From positions 4,898,001-4,962,000 of the forward strand of contig JBHGNT010000004.1 in assembly GCA_043228905.1 (NCBI GenBank): 64,000 nt of DNA, in the 5' to 3' direction. Within the stretch, counting starts at the first letter, position 1, and every line of letters starts with the position of its first letter. Source of the DNA: Azolla caroliniana (lineage: Eukaryota; Plantae; Polypodiophyta). The notes beneath the pieces were generated by a model. The model was not told where the DNA came from. It saw only the letters and a program-made list of their open reading frames with translations, and ran no database searches. This document shows positions 1-64,000 of this stretch, piece after piece. The position numbers were made by a program, and so were the translations under genes.

Positions 1-1410
1 GTGATGGATGTCTAGCCGCCAACGAAACAGAGAACCGACTCGATCATGGACCAGGTCCTTCACTCGAAAGATAGAAGAACGCGCTATGCAGAAACCACGC
101 CTTAGTGACCACGTCCCATCTTCCCTGGGGTATACAGTCGAATCCACGCTCACCGAACAAAGCTGAACCGGGCAGGAGTTTCGATCTACATTGGATCAAC
201 AGAGTGACACTGCTTCTCACAAAAGCCCACACCGCGGTAGTAGTAACCTCTGAAACACTACTGTAGCAACTGGAATGACTTTTTCATACCCTCATTTCAG
301 TGGTGATATCGATGCCGAGGGCCACATTTGGTCGTTTCTCAATGTTTGGAACGCTAACCATATGCCACAATGACTTTCGGAGGCAGACGCCCACGCCTCG
401 AAGATTGCCGAGTTTGGGTTAACTTTGGATGGGCGAGCTGCCCACTGGCATTCGCAGCTCGACATCACGCCGTTCACTTCGTTCAATAAGCTCCAATCGT
501 CATTCCAACGATTCTTCCATCGAAGTATTCCCCAACGTGAGATTATTGGGCAGTTCTACACAATAACGCAGCTACAACAAGAGTCTGTGGCAGATTTCAA
601 CTTGCGATTCTAGAGTTTACGTCGACAACTGACACGCACTCTGACGGAGGATGAGGCCAAAGAAACATTGTTGGCAGCATTACGTTGACCAATCTGAACA
701 ACACTGAATGCGCAAAATCTCACGGGCCAAACGGTGGACGCAGTCATAGAACGAGCACTACAACTTGAGATGGAAGAAGAGGACGATGGATTGTCTATGT
801 CATCGTTATGACACGCGCTACCCAAGGACGAAGACTACTGGTTTCGCCAAGCCATCCAATGCACAATCTGCTTGAACTCAGGACACTCCGCGTTGGAGTG
901 TATCATGCGGATACATTGTCCCATTTGTCATTCACAAGCGCATACGGTGGATCAATGCGAATATAATATGCTGAATATGCCCACAACGACAGTATCGCTG
1001 TAATGACCAAGGCCGTCAGGAGGAGCGTTACCGTAATACGGAACGGAGCCAGTGTGTGGAAAGGCTATACTGTCACCGCCGCAACAACGATCCTTATTCT
1101 GATGAAGAAGAGCAGGAAGAAGAGGAGTATCGGAGCAAGGATTGTTACAATCGGGGGAGGCATCACTATGATAATCGACGCCCTACCAACAATTGCGACG
1201 GACTTGCCGGGACCTGTCCAAATGGCAGTAATCACCAATCAAGGGACCAACACCGTTAGAGGAAAGTTCTGAGGATGAACAACGCCAAGAGCCGTGTCGG
1301 GAGTATCGCAAGAAGCCCCGCAACCAGAGATGATTTTAGCAAGCACGGGAAGAACAATTGGCACTCGTGGAAACCACCGCAACCTCGGTCATGGAAAAAG
1401 GAGAATCCAG
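1..1410 (+). pseudogene. Decayed Ty3/gypsy-type gag remnant with two CCHC zinc knuckles
   Basis: Broken gag-like frames (425-613 ...RAAHWHSQL...FQRFFHR...QQESVADFNLRF); knuckles CTICLNSGHSALEC (~859-900) and CPICHSQAHTVDQC (~917-958); several stops. Confidence 0.6.
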
Positions 1411-2049
1411 TGTATATAAATTTTATTTTGTATTTTCAAAATTATTAAATTTTTTTTTATTTATTAAAAAATAAAAATAAAAATATGTTTTTAGACATGG
1501 TGCTTATTATAGAACCAAGCTTGTGCCTATTTTGGACATTGTTTGTGTTACTTAGCCTTGAGCAAAATGTCCTCAAAGTCGAATGAAAATTCTTTGTTTT
1601 CTATTGAGCCTTATTCTCAATCGAGGAATATAGCCATGTTAATAATAAAACGTGCCATGTTAAGACCAACGATGATCAAGAGCAAAGCTCGACGTCAATT
1701 TTTTCTATAGAGCCATTAAACTTAGGTAAAATAAGATATATTAAACTAGATACAACTCATGTCGAGTCTAGTTTATCGAATGTTAACGAAGACTGTGTCA
1801 ATAAGCCCCTAATTTTTCCCCTCGACAAGTGAGTGTTAAATAATATAATTTTTTGTGTTCGGATTGACAAATTTCAATTGACATATGCAAGGTATGTTGT
1901 GGGAGCCTTTGTCTATCAATAATTGGAAAGGCAAACTTGCGGGGGTTGTGACAAAAGTATTTGTCTCTCAATGGCGATGAACAAGATATATTCTTGATTG
2001 CCAATATGCAACTTGTTAAGGACCATCTGGTAGTGTCATGTTCTCAGTA

Positions 2050-3860
2050 GGTGGAATATTACCTTTCACTTACAAGTTACTACGAAGAGTTGTCAAGTTG
2101 CTTTTAAAATTGCTTATAGCATCGAGAACATAAGGCTACAGAGAATTCAACATCGATTACTGAAGGGGTGGTGGGTGCCTTTCAACAATAGAGAATTTTC
2201 ATGTAAGGGCTTGATTGGGTGACATGTTGTTAGATGGATGGAGATTTATTTCTCGAAGCAATGTGATGTTATGCCCACCACTGGAAGGTTACTTCACTCG
2301 TCGTGGGGTATACCAAAGCTATAAGGATGACATGTTATTGGAAAGTGTACCTTATATACAATATCAACATTTTTAATCGTTGTCAGATAACTTCACTCGT
2401 CGTGGGGTATACCAAGGCTATAAGGATGACATGTTATTGGAAAGTGTACCTTATATACAATATCAACATTTTTAATCGTTGTCAGATAAGTTCACTCGTC
2501 GTGGGGTATACCAAGGCTATAAGGATGACATGTTATTGGAAAGTGTACCTTATATACAATATCAACATTTTTAATCGTTTATGGAGATCAAAGTTTAACA
2601 ATGTGGTCATACCTCGCAAGGTTCGGATGGTTGTTTGTTCGATCTGCGCGAGTTTAAAAAGCTTGGCAAAGAGTGGGACAACAGATGAAGAAATAACAAA
2701 ATATAAGACTTTATTGAGAGGAAAGCCAAGCGTTGGGAAGATCTAAAGCTATGCACCATCGTCAAAAAGTGCTTCAATCACCAGAAAGATACACGTGCTT
2801 GATTATAGATGGGATGGATCAGAAGAAAACTTGTTTGCCACATTTTCGAAGATTGCCCAAGGATATTGGAGATGAATGCCTAGTGCAGATGCACTTAGTA
2901 GGATGTCTTTTGTATTGTCAGACAATAAGGCCTCAAGTGTTCTTAACTTATCCAAATATCCACAACGACCCCAATCTTACACTTACAGTCATGCAAAGAG
3001 TTCTAATGAGTTGGCAAGGTTTACTCCCACCAGTACTATACGTGCAACTTGACAACACGGCGAGAGGAAACAAAACTCAACTGTGTTTGGTTACTTGAGC
3101 ACGTTAGTAGACAAGGGTATTTTCAAAAAGATTAAGGTCAACTTCTTGCTAGTTGGTCATACACATGATCACATAGAAAAAATGTTAAGTAGGTTCTCCA
3201 AGAAATTAGCGAGGTACGATGCTTTCACACTTCTTGTGCTATCAAGGTTGATCATTGAAGCTTATATCCCAAGCCAGATGTACAACATTTAGATGAAGTA
3301 TATGATTTCAAGCGCTTCTGTTTGGATGGTGATGGGACTGGATGTAGGGTTCTTGCTCCGCTTAATAATATAAGTTTTAACCACGTCTTCGTCCAAAAAA
3401 GTGTGGTCGGTCACAAACAAACCATGTTGTATGCCAAACAATACTCATCTAGTTCGCAATGGGAGCCACAAGATGTATGTAGGCTCTTATTGCATTTCCC
3501 AAATGCAATAATCTATGGTCTTCATAGAACATTTGTAATAATCTATGGTGCAATAATCATAGGGTTGTTGGTAGTTCAATTGAAGAGCAAAATATATATT
3601 GGATGCGGTGCATTGAAGAAAAACAGAAAAATATTGAGTGAACCAAAAAGTACGATGGTGATCAGGATGTGGATTGGTGGGATGTCTTCTTTAATCATCA
3701 ACATACAATATTAGATAACCACTTTATAGGGTACTGGCCACTACAAAATCAATTCGAATGGGCGCTTGGTGGCCCATCAATGGAAACTGCATGACTCCTT
3801 TACAACCACTAGATAATCTTGAATTGAATACTCTAGTTTGTCCATGACAAAGAGATATTT
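2050..3860 (+). pseudogene. Decayed Sola-like (probably Sola1/DUF7869-type) DDD transposase, 5' part
   Basis: Motifs IIDGMDQKKTCLPHF, LYVQLDNTARGNK, FLLVGHTHDHI in ORFs 2733-3098 and 3083-3292; frameshifts; interrupted at 3860 by the next element. Confidence 0.6.
2293..2580 (+). repeat. 99-bp tandem repeat, about 3 copies
   Basis: TTCACTCGTCGTGGGGTATACCAA recurs at 2293, 2392 and 2491. Confidence 0.95.
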
Positions 3861-4200
3861 GGGTCGAAGCATGCTACGGTGTACCAACTTTTGGCCAAAA
3901 ATTTAGTACTAAATCGAAGAAGAAAATAAACATTAAAAATTGTAAATAAGTTTCAAAAAACAAAAAACAAATTCATTACGTCACACTCGAATGCACAAAG
4001 ATATTGTACGTCACACTCGAAATGTCCCTAGGCCATATTTAATACATTAATTGTTGCCCCAGTCTCCTAGGTAGAGTTGTACGAAAGCACACCTGGAGAA
4101 GGTATCCATTGTGACAGTTGGTCAGTCTCAGTATCTCTCTCTCTCTCTCTCTCTGGTATGGGTAGTCGAACGTGTCAATTGGTATGTCTCTCTCTCTCAC

Positions 4201-4262
<62 letters not shown>

Positions 4263-4553
4263 GTCTCGAAGTTGTCAGACAGACAGTGGCAGAAAGTTAA
4301 AGAAAGACGACATATATATTACAGGTCTATCTCTCTGTTTCTTTCTTTCACTCCACCTTCGATTCTTTCTGTTTTTTTCTTTCAAAGCTCTGTTTCTTTC
4401 TTTCTTTCTGTTTCTCTCTCTCACTCCACCTTCGATGCTCTGTTTCCCCGCGTAGCTGTTCTTGTGTTCCCCTCTGTGCCAGGTTCGATCTCTGAACGCA
4501 GAGATTTTTGTTTCCCCTGCTCGTTGTATGTGTTGTTGATTTTCCTTCCTTGT

Positions 4554-4845
4554 GTATGCTCGTTTGTTTCCTCTGTCTATGCTCGTTTGTCTCCTCTGCA
4601 GCAACCTCGTTTGTCGAAATCAACACGGTCTGGTACCTCTGCAAGTTGTACAACCTCCAGGTATTCTCTGTGTTGCATGCCCAATACTCAATGTTTTCTT
4701 TTTCTGAATGTTTCCTGTCTGTCTGTATGCTCGTTTGTTTCCTCTGTCTATGCTCGTTTGTCTCCTCTGCAGCAGCCTCGTTTGTCGAAATCAACACGGT
4801 CTGGTACCTCTGCAAGTTGTACAACCTCCAGGTATTCTCTGTGTT
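4554..4845 (+). repeat. Direct repeat of about 120 bp at 171-bp spacing, downstream of (CT)n microsatellites at 4134-4260
   Basis: GTATGCTCGTTTGTTTCCTCTG...GGTATTCTCTGTGTT at 4554 and 4725. Confidence 0.9.
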
Positions 4846-5194
4846 TTTGTTTTCTCTGTGTTTCTCTGTGTTCCTTTTAAAAATGTATGAAAATATTTTG
4901 ATCGAGGTGGTTGTGTGTTAGACATGTTTGTACATGCAACGTAAATGGAGTTGGCTATGATGAGTTGCTATGTTTTCGTTTTGTTCTTGTTTCTTGTCCA
5001 TCTGTTTTATTTTGTGTGAGTTTGACATGGATGAGTGTTTTTCCGACTATTTTGGGTTTTTGTGTGTTTGACATGGCTTGTACGTGGGATGTGATGGAGT
5101 TGGCTATGATGATTTACAATGTTTTCGTTGGCTTGTGATGGAGTTGGCTTGTGTGTTTTACGATGTGATGGAGTTGGCTTGTACATGCGATGCG

Positions 5195-5303
5195 ATGATT
5201 TACAATGATTTACAATGATGGAGTTGGCTATGATGATTTACAATGATGGAGTTGGCTATGATGATTTACAATGATGGAGTTGGCTATGATGATTTACAAT
5301 GGA
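5195..5303 (+). repeat. 28-bp tandem repeat
   Basis: GATGGAGTTGGCTATGATGATTTACAAT at 5217, 5245 and 5273. Confidence 0.9.
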
Positions 5304-5449
5304 GTTTTTTTCCGACTATTTAGGGTTATTGTGTGTTTGACATGGTTTGTACATGCAATGAGATGATTTGCTATGTGTTGATGGTAATTGCTTGAGTTTT
5401 CTTCTAGTACATGCATATTCATTCCCTGAGAATTGTGTTGACTAGGACA

Positions 5450-8400
5450 ATGACGAGAAGGACACCCATAAAGAAGACATTGATGAAAGAGAAAGTGAAG
5501 ACACCAGTGAAGGAAGGAAGAAGGACACCCATGAAAGAAAGCAAGAAGACACCCACAAGAGAAAGGGTGATGAATTCATCAACACAGAGAAAGAAGATGT
5601 ACCACTCCATCAGTCGAGACACACCTCTTGGATGGAATTATTTCCTTCGAGCACGACCTGACGTGTATCCAGAGCTGAGAGAGTGGTTGTTGAAAACCTG
5701 GGGGTCAGCACATCCCGACACAAGGCGAGGATTCCACATAAGTGGTTTGAAGAGGGAATACATGAATTTATTGAAGACGAGATACGAACATGTTTATGAT
5801 ACAAATCAAATCACTAACAATGAGGTGGGTACTGTTTTTGCACGTGCTTTTGCATGTGAAGTTCAAGGTGGCATTGACGTAAATTGGGAAGATTTTAATC
5901 GGCACCGGTCAGAACATTACAAAGGGTCCTCCAGTACCAACACTGGCTTGAAGTCATCTGGAACCTCTCATGTGGATATTCTAGCTATAACACCTATCCA
6001 CCAAGTTCTAGAGGCAAAGGTACGGGCCACAATGACTGAAAAGCATGAACAGATGATGGCCGGTTGCATAGCTTCTATGAGCTCAAGAATACAAACACTA
6101 CTTGCTGATTTGGAAGCAGTTAAATCAGCTGAGATATAGGCAGAAAAGAAATTTTCTTCAATAAAAACTACATATGAATGGATTGCATCGACAATCCAAA
6201 ATTCAGAAAGTGAGGTCTTGAAAGAGGAGTTGAAGAAAGAGCTAAACAATATGGGCACTCAATTAGGTTCACAGATGAGAGACCTTGATACTTGCAGGAA
6301 TGCACATGAAGAAATAGATAATAAGTTGTCAGCCTTAAAGTTGCATTCTGAGAACCTTGCATGCTTGATGCAGGATTTAAAACAAAATGGTTTTGATACT
6401 TTGTGTCCATCTGTAATTGAGCACCCAAGTGGTATAGAAAGTACCATTATTAGTATAGCTATATCACGGTATTGGCTTTAAAAGTTATTTATTTCTACTT
6501 CTTTGGTATAAATAAGTGAGCAACTAATATATTATAACTTGTGTTTGCAATCTTCCAGGTGTATATTTTGTGGCCTTGGATTCAAGCTGGAGGCTATGGA
6601 TGTTGTGATTACACCATGCTTGCACACATATCATGTGCTATGTGCTAAGTATCATTTTGAGAAAGAGAATACATGTATGGACTGTAAAACTACAATTGCG
6701 GCTGAGTGGTACTATGCTTGGGGTTTAAAAGTACACCCGTACGGTATGTGGCTCTACTATTCTATTGTTTGTATTATATGATGTCAATTAACATTTGGAC
6801 TAGAACTAGTGTATGCTACAATTCATACTTCAAATTTAGTGTAATCTCTAACAACTATTATGTGGAACCCTAATTATGTGGGTTAGTATTGGCAGTACTC
6901 TTAATATATAATTGGTATGTGTAGTTGAAGGGATATTTTCCACAATTAGTAGTACTAAAAGGGAACCAGGTACAACATCGTCCAATCTATATTGCAACTT
7001 GCCTAGTATTAGTTTAGTAAACACTATACTTATAGTACACTGTTGTCTGTTAACATTGTTTGTGTAACTTGGGAATTAGTACTAGTAATGTAATTTGGGA
7101 ACAAGGTGTATAGTAAATTGTTGAATAATAGTACAATTATTGTAATTTGGAAATGAGGTGTGTCAAACACATATCACGTTTAGTACTAATACTGTTCAAG
7201 ATTAATACTGTTGGTGTAATTAGTACAAGTTATGTAACTAGGTGTGTAGAAGACATATAATGTTTAGTATTACTTGTGTGCAAAATACCAATCTACATTT
7301 GTTGGATTAGTACTTAGTAAGTACTACATGCTTCATGAATAGTACTAGTTCTGTACTTTGTGAACTAAGTTACTAGTACATTGCTCATGATTAATACTAG
7401 TTTTGTAATTTGGGAACTGAGTAGTACTTTGTTCCTTATTAGTACTAGTTTTGTACCTTATTAGTACTAGATCAGTAATCTAGAAAATAAGTGAGTAGTA
7501 CATTTTGTAGGATTAGTACTAATTGTGTAATTTGACTAAGTCAGTGGTACATTGTTGAGTAGTACATTGTTCAGGATTAGTACTAATTGTGTAATTTGAC
7601 TAAGTCAGTGGTACAATGTTCGGGATTAGTACTCCTTGTGTAATTTGCTAACTAAGTGAGTAGTATATTGTGCATGATTAGTACTACTTGTGTAAATTGG
7701 GAACTAAGTGAGCAGTACATTGTTCGGGATTAGTACTCCTTGTGTAATTTGGTAACTAAGTGAGTAGTATATTGTGCATGATTAGTATTACTTGTGTAAA
7801 TTGGGAACTAAGTGAGCAGTACATTGTTCGGGATTAGTACTCCTTGTGTAATTTGGTAACTAAGTGAGTAGTATATTGTGCATGATTAGTATTACTTGTG
7901 TAAATTGGGAACTAAGTGAGCAGTACATTGTTCGGGATTAGTACTCCTTGTGTAATTTGCTAACTAAGTGAGTAGTATATTGTGCATGATTAGTACTACT
8001 TGTGTAAATTGGGAACTAAGTGAGCATTACGTTGTTCGGGATTAGTACTCCTTGTGTAATTAGGTAACTAAGTGAGTAGTATATTGTGCATGATTAGTAC
8101 TACTTGTGTAAATTGGGAACTAAGTGAGCAGTACATTGTTCGGGATTAGTACTCCTTGTGTAATTTGCTAACTAAGTGAGTAGTATATTGTGCATGATTA
8201 GTACTACTTGTGTAAATTGGGAACTAAGTGAGCATTACGTTGTTCGGCATTAGTACTCCTTGTGTAATTTGCTAACTAAGTGAGTAGTATATTGTGCATG
8301 ATTAGTACTACTTGTGTAAATTGGGAACTAAGTGAGCATTACGTTGTTCGGGATTAGTACTAGTTCAGTGATTTAGGAAATAAGTGAGTAGTACATTGTT

Positions 8401-10498
8401 CAAGATTAGTACTACTTATTAATTTGACTTAGTCAGTGGTACATTTTTCGGGATTAGTACTTGTGTAATTTGGTAACTAAGTGAGTAGTATATTGTGCCT
8501 GATTAGTACTACTTGTGTATGTTGTGCATGATTAGTACTAATCGTGTAAATTGGGAACTAAGTGAGCAGTACAGTGTTCCTTATTAGTACTAGTTCAATA
8601 ATTTAGGAACTATGTGAGTAGTACATTGTTCATGACTGGTACATTGTGTAAAATGGGAAGCAGCTCTTGTGACCTACATTATATATTTTAGATGATGGTA
8701 CTAACATTCAAGGTTTTTTTGTTTCTTGCAATGAATGTTGTAGTGTCAAGCAACTCCACGCCAGGGAAGGTAATGGAACAACCAGCCCCTGTGCCTAAAC
8801 CCTCAATATCTGCTGCACATTCCAAGGTTCAGGGACCATCATTACCAATAACCTATGATTTTTATGATGAGGATGAATGTATGAGAAGGGCCATTGGAGC
8901 ATTCCCCAAGCTCCGGTCAACATCAAGAAATAGAGCCCACTAAGAAGAGAAATGCAGTTTCTTTACAAATAGAGCCCAGTAAGAAGAGAAATGCTGCAAG
9001 AATGTTGTATGGAAACGGCAAGAAAGGCAAAGTTGAATGCAATGGTGAGTCATATAAGTTCTCACCTGTCTGGAGCATTGTCAACCTAATCCATTGTCTA
9101 ATACCATGTACTTGTGTTACTAGCTGATGATGAAATGATATTTGGTGACGGAGATACGAGTCCAAAACCTGATCATGAAGACGAATTTATCACACTCCCA
9201 GGTACACGTCAAAAGCCAGACTTTGAAAACAATGATTTAGCTCATAACAACCCTATTCTTGTTGTTATTATAGATCATAACAACACTGTTGAGCACCTAG
9301 ATGTTGTGGAGAAGATGACCGAGCCCACCACTTGCAATGGGGTATCTACGGCTGTACAGTATGACGATGTAACATTAGGTAAAAATGTGGCCCTAAACCC
9401 TATGTTCATTGTTTGCAAACTTTTGAGTATTTGAGTTCATACCAATATTCTTTGGAATCCCACTAATTAGGTTTACAAGAGCAGTCTGATTCCCAACTGC
9501 AATCAAATGAATCGGGAACTTCATGGAGCACAAGTGCAGAATCAGATTCCCATCAGAGTCAGAATCAAATTAACCTTTGCAAGGAGGCAGACTCTAGAAG
9601 CACATCTTCCACACATGAGGATTGTGAGAAAAACGAAGCATTCATATGTGAAGAGCAGCTGGCATGTACAAACAACACTATGTCTAAAGAAGCCTATGAG
9701 TGTGGAAAGAATATGGCAAGTACTGAAGAGAAGATTGAAGCCCATGAAGAGTGTGGAAAGAATATGGCAAGTACTGAAGAGAAGACTGATTGTACTGATA
9801 ATGTGGCAAGTGCTGAAGAGAAGACTGATTGTACTGATAATGTGCTAGTACTATCTAAAGATTCCCATGAGGATCATGGAAAGAACATTGCTAGCAATGA
9901 AGAGGAGCTTGATTGTACTGAGAATGTGCTAGTAGTGTCTTGTGAAGCCCATGAGGATCGTGGAAAGAACATCGCTTTCCCTGAAGATAAGCCTGATTGT
10001 ACAAAATCCCATGAGGAGTGTAGAGTGAACAACGTTACTAATGAAGGTGGGCCTGATTGTACTCAGAGCGAACAACGTTGTCTTAAGAATGAGGTGACAT
10101 CCATCGTACAAGAGGAGTTGACCATGACTACTGCCACGGTCCACATACAGGAGTCTAATAAGAACGAGTGTATAGGCATCGGTGATGATGATAGGGCAAT
10201 AAAGATCGCTAGGAGTACAAGCATTCAGGAGATGAGTGATAATTTGTCTATCGACAGCACCTTTGTGGATTTGTGTACAAGCATTGCAGTTGCAGAAAAC
10301 ATAGTTGCTCTCTCAAGCTTGCCACCAGTACAAGGTGCCCGCGCATCCACGCCTGTCTCTGATGCCTCTGATGATGAAGTGCCACTTAGTCAGCTCATAC
10401 CTAAAGGCTTTAAGATAAAGAAGAATGTAAAATCAGAAAAATCTGGCACCAACAACAAGCGCATTACAAGATCGGCCAAGTTACCCTCTAGTGCCTGA
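5450..10498 (+). pseudogene. Multi-exon accessory gene of Sola2-like copy 1: basic N-terminus, coiled coil, RING-H2 finger, acidic repetitive tail
   Basis: Exon 5450-6468 (one in-frame TAG at 6137), GT-AG intron 6469-6558, RING-H2 exon 6559-6743 (CIFC-x15-CLHTYHVLC-x10-CMDC), intron 6744-8743, phase-compatible exon from 8744; later exons to 10498 less certain; homologous to 46436-53425. Confidence 0.7.
7540..8630 (+). repeat. Intronic minisatellite: 104-bp dimer of two diverged 52-bp monomers, rich in AGTACT
   Basis: GTACATTGTTCGGGATTAGTACTCC at 7715, 7819, 7923 and onward, alternating with GTATATTGTGCATGATTAGTA. Confidence 0.95.
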
Positions 10499-11612
10499 TT
10501 GTCTTTCGATTGTACTTGAACTTTAGTTGTTAGTGATGTCTGAAATTGAACTATTTGGATACCAAAATACTGTTTCAATTGCCAATGTAAAAAATCCAGT
10601 TCATGAATCTGAAATAGTTATACCAGTGTGAAATCAAGTTCATGTTTAAGGATTGCTTCTATATTTTGCTCATCAACATATATCAAAAACAATGGGAATA
10701 TACTTTTTGATCTAAGTATTCTTATTTTACAACGTTTTGTTTCTTTTTTGAGATCATCTCCTAATCCTCGCAAAGTCTTTCAGTCTATTGTAGATAAAAT
10801 GCTTGAAAGTCTTCTTAGCTTGCTAGGAAAATTTAGGTTTTTAGGTGTTGATGATGAGAAACAGAAAATATCGAGTATCGGGTGTTATTGAAGATATCCT
10901 GAAGTATAGACTGTTTCATCAATCCCATTTGGACGGTAACCAGAATGTGTGCAAATTGTTGAAGCAATGTGGGCCATATTTTGATGATATCATCCCAAAG
11001 GATGAATCATCCACTAACAGTAGTAAGGAAACACATACCTTTTTGAGCTATCACAAATTATTGTTTCAGAAGTTGGATTATTTTGTTAAGGAAAGGAAGG
11101 TTTGTACTTTAAAATCCATAGCCTGGATATTCAGGACTTATATACAAGAAGTAAAAACTCAGATGGCTTCACAGGACATATCATGAAACAAAAAAGGATT
11201 CTGAGAGAATAATTTTCATTGTTGTCTTCACAGAATTCATCGCCCCCTTTGAAAAATGAACTTACAGTAGAAAATCTTACAATATTAAAGTCTTTAATGA
11301 ATTCAACTAACAATCTTCTCTTCGTAGCAAAAGAAGAGCAGATTTATGTGCCAACAGAGGACACACCAACTCTGCAAAACTCCTATGCTCAAATAACATC
11401 AGGAAACATGAGCAATATCGGCAATGAAGAAATCCAAGTCCTGTTGATAACAACTAATATATTATGAAAGATAAGTACAAGTGGTTGAGAGGCATAAACC
11501 CTTTGGAAGAAAGACGAAATATATCAATTCATTTGTCAATCATCAAAATTAATAGTGAACTCCAAGTGGATGTTTTTCAGTTTTCTAGTACAATGTATTG
11601 ATAGGGTGACTT

Positions 11613-14600
11613 TCAAGCATTAAATAGAGAGACCTCCCCTAATATGTGCTCATGAACCTCTTGGGGGACCTTGTAGACAGTGTTGTATCCCTTAACCTTG
11701 TGCTTTGCTTGAGTCATATTGAATTTGATCGCAAGAATGGCATCAGCGTAGATTATTGCGATGGGTGCTTCTTTTAGTAATGCATATGTGTTCTTGCACT
11801 GCGGCAACTTTGCATAATAGTTTCCATACACGACAGACTCACCAACGTTGAAATTGTTGCCCCAACCATCCCTCACCACTTCTTTCAATAATGTCTTTCC
11901 TTGCTTGCACACCACAATGTAGTAGTCTTCTAAATCTTCATTCTGAGAATATTTGAGCACTGCAAAATGATCTCCAACTTCCAATAAAACTGCCAAGTCT
12001 TGATTTTGGTTGTAGTATACAATATCGTTTGAATGCACATCCTCTTCAATATCATCTTGTAGTTCAGGCTCAAGCTTCTGCAGCTTCCAGGGCTCCACGA
12101 TTGATAGGTTGATGCATTTATCCCAAGCTTCATCTAGACACATGGAACAAAAGCATGATAAACTACGGAGTAACAATTGGGTTGTGTCCTTGCGGCTAAA
12201 CCCTAACACACAATGGGTGCTGCGTGTCCCTTTCACGGTTTTACAACCATATGATTTAGTTCTATCGACCTCATCAGCGCGAACTTCAACAAACAATCTG
12301 TTCTTACCATCATTTGACATCTTCCATGTTAGCCACTGCACAACATCATGTGCATTTTGTAACTTAGCGCCATTATTATCCAACTGCTCACTTGTAAGGG
12401 CACGTTTGATCACAGCCCCCGCGCCATCATGCTCTCCTTTTCCATGTCCAGACCCGAAGTAATTCCATTGCATACGAATATTGAATAAGGAGAAATACCT
12501 GCTTTGGTGAGTACAAGATGAGTACAATACTATGAGTACAACATGAGTAAATACTGATTTAGTACAATTCTCTTAAGGACGGACAATACTATGAGTACAA
12601 GATGAGTACTTTATATCCTCCTGTAAACACAACATAGTACAGATACAACACACAACATAGTACAATGTGTCTATGGAGAACCCTTCACATGGATTAAAAC
12701 ATAATTAGTACAATTCTCTTAAGGACGGACAATACTATAAGTACAAGATGAGTACTTTACATCCTTTTGTAAACACAACATAGTACAAAACCAACACACA
12801 ACATAGTACAATGTGTCTATGGAGAACCCTTCACATGGATTAATCGATACTTAGTACAATTCTCTTAAGGACGGACAATACTATGAGTACAAGATGAGTA
12901 CTTTACATCCTCCTGTAAACACAACATAGTACAGATAGGACACACAACAAAGTACAATGTGTCTATGGAGAACCCTTCACATGGATTAAAACATAATTAG
13001 TACAATTCTCTTAAGGACGGACAATACTATGAGTACAAGATGAGTACTTTACATCCTCCTGTAAACACAACATAGTACAGATAGGACACACAACAAAGTA
13101 CAATGTGTCTATGGAGAACCCTTCACATGGATTAAAACATAATTAGTACAATTCTCTTAAGGACGGACAATACTATAAGTACAAGATGAGTACTTTACAT
13201 CCTTTTGTAAACACAACATAGTACAGAACCAACACACAACATAGTACAATGTGTCTATGGAGAACACTTCACATGGATTAAAAGTTACTTAGTACAACAT
13301 AATACAAACAAAATTAGTATGCATGCATCCATTCACAAGTGCAAGATTCGAATAGTTAGAAACATAATTAGTATGCATCGATGTGACTAGTACTGTTTGT
13401 TAATAGTTACAAACATAATTAGTATGCATCCACTAACACAAGATTTACTTCCTTACACATTGCATGATAAGTATTAAACATATGGATTAAAAATTACCTG
13501 GCGATAAAGTAGAACGATCGTGCCGCCTTAAACTGCGAGGCAGCACCATCAGACCAAACCCAATGACGGTTAAAGGTTAACCCTAGAGAAAATAAATCTG
13601 CATGGTGAAGCTTAAAACAATGTTGAACAAATAGTGTATCATGCTTTTTATCATCTGAAATGTAAAATATTGATTTCTTATGTAACTCACCGTCTTGCCT
13701 CCAATAGCAAATATGTACAAGTATTGTACATTGATCATTGTACCAATGCATTGATTGAACCTCATTTTGAACTTTAAATGTATAGTTTTCTGCAAAATCA
13801 ATAACGGATACAATGACACCCGTTGGTAAGTTATTAATACATTCCTTGAATTGTGAATTTTGCCAATAACTCCGGAAGTTATGTGGAATAAACTCCCCAA
13901 GTTGTTTCTTAAATTCTGAGACAAGGGTAGCAGCACATGTCTCCTTATATACTTCCTTGATACGCTTAGTTACAACTCCCTTGCCAATATTTTCAGTCAC
14001 ATACTCCAAATATTTCCATTTCACGATATGACTATTTCCCATATCAAGCTCCTGCCTACAAAATAATGGTAGCGGACAAACCTTACATGTTCTTAATAGA
14101 CATGTACGACGATGCCACTCACACGATGGTTCTTTTTCACAAACACAAGACCTCCATAGCTCAGAAACGGATGCATAAGTCATGTTTCGTGCATTACACC
14201 TATTATCCTCCCCATTTGGTCTACAAATCTCACAAGTGCAGACACATAATTCCCCATGTATACCCTTAGAATCAGTACGCATTGCATTCACAGAAACCCT
14301 TAACATGTCCATCTTCACATGGTACACACAACAACATGTATTCCTCTCATTTAATTTTCTAACATAAAATGGTTTCAAACCTTGGAACTTGCGGAATCCG
14401 ACAGTCAAGCTTGGATGTTGGTCTTTAAAGTTCATGTACAATTCAGCCTACATCAACCAATATATATAGCAAACATTAATATACACTTGGTCAAAACAGA
14501 AAGTTATGGAATGTGAATTGATATAAAAAAATGGAATACCTCTGTCATCTCCAAGAAGTGTCTAGGGTGAATCTGGTACATACCCTGACTTATTCGTTGT

Positions 14601-15166
14601 CTACACACGTCCTTCTTATTTGGTGAGACACGCGTATTTTTGGCCCAAAATGAATCCACTTTCTCAATAATCTCTTGAGATAAGGCATCACATCGTCGTC
14701 TACGTCCCGACCCCAGCCACTTGAATTTGCTTGAGTGTATATTTCGGCGATGTTTCCTCAAGTTCCTTCTTTGAATACCCAGGGCTAAGGCAACTTTAGT
14801 ATCACTATATTTTTTTTCTCTCACACCATTCACAACCATGTGTAGGGCTGCCCTCTTTGCAGCAAGTTTGTCTAAGCTCTCTACACCTTTCACTAAGTCT
14901 AGGGATGACTTCATAGACTCCACAATCTCTTCTGAAACACATTGGTCCCTAAATTTTATTCTCTCCATGTCTTCATTCAAACTTTGATGGTGTAACACTC
15001 TACAAATAATATCCCTACGATCCTCTTCACTAAATCTCTTCGTTATTTCTACCAAATAACGAACTATGTGAAGAACCACTCGTCTCTTAGTCCTTTCAGA
15101 TATGCATGAGTTACTTGACAACTCACTCTCGTTAGGAACCCCCATTCGGTCACTAGATTTATCCAC
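11613..15166 (-). CDS. Spliced Sola-type DDD transposase (copy 1), apparently open across three exons
   Basis: Exons ~15166-14540, 14447-13498, 12498-11613 joined by in-phase GT-AG introns (MTE|AELYMNF; FIAR|YFSLF); motifs CCCVYH, VIDFAENY, WSDGAASQFK, GHGKGEHDGAG, SCFCSMC; start codon uncertain. Confidence 0.8.
12520..13295. repeat. 146-bp tandem repeat, about 5 copies, in transposase intron 2
   Basis: AGTACAATTCTCTTAAGGACGG at 12561, 12707, 12853, 12999 and 13145. Confidence 0.95.
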
Positions 15167-15199
15167 AAAAATTAAGTGTCTTGCGAAAGTAGTTAATGT

Positions 15200-15995
15200 T
15201 ATATAGACTCAACCAAGAAAACACAATCAAATGTTTTTAAATGTGGCCTGCAAAGTGAGAAATATTTTGTTTCAAACATTAGAATTACATATCAAATATG
15301 GCAAATGTCAATTCTAAAAATTTAGTACTGAAATATGAAGAAATGAAACATTTTAGTACTGAAAATGAAAAAAATGGATGGAAGGAACCTCCAATGGTGG
15401 AGGGAGCGTGGATATATAGACTCAACCAAGAAAACACAATCAAATGTTTTTAAATGTGGCCTGCAAAGTGAGAAATATTTTGTTTCAAACATTAGAATTA
15501 CATATCAAATATGGCAAATGTCAATTCTAAAAATTTAGTACTGAAATATGAAGAAATGAAACATTTTAGTACTGAAAATGAAAAAAATGGATGGAAGGAA
15601 CCTCCAATGGTGGAGGGAGCGTGGATATATAGACTCAACCAAGAAAACACAATCAAATGTTTTTAAATGTGGCCTGCAAAGTGAGAAATATTTTGTTTCA
15701 AACATTAGAATTACATATCAAATATGGCAAATGTCAATTCTAAAAATTTAGTACTGAAATATGAAGAAATGAAACATTTTAGTACTGAAAATAAAAAAAA
15801 GGATGGAAGGAACCTCCAATGGTGGAGGGAGCGTTGGATATGCCGCCTCGATTTGGTGGAAGGAACCTCCAATGGTGGAGGGAGCGTGGATATGCAGCCT
15901 CGATTTGGTGGAAGGAACCTCCAATGGTGGAGGGAGCGTTGGATATGCCGCCTCGATTTGGTGGAAGGAACCTCCAATGCCACCTCGATTTGGTG
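15200..15995. repeat. 213-bp tandem repeat x3 running into a 52/53-bp repeat x3-4
   Basis: GACTCAACCAAGAAA at 15206, 15419, 15632; GGAAGGAACCTCCAATG at 15805, 15858, 15910, 15963. Confidence 0.92.
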
Positions 15996-16547
15996 GAAAA
16001 AGCCCCAAATCACCACGACATCAACTGCAATCGGTGGAAGTACGAAAGTCGTTGTCAAAGAAGTGACTATTGGCTGCTACCTAAACCCTCAGAACAGTCT
16101 CTGTACCTCAACCGAAACCTAACAAAAACAGAAACCCTAAAAAAATCAGAAATCCTCAACTCAAACTCTCCAACCAGACATGGATGTCTGAGATTTAGAT
16201 TGAAGGAAAATCAGAAACGTGACATGGATGTCTGTGATGAAAAGCTCAGAGAGATAGAGGAAGAACAGTATGAGGGGAATCGCCAAAACGACGTGAGGGG
16301 AAGCGCCAAAATCGACGTGAGGGGAAAATAGCCCCCAAAATGGAAGAACATCTCCTCACGTGTTCCCCCCACTCCTTCTACAGTAAATGACACTTGTACT
16401 ACAGTCACCCCACTCTCCAAAATCGATTTTCTTTTTCTCTAATTTTTTTTCTGAATTATTCAGTACTAACAGTATTGAAAGTACTGACAATTTTTGTGGC
16501 CAAAAACAGTACTTTTTTGGTACCCCGTAGCGTGCTTCGACCCATTT

Positions 16548-17087
16548 ACGTGGACCAAGATTATCACATTAGCTGGGGGTGATAAGTTGGGCCATCCATT
16601 CTGGATTGCCAAAATCATTGAAATTTTTAAGGATGATGAAGGCAATCAAGTAAAGTCTATTATGGTTCATTGGTATCATACCTCTTCCAAAGATGCATTT
16701 ACTGGGAAGTACTCTTTAGAGATGGTTAAGGATGTCGAAGGCACAAGCAGAAAGCGAAGAAGAAAGAATCTACCAAGCACGTCTAGTCTAGCACTTGATA
16801 ATGTCGACAAGTATGTGTATGAATTCTCCTTGACGAAAACAGGCCATCTAAGACAGACTACAATCAAGATAATAAAAGAGAAAATCCCAGATGTGCCTAT
16901 TGACGCAACACAGAGACGAACAAGGAGCATGTCTCATAATCATGATGACGTTGGATTGCAATCGGATGAAGACAATGCATTGGTTGCTAGTGATGATGAG
17001 GATGAGACCTCGCAAAGCTCTTCTACTTCATTGGGTGGGTTTGAAGGGGAAGGCGTATCTCTGGGTAGTGATGGATCTCATATATGA
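16548..17087 (+). pseudogene. 3' part of the interrupted Sola-like host transposase
   Basis: Resumes after the ATTT TSD; GHPFWIAKIIEIF...IMVHWYHT domain and acidic tail; element appears to end near 17355 where old copia sequence begins. Confidence 0.55.
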
Positions 17088-17355
17088 AATGTAAATATTG
17101 TATGTTACATCAATATGGCGATTCACAAATATGTATAAATATACATCTTAGTCATTTTGTAATTTTTGTACATTCTCTTGTAAATTTCACGTGTCAATTA
17201 TTAGGGGCATTTTTTGAAAGCCCTAAATTTTTAGACATGATATAAATAAATATATTTTGATTCAATTTCCAAAACCCTTTACGCATGCGATGGTCATTTT
17301 TGTGAAATGACCTACTTTGTGCCTTTTTTGGACAGACTGTTCTTAAATGACCCGG

Positions 17356-17539
17356 TGTTTGTATGGATTTTTATGAGTGTAAACTCTCTTTCATCCACCT
17401 TCTCAGTATGTGCTTGGTCCGAGAGTGGTAAACGTTCTTGGCTAGATGTATGGCACTCTGACGATCACAATGGAGCAAGAATTCTCTTGCTTTATTCCCA
17501 ATTCACTGAAAAAACTCTTCATCCATATCATCTCCTTGC
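17356..17539 (-). pseudogene. Old copia RNase H remnant (host of copia A)
   Basis: Minus strand encodes a degenerate QSAIHLAKN...KIHT segment; continues at 23095. Confidence 0.7.
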
Positions 17540-17805
17540 TGACAGGAACTGCACGCTCCCTATAAGCAACGCTCGGCCACAACCGAGCTTAGAATCATAC
17601 AGAGAAAACGGGAGATAAATGCACGATATAGTGAAGAGAAGAGTACACAAGATGTTTACGTGGAAAACCCAAACTAGGGAAAAACCACGGTAGCCCACAG
17701 GCTGCAAATTATCACTATGTTAGAATGTACAACAGTGAGTTCACGGAGGCAACGACCTCGTGCTCACGATGTTCGCCATAGGCGGCAGTTTCAACAGAGG
17801 CAACG

Positions 17806-17846
<41 letters not shown>

Positions 17847-20800
17847 TACACGGTTACACGCTCTCTCTCTTCTTGCACCAACAAGAATAACAACGACTCT
17901 AAAAGTTTGCCCTAAGTCATATTTATACTAATATGACTTTTCGGCTATTTACACATATAGCCATGATGGACTCTCAGAAACATATTTACGAATATGTCTC
18001 TTCATCCGGTGAGCACTCCTCACCGGGTCTGCACCATCCGGCTCTCCTCACCGGGTACTCCTCATCCGGTTCTCACCGGGTCTGCACCATCCGGCTCTCC
18101 GTAGCCGGGTACTCCTCATCCGGTTCTCACTGGGTCTGCACCATCCGGCTCTTCGTAGCCGGGTACTCCTCATCCGGTTCTCACCGGGTCTGCACCATCC
18201 GGCTCTCCGTAACCGGGTACTCGTCATCAACACTGTTCTTCTCCTGAGGGACCTGTCTCCCAACAAACTCCCCCTTCACTCCGGCATGGGGTGTCTTACT
18301 AGTCCGATCCTCTTCCGGCATGCATCCAGCTTGTCGGGTATCAGCACTTTGGTCAGCATATCTGACCCGTTCTCGGCCGTGTGGATCTTCGTCAGTGCGA
18401 ACTCCTGTTCATCTACTCTTTCCCGGATCCAGTGATATCTTCGCTGGATATGCTTCGTCCGTGAATGGTAGGCCGCATTCTTAGCAAGATGGATGGCACT
18501 TTGACTGTCACAATAGAGTCGGTATTCATCTTGTCGGATACCGAGCTCTCCGATGAAGTCCTTCATCCATAATATTTCCTTGCTGGCTTCCACAGCCGCC
18601 ATGTACTTCACCTCCGTGGTTGACAATGCAACTGTCTTCTGCAGCGTCGATTGCCACGAGACAGCTCCCCCTGCATATGTCATTACATACCCGGATGTAG
18701 ACCGGCTGGTATCCACATCAGCCGACACCGTCAAGTTGAGGTTTTCCGGAGCCGAATCAGAGACACATGTTTGAAGTGCCCTTCAAATACCAGAGTATCC
18801 ATTTGACCGCATTCCAGTGCTCCTTGCCGAGATTGCTCATAAACCGGCTCACCACTCCGACTGCGTATCCTATATCCGGTCGGGTACACACCATTGCGTA
18901 CATCAACCTCCCGACGGCAGAGGCATATGGAATCTTCATCATATCCGCCTTCTCTGCTTTCGTCTTCGGGCTTTGCTTACTGGATAGCCTGCAGTTTGCC
19001 GGAAGTGTCGATCCGACCGGTTTCGCATCTGACATGTTGAGCCGCTCAAGCACCTTTGTCACGTACTTCTCCTATGACAGCCATAATTGCTTCATTGACC
19101 GGTTCCGAATAATATGCATCCCCAACATCTGTCTTGCCGGACCCAAGTCTTTCATTGAGAAGGTCCGGTTGAGAGCCTTCTTCAGCATCCGTATTTTGGC
19201 TTGGTCCTGTCCGACGATCAACATGTTGTCCACGTACAGAAGGAGTATTAGGAAGTCACCTCCTTCGAACTTCTTCACAAACACGCAGTGATCGGCCTGC
19301 GTCTTGTGGTACCCTTGATCGGTCATGAAGGAATCGAACTTTCGGTACCATTGTCGGGGAGCCTGCTTTAGTCCGTACAGGCTCTTCTTTAGCTGGCATA
19401 CCAGGTGCTCCTTCCCTTTCTCCACAAATCCCTCCAGTTGCTGCATGTAGATCTCCTCTTCGAGGTTGCCGTGAAGGAATGCCGTCTTCACATCTAGCTG
19501 TTCTACCTCGAGGTCCATGCTTGCCGCTATACTCAGCACCGTCCGGATGGAGGTCATCTTTATTACCGGGGCAAATATCTCGTCAAAGTCCACGCCCTTT
19601 TTCTGCTGGAACCCCTTCACCACGATCTTGGCTTTGTATCTCGGGGGGTTGCTGGCATCTCCCGGTTTCAACTTGTACACCCACTTGTTTCGGAGTGCCC
19701 GCTTTCCTTTCGGCAACTCCACCAATTCGTACGTATGGTTCTCATGCAGGGAATCCATCTCATCCTGCATGGCACTTAACCATTTGCGGCTGTGGGTGTC
19801 ATCCTTCGCTTCTTCAAAGCTTTCCGGCTCCCCCTCATCGGTCAATAGAACATGCTCTGCATCCGGAAATCTCCGGGGCGCCCTTCTCTCTCTGAGAGGA
19901 TATCTCTGTCTTCGGGCTTCGGTAACCGGCTCCTCCATTTGCTCTTCATCCGAATCCGATTCGGGGTCTATGCTGGTTCCGGTTTCAGCTTCCTCTACTT
20001 CTTCTTCAGCCTGTTCGGTATCCTCACCGTAACCGACTAGTCCCTCGAGTGCCGGTCTCTTGCCGGTTGGATCTGCTCATCGTAGAGTCGATCCTTACCG
20101 GTCGACTCGGAGTTCATTATCTTCTTCTCCGACTCCCAGTCGGCGAGCGTCTTGTCCTCCATGAAGATAATATCTCGACTCCGGAATACCTTCTTGTCGA
20201 CCAGGTCCCACACTCGGTAGCCGAACTCATCGTCACCGTAACCGAGGAATATGCATGGCCGGGTCTTTGGATCTAACTTTCCTCTCCGGTCCTTAGCTAC
20301 ATGCACGTATGTGAGACACCCGAATACCTTCAGATGCCGGTAGGATACTTCCTTACCGGTCCATACTCTCTGTGGCGTGTCTCCGTCCAAGGGTACTGAG
20401 GGTGATCTATTTATCACATATATCGCCGTCGACAATGCCTCAGCCCAAAACTTCGTGGGTAGTTTTTCATGCGCTAGCATGCTTCGGACCCTCTCCATTA
20501 TGGTCCGGTTCATTCTCTCGGCCAGTCCGTTTAGTTCCGGCGTCTTCGGCACGGTAAATTCGAGCCGGATTCCCTTCGAGCGGCAGTACTCCTCGAACTG
20601 CCCCCGATATTCTCCTCCGTTATCTGCTCGAACCGCCTTCAGCTTCTGGCCGGTTTCTCTTTCCAGTCTCGCGTGGAGCTCTTTGAAGACGGATAACACC
20701 TGATCCTTCGTCTTCAACGGTGTGGCCCACAGCTTCCGGTTGTGGTCATCTATGAACGTCACGAAGTATTGCGCTCCGGCATGTAACTTCGTGTCTACTT

Positions 20801-23089
20801 GACACACATCCGTATGCACCAACTCCAGTGGTGCATTATGTCTCATCGGTGGCCTTGGTCGGAAGGAGGTCCGGTTTTTCTTACCGGCCAGACAATCAGT
20901 GCACTTCTCCAAGTGCACGTTCTTCACTGGAATGAGGTTGTTGTCTACAACCCTCTTCATCCCCTTCTCGCTCATATGACACAACCTCTTGTGCCACAGC
21001 TCACCGGCAGTGTCGGATGCCACGTTCACTTCTTCCAGACATAACCGGGCATTCATCAAGTACAGTGTGTTGACCTTCCGGGCCCGAGCCATAATCTGGC
21101 TCCCTTTGCTAAACTTCATGACACCGTTCCGGATGCTACCCGTGTAGCCTTCATCATCTAGCCGACCGGCTGATATCAGATTCAGACGAACCTCCGAAAC
21201 GTGTCAGATATCCTTCAGTAGCAACTTGCATCCGGTTGGTGTTGTCAGCCACACGTCTCCTATGCCGACAATTCGGCATGTTCCTTCATTCCCCATTCGG
21301 ACACAGCCGTGATCACCGGCTGAGTAGGATGAGAAGCATTTCCGGTCCGGGGTAAGGTGGAATGACGCTCCGGAGTCGACCACCCAGGTCATCTCGTCGC
21401 CGGCAAGGTTTATCTCACTCTCCTCGGTGATGAGCATCAACTCTTCTTCACTTGCCACGATTGCCGTCGTCCCCTTCCGGTCCGTCCCCCTCCGGTCTTT
21501 ACCGTTTCAGTCTGGTATCCGCTTCGAATCGGTATCGTCGGTTTCCTTGTCCTTTCGGAAATGCCGACAGTTCTTCTGGAAGTGTCCCGGCTTGCCGCAA
21601 TAGAAGCAAGTAGGTCTCCCCCTTGACTTTGACCGTGTCCCCGACTTTTCCCGGTTCTGGGGACTACAGTTTCTTTGTCTTCCGCGTTCCGATTCGGTAA
21701 GGAGCGCTTTGGACTCGGAGCTCGTATCTTTATCTTTCCAACACGCCTCCTCATCTAGCAAGCTCGACTTTACTCTTACTAGGGATAACCGCTTTCCTTC
21801 CGGCCCGGCGTTGCCCAAAGTGACAACCAACGTCTCCCAGCTATCCGGAAGGGAACCGAGCAGTAGTAGCACTAGTACCTCGTTGGCGAGAGGTACTTCC
21901 AATGATGTTGCCTGGTGTATCAGCCCCTAGAAGGCATTCATGTGCTCCGCCATGCTGGAGCCATCTTGGTACCAGAGTCTTACTAGCTTCCGGAATACCG
22001 AAACCTGATTAACAACATTTTTGTTTTGAAACATTATGCCGATCTTCTCCCAAAGCTCATGAGCCTTGCTCTCTTCATTGAAGTTGTTGTATAGGCTCAT
22101 GTCGATGAAGCACCGTATGTACGCCGTTGTCTTCATATGCATCACCTCCCATATCGTGGCATCGATTTTGTCCGGTCTCTTGTCCCCAAACTGAACCGGC
22201 AACCAAAGATCTTTAACCACGAGCATGTCCCTCATCTTCGACTTCCACACCGAATAGTTGGAGCCCGTGAGTTTGAACATGCCTCCCAACGAATCGTTCA
22301 TTTTCTATGTCGTTTCGCTCTGATACCACTTGACAGGAACTGCACGCTCCCTATACGCAACGCTCGGCCACAATCGAGCTTAGAATCATACAGAGAAAAC
22401 GGGAGATAAATGCACGACACAGTGAAGAGAAGAGTACACAGGATGTTTACGTGGAAAACCCAAACTAGGGAAAAACCACGGCAGCCCATAGGCTGCAAAC
22501 TATCACTATGTTAGAATGTACAACAGTGAGTTCACGGAGGCAACGACCTCGTGCTCACGATGTTCGCCACAGGCGGCAGTTTCAACAGAGGCAACGACCT
22601 CTTTCTCTCTCTCTCTCTCTCTCTCTCTGTACACGGTTACACGCTCTCTCTCTTCTTGCACCAACAAGAATAACAACGACTCTAAAAGTTTGCCCTAAGT
22701 CATATTTATACTAATATGACTTTTCGGCTATTTACAAATATAGCCATGATGGACTCTCAGAAACATATTTACGAATATGTCGCTTCATCCGGTGAGCACT
22801 CCTCACCGGGTCTGCACCATCCGGCTCTCCGTAGCCGGGTACTCCTCATCCGGTTCTCACCGGGTCTGCACCATCCGGCTCTCCGTAGCCGGGTACTCCT
22901 CATCCGGTTCTCACCGGGTCTGCACCATCCGGCTCTCCGTAGCCGGGTACTCCTCATCCGGTTCTCACCGGGTCTGCACCATCCGGCTCTCCGTAACCGG
23001 GTACTCGTCATCCGGTTTCGGCCTCGGCCGAGTTTGTTCACCAACACTGTTCTTCTCCCTTCCCATCCTGAGGGACCTGTCTCCCAACA
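17540..23089 (-). mobile_element. Ty1/copia element A (Tnt1-like), full structure but decayed ORF
   Basis: LTRs 17540-18265 and 22331-23089 (TG...CA); TSD CTTGC; PBS TGGTATCAGAGC (22317-22328, tRNA-iMet); PPT AGGGGGAG; gag-PR-INT-RT-RH split by stops and frameshifts; 54-bp tandem units in U3. Confidence 0.95.
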
Positions 23090-23561
23090 CTTGCTAACCT
23101 CTATTGCAACCATGTATTCTGCCTCTATGATCGATAAAGCCGTGACAATCTTCTGTAGTCTTGATTGTCACGAGGCCGCTCCTCCTACATAGGTAATCAC
23201 ATAACCATACACGGACATGTCTGAATTAGTAAAACCTTCGAGCATAGGTTTTCCGAAACCATACCTAAGACACACCTTTGAGGTTCCTTTCAAGTACCTG
23301 AGTATCCACTTTATTGTTGTCCATTGTTCTCGATCTAATATGTCATCCGCATATAGTAAGAGAATCAAGAAGTTGCCTTCCCTGTACCTTTTGATGAACA
23401 CACACTGATCCACTTGTGTTTTATGGAACCCATGTTCCAACATGAAGGATTCAAACTTCTTGTACCATTGGCGTGGAGCTTGTTTCAGACCATACAAGCT
23501 TTTCCTAAGACAACACACCAAATTCTCTTTTACTTTCTCCACAAAACCTTTGGGCTACTGC

Positions 23562-23867
23562 TGTCATGATATGGCAAGACTCGAACCCATGAACTTATGC
23601 TACATGGGTCGAGCTCTTGACCATTAGACCATACATTATAATACGTAAAATATTATTTTCATTTATGTTTTTATTATAGAAAATTGATGTATATTCCAGA
23701 TTTCTTTGGAACATTCTAGAAACTTCAGGAGTACTCCTGAGAACACTATAAAAGGAGGCACAAGGCATTATTTCGAACCTAATCGGTTCAACGCCAATCT
23801 TAAGCCTCCTAGCTACTATTGTATACTCTCTTCACATAATATATATCTTTTATCATCATTCTCTCAC

Positions 23868-23916
<49 letters not shown>

Positions 23917-24000
23917 CACTCTTTCCTTCTCTCGACAGTTCTACACCTCTCTTAGTACTAATCCTCATCTTTTAGTACTATCTTAGTACTGATCCTGACA
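23562..24000 (+). mobile_element. Solo LTR (chromovirus-type gypsy family)
   Basis: TGTCA...TGACA ends; flanks ACTGC/ACTAC (5-bp TSD, 1 mismatch); TATAAAA at ~23747; similar to the LTR at 38084 that precedes a gag. Confidence 0.85.
23575..23633 (-). promoter_or_regulatory. tRNA-like Pol III A/B box pair in LTR
   Basis: A box TGGTCTAATGG (23631-23621), B box GGTTCGAGTC (23587-23578). Confidence 0.55.
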
Positions 24001-25098
24001 ACTACATATAGATCTCTTCGTCAAATTCCCCATGTAGGAATGTTGTCTTGACATCCAATTGCTCTGTCTCTAGATCATGGTTGTTTAAGTACCTGTATTT
24101 AACGTTTAAATAAGTATAGTACCTCATCATTTGTATAGTACGTACTATACCTCAATGTTGTTCAGTCAAATATCATGTACATTTTTCCAATACGTATTTA
24201 ACGTATTTATAAAAAAACAGGTATAATATGTATTTATAAAGAAAATGTAAGTAAAACCCCAACAAAAACCAAAAGAAAAAAAAAGATTTTAGTGAAAAAG
24301 AAGCCAAAGGAAGGTAGAAAGAAGAATAGAAGAGACGACGACGATGAAGAAGAAGAAGAAGAAGAAGAAGAAGAAGAGAGAAAAGAAGACATAAACCTGT
24401 CCTAACTCTAAGTGTGATAATCGTAGAAGATAGAAGAAGAAGAAGAAGAAGAAGAAGAAGAAGAGAGAAAAGAAGACATAAACCTGTCCTAACTCTAAGT
24501 GTGATAATCGTAGAAGCTAGAAGAAGAAGAAGAAGAAGAAGAAGAAGAAGAAGAGAGAAAAGAAGACATAAACCTGTCCTAACTCTAAGTGTGATAATCG
24601 CAGAAGATAGAAGAAGAAGAAGAAGAAAACGAAGAAAAGAGAAACCTATCATGAGTGTGATAATCGTAGACGATTCCTAAGTCTATGAAGGCATAATTGC
24701 AAATAATTACAATTTAAAGTAGAACATCGTGATACACACTTACACTGATTTATAGAATAAGGGAATGTTGACATCCATATTACGTCAAGTATTTTAGGAT
24801 GTGAAATGTTCAAATGTCTTATATGCATTTTAGGATGTAGAACTATATTGTATATCACAAAATTGTGTAGACATAGATGTTTTTTACAATATTATAGATA
24901 TTTTTTAGAAAGGTAAATAATTTTCAAATTCTAGAAGTATTTAACGTACTATATGTAAAATATGCATTTTATGTATTTTACGTATTTTATAAGTATTTAA
25001 CATATTAAGAAAACATATTTAACGTATTTTTAAATTGGGAGGTACTATACGCGTATTAATACATTATATACGTATGGTATCCGTACCGTACCTAACGT

Positions 25099-26140
25099 TG
25101 TCATGAAGATTTTCGGGAATGGTGTGAAAATTACGAAGAACATACAAAATCGAGTGTGGTTCTTCACACACGATATGAAACAATAATAGTAAAGATATTA
25201 TTTTAGATTAGTTTAATATCTTGGTACTTTACTACATTTGAAACAAATAACTAAATGTCAAGTTATGTGAATGTAAAGTTTGAGAAGAAGAAGAGAAAAA
25301 CAAAACTATGAGATATCCCACATAGATAGGACAAATCAGGATCCCCCATTATATAAGCAAAGCCATAACTTATTACTTTCTGTCTATGTGTGGAGCACAG
25401 AATGTTCTTGGGCTAAATTGTGGCTTAACTACTCGTAAAGGTTCCGGAGGACTGGATTGGATGGACGACGACGGAATCGGAACCGAAATCTGGACCGGAT
25501 GGACTAGATAGACGGATTGATAAGATAGATTGATCATGACAATTTCGGTGTGAAATGAACAAAATCATCTAGACTAAAAAACCTAGTAAAAATTTGTATA
25601 CAAAGGATACAAGCAAGGCTTGAACCTTGCAACCCCAAGATAAGAGGCAGTAAACTGACCATTAAGCCAAGTCATTTCTTAAGAAATGTTTTTTCTATCA
25701 TTATACTTTCACATGTAATACTCATATTAGAGCTTGAATAAGTGACATGGTTATCATGCATCACGTGTAATGCATGAGTGCCAAATGGCAAACATGCATC
25801 ACATGCATTCCATGCATTGTATGCATGTCTTGTACCCTGACATGTATCATATGCATGGGGGCATCTATAAAAGAGTGGATGAAAAATATGAAAGGGGGGG
25901 CGATGTATGAATCAAGAATTTATTAAGAAGAAAATTCATTATCCAATTGATGATATATCTTGTTCTTCAAATCTAAAGTCAAGAGTTCAATCTTAATCTC
26001 TCTCTCCATTTCAGTCTTTCTCAATCTGTTTCAAAATTGGAATCTTAATCTTAATCTCTCTTAAATCCTTTCTCGCTAAAGCTAGTGAAAACTTCGAATC
26101 CTTCCTCATGATCTGCACGTAGTGACGGATCTTCACGACA
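25099..26140 (+). mobile_element. Solo LTR, about 1.04 kb, 4-bp TSD family
   Basis: TGTCATGAAGAT...ATCTTCACGACA; TSD ACGT; TATAAAA at ~25866 after an ATGCAT-rich block. Confidence 0.8.
25615..25670 (-). promoter_or_regulatory. tRNA-like Pol III A/B box pair in LTR
   Basis: A box TGGCTTAATGG (25669-25659), B box GGTTCAAGCC (25626-25617). Confidence 0.5.
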
Positions 26141-27174
26141 ACGTACCTAACAACCTTGCTCTAGATTCATACTAGCAACAGTACCTAGCATTGTTAGGAT
26201 GTATGTCATCTTTACGACTGGTGCGAAGATCTCATAAAAAACTTTGCCTTGTGGAAGGAGATGATTCAGGATGTGTTGATCATTCGAAGATAGGTTGAAG
26301 CCATTCGACACAGCGAAAAACCTGCTTCAGTAATAACCGAGGATTGGAGATCAACGGACAAAATCGCATGCTCCACCATCCAAATGCATCTGGCCGAAAA
26401 TGTCTATTTCAACATGGTGAAAGAGACAACAACGTTCTCATTGTGGGAGAAGCTACAAGACATTTATGAAAAGAAGTCCTCATCTTCAAAATAGATTTTG
26501 ATCAAACAAGTGTTCAACATGAAGATGAGAGAGGCCGATCCGGCAACCTCCCACATCAACACCTTCAGCCGGGTGTTGTCTGAGCTCTCGTCACAAGGGA
26601 TCAACTTCGAAGAAGAAGTGAAAGCCCTTGCCCTCCTATAGAGCTTGTCGGCGAGTTGGGAGGTATTCTGCACGACATATGCCAATAGCCGACCGATCCT
26701 AAACTTGGACGAAACAATCAACCAAGGCCTCATAGAGGACATCAGGCGAAAATCGATGGGACTAACCATCGCTGAGTCGGCAGAAGCCGCGAGTAGTGGA
26801 GACTCGGCCGTGCATTCCCAGCGCAGGAAGCCGAGGAGACGGCTTACGCGCAAAGAGAAAGGGAAGAAGAAGGTGTTGGATTCCGGCACAGATAGGAACG
26901 AGTCAAACCGACGCGAGTCCGACTCTGAGGGAACCGGTGACTGGTCTTTAAAGGTGAAGTCCGCGTTGACCGAGAAGGCCTCGACATTGGCTAATGTGAG
27001 ATTACGCCGATCTACCCGCCAGAAGAATCCTGTGTTGCGGTTCGGATACAACGAGTACATGGCGCATCATTATGCGTACATGACCCGTGTAGCGGAAGTG
27101 CGTGAGCCGGAGAGCTACGTAGAAGCGGCTAAAGACGCGACTTGGCGTGCCGCGATGGAGGAAGAGATGCACGC

Positions 27175-28078
27175 TGTCGTGACGTGGCTCGCCTAGAAGC
27201 GTAGCGTTGCGTAGACAAAAGATATCATGAAAGTGAGGAAGGAATCACTGGGATTATGGACGGAAGAGACGAAAGAGTAGAGATAGATAAATAGTGATCA
27301 ACAAGATATGACAAGATAGGATATAGAATGATATTTGAAGCAATAAAAGAGATTTATAATTATTTGATGAAAGAGTTACAAAAGTGGTTGTACACGTCGT
27401 TGAACCTCTGAACTTTGTCTTGCAAGGTAATCACTGTTCTCTTTCTTGATCGTAGACCACTACAATCTTCACTTCAATATTTTGATGAAGATAAGGCTCG
27501 AACCACCTCCCTCTTGTTGAGAGTTGAACACCACGACCGCCAGGCTAGAGCTTATCTTGAACTTCTTCCTTTCTTTCTCTATTTTATGGTATCTCTTATG
27601 TAATATATATTTGATTGATATCTCATACATATCTCCCTTTGATCTTCTCTTTCACCATTTAAATAGGTGCCCCCATGCATATGATGCATTGGAGGGTACA
27701 AGTCATGCATGTAGTGCATGAAATGCATGTGATGCATGATAAACATCTCGCTCATTTGAGCTTTTATGTATGAAACAATATATGCAATAAGAATAAACAT
27801 GAAAATATAATCTTAAAGAGAAAGGGCTTAGCCTAATGGTAGGTATGTTGACTTTGGTGTATGAGGTTGTGGGTTCGAGTCTCAAAATACTATTGAATAC
27901 AACATACAACTTTATTCTTATATCATGAAGCAAATCCTTTATGTAATATAAAGTATATATAAAGTATGCTTTATTTTATGTATATTACTAGTATAGAGTA
28001 AATGGTAAGATTTGAGAGTCATAGGGTGGGGTTATTGGTTCAAGTCCTTTCTTGTTCGTGTAATATAATATACTTATC

Positions 28079-28109
<31 letters not shown>

Positions 28110-28243
28110 TCTTTACATATATATAATATTATCATATGTGTGGTTAATATTATCTTTATATATAAAACATTATCAAATGTTATTTTAGTTACGTATTTAT
28201 CTTATTGTAGACTTTTAATGTGAAGCTTTCGTATTTCACGACA
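27175..28243 (-). mobile_element. Solo LTR, about 1.07 kb, 4-bp TSD family
   Basis: TGTCGTGA...TCACGACA; flanks ACGC/ATGC; removing it plus one TSD copy restores host frame EEEMHALAENETW. Confidence 0.85.
27829..27883 (+). promoter_or_regulatory. tRNA-like Pol III A/B box pair in LTR
   Basis: A box TAGCCTAATGG (27829-27839), B box GGTTCGAGTC (27872-27881). Confidence 0.55.
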
Positions 28244-30644
28244 ATGCATTGGCGGAGAACGAGACCTGGGACCTGGTTGACGCACCAAGAGGGGTAAAAC
28301 CGATCGGGTGTAGGTGGGTGTACAAAGTCAAGTACAACACCGATGGCTCGGTCAACTGGTACAAGGCTCGGCTAGTGGCAAAGGGCTACGCGCAGAAACA
28401 CGACATCGACTACGATGAGACGTTTGCGCCGGGCGCGAAAATGACGACCGTCCGAGTTTTGCTCGCAGTAGCTGCGATGAAGGAGTGGCACTTACATCAG
28501 ATGGATGTAAAGAATGTGTTCCTGCAAGGTGACCTTGAGGAACATGTGTACATGGTACAACCCCCCGGATTTCACTCTGGAACGAACTCCTCGGCAGTAT
28601 GCCGACTGAAGAAGTCCCTTTACGGACTGAAGCAAGCCCCGCGTGCCTGGAACGCGAAGATCACGCAACAACTGCGTCGGATGGGCTTCATCACGTCAAA
28701 ATTGGACTCTTCCCTGTTCATCCGAAAAGGTCGACTCAGACCGGTTAGTATTTTACTATATGTTGATGACTTGGTCATCACCGGCGCCGACCTAGGTGAA
28801 ACCGACCGCGTGAAGCTCTAGCTTGCGGCATCGTTCGACATGAAGGATCTGGGGGATCTTCATTACTTCCTCGGGATCGAAGTGATCCGTACCCCCGAAG
28901 GCATATTGATCAACCAACGTCATTACGTGCTGAGTATGCTCTTCAAATTCGGGATGGCCGACTGTAAGTCCGTCTCGACTCCTCTGGACAGAACCGTCAA
29001 GCTTCGTCCCGATACGGGAAAGGTATGCGACCCGACGAGGTTCCGACAAATTGTTGGAAGCCTCAGTTATCCGGTCGGAGTGATCAGTCAGTTCATGGCG
29101 CGACCTATCGAGGACCACCTTCAGTGTGCGCAACACATACTTCGGTATGTCAACGACATTAAGGACCGGGGACTGCTATATCGGACCGGTGCATCCGCGC
29201 AGTTAGTCGGCTACACCGATGCTGATTGGGTTGGCAACGCCGCCGATCGCCGATCCACGTCCGGATACGTGTTCTCCCTTGGGGGTGCCGTGATCGCGTG
29301 GAGCAGTAAGAAGCAGCCGACAGTTGCACTGTCGAGCACCGAAGCTGAGTACCGAGGAGCGGCTGTCGCAACATGCGAAGCCATATGGTTGAAGCGGCTA
29401 CTTAAGGACCTGCAAGAGGAGGTGTCAGATCCGACGACGATCTACTGCGACAACCTCAGCAGCATCCAACTCGCAAAAAACCCTGTTTTCCACACATGGA
29501 CCAAGCACATTGAGGCGCACTACCATTTCGTCCGTGAGCGTGTCCTTTCTGGTGAAGTCGAACTTCAGTACGTTCCGACGGATCGGCAGACTGCCGACAT
29601 CTTCACCAAGCCTCTTGGTTTGGACAAGTTGTGGCAATTCTCAGGTGCGCTCGGATTGCGTCACCTCGACGTGCCAAACTTGAAGGGGAGAACAGTCCTG
29701 AACGACCAAGCAAGGCAGCAGGAAAGGAGTGGAGACTGCGACTCGGTTGTCGAGTTCGACTTCGGATCGGTGGAAGAAGCTGAGGGCGGACCCGCGGAAA
29801 AGTCCAGAAGCGGACAGAAGGGGAGCAGCCGAAGGAGAGAGCCGAAGCCAACCACGCATGGGGAAGATGACACCATCGAGGGCGAGAAGACCGAAGACAA
29901 GTTGGAGACAGCCAACTCGGACGAGAGCGACGAGTCGGTTTGGATGTTTGATTCAGATACGTTGAATCAACCGAGGCCCAAGCGAAAGAAAAGGCAGCAG
30001 GAGAAGCGTCAACACCGCAACAGTAGAAGAGCTGATAAGGGCCACATGAGCAGACAAGCCGACCGGAAGGGGCGAAGCGCGCGGAGTCGAACAGGTTGTG
30101 GAGCGCGAGCGAGGCGTGAAGCCAGGAGGAACCGGAGCTGTGAGCCCGAAGATCCCAAAGAGCCTCAAGTTGAGCTTGAGGGGGAGTGTTGAGAGACAAG
30201 CTCAACATCGGCCGGATCGGCTGAAGAGGCCGAGGACCGGATCGGTTGGGACCGATCGGTTAGGCCGAATGCGTAAACCGGTACGCAGACCGGTGCGTAG
30301 GTAGGGCCGGATCAGTGCGTAAACTGGGAGGCCGTTAGGAAAGATATTCCGTGAGGAATATATTTGGGAGTTAGTGTAGGAGCTCTTAATGAGCATTGAA
30401 GTACTGTCAGTACTTCGGTCAGTCCTTCTAGGACTTGTACAAAGTGTTCATTGAACACACATATGCATAGAATGGTGTATAGAGATTGAGCACTTTTTTT
30501 TAATATACTTCTTGTGTTTTCTCTCTCTCTCTCTCTGTCTCTCCCGAGTATACTGCGTAAGCTCAAGCTCTCCATTCAACCTGAGTTTTCTTCCTTCTGT
30601 TCGGTCTTCATACTTGCTTCCGCACGTTACTTTTTACAATAACA

Positions 30645-31047
30645 CGCCTAGAGAAAATACCAATTAACATAATCATATGCTTTTTCCAAATCTAATTGCA
30701 TCATAATCATTTCTTGATGTGTATGTTGAGCATCATCAGTCGCCATTTGAACATTCAATACGTTATGCAATATATTTCTACTTGCAATAAAACCATATTG
30801 AGATGGGTGAATAAATTGAGATAAGAATTTTTTAAGTTTGTTGGATAATGTCTTTGCAAGAACTTTGTGCAACCCTCCCATCAATGAAATAGGCCTTCAT
30901 TGATGAAATGACTACGGAGATGGTACCTTTGGTATCGATTTAATTAGGCCCACCATCAAGCCCTCAAGCATGAGACTAGAATCTTAACATTTGTATTCAC
31001 AACACACCCAACTCCATTATAAAACTCTTGTCGTGCTTTCAAAACGT
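30645..31047 (-). pseudogene. LINE reverse transcriptase fragment
   Basis: KVLAKTLSNKLK...IHPSQYGFIASRNI...LDLEKAYDYVNW (ORF 30648-30884). Confidence 0.8.
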
Positions 31048-31540
31048 TGTCATGAAGAAATTGCTTCACGATATTAAAATAAACTCAAACATTAGATTCT
31101 AAGTGACATTGAGAACACTTGAACCCACAACCTTGTATACCAAGTATAAAGTATATACCATTACAATAAGTTATTTTCTATAATTATATTTTCATCATCA
31201 TACTTATGGCATGTCTATCTTCATACATTAGAGCTTAGATGAGCCTGATGGCTATCATGCATCACATGTAACGCATGTGCGCCAAATGGCGATCATGCAT
31301 CACATGCATGCCATGCACTCTCATATCATCATATGCATGAGAGAACCTATAAAGAGAGGCAAGGAATCAAGGGATTAATAAGGGAAAAGAAGAAAGGAAT
31401 CAAGAGAAAAACAGAACATAAAAATCAACAAGAAGAAGTTAGCTTATTCGGGAAGTGTCTTGTGTTTAAAAGTGGAAGTCAAGGGTTCAATCTGGAATTT
31501 GGTAGAGAATGGATTTATCTTGCGATCAAGCATTGTAACA

Positions 31541-34500
31541 TGTAGAAATTCCGTGCTCGGCCACAACCGAGGAACAGGATCGATTCGCAGAAAACGGGAA
31601 ATACAAGAATGCACGAAGAACAACAGAGAGAAGAGCACACAGGATGTTTACGTGGAAAACCCTAAATGGGAAAAAACCACGGGAGTCCTCTAACTCCAAC
31701 TATCACTATACACAGAGATGTACAATGGTGAGGCTACAAGGCAACAACCTTGAGCTCGCTGTCCTCGCCACAGGCGGCGGTATTACACAGAGGCGTCGAC
31801 CTCTTCCTTCCTCTTTCTCTCTCTCACTCTCGCTCGGCTGCTCTCACTTCGCTCCCTCTTAGTGGACAACAGAAAAATGAGCAACAACAAAAAACTGTTT
31901 GCCCTAAGTCATATTTATACATATATGACTTTCGGGCTATTTACAAGTATAGCCTCAAGGGCCCTTGGCAAACATATTCACAAATATGTCTCCGCATCCG
32001 GATCTCTCTCCGGGTACATACGTCATCCGGCTCCGTAACCGGGGTCTTCAGCGTCCGGATCCGCAGCCGGGTACTCTTCATCCGGCTTCATGCCGGGTAC
32101 TCTTCATCATATGGTTCCGTAGCAGCCTCCGGGCTTGCCGTCATTCATCTCCGGACATCCCATCCGGAGGGACCGAAATCCCAACAAACTCCCCCTTCAC
32201 TTCGGCATGGGATGTCTCTCCAACCCGATCCTCTTCCGGCATGCTTCCAGCTTGTCGGGTGTGAGCACCTTGGTCAGCATATCCGACCCGTTCTCGTTCG
32301 TGTGGATCTTCGTCAGCACGAACTCCTTGTCTTCTATCCTTTCCCGGATCCAGTGGTATCTACGCTGGATGTGTTTCGTCCGGGAATGGTAGGCCGCGTT
32401 CTTTGCAAGGTGGATGGCACTCTGACTATCGCAGTAGAGTCGGTACTCCTCCTGCCGGATCCCGAGCTCTCTAATGAAGTCCTTCATCCATATTATTTCC
32501 TTGCCGGCTTCAACAGCTGCCATGTACTCCGCCTCCGTGGTTGACAACGCAACCGTCTTCTGCAGCCTCGACTGCCACGAAACGGCTCCCCCAGCATAGG
32601 TCATCACATACCCTGATGTCGACCGGCTGGTATCTGCATCAGCCGACATATCCGAATCGGTGAAGCCGTCGAGTTCGGGCTTACCGAAGCCGAATCGGAC
32701 ACACACATTTGTCGTGCCCTTCAGGTATCGGAGTATCCACTTGACCGCGTTCCAATGCTCTTTGCCGGGATTGCTCATGTACCGGCTCACCACTCCGACT
32801 GCGTATCCAATGTCTGGTCTTGTACACACCATTGCGTACATCAAGCTTCCGACAGCAGAGGCATATGGTACTTTCATCATGTCCTCTTTCTCAGCCTTTG
32901 TCCTGGGGCTTTGCTTGCTGGACAGCTTGCAGTTTGCCGGGAGGGTTGATCCGACCGGTCTTGCTTCCGACATGTTGAACCGTTGAAGCACCTTTGTCAC
33001 GTACTTCTCCTGTGACAGCCACAACTGCTTCTTGCTCCGGTCCCGGATGATGTGCATCCCTAGTACTTGTCTCGCCGGACCCAAGTCCTTCATTGAGAAG
33101 GTTCGGTGAAGAGCCTTCTTCAGCATCCGTATCTTGACCTGGTCCCGTCCGACGATCAACATGTCGTCCACGTACAGGAGGAGTATTAGAAAGTCTCCTC
33201 CTTCGAATTTCTTCACAAACACGCAGTGGTCAGACTGCGTTTTGAGGTACCCTTCGTCGGTCATGAAGGAGTCGAACTTCCGGTACCATTGCCGGGGAGC
33301 CTGCTTCAGTCCGTAAAGGCTCTTCTTCAACCGGCATACCAGGTGCTCCTTCCCTTTCTTCTCGAATCCTTCCGGTTGCTGCATGTAGATCTCTTCTTCG
33401 AGGTCACCGTGAAGGAATGCCGTCTTCACGTCCATCTGTTCTACCTCGAGGTCCATGCTTGCCGCTATGCTCAGCACCGTCCGGATGGAGGTCATCTTCA
33501 CTACCGGGGCAAATATCTCGTCGAAGTCGACGCCCTTCTTCTGCTGAAACCCCTTCACCACGATCCTGGCTTTGTATCTCGGGGGGTTTCCGGCATCTCC
33601 CGGTTTCAGCTTGAACACCCACTTGTTTCGAAGTGCCCGCTTTCCTTTCGGCAACTCCATAAGTTCATATGTGTGGTTCTCATGCAGGGAATCCATCTCG
33701 TCCTGCATGGCACTCAACCACCTGCGGCTCTGGGTGTCGTGCTTTGCTTCTTCAAAGCTCTCCGGCTCCCCCTCGTCGGTTAGCAGCACGTGCTCTGGTT
33801 CCGGAAATCTCCGGGGGGCCCTTCTCTCTCTTAGAGGATATCTCCGTTCCGGAGCTTCGGTAACCGGTTCTTCCGATTCTTCTTCTTCCGAATCTATTTC
33901 GGGATCGGGGCCGGTTCCGGTATCGTTTTCATCTTCTTCGGCCGGTTCTGTTTCTTCACCGTCTTCGGCCGGATCCTCGAGTGCTAACCGGTCCCTTGCC
34001 GGTCGGGACTGCTCCACGTAGAGTTTATCCTCACCGGTCGACTTTGAGCTCTTCATCTTCTTCTCCGACTCCCAGTCGGCGAGTGTCTTGTCCTCCATGA
34101 AGATGATGTCTCGACTCCTGAATATCTTCTTGTCCACCGGGTCCCATACTCGGTAGCCGAACTCGTCGTCGCCGTAACCGAGGAATATGCATGGCCGGGT
34201 CTTTGGATCTAGCTTTCCTCTCCGGTCCTTTGCCACATGCACGTATGCGAGACACCCGAACACCTTCAGATGCCGGTAGGACACTTCCTTACCGGTCCAC
34301 ACTTTCTGCGGCATGTCTCCGTCCAAAGGTACTGAGGGTGATCTGTTTATCACGTATGTCGCCGTCGACATTGCCTCAGCCCAAAACCCCTTGGGTAATT
34401 TCGCATGCGCCAGCATACTCCGGACCCTCTCCATTATGGTCCGGTTCATCCTCTCGGCCAGCCCGTTTAGTTCCGGCGTCTTCGGCACAGTAAACTCGAG

Positions 34501-37003
34501 CCGGATTCCCTTCGAGCGACAGTACTCCTGGAACTGCCCCCGGTATTCCCCTCCGTTATCCGCTCGTATCGCTTTCAGCTTCTTGCCGGATTCCCTTTCC
34601 ACTCTCGCGTGGAGTTCTTTGAAGACGGACAATACTTGGTCCTTTGTCTTCAACGGTGCCGTCCACAGCTTCCGGCTGTGATCATCAATGAATGTTACGA
34701 AGTACTGGGCTCCGCCATGTGACTTCGTTTCTACCTGACACACATCGGTGTGCACCAACTCCAATGGTGCGCTACGTCTCGTCGGTGGCCTTGAGTGGAA
34801 GGAGGTCCGGTTTTGCTTACCGGCCAGGCAGTCGGTGCACTTCTCCAGGTGCACATGCTTCACTGGAATGAGGTTGTCTTCTGCAAGCCTCTTCATCCCC
34901 TTCTCACTCATGTGGCACAGTCTTTTGTGCCACAGCTCACCGGCAGTGTCGGCTGCCACATTCAGCTCTTCCAGACATAGCCGGGAATTCATCAGGTACA
35001 GTGTGTTGACCTTCCGGGCCCGAGCCACTATCAGGCTCCCCTTGCTGAACTTCATGACACCGTTCCGGATGCTACCCATGTAGCCTTCATCATCTAGCCT
35101 CCCGGCCGAGATCAGGTTCAATCGGACCTCCGGAACGTGTCGCACATCCTTCAGCAGCATCTTGCATCCGGTTGATGTCATCAGCCACACGTCTCCTATG
35201 CCGGCTATCCGGCACGTACCTTCATTTCCCATCCGGACACAGCCGTGCTCACCGGCTGTGTAGGATGAGAAGTATTTCTTCTCCGGGGTCAGGTGGAACG
35301 ACGCTCCGGAATCGACCACCCAGGTCATCTCTACACCGGCAAGGTTCAGCTCCCTCTCTTCGGTAATAAGCATTATCTCTTCTTCACTTGCCGCGAGTGC
35401 CGTCGTTCCTTTCCGGTCCTGCCCTCGCCGATCCGGACCTCTCCGGTCCGTGGCTCCCCGGTATGCACCGTTTCTCTCCGGTGATTTCTTCGAATCGGTG
35501 TCGTCGGCTCCGTTGTCCTTTCGGTAATGCCGACAATTCTTCCGGAAGTGCCCCGGCTTCCCACAGTGGAAGCATGTTGGCCTTCCTCTTGACTGCGACC
35601 GGGTCCCCGACTTCTCCCGTCTTTGCGGACTCCGGTTCCACTGTCTTCCCCGTTCCGATTCGGTAAGCAGCGCCTTCGAGTCGGAGACCGGTTCTTTATC
35701 TCTCCGACGCGCTTCTTCGTTCAAAATACTTGTCTTTACCGTTTGTAGAGACAAGTTATCTTCGGTGCAGGAGGTGCTGAGAGTCACCACCAAGTTCTCC
35801 CAGCTGTCCGGCAATGTACACATCAGGATGATGGCTTGCATTGCATCCTCCAACGGGAACTTGATCGCCGCAAGCTGGTTCACGAATCCCATGAACGTGC
35901 TTACGTGTTCCACCATACTCTCGCCGTCCCGGTACTTGAGGTTCACTATCTTCCTCATCAGGGAGGTCCGGTTCAACGCATTCTTCCTCTCATAGAGGCC
36001 CGACAGCTTCCGCCACATCTCATATGCGTTGGTGTCGTTCGCCACATGCTGTAGAACGCTTACATCGACATATTGTCGGATCGTCGCTACGGCTTTCCGG
36101 TTCAGGAGCTTCCACTCCGACTCAAGTACCCCCTTCGGTATTTCCGACCTGTCAATCGGTTCGTACAGGTCCCGAACAATCAGAAGATCCTCCATCTTGA
36201 TCTTCCAGTCGGCGTAATTCTGCGCATTCAGCACCATCATGCCCGGAGGCCCACTACCGGCGCCTTCCATTTTCTGTGTTACCGTCGCTCTGATACCAGT
36301 TTGTAGAAATTCCGTGCTCGGCCACAACCGAGGAACAGGATCGATTCGCAGAAAACGGGAAATACAAGAATGCACGAAGAACAACAGAGAGAAGAGCACA
36401 CAGGATGTTTACGTGGAAAACCCTAAATGGGAAAAAACCACGGGAGTCCTCTAACTCCAACTATCACTATACACAGAGATGTACAATGGTGAGGCTACAA
36501 GGCAACAACCTTGAGCTCGCTGTCCTCGCCACAGGCGGCGGTATTACACAGAGGCGTCGACCTCTTCCTTCCTCTTTCTCTCTCTCACTCTCGCTCGGCT
36601 GCTCTCACTTCGCTCCCTCTTAGTGGACAACAGAAAAATGAGCAACAACAAAAAACTGTTTGCCCTAAGTCATATTTATACATATATGACTTTCGGGCTA
36701 TTTACAAGTATAGCCTCAAGGGCCCTTGGCAAACATATTCACAAATATGTCTCCGCATCCGGATCTCTCTCCGGGTACATACGTCATCCGGCTCCGTAAC
36801 CGGGGTCTTCAGCATCCGGCTCCGTAACCGGGGTCTTCAGCATCCGGCTCCGTAACCGGGGTCTTCAGCGTCCGGATCCGCAGCCGGGTACTCTTCATCC
36901 GGCTTCATGCCGGGTACTCTTCATCATATGGTTCCGTAGCAGCCTCCGGGCTTGCCGTCATTCATCTCCGGACATCCCATCCGGAGGGACCGAAATCCCA
37001 ACA
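31541..37003 (-). mobile_element. Ty1/copia element B, intact
   Basis: LTRs 31541-32186 and 36302-37003; TSD TAACA; PBS-Met 36287-36298; PPT next to 32187; single open ORF. Confidence 0.97.
32197..36270 (-). CDS. Copia gag-pol polyprotein (about 1357 aa)
   Basis: CFHCGKPGHFRKNC knuckle, WVVDSGAS protease, HKRLCH/CTDC and DDE integrase, YVDD RT, RNase H; ATG just after the PBS. Confidence 0.96.
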   Translation of the reverse strand: MEGAGSGPPGMMVLNAQNYADWKIKMEDLLIVRDLYEPIDRSEIPKGVLESEWKLLNRKAVATIRQYVDVSVLQHVANDTNAYEMWRKLSGLYERKNALNRTSLMRKIVNLKYRDGESMVEHVSTFMGFVNQLAAIKFPLEDAMQAIILMCTLPDSWENLVVTLSTSCTEDNLSLQTVKTSILNEEARRRDKEPVSDSKALLTESERGRQWNRSPQRREKSGTRSQSRGRPTCFHCGKPGHFRKNCRHYRKDNGADDTDSKKSPERNGAYRGATDRRGPDRRGQDRKGTTALAASEEEIMLITEERELNLAGVEMTWVVDSGASFHLTPEKKYFSSYTAGEHGCVRMGNEGTCRIAGIGDVWLMTSTGCKMLLKDVRHVPEVRLNLISAGRLDDEGYMGSIRNGVMKFSKGSLIVARARKVNTLYLMNSRLCLEELNVAADTAGELWHKRLCHMSEKGMKRLAEDNLIPVKHVHLEKCTDCLAGKQNRTSFHSRPPTRRSAPLELVHTDVCQVETKSHGGAQYFVTFIDDHSRKLWTAPLKTKDQVLSVFKELHARVERESGKKLKAIRADNGGEYRGQFQEYCRSKGIRLEFTVPKTPELNGLAERMNRTIMERVRSMLAHAKLPKGFWAEAMSTATYVINRSPSVPLDGDMPQKVWTGKEVSYRHLKVFGCLAYVHVAKDRRGKLDPKTRPCIFLGYGDDEFGYRVWDPVDKKIFRSRDIIFMEDKTLADWESEKKMKSSKSTGEDKLYVEQSRPARDRLALEDPAEDGEETEPAEEDENDTGTGPDPEIDSEEEESEEPVTEAPERRYPLRERRAPRRFPEPEHVLLTDEGEPESFEEAKHDTQSRRWLSAMQDEMDSLHENHTYELMELPKGKRALRNKWVFKLKPGDAGNPPRYKARIVVKGFQQKKGVDFDEIFAPVVKMTSIRTVLSIAASMDLEVEQMDVKTAFLHGDLEEEIYMQQPEGFEKKGKEHLVCRLKKSLYGLKQAPRQWYRKFDSFMTDEGYLKTQSDHCVFVKKFEGGDFLILLLYVDDMLIVGRDQVKIRMLKKALHRTFSMKDLGPARQVLGMHIIRDRSKKQLWLSQEKYVTKVLQRFNMSEARPVGSTLPANCKLSSKQSPRTKAEKEDMMKVPYASAVGSLMYAMVCTRPDIGYAVGVVSRYMSNPGKEHWNAVKWILRYLKGTTNVCVRFGFGKPELDGFTDSDMSADADTSRSTSGYVMTYAGGAVSWQSRLQKTVALSTTEAEYMAAVEAGKEIIWMKDFIRELGIRQEEYRLYCDSQSAIHLAKNAAYHSRTKHIQRRYHWIRERIEDKEFVLTKIHTNENGSDMLTKVLTPDKLEACRKRIGLERHPMPK

Positions 37004-38083
37004 TAACATTGGTAAAATCTTATATTCTTAACATAAATCATGTTCATATCATATACTCTTGCGTCTTAAATTATACATTGTCTCTGTCTCTTATCTATGC
37101 TCGTCTCTCTCTCTCTCACATTACTTTTAACTCTTCTTCTTCCTATCCTTAATCTTTCTAACATCAACACACATGCATTATAAAAATTTAGCCAACTCCT
37201 TTTAACCTTAGTCCCTGCGACTTCTCTGCACGAACCACAACTATCCCAACATAATTTGGTGAACCCGGCATGAAGGCGGTGAAAAGGAAAAATGGAGGAG
37301 CAAATGAGGTTGATGTGTACGATGATGGAACGAATGATGCAGGAGTAAGGGACAATGGCAAGCATCAACAAAGCCATCGACAATATTCTTGCAGAAGTAG
37401 GAATCTTCGAAGGTATGAATTTAACAAGGTTTTTGAATATTTACAATGAAGAGATGCTTAAATGAGGTGTGAGCGAAGCTGCAAAAATTAATAGCTTTAG
37501 TCGGGTCGCTGCGATTAGGCTACAAGAAAGGATTCAGGAGCTATAGAGGGAGCATTGGACATGGGTTGCTTTTGAAAGATCATTACTCGATGAATACAAC
37601 CTCAATGATATGTCAAGGATGACAAGGCGAGCTTTTATGGATTAGGTAGAATATGATAAACATTTAAATGTTTTAGAAGTATTAAAAGAATTTTCAGAAA
37701 GATTTGAGCAATTAAAGTTAGGGATAGAAATATAATAATGCCAAATAAAATAATATTATTTCTACAAGCCACTAATATTAAAGATAGAAAGGACTTGGAA
37801 ATGCTTCTAGAAGATCAGAATAGTCCAAATGGACTTACCGAAGACTGGGAGGAGGTGAAAAGGGCTTGTGCCCATTTCTATAAAAGAAAGGTATCGTTTA
37901 TGGAGTTATCAGAGAGAAATGAAGAAGAGAAAAGAAAGTAGAAGAGTTGCTCTTGCACGAATTGGTGAAAGGCATGAAAGATCAAAGTGACAAAGTTGGA
38001 ATTGAGATAAAGCTCAACCTCGTCAAGGCAAGGAGGCATTGTTCGAAGGTGTATGTGGTGCGACGGTGTTGACCACTGGGACA

Positions 38084-39381
38084 TATCATGGTATGGTTTC
38101 AGAAAGATTTGAACCCATGGCCTTGCGTCACATGGGTTAAAGCCTTACCATTGAGCTATATATTGTAATACGAAAAATATTATTTCCATTTATTATTTCA
38201 CTTAGGAAATCCATGTATATTCTAGATTTTTCTGGAACATTCTAGAAATGCCAAGGGTATTCCGAAGCATACTATAAAAAGAGGCACATGGCATTATTGA
38301 GAACCAATTCGGTTCAAATTGTCAGGAATAGTATTAAGACAGAGAGGGAATTAGTACTAGAGATGAGGATTAGTACTAAGAGGAAAAGAGGGTGTAGAAT
38401 TTGAGAGAGAGAGAGAGAATGATGATAACAAGCGATATATTATATTATATGAAGAGAATATACAAGAATAGCTAGAAGGCTTAAGACTGAAGTAACCATT
38501 GTGTCCTTGCAACAACATGGACCAAGTACTCAAGGAATTCATAAAGAACCCAAGATCAGTCTTCCTACAAAATTCGACGGAACGCGATCACAATTCAGAG
38601 GATTCCTTAATCAAGTACGTCTCGTGGTTCAAATACATCCTTCCCGATATCGCACCGATGCATCACGCATGGGATTAGTAGGCATGTTGCTTAGTGGCCC
38701 AACTTTGGCATGGTTCGCACCTTTATTAGAACAAAGATCTCCATTGCTAAATAATTTTGAGGAGTTTATTAGTGAGTTTAAATCCTGTTTCGGGGACACC
38801 GATAGCATTAGGATGACAATCAATAAAATCCGAAGATTGCGTCAAGATGATCGTCCAACCTCAGCCCATGCTGCGGATTTCCGTCTTTTCAAGGCCATCG
38901 ATATTCCCTAAGATGATCTAGCATTGATGGAGCAGTTTCGATATGGCCTTTGAAATGATGTCAAAGATTTACTCTTGACTTTTCCCGAAGAACCAAAGTC
39001 GCTCATAGAGGCAATCAATCGAGTGGTGCGTTGCGATAACAGACTTTTCGAACGACGTTCGAAACATCAATTACAAATGCCAAGAACAAGGTCGGAGCCC
39101 ACATATGCCTCAGTCGTAGCAAAACCATTTGCAAGGGAGTCATATAATGCGTCTCCAGCAAATACTCCAACCCCGATGGAAATCGACACTATACGTTGTC
39201 GCAGACCATTATCGGAAAAGGAAAAGCAGCAACGCCGAGCAAATCGACTATGTCTTTATTGCGATGGACTGGGGCCAAGAAGAGATGCAAGGGAGTCATA
39301 TATTGCAGTAAATTTTCCCCATAGGCCAAGAAGACAGGTAAATCAAATAGCCACTAGTACTAATAGTATTAAGCCTGAGTT
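38084..39381 (+). mobile_element. Chromovirus-type gypsy 5' remnant: LTR with inverted 3' half, then gag
   Basis: 38084-38315 resembles 23562-23790; 38320-38490 is the reverse complement of 23795-24000; gag PTKFDGTRSQFRGFLNQ, PTPMEID, RRANRLCLYC with stops. Confidence 0.75.
38104..38160 (-). promoter_or_regulatory. tRNA-like Pol III A/B box pair in LTR
   Basis: A box TAGCTCAATGG (38158-38148), B box GGTTCAAATC (38115-38106). Confidence 0.55.
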
Positions 39382-39384
39382 TGT

Positions 39385-39435
<51 letters not shown>

Positions 39436-39849
39436 GAAAGGGAAATATTGTATTGTAGAGTAAAATGGATTACAAGGAGTAGGCAATAGACTACTACAAA
39501 ATGGCGTTGAACCAATTTAGGTTTGGGATGATTGATAGATGGGTGAAAGCACGCTACAGTGTACCAACTTTTGGCCAAAATTTTAGTACTAATTCGATGA
39601 GGAGGAAAGAAAAATAATCCAATATTTGGGTTAAAAAAGTTGAGGTTGTTGGGTCACAGTCCCAGGTAATGTTGTACGGAAATCTTAACTATAGAAGATC
39701 TTGAGTAGTCACTCAATTATGAATATAGTAAATATGTCTCTCTCTCGCTCTCTCTCTTGGCACATATGTTCATCTTGAACTGTCAGTTAGTCTCTCTCCC
39801 CCCCTCTCTCTCCTTCCCCCTTCTACTCATTGATTCCCGAGGTTTGTAC

Positions 39850-40135
39850 CTCCTCTCCCCCTCTCTGTCTCTCTTCTACCTTCTGTACAGGTCTCTGCAG
39901 ACTCCAAGCGCGTCACTGCTCGTCGTTCGTACCTCCTCTACCCCTCTCTGTCTCTCTTCCACCTTCTACACAGGTCTCTGCAGACTCCAAGCGCGTCATT
40001 GCTCGTCGTTCGTACCTCCTCTACCCCTCTTTGTCTCTCTTCCACATTCTACACAGGTCTCTGCAGACTCCAAGCGCGTCACTGCTCGTCCTTCGTACCT
40101 CCTCTCCCCCTCTCTATCTCTCTTCCACCTTCTGC
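39850..40135 (+). repeat. 83-bp tandem repeat x3
   Basis: ACAGGTCTCTGCAGACTCCAAGCGCG at 39887, 39970 and 40053. Confidence 0.9.
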
Positions 40136-40734
40136 ATAGGTTTTTCAACCTGTCTAGGGTTAGTTGCGTTCTCTCTCCCTCAGTTGACCTTGTTCTCCCT
40201 CATTGTTAGGTGTTCTGTGATCACCGTGTCCTAACGACATCGACCTCTCCTCTACTGGCCGTATCCCCTCTGTTGGCTATGACCTCTACTTTGCTCTACC
40301 TCCAGGTGTTCTCAAGTCACTGTGTTCCATCTACCTGGTGTGTCTGTTTGCTTGCAACCCGTGCTTCAAACGTGTCCCCTCTGCAAGAACTTCAGAAAGG
40401 TAATCCTACTATCTACAACCCTAACGACATCTGAAAAGGTAATCCTGCTTTAGGCTTACCTTCATGTTCTGCTACATGTTAGGGTTTTGTTGTTGTTGTT
40501 TGTGTTGTTCTCCCTTGATCATTTCAGACACTTGTACATGCATATGCTTGAAATTGAGAGTGTTTTACATGCATATGTCATTTATTACATGATTTAGAAT
40601 TTGGTACATGTTGACATATTGGAAGATGGTTCTATGATGGTACGCTGCAATGATTTTCCATGGTTTAGCGTATATATGTTGTGTTTCGGGAGTTAACATT
40701 ATGTTGTAGGTTTTATCTTTGTTGTTGATGTTTT

Positions 40735-43700
40735 TGTTGGGATTTCGGTCCCTCCGGATGGGATGTCCGGAGATGAATGACGGCAAGCCCGGTTGCGGTT
40801 ACGGAACCGGATGATGAAGACCCCGGTTACGGAACCGGATGATGAAGACCCCGGTTACGGAGCCGGATGATGAAGACCCCGGTTACGGAACCGGATGATG
40901 AAGACCCCGGTTACGGAACCGGATGATGAAGACCCCGGTTACGGAACCGGATGATGAAGACCCCGGTTACGGAACCGGATGATGAAGACCCCGGCTACGG
41001 AGCCGGATGATGAAGACCCCGGTTACGGAACCGGATGATGAATGTACCCGGAGAGAGATCCGGATGCGGAGACATATTTGTGAATATGTTTGCCAAGAGC
41101 CCTTGAGGCTATATTTGTAAATAGCCCGAAAGTCATATGTGTATAAATATGACTTAGGGCAAACAGTTTTATGTTGTTGCTCATTTTTCATGAGAAGTGA
41201 GAGCAGCCGAGAGAGAGAGTGAGAGACGAAGAGGTCGTTGCCTCTGTGTATTACCGCCGCCTGTGGCGAAGACAGTGAGCTCAAGGTTGTTGCCTTGTAG
41301 CTTCACCAGTGTACATCCCTGTTCATAGTGATAGTTGGAGTTTGAGGACTCCCGTGGTTTTTCCCATTTAGGGTTTTCCACGTAAAACATCCAGTGTACC
41401 TTTCTCTCTATTGTTTTGTGCATTTTCTATTTCCTGTTTTCTGTGAGTTGATCCCATTCCTCGGTTGTGGCCGAGCACTGTTTTTCAACAACCTGGTATC
41501 AGAGCGACGGTAACACAGAAAATGGAAGGCGGCGGTAGTGGGCCTCCGGGCATGATGGTGCTGAACGCGCAGAACTACGCCGACTGGAAGATAAAGATGG
41601 AGGATCTGCTCATTGTTCGGGACCTGTATGAACCGATCAACAGGTCGGAAATACCCAAGGGGGTACTTGAGACGGAGTGGAGGCTTCTGAACCGGAAAGC
41701 CGTTGCAACCATTCGGCAATACGTCGACGTGAGCGTTCTACAACACGTGGCGAACGACACCAACGCATATGAGATGTGGAGGAAGCTGTCGGGCCTCTAC
41801 GAGAGGAAGAATGCGTTGAACCGGACCTCCCTGATGAGAAAGATAGTGAACCTCAAGTACCGGGACGGCGAAAGTATGGTGGAACACGTAAGCACGTTCA
41901 TGGGATTCGTGAACCAGCTTGCGGCGATCAAGTTCCCGTTGGAGGATGCAATGCAAGCCATCATCCTGATGTGTACATTGCCGGAAAGCTGGGAGAACTT
42001 GGTGGTGACTCTCAGCACCTCCTGCACGGAAGATAACTTGTCCCTACAAACGGTAAAGACAAGTATTTTGAACGAAGAAGCGCGTCGGAGAGATAAAGAA
42101 CCGGTCTCCGACTCGAAGGCGCTGCTTACCGAATCGGATCGGGGAAGACAATGGCACCGGAGTCCGCAAAGACGAGAGAAGTCGGGGACCCGGTCGCAGT
42201 CAAGAGGAAGGCCCACATGCTTCCACTGTGGGAAGCCGGGGCACTTCCGGAAGAATTGTCGGCATTACCGAAAGGACAACGGAGCCGACGACACCGATTC
42301 GAAGAAGTCACCGGAGAGAAACGGTGCATACCGGGGAGCCACGGACCGGAGAGGTTCGGATCGGCGAGGGCAGGACCGGAAAGGAACAACGGCACTCGCG
42401 GCAAGTGAGGAAGAAATCATGCTCATCACCGAAGAAGGTGAACTAAACGTAGCCGGCGATGAGACGACCTGGGTGGTCGATTCCGGAGCATCGTTCCACC
42501 TGACCCCGGAGAGAAGATACTTCTCATCCTACACAGCCGGTGAGCATGGCTGTGTTCGGATGGGGAATGAAGGTACGTGCCGGATTGCCGGCATAGGAGA
42601 CGTGTGGTTGACAACCCCGACCGGATGCAAAATGCTGCTGAAGGATGTTCGACACGTTCCGGAGGTTCGATTGAACCTGATTTCGGCCGGGAGGCTAGAC
42701 GATGAAGGCTACACGGGTAGCATCCGGAACGGTGTCATGAAGTTCAGCAAAGGGAGCCTGATAGTGGCTCGGGCCCGGAAGGTCAACACCCTGTACCTGA
42801 TGAATTCCCGGCTCTGTCCGGAGGAGCTGAACGTGGCAGCCGACACTGCCGGTGAGCTGTGGCACAAGAGACTGTGCCACATGAGTGAGAAGGGGATGAA
42901 GAGGCTTGCAGAAGACAACCTTATTCCAGTGAAGCATGTGCACCTGGAGAAGTGCACCGACTGCCTGGCCGGTAAGCAAAACCGGACCTCCTTCCACTCA
43001 AGGCCACCGACGAGACGTAGCGCACCATTGGAGCTGGTGCACACTGATGTGTGTCAGGTAGAAACGAAGTCACATGGCGGAGCCCAGTACTTCGTGACAT
43101 TCATTGATGACCACAGCCGGAAGCTGTGGACGGCACCGTTGAAGACAAAGGACCAAGTGTTGTCCGTCTTCAAAGAACTCCACGCGAGAGTGGAAAGGGA
43201 ATCTGGCAAGAAGCTGAAAGCGATACGAGCGGATAACGGAGGGGAATACCGGGGGCAGTTCCAGGAGTACTGTCGCTCGAAGGGAATCCGGCTCGAGTTT
43301 ACTGTGCCGAAGACGCCGGAACTGAACGGGCTGGCCGAGAGGATGAACCGGACCATAATGGAGAGGGTCCGGAGTATGCTGGCGCATGCGAAATTACCCA
43401 AGGGGTTTTGGGCTGAGGCGATGTCGACGGCGACATACGTGATAAACAGATCACCCTCAGTACCTTTGGACGGAGACACGCCGCAGAGAGTGTGGACCGG
43501 TAGGGAAGTATCCTACCGGCATCTGAAGGTGTTCGGGTGTCTCGCATACGTGCATGTGGCAAAGGACCGGAGAGGAAAGCTAGATCCAAAGACCCGGCCA
43601 TGCATATTCCTCGGTTACGGTGACGACGAGTTCGGCTACCGAGTATGGGACCCGGTCGACAAGAAGATATTCAGGAGTCGAGACATCATCTTCATGAAGG

Positions 43701-46308
43701 ACAAGACACTCGCCGACTGGGAGTCGGAGAAGAAGATGAAGAGCTCAAAGTCGACCGGTGAGGATCAACTCTACGAGGAGCAGTCCCGACCGGCAAGGGA
43801 CCGGTTAGCACTCGAGGATCCGGCCGAAGACGGTGAAGAAACAGAACCGGCCGAAGAAGATGAAAATGATACCGGAACCGGCCCCGATCCCGAAATGGAT
43901 TCCGATGAAGAAGAAGAATCGGAAGAACCGGTTACCGAAGCTCCCGAACGGAGATATCCTCTAAGAGAGAGAAGGGCCCCCCGGAGATTTCCGGAACCAG
44001 AGCACGTGCTGCTAACAGACGAGGGGGAGCCGGAAAGTTTTGAAGAAGCAAAACATGACACCCAGAGCCGCAGGTGGTTGAGTGCCATGCAGGACGAGAT
44101 GGATTCCCTGCATGAGAATCACACATATGAACTTGTGGAGTTGCCGAAAGGAAAGCGGGCACTTCGAAACAAGTGGGTGTTCAAGCTGAAACCGGGAGAT
44201 GCCGGAAACCCCCCGAGATACAAAGCCAGGATCGTGGTGAAGGGGTTTCAGCAAAAGAAGGGCGTCGACTTCGACGAGATATTTGCCCCGGTAGTAAAGA
44301 TGACCTCCATCCGGACGGTGCTGAGCATAGCGGCAAGCATGGACCTCGAGGTAGAACAGATGGACGTGAAGACGGCATTCCTTCACGGCGACCTCGATGA
44401 AGAGATCTACATGCAGCAACCGGAAGGATTCGAGAAGAAAGGGAAGGAGCACCTGGTATGCCGGTTGAAGAAGACCCTTTACGGACTGAAGCAGGCTCCC
44501 CGGCAATGGTACCGGAAGTTCGACTCCTTCATGACCGACGAAGGGTACCACAAAACGCAGTCTGACCACTGCGTGTTTGTGAAGAAGTTCGAAGGAGGAG
44601 ACTCTCTAATACTCCTCTTGTACGTGGACGACATGTTGATCGTCGGACGGGACCAGGTCAAGATACGGATGCTGAAGAAGGCTCTTCACCGAACCTTCTC
44701 AATGAAGGACTTGGGTCCGGCGAGACAAATACTAGGGATGCACATCATCCGGGACCGGAGCAAGAAGCAGTTGTGGCTGTCACAGGAGAAGTACGTGACA
44801 AAGGTGCTTCAACGGTTCAACATGTCGGAAGCAAGACCGGTCGGATCAACCCTCCCGGCAAACTGCAAGCTGTCCAGCAAGCAAAGCCCCAGGACAAAGG
44901 CTGAGAAAGAGGACATGATGAAAGTACCATATGCCTCTGCTGTCGGAAGCTTGATGTACGCAATGGTGTGTACAAGACCAGACATTGGATACGCAGTCGG
45001 AGTGGTGAGCCGGTACATGAGCAATCCCGGCAAAGAGCATTGGAACGCGGTCAAGTGGATACTCCGATACCTGAAGGGCACGGCAAACGTGTGCCTCCGA
45101 TTCGGCTCCGGTAAGCCTGAACTCGACGGCTTCACCGATTCGGATATGTCGGCTGATGCAGATACCAGCCGGTCCACATCAGGGTATGTGATGACCTATG
45201 CAGGGGGAGCCGTTTCGTGGCAGTCGAGGCTGCAGAAGACGGTTGCGTTGTCAACCACGGAGGCGGAGTACATGGCAGCTGTTGAAGCCGGCAAGGAAAT
45301 AATATGGATGAAGGACTTCATTAGAGAGCTCGGTATCCAGCAGGAGGAGTACCGACTCTACTGCGACAGTCAGAGTGCCATCCACCTTGCGAAGAACGCG
45401 GCTTATCACTCCCGGACGAAGCACATCCAGCGAAGATATCACTGGATCCGGGAAAGGATAGAAGACAAGGAGTTCGAGCTGACGAAGGTCCACACGGACG
45501 AGAACGGGTCAGATATGCTGACCAAGGTGCTCACACCCGACAAGCTGGAAGCATGCCGGAAGAGGATCGGACTGGAGAGACATCCCATGCCAAAGTGAAG
45601 GGGGAGTTTGTTGGGATTTCGGTCCCTCCGGATGGGATGTCCGGAGATGAATGACGGCAAGCCCGGTTGCGGTTACGGAACCGGATGATGAAGACCCCGG
45701 TTACGGAGCCGGATGATGAAGACCCCGGTTACGGAACCGGATGATGAAGACCCCGGTTACGGAACCGGATGATGAAGACCCCGGTTACGGAACCGGATGA
45801 TGAAGACCCCGGCTACGGAGCCGGATGATGAAGACCCCGGTTACGGAACCGGATGATGAATGTACCCGGAGAGAGATCCGGATGCGGAGACATATTTGTG
45901 AATATGTTTGCCAAGAGCCCTTGAGGCTATATTTGTAAATAGCCCGAAAGTCATATGTGTATAAATATGACTTAGGGCAAACAGTTTTATGTTGTTGCTC
46001 ATTTTTCATGAGAAGTGAGAGCAGCCGAGAGAGAGAGTGAGAGACGAAGAGGTCGTTGCCTCTGTGTATTACCGCCGCCTGTGGCGAAGACAGTGAGCTC
46101 AAGGTTGTTGCCTTGTAGCTTCACCAGTGTACATCCCTGTTCATAGTGATAGTTGGAGTTTGAGGACTCCCGTGGTTTTTCCCATTTAGGGTTTTCCACG
46201 TAAAACATCCAGTGTACCTTTCTCTCTATTGTTTTGTGCATTTTCTATTTCCTGTTTTCTGTGAGTTGATCCCATTCCTCGGTTGTGGCCGAGCACTGTT
46301 TTTCAACA
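40735..46308 (+). mobile_element. Ty1/copia element D, intact
   Basis: LTRs 40735-41490 and 45609-46308; TSD GTTTT; PBS TGGTATCAGAGC 41494-41505; PPT AGGGGGAG; 28-bp tandem array in U3. Confidence 0.97.
41522..45598 (+). CDS. Copia gag-pol polyprotein (about 1358 aa), near-identical to that of element B
   Basis: Single ORF with knuckle, DSGA protease, integrase, YVDD RT and RNase H. Confidence 0.96.
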   Translation: MEGGGSGPPGMMVLNAQNYADWKIKMEDLLIVRDLYEPINRSEIPKGVLETEWRLLNRKAVATIRQYVDVSVLQHVANDTNAYEMWRKLSGLYERKNALNRTSLMRKIVNLKYRDGESMVEHVSTFMGFVNQLAAIKFPLEDAMQAIILMCTLPESWENLVVTLSTSCTEDNLSLQTVKTSILNEEARRRDKEPVSDSKALLTESDRGRQWHRSPQRREKSGTRSQSRGRPTCFHCGKPGHFRKNCRHYRKDNGADDTDSKKSPERNGAYRGATDRRGSDRRGQDRKGTTALAASEEEIMLITEEGELNVAGDETTWVVDSGASFHLTPERRYFSSYTAGEHGCVRMGNEGTCRIAGIGDVWLTTPTGCKMLLKDVRHVPEVRLNLISAGRLDDEGYTGSIRNGVMKFSKGSLIVARARKVNTLYLMNSRLCPEELNVAADTAGELWHKRLCHMSEKGMKRLAEDNLIPVKHVHLEKCTDCLAGKQNRTSFHSRPPTRRSAPLELVHTDVCQVETKSHGGAQYFVTFIDDHSRKLWTAPLKTKDQVLSVFKELHARVERESGKKLKAIRADNGGEYRGQFQEYCRSKGIRLEFTVPKTPELNGLAERMNRTIMERVRSMLAHAKLPKGFWAEAMSTATYVINRSPSVPLDGDTPQRVWTGREVSYRHLKVFGCLAYVHVAKDRRGKLDPKTRPCIFLGYGDDEFGYRVWDPVDKKIFRSRDIIFMKDKTLADWESEKKMKSSKSTGEDQLYEEQSRPARDRLALEDPAEDGEETEPAEEDENDTGTGPDPEMDSDEEEESEEPVTEAPERRYPLRERRAPRRFPEPEHVLLTDEGEPESFEEAKHDTQSRRWLSAMQDEMDSLHENHTYELVELPKGKRALRNKWVFKLKPGDAGNPPRYKARIVVKGFQQKKGVDFDEIFAPVVKMTSIRTVLSIAASMDLEVEQMDVKTAFLHGDLDEEIYMQQPEGFEKKGKEHLVCRLKKTLYGLKQAPRQWYRKFDSFMTDEGYHKTQSDHCVFVKKFEGGDSLILLLYVDDMLIVGRDQVKIRMLKKALHRTFSMKDLGPARQILGMHIIRDRSKKQLWLSQEKYVTKVLQRFNMSEARPVGSTLPANCKLSSKQSPRTKAEKEDMMKVPYASAVGSLMYAMVCTRPDIGYAVGVVSRYMSNPGKEHWNAVKWILRYLKGTANVCLRFGSGKPELDGFTDSDMSADADTSRSTSGYVMTYAGGAVSWQSRLQKTVALSTTEAEYMAAVEAGKEIIWMKDFIRELGIQQEEYRLYCDSQSAIHLAKNAAYHSRTKHIQRRYHWIRERIEDKEFELTKVHTDENGSDMLTKVLTPDKLEACRKRIGLERHPMPK

Positions 46309-46435
46309 GTTTTTGTCTCATTGTTGTCCTTATTATGCGTGATTTAATCATATGATGAAAAAAGACAGTTGTGATTGATCTATTGTTATTTTCTATTGTT
46401 GTGTGTGTGAGGTGAAGAAGAGAGATAGGACTCAA

Positions 46436-49400
46436 ATGACAAGGAAGACACCCACGAAGACGAAAATGGTCAAAGAAAATGTCAACACAACATGCAAGGA
46501 AAGAAAAAGGACCCCCATCAAAGAAAGTAAGATGACCCCCACCAGAGGGAGGTTTAAATTGTCAACATCTCATGGCAAGAATATGTTCACAAACATCCTT
46601 CGAGGTAGAAAGTTAGGATGGGGATATTTCCTTCGTGCACGACTTGACACTTATGAAGACGTAGACATGTGGATGATCAAAACATGGGGCTCATCACAAC
46701 CGGAGACAAGGAGAGGTTTTCACCTCAATCAATTGAAGAAGGATTATATCACTGAACTAAAGTCACGTTATGAACAAGTGATACAAAACATATCCTAAAT
46801 AATGAGGTAGGAACTGTTTTTGCACGTGCATTTGCATGTGAACTCCATGGTGGCATTGAAGTTGATTGGGAAGATTTTGCTCATCATCGATCATCACATT
46901 ATAGAGGGTCCTCAAGTACCAACACTACTATGAAGTCTGAGGGTACCTCTCACATTGAAATCCTAGCTAGGACATCTGTGTTGACTAAACAGATTGCAAA
47001 AGAAAGAGCTACACTGACAGAAAAGCATGAATAGCGATTGTTGCGTTGCATAGCTTCCATGCAAACAAGAATGCAAGTGTTGCTCACCGATTTGGAAGAA
47101 GTTTCATCTAGTGAGATGGCGGTAGAGAAACAATTCACATATATATCGAATACATACGAATGGATAACAACAACAATCCAACATTCTGAAAGCGATGTGT
47201 TGAAAGAGGAGTTGAAGAAGGAGTTGACAAATATGGGCACTCAATTGGGAAAACAGAAGAAAGATCTGGAGACATGGAGGTCATCTCGTTCTGAAATTGA
47301 TGATAAGTTATCAGCGTTAAAAATTCACTCTGAGAACCTGACATGTTTGATGAAGGGTCTAAAAGATAAAGGTTTAGATCCTCTATGGCTAGAAGTAGTT
47401 GAGCATCCCACTTGCAATGAAAGTACCATTATAAGAATTACTGTATCAAGGTAATGGTTTATATTTTTACAAGTTGACCTTCTATTGTATAAAATATCAT
47501 CGTTGCTAATATAGTGTATGTTGTTTCTTGTATTTGAAGGTGTGTATTATGTGGCCTTGGATTCAAGTTTGAGGTCATGGATGCTATCATTACACCATGC
47601 TTGCACACATATCATTGTTTATGTGCTAAGTACCATTTTGAGAAAGAAAATATATGTTTACTTTGTAAAAGTACAGTTGGCACCGAATGGTACTTAACTT
47701 GGGGTTTGAAAGTACATTCCTATGGTATGTGATTAAGAACATATGTAATTTTTATACTATGATTTTATAATTTTAACATTTGGTCCTGGTCTTATACCCA
47801 TGAGTACTGTTCCTTGATGATCATTTTTACATGATTCAGTACTAACATTACTGATTACATTGTATTCCTTGGTGATTAGTTGACAATGTGAATCTTATTT
47901 AGTACTAAGGATCTTAAATGTTTAGTTGTATAACTTGCATGTGCACTAACATTATTCATTACATTGTACTTTCTGTGTCCACTTGGCTTAGGCTCTGGAT
48001 GACCGAACAAATAGACATGAAAGTCTAGGTTTTTTAGTACTAACATTGTTCATTACATGAAATATGCATGTTCAAGTGGTTGTGTAATGTGCCCTCAAGT
48101 TCCTTGTTGGAAGATTCAGTACTAACATTACTGATTACATTGTATTCCTTGGTGATCAGTTGATTCAGTATTGATTATTTAGTACTGAATGTCTTAATTG
48201 ATTCGTTGTATAACTTGTATAAGTACTAACATTGTCCATTACATTGTACGTTTTCTATCCAGGTGGTTTAGTACTGTTATCTCAAATTCCTTGATTGATG
48301 TTTTAGTACTAACTTACTGATTACATTGTATCCTTTGGTGCTAAGTTGATTCAGTACTGATTATTTAGTAGGGTTTATTTGTATCACTTGTATGACCGAA
48401 CAAATAGGCTCTGGATGACCGAACAAATAGGCATGCAAGTCTTTTCTTTAGTACCGAACAAATTGACAGGAACACACGCTCCCGATGAACAACGCTTGGC
48501 CACAACCGAGCTTAGAATCAAAACACAGAAAAACGGGGAATGGATGCACGACACAAAAGGAGAGAAGAGTACAACAGTGAGCTCACGGAGGCAACGACCT
48601 CGGCACCGACCTCTTCCTCTCTCTCTCTCTCTCTGTACACTGTTACGTGCTCTCTATTCTTGCACCAACAAGAATGACAACTACTACGTCCATCAAAGAG
48701 TTTGCCCTAAGTCCTATTTATACTAATATGAATTTTCAGCTATTTACAAATATGGCCCCGATGGACTCTCAGGAAACATATTTATGAATATGTCCCTTCA
48801 TCCGGTAAGCACTTCTCACCGGGCCTTCACCATCCGGCTCTTGCTGGGTACTCCTCATCCGATTCTCACTGGGTCTTCGGTAGCCGGATACTCTTCATCC
48901 GGTTCTCACCGGGTCTTCCGTAGCCAGTTCTCACCGGGTCTTCCATTGCCGAGTACTCGACATCAGCACTCTTCTTCTCACTTCCCATCCGGAGGGACCT
49001 GTTTCATAACAAACTCCCCCTTCACTCCGGCATGGGATGTCTTACTAGTCCGACCCGCTTCCGACATGCATCCAGCTTGTCAAGTGTCAGTACTTTGGTG
49101 AGCATATCTGACCCGTTCTCGGCCGTGTGGATCTTCGTCAGCGCGAACTCTTGTTCATCTACTCTTTCCCGGATCCAGTGATACCTTCGCTGGATATGCT
49201 TCGTCCGTGAATGGTAGGCCGCATTCTTGGCAAGGTGGATGGAACTTTGATTGTCGCAATAGAGCCGGTATTCATCTTACCGGATACCGAGCTCTCCGAT
49301 GAAGACCTTCATCCATAGTATTTCCTTGCCGGCTTCCACAGCCGCCATGTACTCCACTTTTGTGGTTGACAGCGCAACCGTCTTCTGCAGCCTCAATTGC

Positions 49401-52400
49401 CATGAAACAGCTCCCCTTGCATATGTCATTATATACCCGGATGTAGACCGACTGGTATCCACATCAACCAACATGTCCGAATCGGTAAAACCGTCAAGTT
49501 GAGGTTTTCCAGAGCCAAATCGGAGACACATATTTGAAGTGCCCTTCAAGTACCGGAGTATCCATTTAACCGCATTCCAGTGCTCCTTGCTGGGATTGCT
49601 CATAAACCGGCTCACCACTACGATTGTGTATCCTATATCCAGTCGGGTACACACCATTGCGTAAATTAAGCTCCCGACGGCAGAGGCATATGGAACCTTC
49701 ATCATATCTGCCTTCTCTGCTTTCGTCTTCGGGCTTTGCTTACAGGATAACCTGCAATTTGCCGGAAGTGTCGATGCGACTGGTTTCGCATCGGACATAT
49801 TGAACCGCTGAAGCACCTTTGTCACGTATTTCTCCTGTGACAGCTACAATTGCTTCGTTGGCCGGTTCCGGATGATATGCATCCCCAACATCTGTCTTGC
49901 CAGACCCAAGTCTTTCATCGTGAAGGTTCGGTTGAGAGCCTTCTTCAGCATCCGTATTTTGCTTTGGTCCCGTCCGACGATCAACATGTCGTCCACGTAC
50001 AGAAGGAGTATTAGGAAGTCGCCTCCTTCGAACTTCTTCACAAACACGCAGTGATCGGCATGCGTCTTGTGGTATCCTTGATCGCTCATGAAGGAGTATA
50101 ACTTCCGGTACCATTGTCGGGGAGCCTGCTTCAGTCCATACAGGCTCTTCTTCAACCGACATACCAGGTGCTCCTTCCTTTTCCCCATGAATCCTTCTGG
50201 TTGCTGCATGTAGATCTCCTCTTCGAGGTCGCTGTGAAGGAATGTCGTCTTCACGTCCAGTTGTTCTACCTCGAGGTCCATGCTTGCCGCTATACTCAGC
50301 ACCGTCCAGATGGAGGTCATCTTTACTACCGGGGCAAATATCTCGTCGAAGTCCACGCCCTTCTTCTGTTGGAACCCCTTCACCACGATCCTAGCTTTGT
50401 ATCTCGGGGGGTTGCCGACATCTCCCGGTTTCAACTTGTACACCCACTTATTTCGGAGTGCTTGCTTTCCTTTCGGCAACTCCATCAATTTGTACGTATG
50501 GTTCTCATGCAGGGAATCCATCTCATCCTGCATGGCACTTAACCATTTGCGGTTGTAGGTGTCATCCTTCGCCTCTACGAAGCTTTCTGGCTCCCCCTCA
50601 TCGGTTAGCAGCACATGCTCTGCATTCGGAAATCTCCGGGGAGGCCTTCTCTCTCTGAGAGGATATCTCTGTCTTTGGGCTTCGGTAACTGGGCCTTCCA
50701 TTCGCTCTTCATCCGAATCCGATTCGGGGTCTTGGCCGGTTCCGGTTTCAGCTTCCTCTACTTCTTCTTTTGCCGGTTCGGTATCATCACCGTAACCGAC
50801 TGGTTCCTAGACTCCTAACCGGTCTCTTGCCGGTTGGGTCTGCTCATCATAGAATTGATCCTTACCGGTCGACTCACAATTCATTATCTTCTTCTCCAAC
50901 TCCCAGTCGGCGAGCGTCTTGTTCTCCATGAAGATAATATGTCGACTCTGGAATACCTTCTTGTCAACCAGGTTCCACACTCGGTAGCTGAACTCATCGT
51001 CGCCGTAATCGAGGAATATGCATGGTCGGGTCTTTGGATCCAACTTTCCTCTTCGGTCCTTAGCTACATGCACGTACGCAAGACACCCGAATACCTTCAG
51101 ATGCCGGTAGGACACTTCCCGATGAACAACGCTCCCGATGAACAACGCTCGGCCACAACCGAGCTTAGAATCAAAACACAGAAAAACGGGGAATGGATGC
51201 ACGACACAAAAGGAGAGAAGAGTACAACAGTGAGCTCACGGAGGCAACGACCTCGGCACCGACCTCTTCCTCTCTCTCTCTCTCTCTCTGTACAATGTTA
51301 CACGCTCTCTAGTCTTGCACCAACAAGAATGACAACTACTACATCCATCAAAGAGTTTGCCCTAAGTCATATTTATACTAATATGACTTTTCAGCTATTT
51401 ACAGATATAGCCCTGATGGACTCTCAGGAAACATATTTATGAATATGTCCCTTCATCCGGTGAGCACTTCTCACCGGGCCTTCACCATCCGGCTCTTGCT
51501 GGGTACTCCTCATCCGGTTCTCACTGGGTCTTCGGTAGCCGGGTACTCTTCATCCGGTTCTCACCGGGTCTTCCGTAGCTGGGTACTCTTCATCCGGTTC
51601 TCACCGGGTCTTCCGTAGCCGGGTACTCTTCATCCGGCGCTTGCCGGGTACACCACATCCGGTTCTCCCCGGGTCTTCCGTTGTCGGGTACTCGACATCC
51701 AGTTTCGGCCTCGGCCGAGATTCTCATCAGCACTGTTCTTCTCACTTCCCATCCGGAGGGACCTGTTTCCTAACACAAATATCGATAACATGTCTAGATG
51801 GTTCTGTATTGTGTCCTCAAGTTCCTCTTTATTGTTTTAGTACTAATATTATTGTTACATGCATATTCCTTGGTGATTAGCTGGAACAAAACTGATTTTT
51901 TAGTACTGAAGGTCTTAAATATCCACTTGATTCAGTACTGATAATATTTGTAACATTGTAGTCATGTTAGAACTAATGTACGATTATAATATGAATGTTG
52001 TAGTATCAAGCAACACCACACCAAGGAAGGTTACTAACCAACCAACCCCCGCGCTACTACGTACAGAGTCTGCTGCAAATTCCAAAGTCCATGGTCATTC
52101 CTTAGTGGTAACTGAGGAAATTTATGATGAAGATGAATGTATGAGAAAGGCAATTGGAACAACTGAAGACGTGTTGCTTCAAACAAATTCTCCTACCTCT
52201 GCTCCCCTTGACTGTGTGTACGGTAATGCTAATTGTGTGTGAACTTTTAACAATGCATTGTTGCTATACTTCTAATTTTTTATGTTTCTATCAAAGAGCC
52301 TACGAAGAAGTGTAATGCTGCAAGGAAATTGTATGGCAAGGGGAAGAAATGTAGAGTTCATTGTAGTGGTGGGTCATACAAATTCTCACAAACTTTGAGA

Positions 52401-53425
52401 GCTGTAAAGTTAATGAGTTAGACTAAGACCACGTGCTTTTGTTGTTAGACAAGGAAGAAACGTTTAATGAAAATGGAGATATTGATTCAGAGCCACAACA
52501 TGAAGAAGAATTTATCGTCCTCGTAGGTACATGTTGTGAACCCTCTTATATAATAGTTATTTTGACTATATCACCCAAGTGACAATAATGGTTTTGGTTT
52601 ATTAATATATAGAAAGTGATGTAAAATCTTGGCATGATTCAGAGCCCCAACCTGAGACTAGTACCATCCCAAGCAATAATGACGAGTGTGATACCAATGC
52701 AAACCAGGTCTTGCAGCACATGACAAACACAATCATCTGCAAAAGCTCATCTTCAAAAGTTCCGGACGGAGATGTAACAGTAGGTAAACGATTGTCCCTT
52801 AATCTAGTATGTTAATTGATATGGCTAGGTTCCTGTACGATTGTAAGAATGTGAATTGATATTGTTCTTGTTATTTAGGAATAGAAGAATTTAGGCAGTC
52901 TATGGAGCAATCTTGATTTTTCAGACTCAGATAGCACCACAGATGAGGAATGTGAAATCACCCAAGAAGAGGAGCTGAAGAACTTTGATAGTACCGTAAA
53001 CGTGGGGCAAGACTGTATCATTAAGGGGATTGTAGCTACCACCCAAGAAGAGGAACAAGGTGGTACTACGAATCACATGTCTTACCAAAACACTGCAAGT
53101 AGCTTGCACATGGAACAAGATTGTACAAAGAACCAGGTGTCTAGCTTCAATCACGAGGAGTTTGCAATGAAGATGGCAACCACCCAAGAAGAGGAACATG
53201 TTTGTACTACGAATATCGTGTTACTGCAGAACACCGGTTCTACCCATGAAGAGTAGATTAATGCTAATACTATCGACAAGATCTTCTTGGAAGTGTGTGT
53301 GTCTTAGGCAGTTGTAGTAGAGCACAAGGTTCCCTCAAGCTTGCTCCCCCCCCCCCGTCTGATGATGAACTGCCACTCAGTAGTCTACTACCTCGTGGCT
53401 TTAAGATGAAGAAGAAGAAGGGACC
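46436..53425 (+). pseudogene. Accessory RING-H2 gene of Sola2-like copy 2 (decayed)
   Basis: Homologous to 5450-10498; intron 47451-47539, RING exon 47540-47724 (CVLC...CLHTYHCLC...CLLC), next exon from 52004; frameshift near 46790 and stops. Confidence 0.7.
48464..51775 (-). mobile_element. Ty1/copia element E, internally deleted
   Basis: TSD CAAAT; 3' LTR 48464-49011; 5' LTR ~51130-51775 lacking its inner end and PBS; only the end of INT, RT and RH remain. Confidence 0.92.
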
Positions 53426-55034
53426 AAGCCGCCTTAAATTGCGAGGCAACACCATCAGACCAAACCCAATGGCGATAAAAGTTAACACCCAAGGACAATA
53501 AATCTGCGTGGTGAAGCTTAAAACAATGTTGAACAAATAGCGTATCATGCTTTTTATCATCTGAAATATAGAATATTGCTTTCTTATGTAACTCACCATC
53601 TTTTCTCCAGTAGCAAATATGTACAAGTATTGTACATTGGTCATTGTACCAATGCATTGACTAAACCTCATTTTGAACTTTAAAGGTATAGTTCTCTGCA
53701 AAGTCAATAACAGATACCATAACATCTTGTGGTAAGCTATTTATACATTCCTTGAACTGTGAATTTTGCCAATAACTCCAAAAGTTATGTGGAATGAACT
53801 CCTCGAGTTGCATTATATACTTCCTTGATACGATTACTAACGAGACCCTTACCTATATTTTCTGTCACATACTCTAAATATTTCCATTTCACAATATGGC
53901 AGTTATCCACGTCAACCTCTTGTCTACAAAATAACGGTTGTGGACAAACCTTACATGTTCTGACAAGACATGTACGATTATGCCACTCAGATGATGGTTG
54001 TTTTTCATAAACAAAAGACCTCCATAACTCAGAAACTGTTGCATAAGTCATGTTTCGCCCATTACATCTATTACCGCTCCCATTTGGTCTACATACCTCA
54101 CAAGTGCAAACACACCCATCCCCGTGTATACCCTTAGAATCAGTACACATACTATTCACGCCAAGCCTTAACATGTCCATTTTAATGTGGTACACACAAC
54201 AACATATGTTCCTCTCCTTCAACTTTCTAACAAAAAATGGTTTCAAACCTTGGAACTTGCGAAATCCAAGATTGATGTTAGGATGTTGGTCTTTGAAGTT
54301 CATGAACAATTCAGCCTACATCACTCAATAAATAGGCAACATTAATAGAAGCATTTAGTAAACAACAAAATATTTAAAACCAAATAGATAAAGAATTGAA
54401 TTACTTCAGTCATCTCCAAGAAGTGTCTTGGGTGAATCTGGTACCTACCTCGACTTATACGTTGTCTACATACATCTTTTTTATTCGGTGAGACACGTGT
54501 GTTTTTTGCCCAAAAGGAACCCACTTCCTCAATAATCTCATGAGACAATGTATCACATCGTCGTCTACGGTCTAACCCCAACCACTTAAATTGATTTGAT
54601 TGTATATTTGTCTGATGCTTCCTCAAGTTCCTCCTTTGGATACCAAGTGCTAAGGCAACTTTAGTATCACTATATTTTTTTTTAGTTGTACCATTTACAA
54701 CCATGTGAAGGGCTGCTCTCTTTGCAGCAAGCTTATCTATGCTCTCTACCCCTTTCACTAACTGTATGGATGACTTCATACACTCTACAATTTCCTCTGA
54801 AACACATTGGTCCCTAAACTTAATATTCTCCATGTCTTCATTCAAAAGTTGATGGCGCAACACTCTAGAGATAATATCCCTACGATCCTCCAAGCTAAAT
54901 CTCTCAATTACTTCTAGTAAATAACAGACTATGTGAAGAACCAACCGTCTCTTGCTCCTCTCAAACATAGATTTGCTAAGGGACACCTCGCTCTCCTCAT
55001 CGACGACTATTGTCACTCTCATATATTCCAGCAC
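53420..55034 (-). pseudogene. Truncated Sola-type transposase of copy 2
   Basis: Homologous exons 1 and 2 (FWAKNTRVSPNKKDV, CCCVYH, DFAENY, WSDGVASQFK) with frameshift near 53800; last exon absent. Confidence 0.8.
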
Positions 55035-55325
55035 CTAATTTCTTGTTATTTCAGCACCTAATTAATCAGAATAAGTGGTTAATACGTCATAAAATAAACA
55101 TAGTTAATACCCCATAGCATAAATATCAACCGGAAATCGGATAAACATTTGAGAGTTTGCCACAGTCATATATTCCTTTTCCAAAACAATTAACTTTTAA
55201 GAAATAATTGCATCAATTAACTTGTTGTTTGAAATACATAAGTTTTATGACTCACAAGATGAGATGCATGTATACTATTGACATCATGGAGTCTTCTTAA
55301 CTAGAGTTTAAGACTAAGATAAGTA

Positions 55326-55403
55326 TTATGCATGAGTTCATAACATAACTCATGTTATGCATGAGTTCATAACATAACTCATGTTATGCATGAGTTCATA
55401 ACA
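55326..55403. repeat. 29-bp tandem repeat, about 2.6 copies
   Basis: TTATGCATGAGTTCATAACATAACTCATG at 55326, 55355 and 55384 (partial). Confidence 0.85.
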
Positions 55404-56659
55404 CAAACACTATTCATTTGCTTTTTCCATAAAAAACGCCCTCATCAATGAAATTCAAATCCGTTGATTCTTCAAACCGTTTATCAAGTTTTATTAACAT
55501 ATTGGTATTCATGTTAAACGTTTCAACCCATATAAAACCTTAACATGGATCAATTTTAGACTCCCTTGAAGATTTCCAGAACATACAAAAACAATTTATG
55601 TTTAGCGTTTTCCATGATGAATAACTTATGTCAACTCAAACTGTATATTTTGTTGCTCTTGGCTGGTCATTTTACAAGCCTAGCCTGGATGTTGCTAATC
55701 CATTATATCATTAAAACATCCACAATGACTAGTAAAATGACCAGAAGCACTTGGTTGAAACCATTGGTCAGAACATTACAGACTCCAAATATGCAGGTTC
55801 TAACCACTCGGCTGGTGTAAATATTTCAGATTCATGTTATCATGTAATGTTTACATTATTTTAAGATTCCTATTCAACATTAATTTTCATATGTGCCAAT
55901 TTAAGATTGCTAGAGTATACATTCAATTAACAGTATTGTATAGAAATAACCACTTTATAGAAATAGGTGCAAACATACCGAGTGAAAGAGAAGATGGAGA
56001 AGACATACCGATGGAAGGAGAAGTTGGGGAAGACGAGTGACGCAGAGAACAACAAATCGGGTTTCGAGTGCGTTGTGAAGACCTGAGTTGGAAGGCGGAA
56101 GACCAGAGAGCGCTGTGAAGACCTGAGTTGGAAGGCGGAAGACCAAAGTGCGCTGTGAACACCTGCATTATCTCAGTTGGAAGGCAGAAGAGGAGAAGCG
56201 CCAAAAGGATTTAATGTGGCGTCCTAAATTAAACGTGAGGAGGAAATAGCCCCCAAAACAGTCCTGAATACGCAGTAAGTATCCCCCCACCCATTCCCCG
56301 ACTTTAATGCAATGTACACCACTCCCTAAAAAGATTTTAACTATTTTCGATTTTTTAAAAATCACTCAGTATTAACAGTACAAACAGTACTCGTGTTTTT
56401 TTGGCCAAAAACAATACTTTTTTGGTACACCGTAGCGTACTTCAACCCAGATCCCTATTTATAAGTAATAGAGAACACTCTAGAACATTCTAGGTTTTCC
56501 TAAAATGTAGAGTAATCTAGAAGGTTTCTAGAGTATTCTAGAAGGTTCTAGTGTATAGAACACTCTAGAATATTCTAGGTTATTCTAGAATGTAGAGTAA
56601 TATAGAATATCCCTACGATATTAGATTATATATTCTAAAAACTATACATATAAGAATAT

Positions 56660-56714
56660 TAATACAATGGTTAAGGATTTGACATGTGTACAACAAGGTC
56701 GTGGGTTCAAATCC
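56660..56714 (+). promoter_or_regulatory. Degenerate tRNA-like A/B box pair in LTR
   Basis: TAATACAATGG (56660-56670), GGTTCAAATCC (56704-56714). Confidence 0.45.
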
Positions 56715-56748
56715 TTTCGAGGCATGTGATGTGAGTGTCATTATGACA

Positions 56749-58955
56749 TTATCCCCCTTCTTCGACGACACGTCTCACTGGTCGTAGGGTTTGTATTAGG
56801 ACCTGGTTTACGAGGATATTGGCGATGAAATGCAGTGATCATATCCACAACATTGGAAAGATTTGCGGGGTATAGCCTAGCCAATCGACAAAGTAATACA
56901 TAGCTTGTTGCGTATTCGATTTTAGAATCGAGAATGGTAGCAACCTCTAATTCGAGTCCATCCAAGAACTCAACAGGTGGGGGGGGTGTCGTAAGATGGC
57001 TCGGAATTGAACTTGCAGTATAAGGTTCCAAAAGGGATACATGAAACACCGGATGAAGACGCATGTGCAGAGGGAGGCCAAGACGAAATGCAAAATCACT
57101 TATCTTACCAGTGATCATGTAAGGGCCAAAACATTGGTAATCCAATTTACTATAAGGCCGAGTGGTCTTCATGTTGTGTTGGAGAAGCCATACATGATCC
57201 CTAATGCGGAACTTTTTTGAGGAGTCTAGCCGATGACGATCCACAAGCCTCTTGTGTGTAACTTGAGCATCATGCAAATTGTGGAGAATGGTAGCATGAA
57301 TTTCTTGGAGACGACTAAGACGATCCTCAGTAGCAGGGTTGGTAGGAACGTGTGCATGCGCATTCATTGTCCACCGAGGATGACATCCCGTATTTGCAAA
57401 AAATGGGGAATATTCTGTAGAAGAATGGGCTGAGTTGTTGTAAGTGAATTCAGCCAAGTGCAAAAAATCAACCCAATCATCTTGTTGATAGTTGATGAAA
57501 CAACGAAGATATTGCTCCAAAGTCTGGTTGGTACGCTCAATTTGGCCATTAGTCTCGAGATGATGGCCCGAAGAAAGCTTAACCAAAATGTGGAGAAGTT
57601 TGAACATCTGCTTCCAAAACTTTGAGATGAATTGTGGACCACGATCACTAATAATATCATCCGGCAGACCATGATGCCTAAATACCTCCCACATAACGAG
57701 ATCGACCACCTCTTGACTAGTAATAGACTTCGTACATGGCAAGAAATGTGCCATTTTGGTAAGTCGAACCACCACGGTGAGAATTGCATCAAAACCTTTT
57801 GAAACTGGGAGATCAGTAATGAAATCCAAGGATATAGACTTCCAAGGATTTTCCGGAATGGGAAGTGGTTGTAGTAAGCCATAGAATCAGTGCCGAGGAC
57901 GCTTTGATCAACAACATATATCACAGCTGCGAACATACTCCTCAACAAAATGATGAAGGCGGGGCCACCAATAGTGTCAAGAAATTAATTCTAGAGTTTT
58001 GTGAACTCCAAAATGACTAGCTATTGGTGAGTCATGGCAATGTTGTAAAACTTGTAGTCGTGGGGGACCATCAGGAACATACAATAGGTTTTGCCGAAAC
58101 AGAAAACCACCATGCCAATAGAACTGACGATAGTCGTTACGAGAGTTTTTCGGTTGTGAGCAAGAAGCACAATCCGGGACGATATGATCCAAAACATCCT
58201 TGGCGAATTCATCAGTGGCCATATGATCTCGAATGGAATCAAGAAGAGTGGAATCTTCAAGCATTGTTATGGCATTAACTACCATTAATCATAGGCGATT
58301 AGGACCCAAAAGGATTTGTTTTTGATGCTTGAATGCAGGTTCCCCTGGACGAAGTTCCATATAAGAGCGCCAAGAAAGAGCATCTGCTTTGCCTTGCTGC
58401 ATCCCAGGGCGATATATGATGACAAGGTCGAAGTGAGTCAAAAATTGCGCCCACCGCGCTTGTCGCCGACTCAAGACTCGAGCATTTTGAAAATATGTCA
58501 GGTTCTTATGATCGTTGTAAACAATGATCTTCTAAGAAGAACCTTCTAGAAAATGTCACCATTGTTGAAAATAATCCACAATTGCAAGAAGTTCTTTGTC
58601 ATGGATCTCGTAGTTGATCTCTGCAACTTCAAACTTTCGGGAATGAAAGGCGACAAGGTGTAGTTGTCCATCATCTCCAGCCTGCTAGAGGACACTCCAT
58701 AGTGCAAAAGCGGATGCATCAGGTTCAAGGATGAAGCATTTTGTTGGGTCGACATGTGCTAAGATAGGTGTTGTTGTAAATGCTCGTTTTAAGCTTTCGA
58801 ATGCCTCGGCTGCATCTGAACTCCATATAAATGGTTGATTCTTGTGTGTGAGTTGAGTGAACGGAAGCACGACCTTGGAATAATCTTTAATAAATTTTAG
58901 ATAAAAAATTGCAAACCCGAGAAAACATTGCACATCGCGCATTGAAAGGAGTGTT
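56749..58955 (-). pseudogene. Chromoviral gypsy pol remnant (RT end, RNase H, integrase, degenerate chromodomain)
   Basis: VQCFLGFA..., DASAFAL, RRQARWA, SMDFITDLP, SDRGPQF, GQIERTNQTLEQYLR, LHPVFHVSLL, ELEVATILDSK. Confidence 0.88.
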
Positions 58956-61900
58956 TGTTGTTACCCGTTTCTGGAGGAAACACCTCCGATGAGCCCATAG
59001 GCTATCAATATCAAGGGGTCGTGTTACGTGGAGGCTTCTTTTACACCGAGAAGACGTTAGGGGAACGGGGAGCGTACACGGGCTACAACCCGATAGACGT
59101 AGATGTAGCTCGGTTTACGAGTACGGGGAGAATACACACATGAAGGAACAATAAGAACGAGATTTATATTAAATGAGAAAGCTCACGGTGATTACAGTAC
59201 ACGGCTCTCAGCCGGAAACAGTTTTGTGCAAAGCTCAATGCTACGATATTAATCCTGCTAAATAATCTAGGTATCTCTCCCCCTTTCGAGGTATGGAGGT
59301 CTCGGCTTATATAGTTTTCTTCTTTACACAGAGCTGAGCCGTCGACTGATTGTGAGGGCTCAAATCTTGACTATTTTAGTTCTACCTATTTCCTCACCTA
59401 CTTTTCTACCTACCGGCGAGTTTACATATTTTGTATTTATATTTCTAGCCTATGGACAACACCTGGCACACCCGTGGGACAAGACTTTGTCCGTCGGACC
59501 CACGATTCACAAAGTGGAGGGATAACAACGGATTTTGCTAAAAAAAATTACAAAATTGCCCTTTTATACAAGGGGCTTACGGGTTTGTTTTAATCCTCTT
59601 CTAATATGCCGAGGATATCCTCGGGGGTGTGGGGTTGGTCTGGCTGCTCGAAAGGTGGGGTTGGTGATGGGGGTTTTGTTGTTGAGGCCAGGATGACTAC
59701 ATCTTCGCGTGCGCCGCTCTTTGTTGGTTCCGATTCAGGCAGGGTCGTGGTCGTAGTTTGTTGCTCGGTTGTGATGTGGGTGTCTGTGAGGGCGGGTCCC
59801 TCCTGTCTGTCTTTCGTGGTGGTTGTTGTTGTTGGCTCTGGTTCGTGGTCATCGGTCGTGGGAGCTCTATTAGTCATGGTAGCTAGGCATTCCTCCTCGT
59901 AAGCTTCGGCTTCTAAATGGAACATCATTTGATCGTCGTTGAATTCCTCTAGAAGTTGCTCAATTGCCGCAGTGTGGGATTCTGCTAAGGTATGATATTC
60001 TTCAGTGAAGTTTTCACAGAGGGTCTGGATGTTGGTGTCATCCATCTTGTAGAACCCTCATCCTTCCTTTGGTTCTCGGCGTCCGCGCGTAATATGTGTA
60101 GTTCAGTGGCTTGGGCTGACCATTCCTGCCATACACAGTCGAGTGTTTCCTTGATCTTCTTGGTGAGTTGCTAGCAATATTTGTTGATTAGGATCTTTAT
60201 TTTAGTATCGTCCATGCCGATGCTAGCTCGGTGAACTTCCACTTCCTCCCTTGCGGCCTTGGCATCTTCTTGGCATTTGCGGACGAGGAGCTCCAAAGTA
60301 GCTTGGTTATCCTTTGATTTTGCGGTTACGAGTGCGATTGTCTGCTTGTAACGTTTGGTGAGCTGAGCTACAGTTTCGTCCACTTCCTTTCTCCAAGCGT
60401 CCCGTTTTCGTTCCCTGGCGGCAATGTCCTCTGTTTGCAATTGGTGATAAGCATCGGAAATTTACGCCCTTTGCTCTTCAGAGATCCTCCACTTTTGCAT
60501 GTGTTCGTTTGCCAATTCTTGTAGTTCCCTTTGTTGACGGCGTAATTCCTGGTTGTCTGTGAATAGCTCGCGTTCTCGTTGGCTATTCCTCTCTGCTTCT
60601 TTGATGAATCGTTCTTTGGCCTTGGTGATAGCAACCTGAAGGTGTGTCACCTCTCTTTCTTGTGCTTTGAGTGCGGCCGAGCTTTTAGAAAGCAGTCGCT
60701 TGAGGTCAGCTTCGTGGCCTGCAACTTGTTCCCGTAGTTGGCCAATAGTGTTGTTGTGGTTTTGTTCTGCTAACTCGGCCCGAGCGATCTGGGCCTTGAG
60801 CTCGTCTTGGTAGGCACGGAGGGGAGGCCTTGCCTGGGTTGCAGCTTGCTGGTTCCAGGGATGGGGTTCCCTATCCGTCTGTGTAGATCTTTCCATGATG
60901 ACATGCAGTCGTGGCATTTGCGTGGAAGCGTGCCTAATCTGGAGGCTCGGTGTCCTGTCTGCTGTTAGAGATGTTTCGTTGGTGGTGACGACAATCGACG
61001 GCACCGTTTGCGTGGAGGCGTGGCTGATTTGGGTGTGCAAGCTTTTATCTGCCAGTGACGATGTCTCGCTTGTCTGTACCAATCCGTCATTATGCTTGCA
61101 TCGACCGTGGCTACCCTGGGGTGAGTTGTGTCGTCATTGTGTGCTTCGGTAACAGTAGCACTCAGGCTTGGGTTCAGAAGAGGGGCTCGTGACACATTGT
61201 TACTCGGGGCATGGAGGCTTAAGGGCGGCTGTTCTCAATGGTGCTGCTCCAATGACGCCAGGTTCTGCTCGGCGGCTTGCCATAGCTCGGTGGCCCGTTT
61301 GGCTTGTTGCTGTGTTGTTTTGATACGTCGACTAAGGCCGTGGTGCAAATTTTGATATGCCTCGACTAAGGCCGTGTTCAGATCTGGTAGCTCCATGAGG
61401 AGAGGAGCATTTTGTGCTTGCTTCTTCCGACCTATCTTCTGTAAGGCTCGATCCTCTTGCGGTTCGAGTTCTCCCATTAGTGCATGTTGGATCATCTTTG
61501 TTTCCGCGTGCTCCTTGGCCATACGAGCGGCGGCAGCTACTTCGGCGCGCGCGAGGAAATCCATCAACTCATATGTTGTTCCCAGTCGAAGTAGTGCACT
61601 GAACTCGTATGCCTCCGTGGGGAGGTCTTTGTAACCGAGGACTTCCTCCTCTGATATCTGCGTGGTTTGTCCATGCTCGATCCTACCTACTTGGAGCCAT
61701 GACTCTACTGGTACCATGGCCGTGGAGGTAAGGTTGGCCTCCTTTGATTTCTGACGTTGGGTCCCCTTGGTTTCTGTGGTCGACTCGCGATTGATGCGTC
61801 ATTTCGTTTTCGACTGGTCCTGTGAGTCTGGGGCCGGTGGTGTTGGCTCCTCGACTTGTTTCCTCTTTTGTTACCCTATGCCCGAGGGCTGCTGGTTGGG

Positions 61901-64000
61901 GGGTTGCGGGCTTGGTTGTGGAGAGGGCCTCAATGTCCTTGGTGTTTTCTGTCGTATGGTGACATCCTCAATGACAGGCTCCTCGGCCTCATCCCATTCG
62001 ACACTGGTCACTGGTAACGCCCGTTGCTTGTGTGTTTTTGATGGGGGTGGTGCCGAGGTGAGAGTAGGATTCCGAGTGGCCGAGGGAGGTGGAGAGGGTG
62101 AGGAGTCTTCCCATTCTTCCTAGGTTAACGCCAAAATCTTCTCCCGTTGTTTCCGTGGTGGTGGTGGAGAGGTAAGAATGCGACGAGGGGAAAACGAAGG
62201 TGGGTAGAGGACTGTGAGGTAATGATTCATCACAGGTAGCAATTGCTTACCGGATTGAAAAGACTCCAGTGCTGCACGGACTCCTTCGCCGGTGATGATT
62301 CCCCAATCGACTTTGTCGCCTTCGTACTCTCTGATGATGATGGCAGCCTTATTCTATGGCATACTCGTGGGATTTGTATGCACAAAGGAGTATTCTATCA
62401 AAATTCGAGCGATCTCCCCAAAAGATTTATTTGGTCCTCCGTAAGTGTGGTAAGTTTTTCTCGACATCGAATACATCCCAAAGTATTCCTTGAGGGTCGT
62501 GTGAGCAGGAATATCGACTTCATGTTCTTCGCCTCACGTAAGGTCTAGAGCAGCACAAATCATGTTGTTGATTACTGTGTCAAGGTGGATTCTGCGTGCT
62601 ATTGCTTGGGCGTCAAGGTGCGCTGGGGCGTCCATGACCCGTAAGTAGCTGCCCAATCCGCGTTGTTGTAGCCAAGAACGGGTTTCCTGTGATGCTGAGA
62701 GAAGCATGGTGGACTCGATGTTTTGCTGACAAGGAGAGTGGGGGGAAGCGATGAGACGAGGGCGAGATAGAGAGATTGAAGAAGGTCATTGGGGAGGACA
62801 CCGTTGTTCTGTGAAGGGGCTACGAGGGCAAGAGAAGGCATGTTTGTAGGAGCGATGAGAACAAGAGAGAGCTTGGGAGCTTGAAGGCTGTGAAGGCAAG
62901 AAAGCTTCTGTGTGAGTGGGCACGTTGTGTGTGGGGTAGTTTCTTTTATGTGACCGCCTAGGGTTTTGTACAGGGAGAAGATCCTTTAGATTCTTAGTTG
63001 TGGCTGCCATAATAAGGTATTATGGCCACGTGTCACAGGAGTGCTATTCCTTGTGAGGTGTGCATGTTCCTTAAATATTCTACTTTAATGTGAAGGTGAC
63101 TAGTTTGTGCGCCTAAGAAAATGTTGTGATTTGGGGTGATTTGTTAGGTAGTTTAGGTAAGGCTAATTTAAATGCTAAAACTATTCCTAATATATAATTT
63201 TGGTGGGTAGGTCATTATTTTACCGATGGGGGCACATAGCCTCCTTCGTGGCGTCGTCCGTGAACTGGTCCATGCCATGAGACTCGGCGAAGGGATTATT
63301 TGGGGTATTTCCTTGGTAAGGTCGAAGTCGGAATCCATTTATCCAGCTTTGACGATGTCTCTGGCAAGTGTGTCGAGCTGGAATGTGCCGTTAAACTCGT
63401 CAATTATCCAGAAGGGGCTTCTCCATCGGAATCGTAATTTCCCCAGCATAGCACCGAGTCGTGTTTGGAAGACTAGTATCAGTTTGCCGATGGTCAGTGT
63501 TTTCTCCGTACCTTTCCGGTGACGATCGACGAAGGCTTTGCGTTGTTGTTGGCGTTGTTCCAGTTGAGCCATGCTGGCCACTCGATGTTCGCCGAGTTCG
63601 AGGAGTTGTTCGAGCCGATATTGCTCTGATTGGGCCTCGGGTAGCCTTTCCTTAACCTGAACTTGGAGACTCCGAACTTGGAACTCGATCGGCATGACTG
63701 CTTCCAAACCAAAGGTCATCCGAAAGGGTGTAGATTGAATGCTAGTTTTAAATGTGGTGTGATATGCCCATAATGCACTCTGGAGCTTGTCATCCCAATC
63801 AGTGTGGTTCTCATTCACGATCTTTTTCAGGATTGTTTGCAAAATTTTATTAGTAGATTCCACCAATCTGTTTGCCTGAGGATAGTACGGTGTACTTTTC
63901 TTATGTAGTGAGCTCCTGAATTATGTGGTTTATAAAATGCCTGCCTTGGTCACTAATGAGCTCGATTGGGCATCCATATCGGCATCATAGATGTTCGTAA
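58956..64000 (-). mobile_element. 3' part of another gypsy element: integrase (63339-64000), long decayed extra ORF (~59590-63010), probable LTR ~58956-59530
   Basis: Integrase SDQG...YYPQANRLVESTNK...WDDKLQSALWAY; candidate LTR ends TGTTGTTACCC / GGGATAACAAC; no clear PPT, so LTR limits are approximate. Confidence 0.7.

What the first reader, a model, noticed from the sequence alone, without database searches (positions are those of the whole stretch)
3861..16543. Giant two-gene Sola2-like DNA transposon in a plant genome
Seen: about 27-bp TIRs with GGG...CCC ends, 4-bp TSD ATTT, and a three-exon transposase with DFAENY / SDG / HGKGxxD motifs that stays in frame across both introns. Known: GRG...CYC ends with non-TTAA 4-bp TSDs define the Sola2 subgroup, described mainly from animals and protists as elements of a few kb. 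Inference: this is a 12.7-kb plant lineage with a second dedicated gene and possibly an intact transposase.
Basis: partly seen in the sequence, partly recalled or inferred. Interest (0 to 1): 0.8.

Follow-up and report, generated by a model that had tools for sequence, protein, structure and literature searches.

The report
Fern-type Sola2 transposon with RING partner
This is a real, recently multiplied 12.7-kb jumping gene, likely from a fern, whose transposase frame is unbroken and which carries a long-conserved second gene (broken in this copy) whose protein likely binds a short palindrome repeated inside the element and would help it stay active against host silencing; large plant elements of this group are already listed, but we found no description of this second gene.

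Summary
Window 3861-16543 has 27-bp TIRs (25/27 identical), an ATTT target duplication and an open three-exon DDD transposase with Sola2 motifs. The TIR occurs 202 times in G000; 23 of 24 paired copies have exact 4-bp TSDs, and the youngest transposases differ by 2-5 of 2463 nt. The second gene (five exons: unknown domain, coiled coil, RING-H2, acidic tail) is open in 10 of 20 other copies but broken here. It is under purifying selection and faces the transposase in a family only 42% identical. The element also carries a captured piece of the host URB2 gene. Three unrelated tandem arrays each hold AGTACT, while the distant family holds TAGCTA, the pattern known from VANDAL/VANC; binding and anti-silencing are untested. 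Novelty is lower than claimed: a 10.9-kb moss Sola2 with a similar TIR is in a 2025 supplement, and two-gene Sola elements are known. The scan noted this layout before on other DNA (e1-10618503, e1-9882303), and the VANC lead came from there. Verdict: new variant of a known kind.

The parts
3857..3860 (.). left 4-bp target-site duplication ATTT
3861..3887 (+). left TIR, 27 bp
5450..6468 (+). gene 2 exon 1: basic tail, unknown domain (5582-5929), coiled coil; premature TAG at 6137-6139 in this copy
   Evidence: exon ends inferred from frame and conservation
6559..6743 (+). gene 2 exon 2: RING-H2 finger
   Evidence: Pfam zf-RING_2 E 4.5e-5, 24.1 bits, under the 27.3 cut-off
7556..8519 (.). 52-bp tandem array (18.7 copies) in gene 2 intron 2; unit holds AGTACT
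8744..9044 (+). gene 2 exon 3; 26-bp deletion near 8900 shifts the frame in this copy
9124..9378 (+). gene 2 exon 4
   Evidence: join to exon 5 seen in one contig of run X1
9471..10498 (+). gene 2 exon 5: acidic, repetitive tail and stop
10635..11448 (+). captured fragment of the host URB2/Npa2-like gene (79-92% identical to G000:C8:7030969-7031983)
11613..12498 (-). transposase exon 3: HGKGxxD (third Asp, D543) and a C-terminal BAH-like domain (about 11652-12011)
12559..13297 (.). 146-bp tandem array (5.1 copies) in transposase intron 2; unit holds AGTACT
13498..14447 (-). transposase exon 2: Cys-rich region, DFAENY (D419), SDG (D502)
14540..15145 (-). transposase exon 1 from the first ATG (frame open from 15208)
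15200..15841 (.). 213-bp tandem array (3 copies) upstream of the transposase; two AGTACT per unit
16517..16543 (-). right TIR, 27 bp; AGTACT at 16462, 16480 and 16508 just inside it
16544..16547 (.). right target-site duplication ATTT
2718..3860 (+). 5' part of an older, broken DUF7869 transposase gene into which the element inserted (not part of it)
   Evidence: Pfam DUF7869 E 4.9e-15
16548..17087 (+). 3' continuation of that interrupted gene (not part of the element)

Best explanation
The element is a young copy of a multi-copy Sola2-type cut-and-paste transposon, likely from a fern, with an open DDD transposase and a facing, long-conserved partner gene whose protein likely binds the family's own palindrome arrays and would keep the element active against host methylation silencing. 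Shown: ends, 4-bp TSDs, copy number, youth, both gene structures, purifying selection on gene 2, its conservation in a distant family, family-specific palindromes in unrelated arrays, CG/CHG-biased mutation, and capture of a URB2 piece. Inferred from established knowledge of DDD/E transposases: the enzyme cuts at the TIRs and inserts with a 4-bp stagger. Inferred and untested: the 116-aa unknown domain reads the motif, the coiled coil multimerises along the array, and the RING-H2 acts as a ubiquitin ligase on chromatin or silencing factors there. This copy would supply transposase but need gene 2 from another copy. Odds: Sola2 with a dedicated partner gene about 0.9; the binding plus anti-silencing mechanism about 0.4.
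For: TSDs: 23 of 24 paired family-A copies, 10 of 10 of subfamily A' and 3 of 3 of family B. Transposase open in 8 of 21 copies; six of the open copies, the window's included, differ by 2-5 of 2463 nt. Motifs and their order match the published Sola2 alignment, read by eye; Asp spacing 83/41. Gene 2 open in 10 of 20 other copies. dN/dS against three family-C copies: 0.25-0.34 for RING, 0.29-0.34 for the coil, 0.42-0.50 for the unknown domain. The same domain order faces the transposase in family B (transposase 42%, RING exon 41%, E 5e-8). AGTACT 49 times against about 9 expected, 33 distinct contexts; family B has TAGCTA 226 times and AGTACT 5 times. Units of 52, 146 and 213 bp share little beyond the motif, and family C keeps the motif in units of other sizes. 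VANC motifs lie in tandem repeats in introns and upstream of the transposase (PMC5735166, passages). One contig each shows a spliced transposase join and a spliced gene-2 join.
Against: No binding or methylation data. Copies carry C-to-T change at CG (28.6 per 1000) and CHG (36.6) against CHH (3.4) in all nine regions, so they are methylated in the long run; the arrays themselves were left out of that count. The motif also lies beside both TIRs, where a transposase would bind. Motif and protein co-vary across only two independent lineages (A/C and B). Three metagenome loci with the domain that were scanned (L103, L114, L137) show no strong palindrome excess. Their link to gene 2 is weak at first pass (E 0.016-0.55; hhalign probability 29%), and no RING pattern was found in those frames. 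The RING scores under Pfam's cut-off. RNA support is thin: run X1 is only guessed to be RNA, and raw-read depth over transposase exon 3 was under 3.
Confidence: 0.45

Rival explanations
1. The palindromes are binding sites of the transposase itself (end recognition and self-activation), and gene 2 acts through protein contacts only, for example as a ubiquitin ligase that tunes transposase level or removes a host factor.
For: AGTACT stands at 3905 and at 16462-16508, beside the TIRs; family B has its own motif beside its TIRs. The transposase ends in a BAH-like fold (best Z 7.2, rmsd 3.3, 89 aligned). A 2026 preprint reports transposases as sequence-specific activators (10.64898/2026.08.24.746577, abstract only).
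Against: Most sites lie in introns kilobases from the ends. The TIRs of families A and B stay similar while the internal motif changes.
Confidence: 0.3
2. Gene 2 binds the motif but as a transposition cofactor, like the second proteins of CACTA (TnpA) or Harbinger elements, with no role against silencing.
For: Subterminal motif copies; strict linkage in the families examined; both genes open in 5 of 21 copies, all among the youngest. The TnpA and Harbinger roles are recalled.
Against: A RING finger and intronic arrays are not needed for synapsis. The animal Sola2 entries of the published alignment are given as transposases only. Gene 2 evolves faster than the transposase.
Confidence: 0.18
3. 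Gene 2 is a captured host passenger without a role, like the URB2 piece.
For: The element does capture host DNA. Gene 2 is broken or incomplete in 11 of 21 copies.
Against: dN/dS under 1 in all domains against family C; conserved place and orientation at 42% transposase identity; spliced join seen. The URB2 piece, by contrast, is absent from the two C copies and the B copy tested.
Confidence: 0.05

Closest known systems
Ceratodon purpureus 'Sola2' cluster_4006 (PMC12973397 Table S2; main-text passages and two supplement rows seen)
   Same: Plant host, about 10.9 kb, 26-bp TIR starting GGGT with the AAGCA and GCTA blocks, 4-bp TSD, recent activity.
   Different: 2 copies against about a hundred here. 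The row names no second gene; its sequence cell was cut, so I could not test whether it has one.
Sola2 group (Repbase; alignment in PMC3627910 Additional file 10, read in full; Bao et al. 2009 not held, recalled)
   Same: DFAENY, Q.E.QS.HW, ISDD..HD, SDGAASQ.K, HGK..DG.G and GTR..H motifs in order; 4-bp TSD; GGG...CCC ends.
   Different: Introns, 12-13 kb, a facing RING gene, motif arrays, no AT-rich TSD bias (36% GC in 20 TSDs).
Fanzor1-carrying Sola2 elements of Dictyostelium and Polysphondylium (PMC3627910, passages)
   Same: Sola2 transposase plus a second gene; 4-bp TSD.
   Different: The second gene there is a TnpB-like protein; here it has an unknown domain, a coil and a RING.
VANDAL/VANC anti-silencing system of Arabidopsis (PMC5735166, passages)
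   Same: Extra, fast-evolving gene; family-specific short motif multiplied by tandem repeats in introns and upstream of the transposase.
   Different: MULE transposase; VANC has DUF1985 and DUF287, not found here; binding and demethylation are shown there and untested here.
Sola1-1_Ec32 of Ectocarpus (PMC12477816, passages)
   Same: Giant Sola element (21.5 kb) with an accessory gene on the opposite strand, proposed to act on its own chromatin.
   Different: Sola1, brown alga, ParB-methylase cargo.

Membership tests
Sola superfamily | 4-bp TSD | tested here: met
   23 of 24, 10 of 10 and 3 of 3 pairs; feature from PMC10741241
Sola superfamily | DDD transposase between TIRs | tested here: met
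   D419, D502, D543 at the conserved Asp columns of the Sola2 alignment; catalysis not assayed
Sola2 | Transposase motif series of the published Sola2 alignment | tested here: met
   Compared by eye with Additional file 10 of PMC3627910
Sola2 | GRG...CYC termini (recalled from Bao et al. 2009, paper not held) | tested here: met
   GGG...CCC in all copies listed; the rule itself comes from no call
Sola2 | Groups with Repbase Sola2 rather than Sola1 or Sola3 by HMM or tree | not testable with these tools
   No labelled Sola1-3 sequences at hand. The tree of 39 homologues only puts it among Klebsormidium, Calypogeia, Ceratodon and unnamed rows, with open forks
Sola3 | TTAA target (recalled) | tested here: not met
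   0 of 37 pairs have TTAA
Sola1 | DUF7869-type transposase (link to Sola1 recalled and from earlier scan notes) | tested here: inconclusive
   No DUF7869 hit for the three exons or five homologues, while the interrupted neighbour hits at 4.9e-15
VANDAL/VANC | MULE-type transposase | tested here: not met
   No MULE Pfam hit; 4-bp TSD against 7-12 bp for MULEs
VANDAL/VANC | DUF1985 and DUF287 domains | tested here: not met
   No such hit in the pieces of exons 1, 2 and 5 or in 33 homologous proteins and frames; exons 3-4 were not scanned
VANDAL/VANC | Family-specific motif in non-coding tandem repeats | tested here: met
VANDAL/VANC | Protein binds the motif and removes methylation | not testable with these tools
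   Needs EMSA, ChIP and bisulfite data
Fanzor1-Sola2 | Second gene is TnpB-like | tested here: not met
   No TnpB or zinc-ribbon Pfam hit; RING-H2 and coiled coil instead

The most novel reading that the evidence does not exclude
Sola2 elements of seed-free plants have their own anti-silencing system, unrelated to VANC: a DNA-reading domain with no match among solved folds, joined to a RING ubiquitin ligase, that co-evolves with family-specific palindrome arrays, beside a transposase ending in a BAH-like chromatin reader.
Probability: 0.3. Interest if true: 0.8.

Novelty: new variant of a known kind. Interest (0 to 1): 0.52.

Why it matters
How DNA transposons multiply in heavily methylated plant genomes is understood for few cases, VANC above all. 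A second, unrelated protein-plus-array design in another superfamily would show that this solution evolves repeatedly and would offer a new sequence-specific chromatin tool. The family is young, with 5 of 21 examined copies open in both genes, so the test is within reach. If the mechanism is wrong, what remains is a well-defined young plant Sola2 family with an undescribed partner gene and a captured host-gene piece.

Tried and rejected
Bao et al. 2009 is not held, so the Sola1/2/3 end and TSD rules are partly recalled. Pfam gave nothing useful for the transposase exons or the unknown domain. PDB sequence searches found only coiled-coil matches for gene 2 and none for the transposase. The ESM Atlas gave no usable hit. 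The model of the unknown domain (pLDDT 92) had no Foldseek match at E 0.001 or better and best Z 2.8 among 48,161 chains; this does not prove a new fold. Viral contigs held no relative. No listed run that holds the stretch is on record as RNA. The plus-strand reads over 10720-11500 first looked like a third element gene; one loose end led to the single host URB2 locus, so these reads are read as host transcripts. Reads at 8867-8898 fit only 32 bp and were set aside. The first two introns of gene 2 and the first intron of the transposase were not tested on RNA. The tree did not resolve placement. No left end was found for the interrupted DUF7869 element. The idea that unpaired TIR matches are solo ends was rejected for 10 of 10 tested, which have a variant right TIR (15 exact matches). 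Literature searches for this second gene found no description; Repbase, Dfam, subscription journals and bioRxiv supplements were not searchable.

Full report
Observation. The element runs from 3861 to 16543 (12,683 bp). Its TIRs match at 25 of 27 positions and ATTT flanks both ends. The element interrupts an older DUF7869 transposase gene (E 4.9e-15), whose frame is restored when the element and one ATTT are removed.

Family and age. G000 (523 Mb) has 202 exact matches to a 19-nt TIR pattern and none to the reversed control; only the first 100 were listed, and these gave 24 inward pairs of 8.2-18.5 kb, the window's included. Twenty of the other pairs were fetched whole and three by their ends. 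Exact 4-bp TSDs flank 23 of 24; the exception matches at 3 of 4. Ten unpaired matches that I tested belong to a subfamily A' with a variant right TIR, 10 of 10 with 4-bp TSDs. A protein search with exon 2 scored 126 matches at 82% identity or more out of 1221 candidates. The transposase frame is open in 8 of 21 copies, and the window differs from five others by 2-4 of 2463 nt. Copies differ from the majority base by 0.4-2.0%.

Host. C-to-T change is about ten times higher at CG and CHG than at CHH (28.6, 36.6 and 3.4 per 1000), which fits plant-type methylation (established knowledge). A fern is likely; I did not determine the species.

Class. The motif series matches the Sola2 alignment of PMC3627910 (Additional file 10, read in full and compared by eye), and that paper ties 4-bp TSDs to Sola2 (passages). 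No labelled Sola1-3 set was at hand, so the HMM and tree test remains open; my tree has open forks. A model of exon 3 (pLDDT 81) shows a C-terminal domain whose best structural matches are BAH domains (Foldseek E 7e-3; Z 7.2, rmsd 3.3, 89 residues). That is moderate support only.

Gene 2. Five exons on the plus strand with four GT-AG introns give 937 aa: basic tail, a domain without Pfam match, coiled coil, RING-H2 and an acidic tail. The frame is open in 10 of 20 other copies (one with a changed donor). In the window it is broken by TAG at 6137 (CAG in 17 of 20 others, TAG in 2, deleted in 1) and by a 26-bp deletion. Both genes are open in 5 of 21 copies. Four of four loci picked by a 60%-identical gene-2 homologue also hold the transposase (family C); dN/dS against three of them is 0.25-0.50 over the ordered domains and 0.15-0.16 for transposase exon 2 (these copies are decayed, which inflates the values). 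Against A' the acidic tail is neutral (1.08). Family B, found with a distant transposase (70 scored matches), is 11.9-12.3 kb with similar TIRs, 3 of 3 TSDs and a facing gene with the same domain and RING. Of 80 metagenome loci, most too short to test, five (four distinct) have the domain facing the transposase and one has a partial hit on the same strand; first-pass scores were weak. A profile search returned 88 representatives, two with domain, coil and RING in one frame. The domain models well (pLDDT 92) and matches no solved fold in my searches.

RNA. One contig of run X1 (RNA by guess) joins transposase exon 3 to exon 2 at the predicted site, a form absent from all 192 DNA loci held, and another joins gene 2 exons 4 and 5. 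Raw poly(A) reads were few and mostly 90-95% alike. The other joins were not tested on RNA.

Captured host DNA. Window 10635-11448 is 79-92% identical to a single URB2/Npa2-like host gene at G000:C8. It is present in A and A' and absent from the two C copies and one B copy tested. It is a fragment, with a 188-aa frame in older copies that a 7-bp insertion breaks in the window. This gives a useful contrast: recent cargo without conservation against an old partner gene.

Motif arrays. An earlier scan note (e1-10618503) suggested a VANC parallel, which I then tested. AGTACT occurs 49 times (about 9 expected; best of 64 palindromes examined), in gene 2 intron 2, transposase intron 2, upstream of the transposase and beside both TIRs; family B has TAGCTA 226 times instead. 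Three unrelated units of 52, 146 and 213 bp all hold the motif, and family C holds it in units of 41-284 bp. PMC5735166 (passages) describes this layout for VANC targets. Against: only two independent lineages, no clear arrays in three outside loci with the domain, methylation scars in every region counted, and sites beside the TIRs that the transposase could use.

Mechanism. Most likely the transposase excises and inserts the element, and the partner protein binds the arrays and acts there through its RING to keep the element active (about 0.4). Rivals: the transposase binds the motif (0.3); the partner is a transposition cofactor only (0.18); passenger (0.05).

Known and new. Large, active plant Sola2 elements are listed for Ceratodon (PMC12973397, passages and two supplement rows); Sola is noted in a moss and can exceed 15 kb (PMC10741241, passages); a fern genome is reported rich in SOLA (PMC6786969, one passage); second genes are known in Sola2 and Sola1. 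PMC5751038, PMC4455052, PMC5199201 and bioRxiv 2021.09.26.461848 were seen as passages and added nothing on plant Sola2. Six searches found no description of this partner gene; Repbase and unseen supplements may hold one. The scan itself noted the layout before in this genome and in a moss-like genome. Verdict: new variant of a known kind, interest 0.52.

Noticed in passing
window 39541-56448: A second, older two-gene element of the same group (transposase 70-79%, gene 2 46-71% identical), with TIRs, TSD AGAT and nested Copia insertions.
   Followed up: partly
window 2267-3860 and 16548-17087: Broken DUF7869 (Sola1-like, label recalled) transposase gene interrupted by the element; its ends were not found.
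   Followed up: partly
window 18276-21788, 28822-30192, 32197-36408, 41447-45598, 49844-50806: Several Copia-type retrotransposons, two with long open frames of about 1400 aa; a Gypsy-like integrase frame at 56741-57886 (labels from recall).
   Followed up: no
L070-L075 (G000:C6, C8, C9): Family B: a young, abundant 12-kb Sola2 family with a 619-aa unbroken exon, TAGCTA arrays and a NIF-like phosphatase piece in its second gene (Pfam E 9.7e-8).
   Followed up: partly
window 11652-12011: BAH-like fold at the transposase C-terminus, a possible chromatin reader.
   Followed up: partly
L045 (G000:C4:15200668 and 15200867): One copy has two right-TIR matches 199 bp apart and is 17.8 kb with an insertion in gene 2.
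   Followed up: no
P0018: The Klebsormidium homologue is annotated as one 1180-aa protein with leucine-rich repeats in front of the transposase, possibly a fused gene model.
   Followed up: no
L140:3658-4917: A RING-like frame on the same strand as the transposase in one metagenome locus.
   Followed up: no

Follow-up and report, generated by a model that had tools for sequence, protein, structure and literature searches.

What does a RING-H2 gene do for a DNA transposon? The question is raised by a window of 64,000 nucleotides from the fern Azolla caroliniana (all positions below refer to this whole stretch), in which two diverged Sola2 copies each carry, next to the transposase, an accessory gene with a RING-H2 finger.

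The Sola2 copies and their accessory gene

Copy 1 (family F1a, 3861–16543) is flanked by a 4-bp duplication, ATTT (3857–3860 and 16544–16547), and bounded by a left TIR that starts with GGG and has a subterminal AGTACT (3861–3905, plus strand) and a right TIR with subterminal AGTACT copies (16490–16543, minus strand). The older copy 2 (family F2a, 39541–56448, duplication AGAT) is interrupted by LTR-element insertions at about 40733–46308 and 48470–51776. In both copies the accessory gene lies on the plus strand and the transposase on the minus strand, tail to tail within the TIRs. The Sola2 DDD transposase of copy 1 (11613–15145) has three open exons (about 15145–14540, 14447–13498 and 12498–11613), and copy 2 retains exons 1–2 (53428–55004). 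Sola2 termini are recognized by 5'-GRG, and we found GGG...CCC in 16/16 F1/F2 and F3 copies; 4-bp target duplications and TIRs were present in all 11 F1/F2 copies whose two ends could be recovered and in 5/5 copies of F3. By-eye comparison with the published alignment (PMC3627910) fits the transposase motifs to the Sola2 DDD type, the common features being DFAENY...EVQS-HW, ISDD-H, SDGA-QFK, W-(F/Y)F-(T/G)-HGK-DG-G-(V/I)KR and an upstream CxCxxH, as well as 4-bp duplications and short TIRs. Passenger genes of Sola2 are already described there, namely Fanzor1 in amoebozoa (PMC3627910). Unlike in known Sola2, the passenger here is a gene with a helical domain, a coiled coil and a RING-H2 finger, the duplications show no AT bias (GGGG, TTGC and ACCT are among them) and motif arrays lie inside introns. 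A second ORF of Sola2 may already be annotated in Repbase. A candidate third gene between the accessory gene and the transposase was rejected, as it is a piece of a host coding exon that was captured (copy 1, 10635–11448, plus strand) from C8 of the source genome G000, at about 7.031 Mb, with 92% identity over 532 bp; the piece occurs solely in young F1 copies and is absent from L079 and the F2 copies compared.

The earlier note described a convergent multi-exon gene with matching intron sites and phases in both copies, and every splice site that it quoted is present: GT 6469, AG 6557–6558, GT 6744 and AG 8742–8743 in copy 1 and GT 47451, AG 47538–47539, GT 47725 and AG 52002–52003 in copy 2, with phases 2 and 1 in each. 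All exons lie on the plus strand. In copy 1, exon 1 (5450–6468) encodes a basic tail, the helical domain (about 5612–5932) and the coiled coil (about 5996–6388), while exon 2 (6559–6743) encodes the RING-H2 finger (C3H2C3 at 6560–6685), followed by a W-x3-(W)G extension conserved across the family. Intron 2 (6744–8743) precedes exon 3 (8744–9044); in young F1 copies, an in-frame duplication takes the place of the older intron 3. Exon 4 (9124–9378) is acidic, and a search for constraint in it detected none; exon 5 (9471–10498, stop at 10496–10498) encodes an acidic tail with a short motif close to its end, weakly seen in Adiantum homologues too. Copy 2 comprises exon 1 (46436–47450), the RING exon (47540–47724) and a degraded part from exon 3 onward (52004–53416). 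The eight ligands are kept in both copies, as had been claimed, in the same pattern C-x2-C-x15-C-x-H-x2-H-x2-C-x10-C-x2-C.

Both accessory genes in the window are pseudogenes. Copy 1 has an in-frame TAG in exon 1 (6137–6139) and a frameshifting 26-nt deletion in exon 3 (near 8900); copy 2 has lost 4 nt of exon 1, where a stop also occurs at 47032, and is further disrupted by the two LTR-element insertions and by an internal deletion (near 53416–53428) that cuts the 3' part of the accessory gene and removes transposase exon 3. With these lesions, neither copy is able to make the full protein, a breakage absent from the earlier note. In many sibling copies the gene is open; their proteins of 937–950 aa have a helical domain of unrecognized fold ahead of a coiled coil, then the RING and finally an acidic tail.

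RNA-seq support for the splice junctions was obtained in part. In poly(A) RNA of a relative, 17 sense-strand reads join the end of exon 1 to the RING exon; they come from the loose ends of mapped reads in a sample of about 12% of each run, in which no joint was listed directly. None of the RNA data sets listed contains the source genome's own sequence. The expressed homologue is absent from the source genome (best match 67%), which counts against the reading that we favor below, and it could be domesticated.

The RING exon occurs in at least 150 copies in the source genome, almost all within Sola2 elements. A convergent transposase match lies 2–25 kb away for 50/54 identical RING-exon matches and for 78 of the 100 best matches (chance about 0.003 each), TIR or transposase sequence is present at 19/20 loci examined, and all four examined loci without a linked transposase match possess the left TIR. 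Location inside TIR-bounded elements, which the earlier note had proposed to check, is thereby shown within this genome for almost all copies. The distant Sola2 family F3 (transposase core 47% identical) also has a convergent accessory gene, whose product of 618 aa is 27% identical over residues 192–390 (E 5e-11) and has the same domain order as in F1/F2. Judging by this counterpart, the partnership of the accessory gene with Sola2 is old. We also observed in F3 a catalytically altered FCP1/NIF-like domain downstream of the accessory gene, on the same strand. A second distant transposase query recovered F3 again and no further family, a profile built from the distant alignment matched solely that alignment's own first sequence, and a metagenome scan for distant homologues yielded one locus (1192 bp) out of 504 pattern matches. 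Among the matches listed, the Adiantum transposase and RING gene models have no neighboring locus numbers.

Motif arrays in the introns

In copy 1, a 52/104-bp tandem array in intron 2 of the accessory gene (7556–8519) contains AGTAC at 37.5 per kb, a 146-bp array in transposase intron 2 (12541–13297) at 36 per kb, and a 213-bp repeat present three times upstream of the transposase (15200–15841) lies in a region with 11 per kb. The density is 18–41 per kb in 8/8 F1/F2 introns tested, each above 200/200 Markov controls, against a background of 1.9 per kb. We found no BLAST similarity between the RING-intron and transposase-intron arrays, in F1 or F2. The F3 arrays possess TAGCT at about 140 per kb in place of AGTAC; the two are homologous to each other (72%) and therefore count as one observation. 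Each lineage has its own palindromic word, AGTACT in F1/F2 and TAGCTA in F3, packed in the intron arrays of both genes. C-to-T changes are about 10 times as frequent at CG and CHG sites as at CHH sites, a bias that we read as the footprint of host methylation; the copies being visibly methylated, any protection would be partial. Avoidance of CG/CHG context by the motif cytosine was dropped as evidence, since the arrays are 85–90% CHH anyway.

The analogy with VANC drawn earlier stands as regards layout. The motifs bound by VANC form arrays in the introns, the intergenic parts and the ends of the VANDAL family that encodes it. As described in PMC5735166, these Arabidopsis Mutator elements resemble the present ones in having an accessory gene beside the transposase, a short motif specific to each family whose tandem arrays change rapidly and lie in introns and at the ends, and variable protein regions with repeats. 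For the protein, Pfam returned nothing beyond the RING and coiled-coil noise and showed no relation to VANC domains, which tells against our reading. Sola2 is, moreover, another superfamily with no sequence relation seen and with a RING, and VANC binding and demethylation were demonstrated experimentally (PMC5735166), whereas the present system is known from sequence. In self-activation by Spm TnpA and the AtMu1 transposase, an element protein likewise acts on clusters of its cognate motifs, which diversify along with the family, yet the effect is mostly at the termini and the factor transposase-derived (bioRxiv 10.64898/2026.08.24.746577), while the present accessory gene is distinct from the transposase gene and convergent to it, with most motifs lying internally. 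Sola1-1_Ec32 of Ectocarpus (PMC12477816) is also a large Sola whose accessory gene lies on the opposite strand and has been proposed to act on the DNA of its element, but it is a Sola1, and the gene encodes a ParB-methyltransferase, an enzyme domain in place of a RING.

Our tentative reading, with a probability of roughly 40%, is that the accessory protein is a transposon-encoded, self-targeting chromatin regulator. It would bind the palindromic word repeated in the introns and ends of its own element, probably through the helical domain, and the coiled coil and RING would recruit or modify host chromatin factors, such that the methylated element may stay transcribable, i.e., escape silencing. 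One point against this reading is that, in F1a, the region upstream of the RING gene is not enriched in the motif (0.7 per kb). Another is the presence of the motif beside both TIRs, as the transposase could be the binder, and transposases themselves can activate their own elements (bioRxiv 10.64898/2026.08.24.746577).

That position of the motif also favors the main rival. In Harbinger, Spm or RAG-type elements, a second protein acts as transposition cofactor or regulator, and the accessory protein might similarly be a partner of the transposase that binds ends and arrays and helps to assemble or tune the complex, or that controls the transposase level, which we regard as possible if rather doubtful. 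The motif adjoins both TIRs in F1, F2 and F3, the gene is paired with the transposase in all three families examined, and RING fingers are found with Transib/RAG1-type transposases (PMC1131882). However, most motif copies lie kilobases inward, in introns, and the typical Sola size of 2–9 kb (PMC10741241) suggests that many of these elements transpose without such a gene.

The RING finger and the helical domain

The earlier note took the product for a ubiquitin ligase. The RING-H2 fold and ligands are consistent with this: the eight ligands are kept in all three families, and the RING model superposes on the RINGs of RNF38, RNF165, RNF12 and RNF13 at about 1–2.4 Å over 46–55 columns, every match having an E above 1e-3. 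The canonical RING residues that contact the E2 are Trp, Pro and a linchpin Arg. Among the 15 family RINGs fitting the pattern (1/16 did not), Trp occurs in 0/15, Pro in 2/15 and the Arg in 1/15, and because these residues are not conserved the ligase reading is weakened. Compared with RING-H2 E3 ligases (RNF38, RNF165/Arkadia, RNF12, RNF13; PF13639), with which it has the C3H2C3 ligands and a superposable fold in common, the family RING also differs in its W-x3-(W)G extension and in a Pfam zf-RING_2 score of 25.9, under the cut-off of 27.3. Ligase activity thus appears less sure than previously claimed, and the degenerate interface counts against our reading as well; the RING may pair with a second RING or serve as a scaffold instead of being a ligase by itself, and any ubiquitin transfer by it would be conjectural. 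We consider it unlikely that the protein is a stand-alone RING-H2 E3 ligase degrading host silencing factors in trans, with the arrays being the transposase's or incidental: the low omega of the RING (0.22) agrees with such a role, but a general attack on silencing would presumably release all transposons and harm the host.

The helical domain had no fold match in PDB (Foldseek), BFVD, Atlas or Pfam, nor by VIA-align (best Z 3.7), which does not make its fold new. It is not basic (15 K+R versus 14 D+E), and this, together with the lack of a recognized DNA-binding fold, argues against self-targeting. A dimer prediction for residues 56–320, in which the alignment was not used, scored 0.00 and counts neither for nor against dimerization. 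The missing fold match, the degenerate ligase surface and the altered FCP1/NIF-like domain of F3 would suit a selfish role outside silencing and transposition chemistry, e.g., in processing the RNA of the element or exporting it, the RING then being no more than an interaction module; this is improbable, as it leaves the family-specific motif arrays unexplained and the accessory protein was searched for an RNA-binding domain and none was found.

Selection, origin and significance

Maximum-likelihood omega between subfamily consensuses is 0.30 overall (helical domain 0.22, coiled coil 0.29), with 2dlnL versus omega = 1 of 92 overall, 30 for the helical domain, 49 for the coiled coil and 17 for the RING; on terminal branches of old copies, which have many stops, it is 0.69–0.72. 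These values support purifying selection on the accessory gene, and with element linkage and the F3 counterpart they uphold the earlier view of a transposon-encoded gene under selection. That a host RING gene was passively captured and is carried along to no benefit is very improbable and already largely refuted: these elements do capture host sequence (the fragment at 10635–11448) and a diverged host RING copy may lie beyond the matches listed in the source genome (150 at most), among which none is a closer host source, but omega is not near 1, distant F3 has the gene, young copies lost an intron in frame and the named relatives are four fragmentary Adiantum gene models.

Knowledge of how plant transposons escape DNA methylation rests on experiments with a small number of elements of Arabidopsis and maize, and the mode of action of VANC after binding is still open. 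It is conceivable, though rather unlikely, that the Sola2 elements of ferns, and maybe those of further seed-free plants, arrived independently at a VANC-like anti-silencing system addressed to themselves, with a new DNA-binding fold recognizing the palindrome specific to each family and the RING ubiquitinating chromatin or silencing proteins at the element. The accessory protein would then be a ubiquitin writer that a transposon encodes and a DNA sequence directs. Within one genome, families that are young and intact differ both in their accessory proteins and in their words, AGTACT versus TAGCTA, and offer a ready swap test of specificity. If the RING is active, the system would suggest that the missing step is ubiquitin and would supply a new targeting domain.

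The accessory gene in the window and in the genome

Both Sola2 elements of the window, copy 1 (3861-16543; young family F1a) and copy 2 (39541-56448; older family F2a), have GGG...CCC ends and a 4-bp duplication, and a comparison by eye matches their transposase motifs to the Sola2 alignment published as Additional file 10 of PMC3627910. We found the splice sites and phases of the accessory RING gene, as well as all eight zinc ligands, in both copies exactly as an earlier note on this DNA had given them. In copy 1 the gene is interrupted by a stop codon (6137-39) and has also lost 26 nt; in copy 2 it has suffered a frameshift, a premature stop, an internal deletion and the insertion of two LTR elements. 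Both accessory genes of this window are pseudogenes. Close to the C-terminus, both copies retain a short motif, acidic and then basic (10367-10425 and 53358-53416), in a tail that otherwise diverges; two Adiantum proteins retain it weakly. In young F1 copies, a short piece of exon duplicated in frame has taken the place of intron 3 (window 8916-8971; L065 and L061 vs. L077 and L079).

As for the surroundings, copy 1 sits inside a Sola1-like element (2700-3856 and 16548-17090), whose coding sequence runs on across the insertion site. The segment 10635-11448, which about 86 young copies carry, is a fragment of a host exon; it matches a large helical-repeat gene near 7.031 Mb of G000:C8 with 92% identity. 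Four related LTR retroelements, 81-93% alike, lie at 17540-23020, 31541-37003, 40733-46308 and 48470-51776, the last two inside copy 2.

Searching the 523-Mb genome with the copy-1 RING exon gave at least 150 scored matches (the best 150 of 807 candidates), 54 of these being protein-identical. A convergent transposase match among the best 150 accompanies 50 of the 54 identical and 78 of the top 100 RING matches (chance about 0.003 for each). TIR or transposase sequence was present in 19 of 20 loci fetched, with neither in L097, and the left TIR in all four loci fetched out of the 22 RING loci without a linked transposase match. Two sibling copies were modelled with open frames of 937 and 950 aa and GT-AG introns. 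Exon 1 is open in 24/30 best F1 loci vs. 2/30 older F2 loci, the choice of loci by RING similarity favoring intact copies. Since two F1b elements are 99.5% alike over 11 kb, the family moved recently.

A more distant Sola2 family, F3, was found with a remote transposase query (112 scored matches; transposase core 47% identical). Of five copies fetched, four carry a RING match (E below 1e-20) on the other strand from the transposase, and one carries a partial match; copies of the F3 RING itself number at least 150 (96-100%). The accessory gene model (six exons, 618 aa) is open in both of the copies modelled, out of the five fetched. Its protein is 27% identical to that of F1 over residues 192-390, and the helical domains match weakly (probability 52, E 1.5e-4). 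F3 also holds, 3' of the RING gene on the same strand, an FCP1/NIF-like phosphatase domain above the Pfam cut-off (L152:6438-7613, minus strand), with ELDKV where the catalytic DxDxT is expected. The F3 copy L152 likewise lies within a Sola1-like element (DUF7869), and open frames without a Pfam match adjoin the flanking Sola1-like transposase (L153:6168-8628).

Selection and expression

The F1a and F2a consensuses give a dN/dS (NG86) of 0.31 (95% 0.23-0.41), with 0.17 for the RING, and the two window copies 0.33. In turn, old copies compared with their own consensus reach 0.69-0.72 with 25-32 stops. A codon model on four consensuses yields omega values of 0.30 overall, 0.22 for the helical domain, 0.29 for the coiled coil and 0.22 for the RING, each fit far better than omega = 1; for the basic N-terminal tail (0.54) the test was not significant. 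The transposase control, F1 vs. F2, gives 0.12-0.17. For exon 4 (0.87) and exon 5 (1.63), both with wide intervals, the comparison of F1a with F1b shows no constraint. Over the N-terminal 400 residues, dN/dS is thus not near 1, and the selection proposed in the earlier note holds there. The accessory gene is real, selected and element-borne.

Three poly(A) runs of organism A have their reads of the accessory exons on a single strand, which fits sense RNA, and have no reads in intron 2; reads of transposase exon 3 map to the opposite strand. In run X4, 17 reads pass from the RING exon into sequence coding the exon 1 end of the homologue P0002. Matches to the expressed variant in the searched genome do not exceed 67%; it hence belongs to a relative, whose copy could be domesticated.

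The predicted protein

AlphaFold predicts the helical domain with confidence (pLDDT 82, pTM 0.77), together with a long coiled coil and the RING. Structure searches with the model found no match for the helical domain. The predicted RING superposes on RING-H2 ligases, with no match reaching E 1e-3. RING-H2 ligases usually make their contacts through Trp, Pro and Arg, and among 15 family RINGs these occur 0, 2 and 1 times, respectively, while most share a W-x3-(W)G extension. The claim of a ubiquitin ligase is therefore upheld for the fold but not for the contacts, and ligase activity is possible but should not be assumed. Searching 1.84 billion proteins returned 58 matches. Four gene models of Adiantum nelumboides are the family members with a name, and one Nymphaea protein matches via the generic RING only; three further proteins of about 20% identity share the three-part domain order. 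The named relatives point to a fern as the likely host.

Motif arrays, methylation and the proposed role

AGTACT-type words abound in the non-coding parts of F1 and F2, and TAGCTA in those of F3, with few in exons. AGTAC reaches 18-41 per kb in all eight F1/F2 introns tested, every one exceeding all of its 200 Markov controls; the flanking background (157 kb) has 1.9 per kb. Neither the intergenic region nor the sequence upstream of the RING gene in F1a is enriched. No BLAST similarity was found between RING-intron and transposase-intron arrays, within F1 or within F2, nor between the arrays of F1 and those of F2, which means that the word accumulated several times. The two F3 arrays are homologous and count once. 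The words also flank the TIRs; arrays in non-coding parts and words beside TIRs form the same layout as the description of VANC targets in PMC5735166. C-to-T changes per 1000 sites (CG, CHG and CHH) amount to 14.0, 12.8 and 1.1 in F1a copies and to 98, 135 and 13 in F2a copies, a pattern as expected of host methylation.

A full-text literature search found no description of a RING accessory gene in Sola2 in titles or abstracts; the original Sola paper and Repbase, outside its scope, may bear on novelty. Sola2 families that parted long ago share a selected, spliced accessory gene, and their methylated elements hold motif arrays specific to each family. Next to the linkage with transposase and the words beside TIRs, a cofactor of transposition is conceivable, if on the unlikely side. 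A freely acting ligase, with its RING-H2-like fold and mostly missing contacts, seems rather improbable, and some other selfish role still more so. Passive cargo, set beside the constraint on the gene, can be practically dismissed. We favor, with a probability of about 0.4, a protein that would bind the word of its own family and, through its coiled coil and RING, may recruit or modify chromatin factors.

Follow-up and report, generated by a model that had tools for sequence, protein, structure and literature searches.

tRNA-derived A/B-box modules antisense in the U3 of coding Tcn1-type and Phygy-like LTRs of Azolla caroliniana: a possible outward TFIIIC boundary

Pol III Promoters in LTRs

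tRNA-like sequence occurs in the U3 of HIV-1. The closest described system is Helenus, or TRIMp3 (Kojima 2024), which comprises non-coding TRIMs of 311-1263 bp, with one family known from Selaginella (PMC10886601). Its LTR sequence is tRNA-derived, with conserved A and B boxes and a lost tRNA function, and the module, sense in the examples examined, is thought to be the element's own promoter. The same paper remarks that tRNA-like parts exist in "not a few LTRs," confines the analysis to TRIMs, and argues that the autonomous partners depend on Pol II promoters. Cassandra and Ajax also hold a Pol III internal promoter within a plant LTR, in this case a 5S (type 1) promoter driving the RNA of a non-autonomous element (PMC10886601). 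Foamy viruses are autonomous retroelements whose LTR harbors an A/B-box Pol III unit, with conserved hairpin products and terminators (PMC3993851). The U3 of Ty3 is complementary to the T and D arms of a tRNA, through long matches to one primer tRNA (PMC5371799, PMC11381356). In yeast, the tDNA/ETC boundaries are host loci with measured activity, where a B-box consensus including a critical C lies beside a Pol II promoter and exerts boundary, roadblock, and nucleosome-phasing effects (PMC4228148, PMC11346459).

The modules described here lie in a 64-kb window, which is the whole stretch of DNA that was analysed. They share with Helenus the apparently tRNA-derived LTR sequence, the conserved boxes, and the lost tRNA function, but their elements contain gag or integrase, a TATA box, and an enhancer array, and the U3 module is antisense. 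An earlier note on this DNA named Cassandra as a precedent; the nearest one is the already described, tRNA-type Helenus. In contrast to Cassandra and Ajax, the candidate promoter is an outward tRNA (type 2) promoter in coding elements, and unlike the foamy-virus cassettes, most modules possess neither a conserved hairpin nor a terminator. The yeast-like B box is here part of a mobile promoter with putative activity. Compared with Ty3, the Tcn1-type elements are self-priming, and what they retain is limited to short loop words, spaced as in a gene. Coding plant LTRs with antisense A/B modules were not found described in the open-access literature; Repbase or most of the Helenus supplement may hold cases. 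The capture of Pol III promoters would thereby extend from tiny non-coding TRIMs to coding elements, at a position unable to serve as their own promoter.

A/B-Box Modules of the Window

The scan used a generic textbook A/B consensus, unfitted to the sites, with at most one mismatch per box and a box-start spacing of 42-46. It returned nine modules in the window, whereas 25 local dinucleotide shuffles averaged 0.28 and never exceeded 1; the earlier note had named the lack of such an excess as a refutation. A stricter scan (perfect A box, spacing 38-52) gave 4 matches versus 0. All nine modules fall within the same six LTRs, three of them Tcn1-type chromovirus (A, E, F) and three Phygy-like (B, C, D), where the earlier note had proposed at least two dissimilar LTR families. 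The six A/B pairs first noted, spaced 43-44 nt, were all recovered by position check and generic scan at their coordinates and strands, but three others had been missed: 27994/28037(+), 27547/27504(-), and 31440/31484(+). For each of the six pairs first noted, the A box is found 115-197 nt upstream of a TATA-like word, from which it points away, in agreement with the placement described initially. The claim that every module opposes the LTR direction applies to the seven that are antisense in U3, but not to the two sense modules located 3′ of the TATA box. The latter occur in Phygy-like LTRs C and D (737-1069 bp), whose promoters are bracketed by an antisense module on one side of the TATA box and a sense module on the other. 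Seven other LTRs of the window have no comparable module (antisense maximum 0.6 bits). The features are as follows.

23562..24000, +: LTR A, solo, Tcn1-type, 439 bp, 5-bp TSD ACTGC/ACTAC; boundaries and TSD verified
23578..23631, -: module A, 26 nt from the LTR 5′ end, with a long-hairpin fold; A box 23631-23621, variable-loop block about 23595-23591, B box 23587-23578
23709..23791, +: what we take to be the TATA box (23747) and heat-shock-element-like dyads of LTR A, with the putative self-primer word (about 23781-23791)
25099..26140, +: LTR B, solo, Phygy-like, 1042 bp, 4-bp TSD ACGT/ACGT; boundaries and TSD verified
25617..25669, -: module B, antisense, with a T5 run 34 nt past the B-box start; A box from 25669, B box from 25626
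25976..25992, +: degenerate sense B-box-like remnant of LTR B, homologous to the D sense module, scoring lower than the scan required
27175..28243, -: LTR C, solo, Phygy-like, 1069 bp, TSD ACGC/ATGC; boundaries and TSD verified
27495..27547, -: sense A/B module of LTR C, 14.0 bits, 119 nt past the TATA box
27829..27881, +: module C1, antisense to LTR C, from the generic scan
27994..28046, +: module C0, second antisense copy, in the duplicated 5′ portion of the LTR C U3, 22.9 bits
31048..31541, +: 5′ portion of LTR D, left flank ACGT; a coding Phygy-like element has this as its 5′ LTR
31116..31168, -: module D1, antisense, 78 nt separating its B box from the LTR start
31440..31493, +: sense A/B module of LTR D, 13.8 bits, 92 nt past the TATA box
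37009..38076, +: 3′ portion of LTR D (to 37251), TGG-type PBS (37257-37272), and broken gag (37292-38076)
38084..38490, +: LTR E, rearranged Tcn1-type 5′ LTR in which the R/U5 part, between self-primer and PBS, is inverted
38106..38158, -: module E, antisense, 31 nt from the LTR start
56441..56748, -: LTR F, chromovirus 3′ LTR, broken off by another repeat just past the TATA box
56660..56713, +: module F, antisense to LTR F, 45 nt from the LTR start
56741..57886, -: integrase-SH3 ORF of element F, chromodomain frameshifted

LTRs A-C are solo LTRs, gag is present in D and E, and integrase is present in F and in the Tcn1 relatives L001-L007. The trees comprise the retrieved loci, and the label Tcn1-type is applied by features. 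The chromodomain at the integrase C-terminus is a frameshifted remnant in F, and PF00385 is found on most homologues among the matches listed; LTR A shows the 5-bp TSD. In L002, L004, L005, and L007 (4/4 examined), 9-12 nt of the element's own R region match the PBS by complementarity, and element E also has a PBS complementary to its own R region. Such self-priming in place of a tRNA PBS is given for 83% of Tcn1 in PMC6317226. Judging from the relatives, the 23781-23791 word of LTR A probably acts as the self-primer. A sense B-box-like word just 3′ of the Tcn1 TATA box does not count as a B box, being the self-primer, which varies with the PBS.

The hallmarks of the Phygy non-chromoviruses are a 4-bp NCGN TSD, of the type seen at LTRs B and C and in the left flank of D, and a tRNA-Trp PBS (81%). 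The TGG-type PBS of element D may resemble tRNA-Trp. Gag alone survives in this element (83% and 65% identity to P0122). LTR A is inserted in an old copia RT fragment, LTR C sits in a copia RT for which other copia copies show the empty site, and LTR D is split by a copia element at 31542-37003 (TSD TAACA). A Ty3-type gag (ORF 38453-38911) is next after LTR E. LTR F contains an array of heat-shock-element-like dyads, and the polypurine tract of element F (56749-56762) adjoins it.

Conservation Among Relatives

Relatives were chosen by integrase similarity and not by motif. The seven nearest Tcn1 relatives (L001-L007, six families) have integrases 50-64% identical to that of the window, and six of them, representing five of the six families, carry an antisense module at the equivalent U3 position and strand, scoring 18.0-38.6 bits, with 32-59 nt between the LTR start and the B box. 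Because the remaining relative, L005, is without it, the module is dispensable. The clade uniting L005 and L006 with the rest has only 80% support; the neighboring L096, of unresolved placement, is also without the module. No comparable module was detected in 36 more distant called LTRs (antisense maximum 11.4 bits) or in the LTRs of eight additional loci from a contig search. Searches retrieved no Phygy-like relatives, and the Phygy-like side consists of three LTRs of one window. This distribution fits a single ancient acquisition of the Tcn1 module and its retention. The earlier note had left the choice between a module that was kept and one repeatedly acquired; one old gain, kept, suits Tcn1, whereas the Phygy-like modules would reflect a second gain or a U3 exchange.

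Several candidates were dropped. The weak antisense matches of L082 and L086 (7.0 and 11.4 bits), of the L052/L068/L070 family, and of the L011 family were set aside for a B word that decays in the sister L080, a score within background, or a mis-called LTR start; a match in the L002 RT is conserved coding sequence. An 18-nt U3 word gave 5 matches in viral contigs (54-55% GC), and the one inspected was unrelated.

Pairwise identity among seven Tcn1 families reaches 0.71-0.89 in the A box, tRNA positions 44-48, and the B box, against 0.24-0.44 elsewhere, so that the boxes are more conserved than their flanks, as had been predicted. Positions 44-48, a five-base variable-loop block, were outside the initial scan. 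The sequence between the boxes, previously described as poorly conserved, is so in general, but this block is kept. GTTCRA is present in 12/12 antisense modules, having been selected by the scan in the window copies but not in the five relatives, and GWTCRANNC, the B-box consensus including the critical C (PMC4228148), in 10/12; several A boxes are degenerate. In the interval 11-50 nt upstream of the A box, the AT fraction is 0.78-0.88, versus 0.60-0.69 for whole LTRs, and such an AT-rich stretch is expected for a TFIIIB site (PMC13578239). Across 146 bp, 15 places vary within the family at a level of 20% or more; the B box and the AATGG core are free of them, which is weak alone, as only about 1-2 are expected there.

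tRNA Fold and RNA Product

The modules are supported as tRNA-derived parts of the LTR families rather than separate SINE insertions. The latter, put forward earlier as the refuting alternative, would leave its own TSD and tail; the flanks of nine modules have no TSD-like repeat beyond 8 AT-rich bases, and no contig joint skipping the module (empty-site allele) was found in 4/4 runs. Of a type 2 Pol III promoter, the modules show both boxes, A and B, at a tRNA-like spacing, together with an AT-rich stretch upstream. ARAGORN found 0 tRNA genes in the window and in 50 loci, and Rfam no tRNA family at E<=10. A cloverleaf was recognized in 0/14 modules at the default or 90% threshold and in 6/14 at 80%. 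Acceptor, anticodon, and T stems show no covariation (P 0.58, 0.77, and 0.72), while the D stem covaries nominally, with P 0.02 in one test out of four.

Runs of T4 or longer lie within the LTR for 2/8 Tcn1 modules and all four Phygy-like antisense modules, and the CAA start motif is found in 1/12 antisense modules; both signals are weaker outside flowering plants, according to PMC13578239. As these three stems are without covariation and T4 is present in only 2/8 Tcn1 modules, the modules give no sign of a shared RNA product. Modules A, E, and F form a hairpin that spans the B box (z -5.8, -2.9, and -3.2); it is not significant in 9/12 modules (P 0.083 by permutation over the 12 modules), and for module A both strands fold equally well. 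Neither a general conserved hairpin nor the cloverleaf stems are supported by the permutation and covariation tests. One presumed-RNA run has 3 low-depth contigs on module A, which say nothing on expression or strand.

Possible Function of the Modules

Throughout the families, the modules keep their position, orientation, and boxes without a tRNA fold. This points to an A/B element selected as DNA, likely a TFIIIC site. The reading favored here, to which about an even chance is assigned on sequence grounds, is that the tRNA-derived element at the outer U3 edge of coding Tcn1-type and Phygy-like LTRs forms a TFIIIC/TFIIIB-based boundary that keeps the enhancer and promoter open. A tRNA or tRNA-SINE head would have been captured in an ancestral U3. 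TFIIIC would bind at the A/B boxes, TFIIIB would be loaded on the AT-rich stretch between module and enhancer, and the complex would act as a chromatin barrier guarding the LTR enhancer and promoter against silencing chromatin. In two Phygy-like LTRs, the far side would be enclosed by the second, sense module past the TATA box. Pol III complexes of yeast have barrier and insulator activity (PMC4228148). A motive for such a barrier is provided by the moss chromodomain gypsy element RLG1, which is transcribed although located in heterochromatic islands (PMC7466625), and the boundary would offer a testable answer to how heterochromatin-resident retrotransposons keep a usable promoter.

Against the boundary stand the dispensability of the module seen from L005, the ability of yeast tRNA genes to repress nearby Pol II promoters (PMC4228148), and the impairment of TFIIIC binding by DNA methylation (PMC11346459). 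Transcription of the element itself would also have to run through the complex in the 3′ LTR. The D-stem covariation and the long hairpin in three window modules hint at an RNA-level role, which counts against a DNA-only boundary. A broader and more doubtful proposal extends a portable TFIIIC boundary to every LTR of heterochromatin-resident Tcn1 and Phygy retrotransposons of non-seed plants, one-sided in Tcn1 and two-sided in Phygy-like elements, with the U3 cassette swapped between the lineages. If true, every insertion or solo LTR would drop a Pol III-type boundary into the genome. The LTR families are very abundant, and the genome could therefore harbor many mobile TFIIIC sites or boundaries, which would influence chromatin domains and the supply of Pol III factors.

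The yeast boundary requires the B box only (PMC4228148), so the kept A box, AT-rich stretch, 43-44 nt spacing, and orientation fit Pol III initiation at least equally well. The module may thus be a divergent Pol III promoter, whose outward or antisense non-coding RNA tunes silencing or replication of the element; this RNA would be a hairpin that gives rise to small RNAs (A/E/F subgroup) or a read-out from the 3′ LTR over the polypurine tract. The hairpins of these three modules, the T4+ runs of the Phygy-like antisense modules, and the miRNAs produced from A/B-box Pol III units of foamy-virus LTRs (PMC3993851) agree with such a product. It is nevertheless unlikely: the hairpin is confined to the few modules named above and is strand-indifferent in module A, the terminator is absent from the LTR in 6/8 Tcn1 modules, the CAA start is nearly always missing, and the predicted RNA sequence is unconserved. 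An action in genomic RNA, where the sense U3 would anneal to the D/T arms of a cellular tRNA, predicts both the antisense orientation and the location beside the polypurine tract, and has a model in the bipartite primer-binding site of Ty3, where U3 base-pairs to the primer tRNA's T and D arms (PMC5371799, PMC11381356), and a tRNA-type PBS is present in the LTR D element. Since the Tcn1-type relatives examined self-prime and hence use no primer tRNA, only loop positions are kept (4-6 nt blocks, insufficient for one tRNA) while the stem side varies, and the U3 word does not follow changes of the self-primer, this explanation is quite improbable.

Bound TFIIIB/TFIIIC could also draw the integrases of elements that target tRNA genes, as Pol III complexes do for Ty integration (PMC4228148), so that LTRs would seed their own insertion sites. 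Two of the six window LTRs are indeed interrupted, but 57 nt past the D sense B box and about 220 nt upstream of the F A box, neither at a tRNA-gene-like distance; by eye, the U3 of L001-L007 contains no nested insertion, and insertion into an element's own promoter is costly, which makes a landing pad very improbable. The disfavored view that an old SINE or tRNA copy became fixed in U3 as a neutral passenger, its conservation being only apparent, has a likely origin on its side, as proposed for Helenus and Cassandra (PMC10886601), together with the absence of the module from L005 and the degenerate A boxes. It is the faintest of the prospects considered, given boxes that stay alike beside near-random spacers across such diverged integrases, and flanks and contig joints free of insertion traces. 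The LTR A family is high copy in 4/4 runs, and read depth peaks over the B box, to which other repeats with the same word may contribute.

tRNA-Type A/B-Box Modules in the Window

The six pairs of tRNA-type A and B boxes that the earlier note had placed in gypsy LTRs were all found at their positions, and the phenomenon is real and larger than was reported there. A generic consensus scan of the window, allowing each box up to one mismatch and a spacing of 42–46, gave nine matches, whereas 25 local shuffles averaged 0.28 and never exceeded 1. All nine modules have a spacing of 43–44 and are located within six LTRs, while no tRNA gene was called in the window by ARAGORN or Rfam.

LTR A, 23562-24000: Tcn1-type solo LTR, 5-bp TSD
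LTR E, from 38084: Tcn1-type 5′ LTR, R/U5 part inverted, Ty3-type gag
LTR F, 56748 downwards: Tcn1-type 3′ LTR, preceded by a polypurine tract and an integrase whose chromodomain is broken
LTR B, 25099-26140: Phygy-like solo LTR, 4-bp NCGN TSD
LTR C, 27175-28243: Phygy-like solo LTR, 4-bp NCGN TSD
LTR D: Phygy-like 5′ LTR, split by copia, then a TGG-type PBS and gag (83% and 65% identity to P0122, the protein compared with it)

From the 5′ end, each LTR is ordered as antisense module, AT-rich stretch, enhancer-like array and TATA box. The module thus lies upstream of the TATA box and opposite to the LTR direction, as previously described, with 115–197 nt from the A box to the TATA box. LTR C contains a second antisense module, in its duplicated U3 start. 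Sense modules occur downstream of the TATA box in LTRs C (119 nt) and D (92 nt), and LTR B retains a remnant of one.

The enhancer-like arrays consist of heat-shock-element-like dyads in LTRs A, E and F, and of CATGCA repeats in B, C and D.

Dyad arrays in Tcn1 U3: 23709-23725, 38235-38250, 56469-56607; also in the LTRs of relatives L003/L004 and L006

The sister Tcn1 LTRs L001, L002, L005 and L007 carry mainly CATGCA-type arrays, as in the Phygy-like LTRs, and the enhancer blocks appear interchangeable between LTRs. The R/U5 inversion of LTR E (38305-38490) lies exactly between the self-primer and the complementary PBS, and a deletion precedes gag. Faulty self-priming, or recombination between these inverted repeats, may have produced it.

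Conservation within the LTR Lineages

Two lineages of gypsy LTRs carry the modules as a conserved component. A TSD-like repeat flanking the module is absent around all nine window modules, and contig joints skipping the module of LTR A are absent from four public runs. In these runs, from three organisms, the bin with the module has deeper contig cover than the other LTR A bins, and in three DNA-like runs of the four a fine-scale peak stands over the B box; such depth figures do not measure copy number, and other repeats with the same B-box word may contribute to them. Contigs entering the LTR start from a purine-rich stretch numbered 46, 34 and 29 in the three DNA-like runs.

The integrase of LTR F (alignment of 25) served as a query; 79 metagenome loci were obtained from the best 80 of 597 matches, together with nine viral loci. 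A scoring matrix trained solely on the six window modules was applied to the first 500 nt past the called LTR start. It scored 42 of 87 loci; the remaining 45 had no called start or insufficient sequence, and some starts were mis-called. L001–L004 and L007 scored 18.0–38.6 bits antisense, a level reached by 0 of 200 shuffles. L006, in which the start caller missed the LTR, scored 24.9 bits, and the short LTR of L005 lacks the module. Among the best 80 of 597 matches and the viral loci, the module is present in six of the seven nearest loci, or five of six families, because L003 and L004 are near-identical. With the same matrix, the top scores were 11.4 bits in antisense and 13.9 in sense among 36 more distant LTRs from this set, and 0.6 and 7.3 among seven other window LTRs. 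Distant loci of this set that are probably fungal are without the module. Across all 481 kb of loci, eight matches had at least 18 bits; seven lie in the nearest relatives, and the remaining one is coding sequence whose B box is poor.

The carriers cluster in quick integrase trees, LTR F with L001–L004 and L007 at 99% and L005 with L006 at 99%, the two groups being joined at only 80%. A single gain, followed by loss in L005, would be consistent with this pattern.

An antisense A/B-like module also occurs in frame in the protease–RT linker of both element copies of L004 (1020-1062 and 6344-6386, minus strand), scoring 18.0 bits in one copy and less than 11 in the second; it is absent from the linkers of L001 and L002. 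L094–L101 are chromovirus integrase contigs in genome records of prokaryotes, and most likely reflect contamination of these assemblies with eukaryotic DNA.

The earlier note had described the sequence between the boxes as poorly conserved, which holds for most of it and fails for one word. Ungapped pairwise identity among seven Tcn1 families is 0.71–0.72 in the A-box core, 0.77 in the B box and 0.89 at tRNA positions 44–48, and 0.24–0.44 in the remaining segments; the four Phygy-like modules have the same pattern. The word at 44–48, which was not a criterion of the first scan, corresponds to the tRNA variable loop and as such marks tRNA ancestry. Within modules, the acceptor, anticodon and T stems pair no better than they do between modules; for the D stem, pairing within modules is nominally better (P 0.02). 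A long hairpin is confined to modules A, E and F. Module A (23568-23630) is a near-perfect inverted repeat with arms of about 20 bp (z about −6), and its arm changes are matched in E and F.

Possible Role of the Module

The boxes, their spacing and the AT-rich flank upstream of the module are kept, the fold is lost and there is no common terminator, as would be expected if selection acted on factor binding. Selection of any kind on the boxes is highly probable, and the module likely acts through TFIIIC binding on DNA. According to PMC13578239, TFIIIC on the boxes loads TFIIIB onto AT-rich DNA upstream. In the LTRs, TFIIIC would be bound to the A and B boxes, and TFIIIB would be positioned between the module and the LTR enhancer. 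PMC4228148 describes yeast TFIIIC/TFIIIB complexes which phase nucleosomes, block read-through and serve as barriers and insulators, and which are also able to repress neighbours; a moss chromodomain element in heterochromatin is expressed nonetheless (PMC7466625). A boundary or promoter-opening role has an even chance of being correct, and a portable boundary carried in every LTR is a more tentative proposal.

Terminators are inconsistent among the modules and CAA is rare, and a functional Pol III RNA directed outward is unlikely. The annealing of a tRNA, as in Ty3, is improbable, and use as a landing pad slightly more so. A neutral passenger has the smallest chance.

Origin and Known Systems

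The source is likely a tRNA or the head of a tRNA-SINE captured in U3, as has been proposed for Helenus, a tRNA-like-LTR TRIM family (Kojima 2024, PMC10886601). Helenus is the nearest described system; it is non-coding and sense in the examples seen, whereas the window elements are coding with antisense U3 modules, and are therefore not Helenus members. A search of the open-access literature turned up no description of A/B modules lying antisense in coding LTRs of plants. Many Repbase LTRs contain tRNA-like parts, according to Kojima (PMC10886601), so unpublished cases may exist.

LTRs B and D share an enhancer-region U3 word of 11–18 nt with L001 and L002.

Common U3 word: window 25780, 31281; L001 3560; L002 4191, 4237 (11 nt identical; 18 nt in D, L001 and L002)

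Because this word is common to both lineages, their common module may result from U3 exchange; convergent factor sites would explain the word too.

Other Features of the Window

The window consists of nested transposon DNA, in which tandem repeats occur beside gypsy fragments and several copia elements. Tcn1-type and Phygy-like elements occur in it together, and their ranges, as given in PMC6317226, make a non-seed plant the probable host, likely a moss.

32197-36408 and 41447-45598: two copia elements in opposite orientation, intact polyproteins of 1383–1403 aa, about 93% alike
17540-23090 and 48464-51776: decayed related copia copies
7495-8522, 12541-13424 and 15200-15838: tandem arrays of 52-, 146- and 213-bp units
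55650-55753: hairpin, probably a chance match to the MIR827 family, with a weak score (30.1 bits, gathering 65, E 0.14)
3869, 39551 and 56438: recurring terminus-like word, ends of a putative DNA transposon

LTR F is interrupted by one copy of this putative transposon, and an LTR fragment near 39513 by another.
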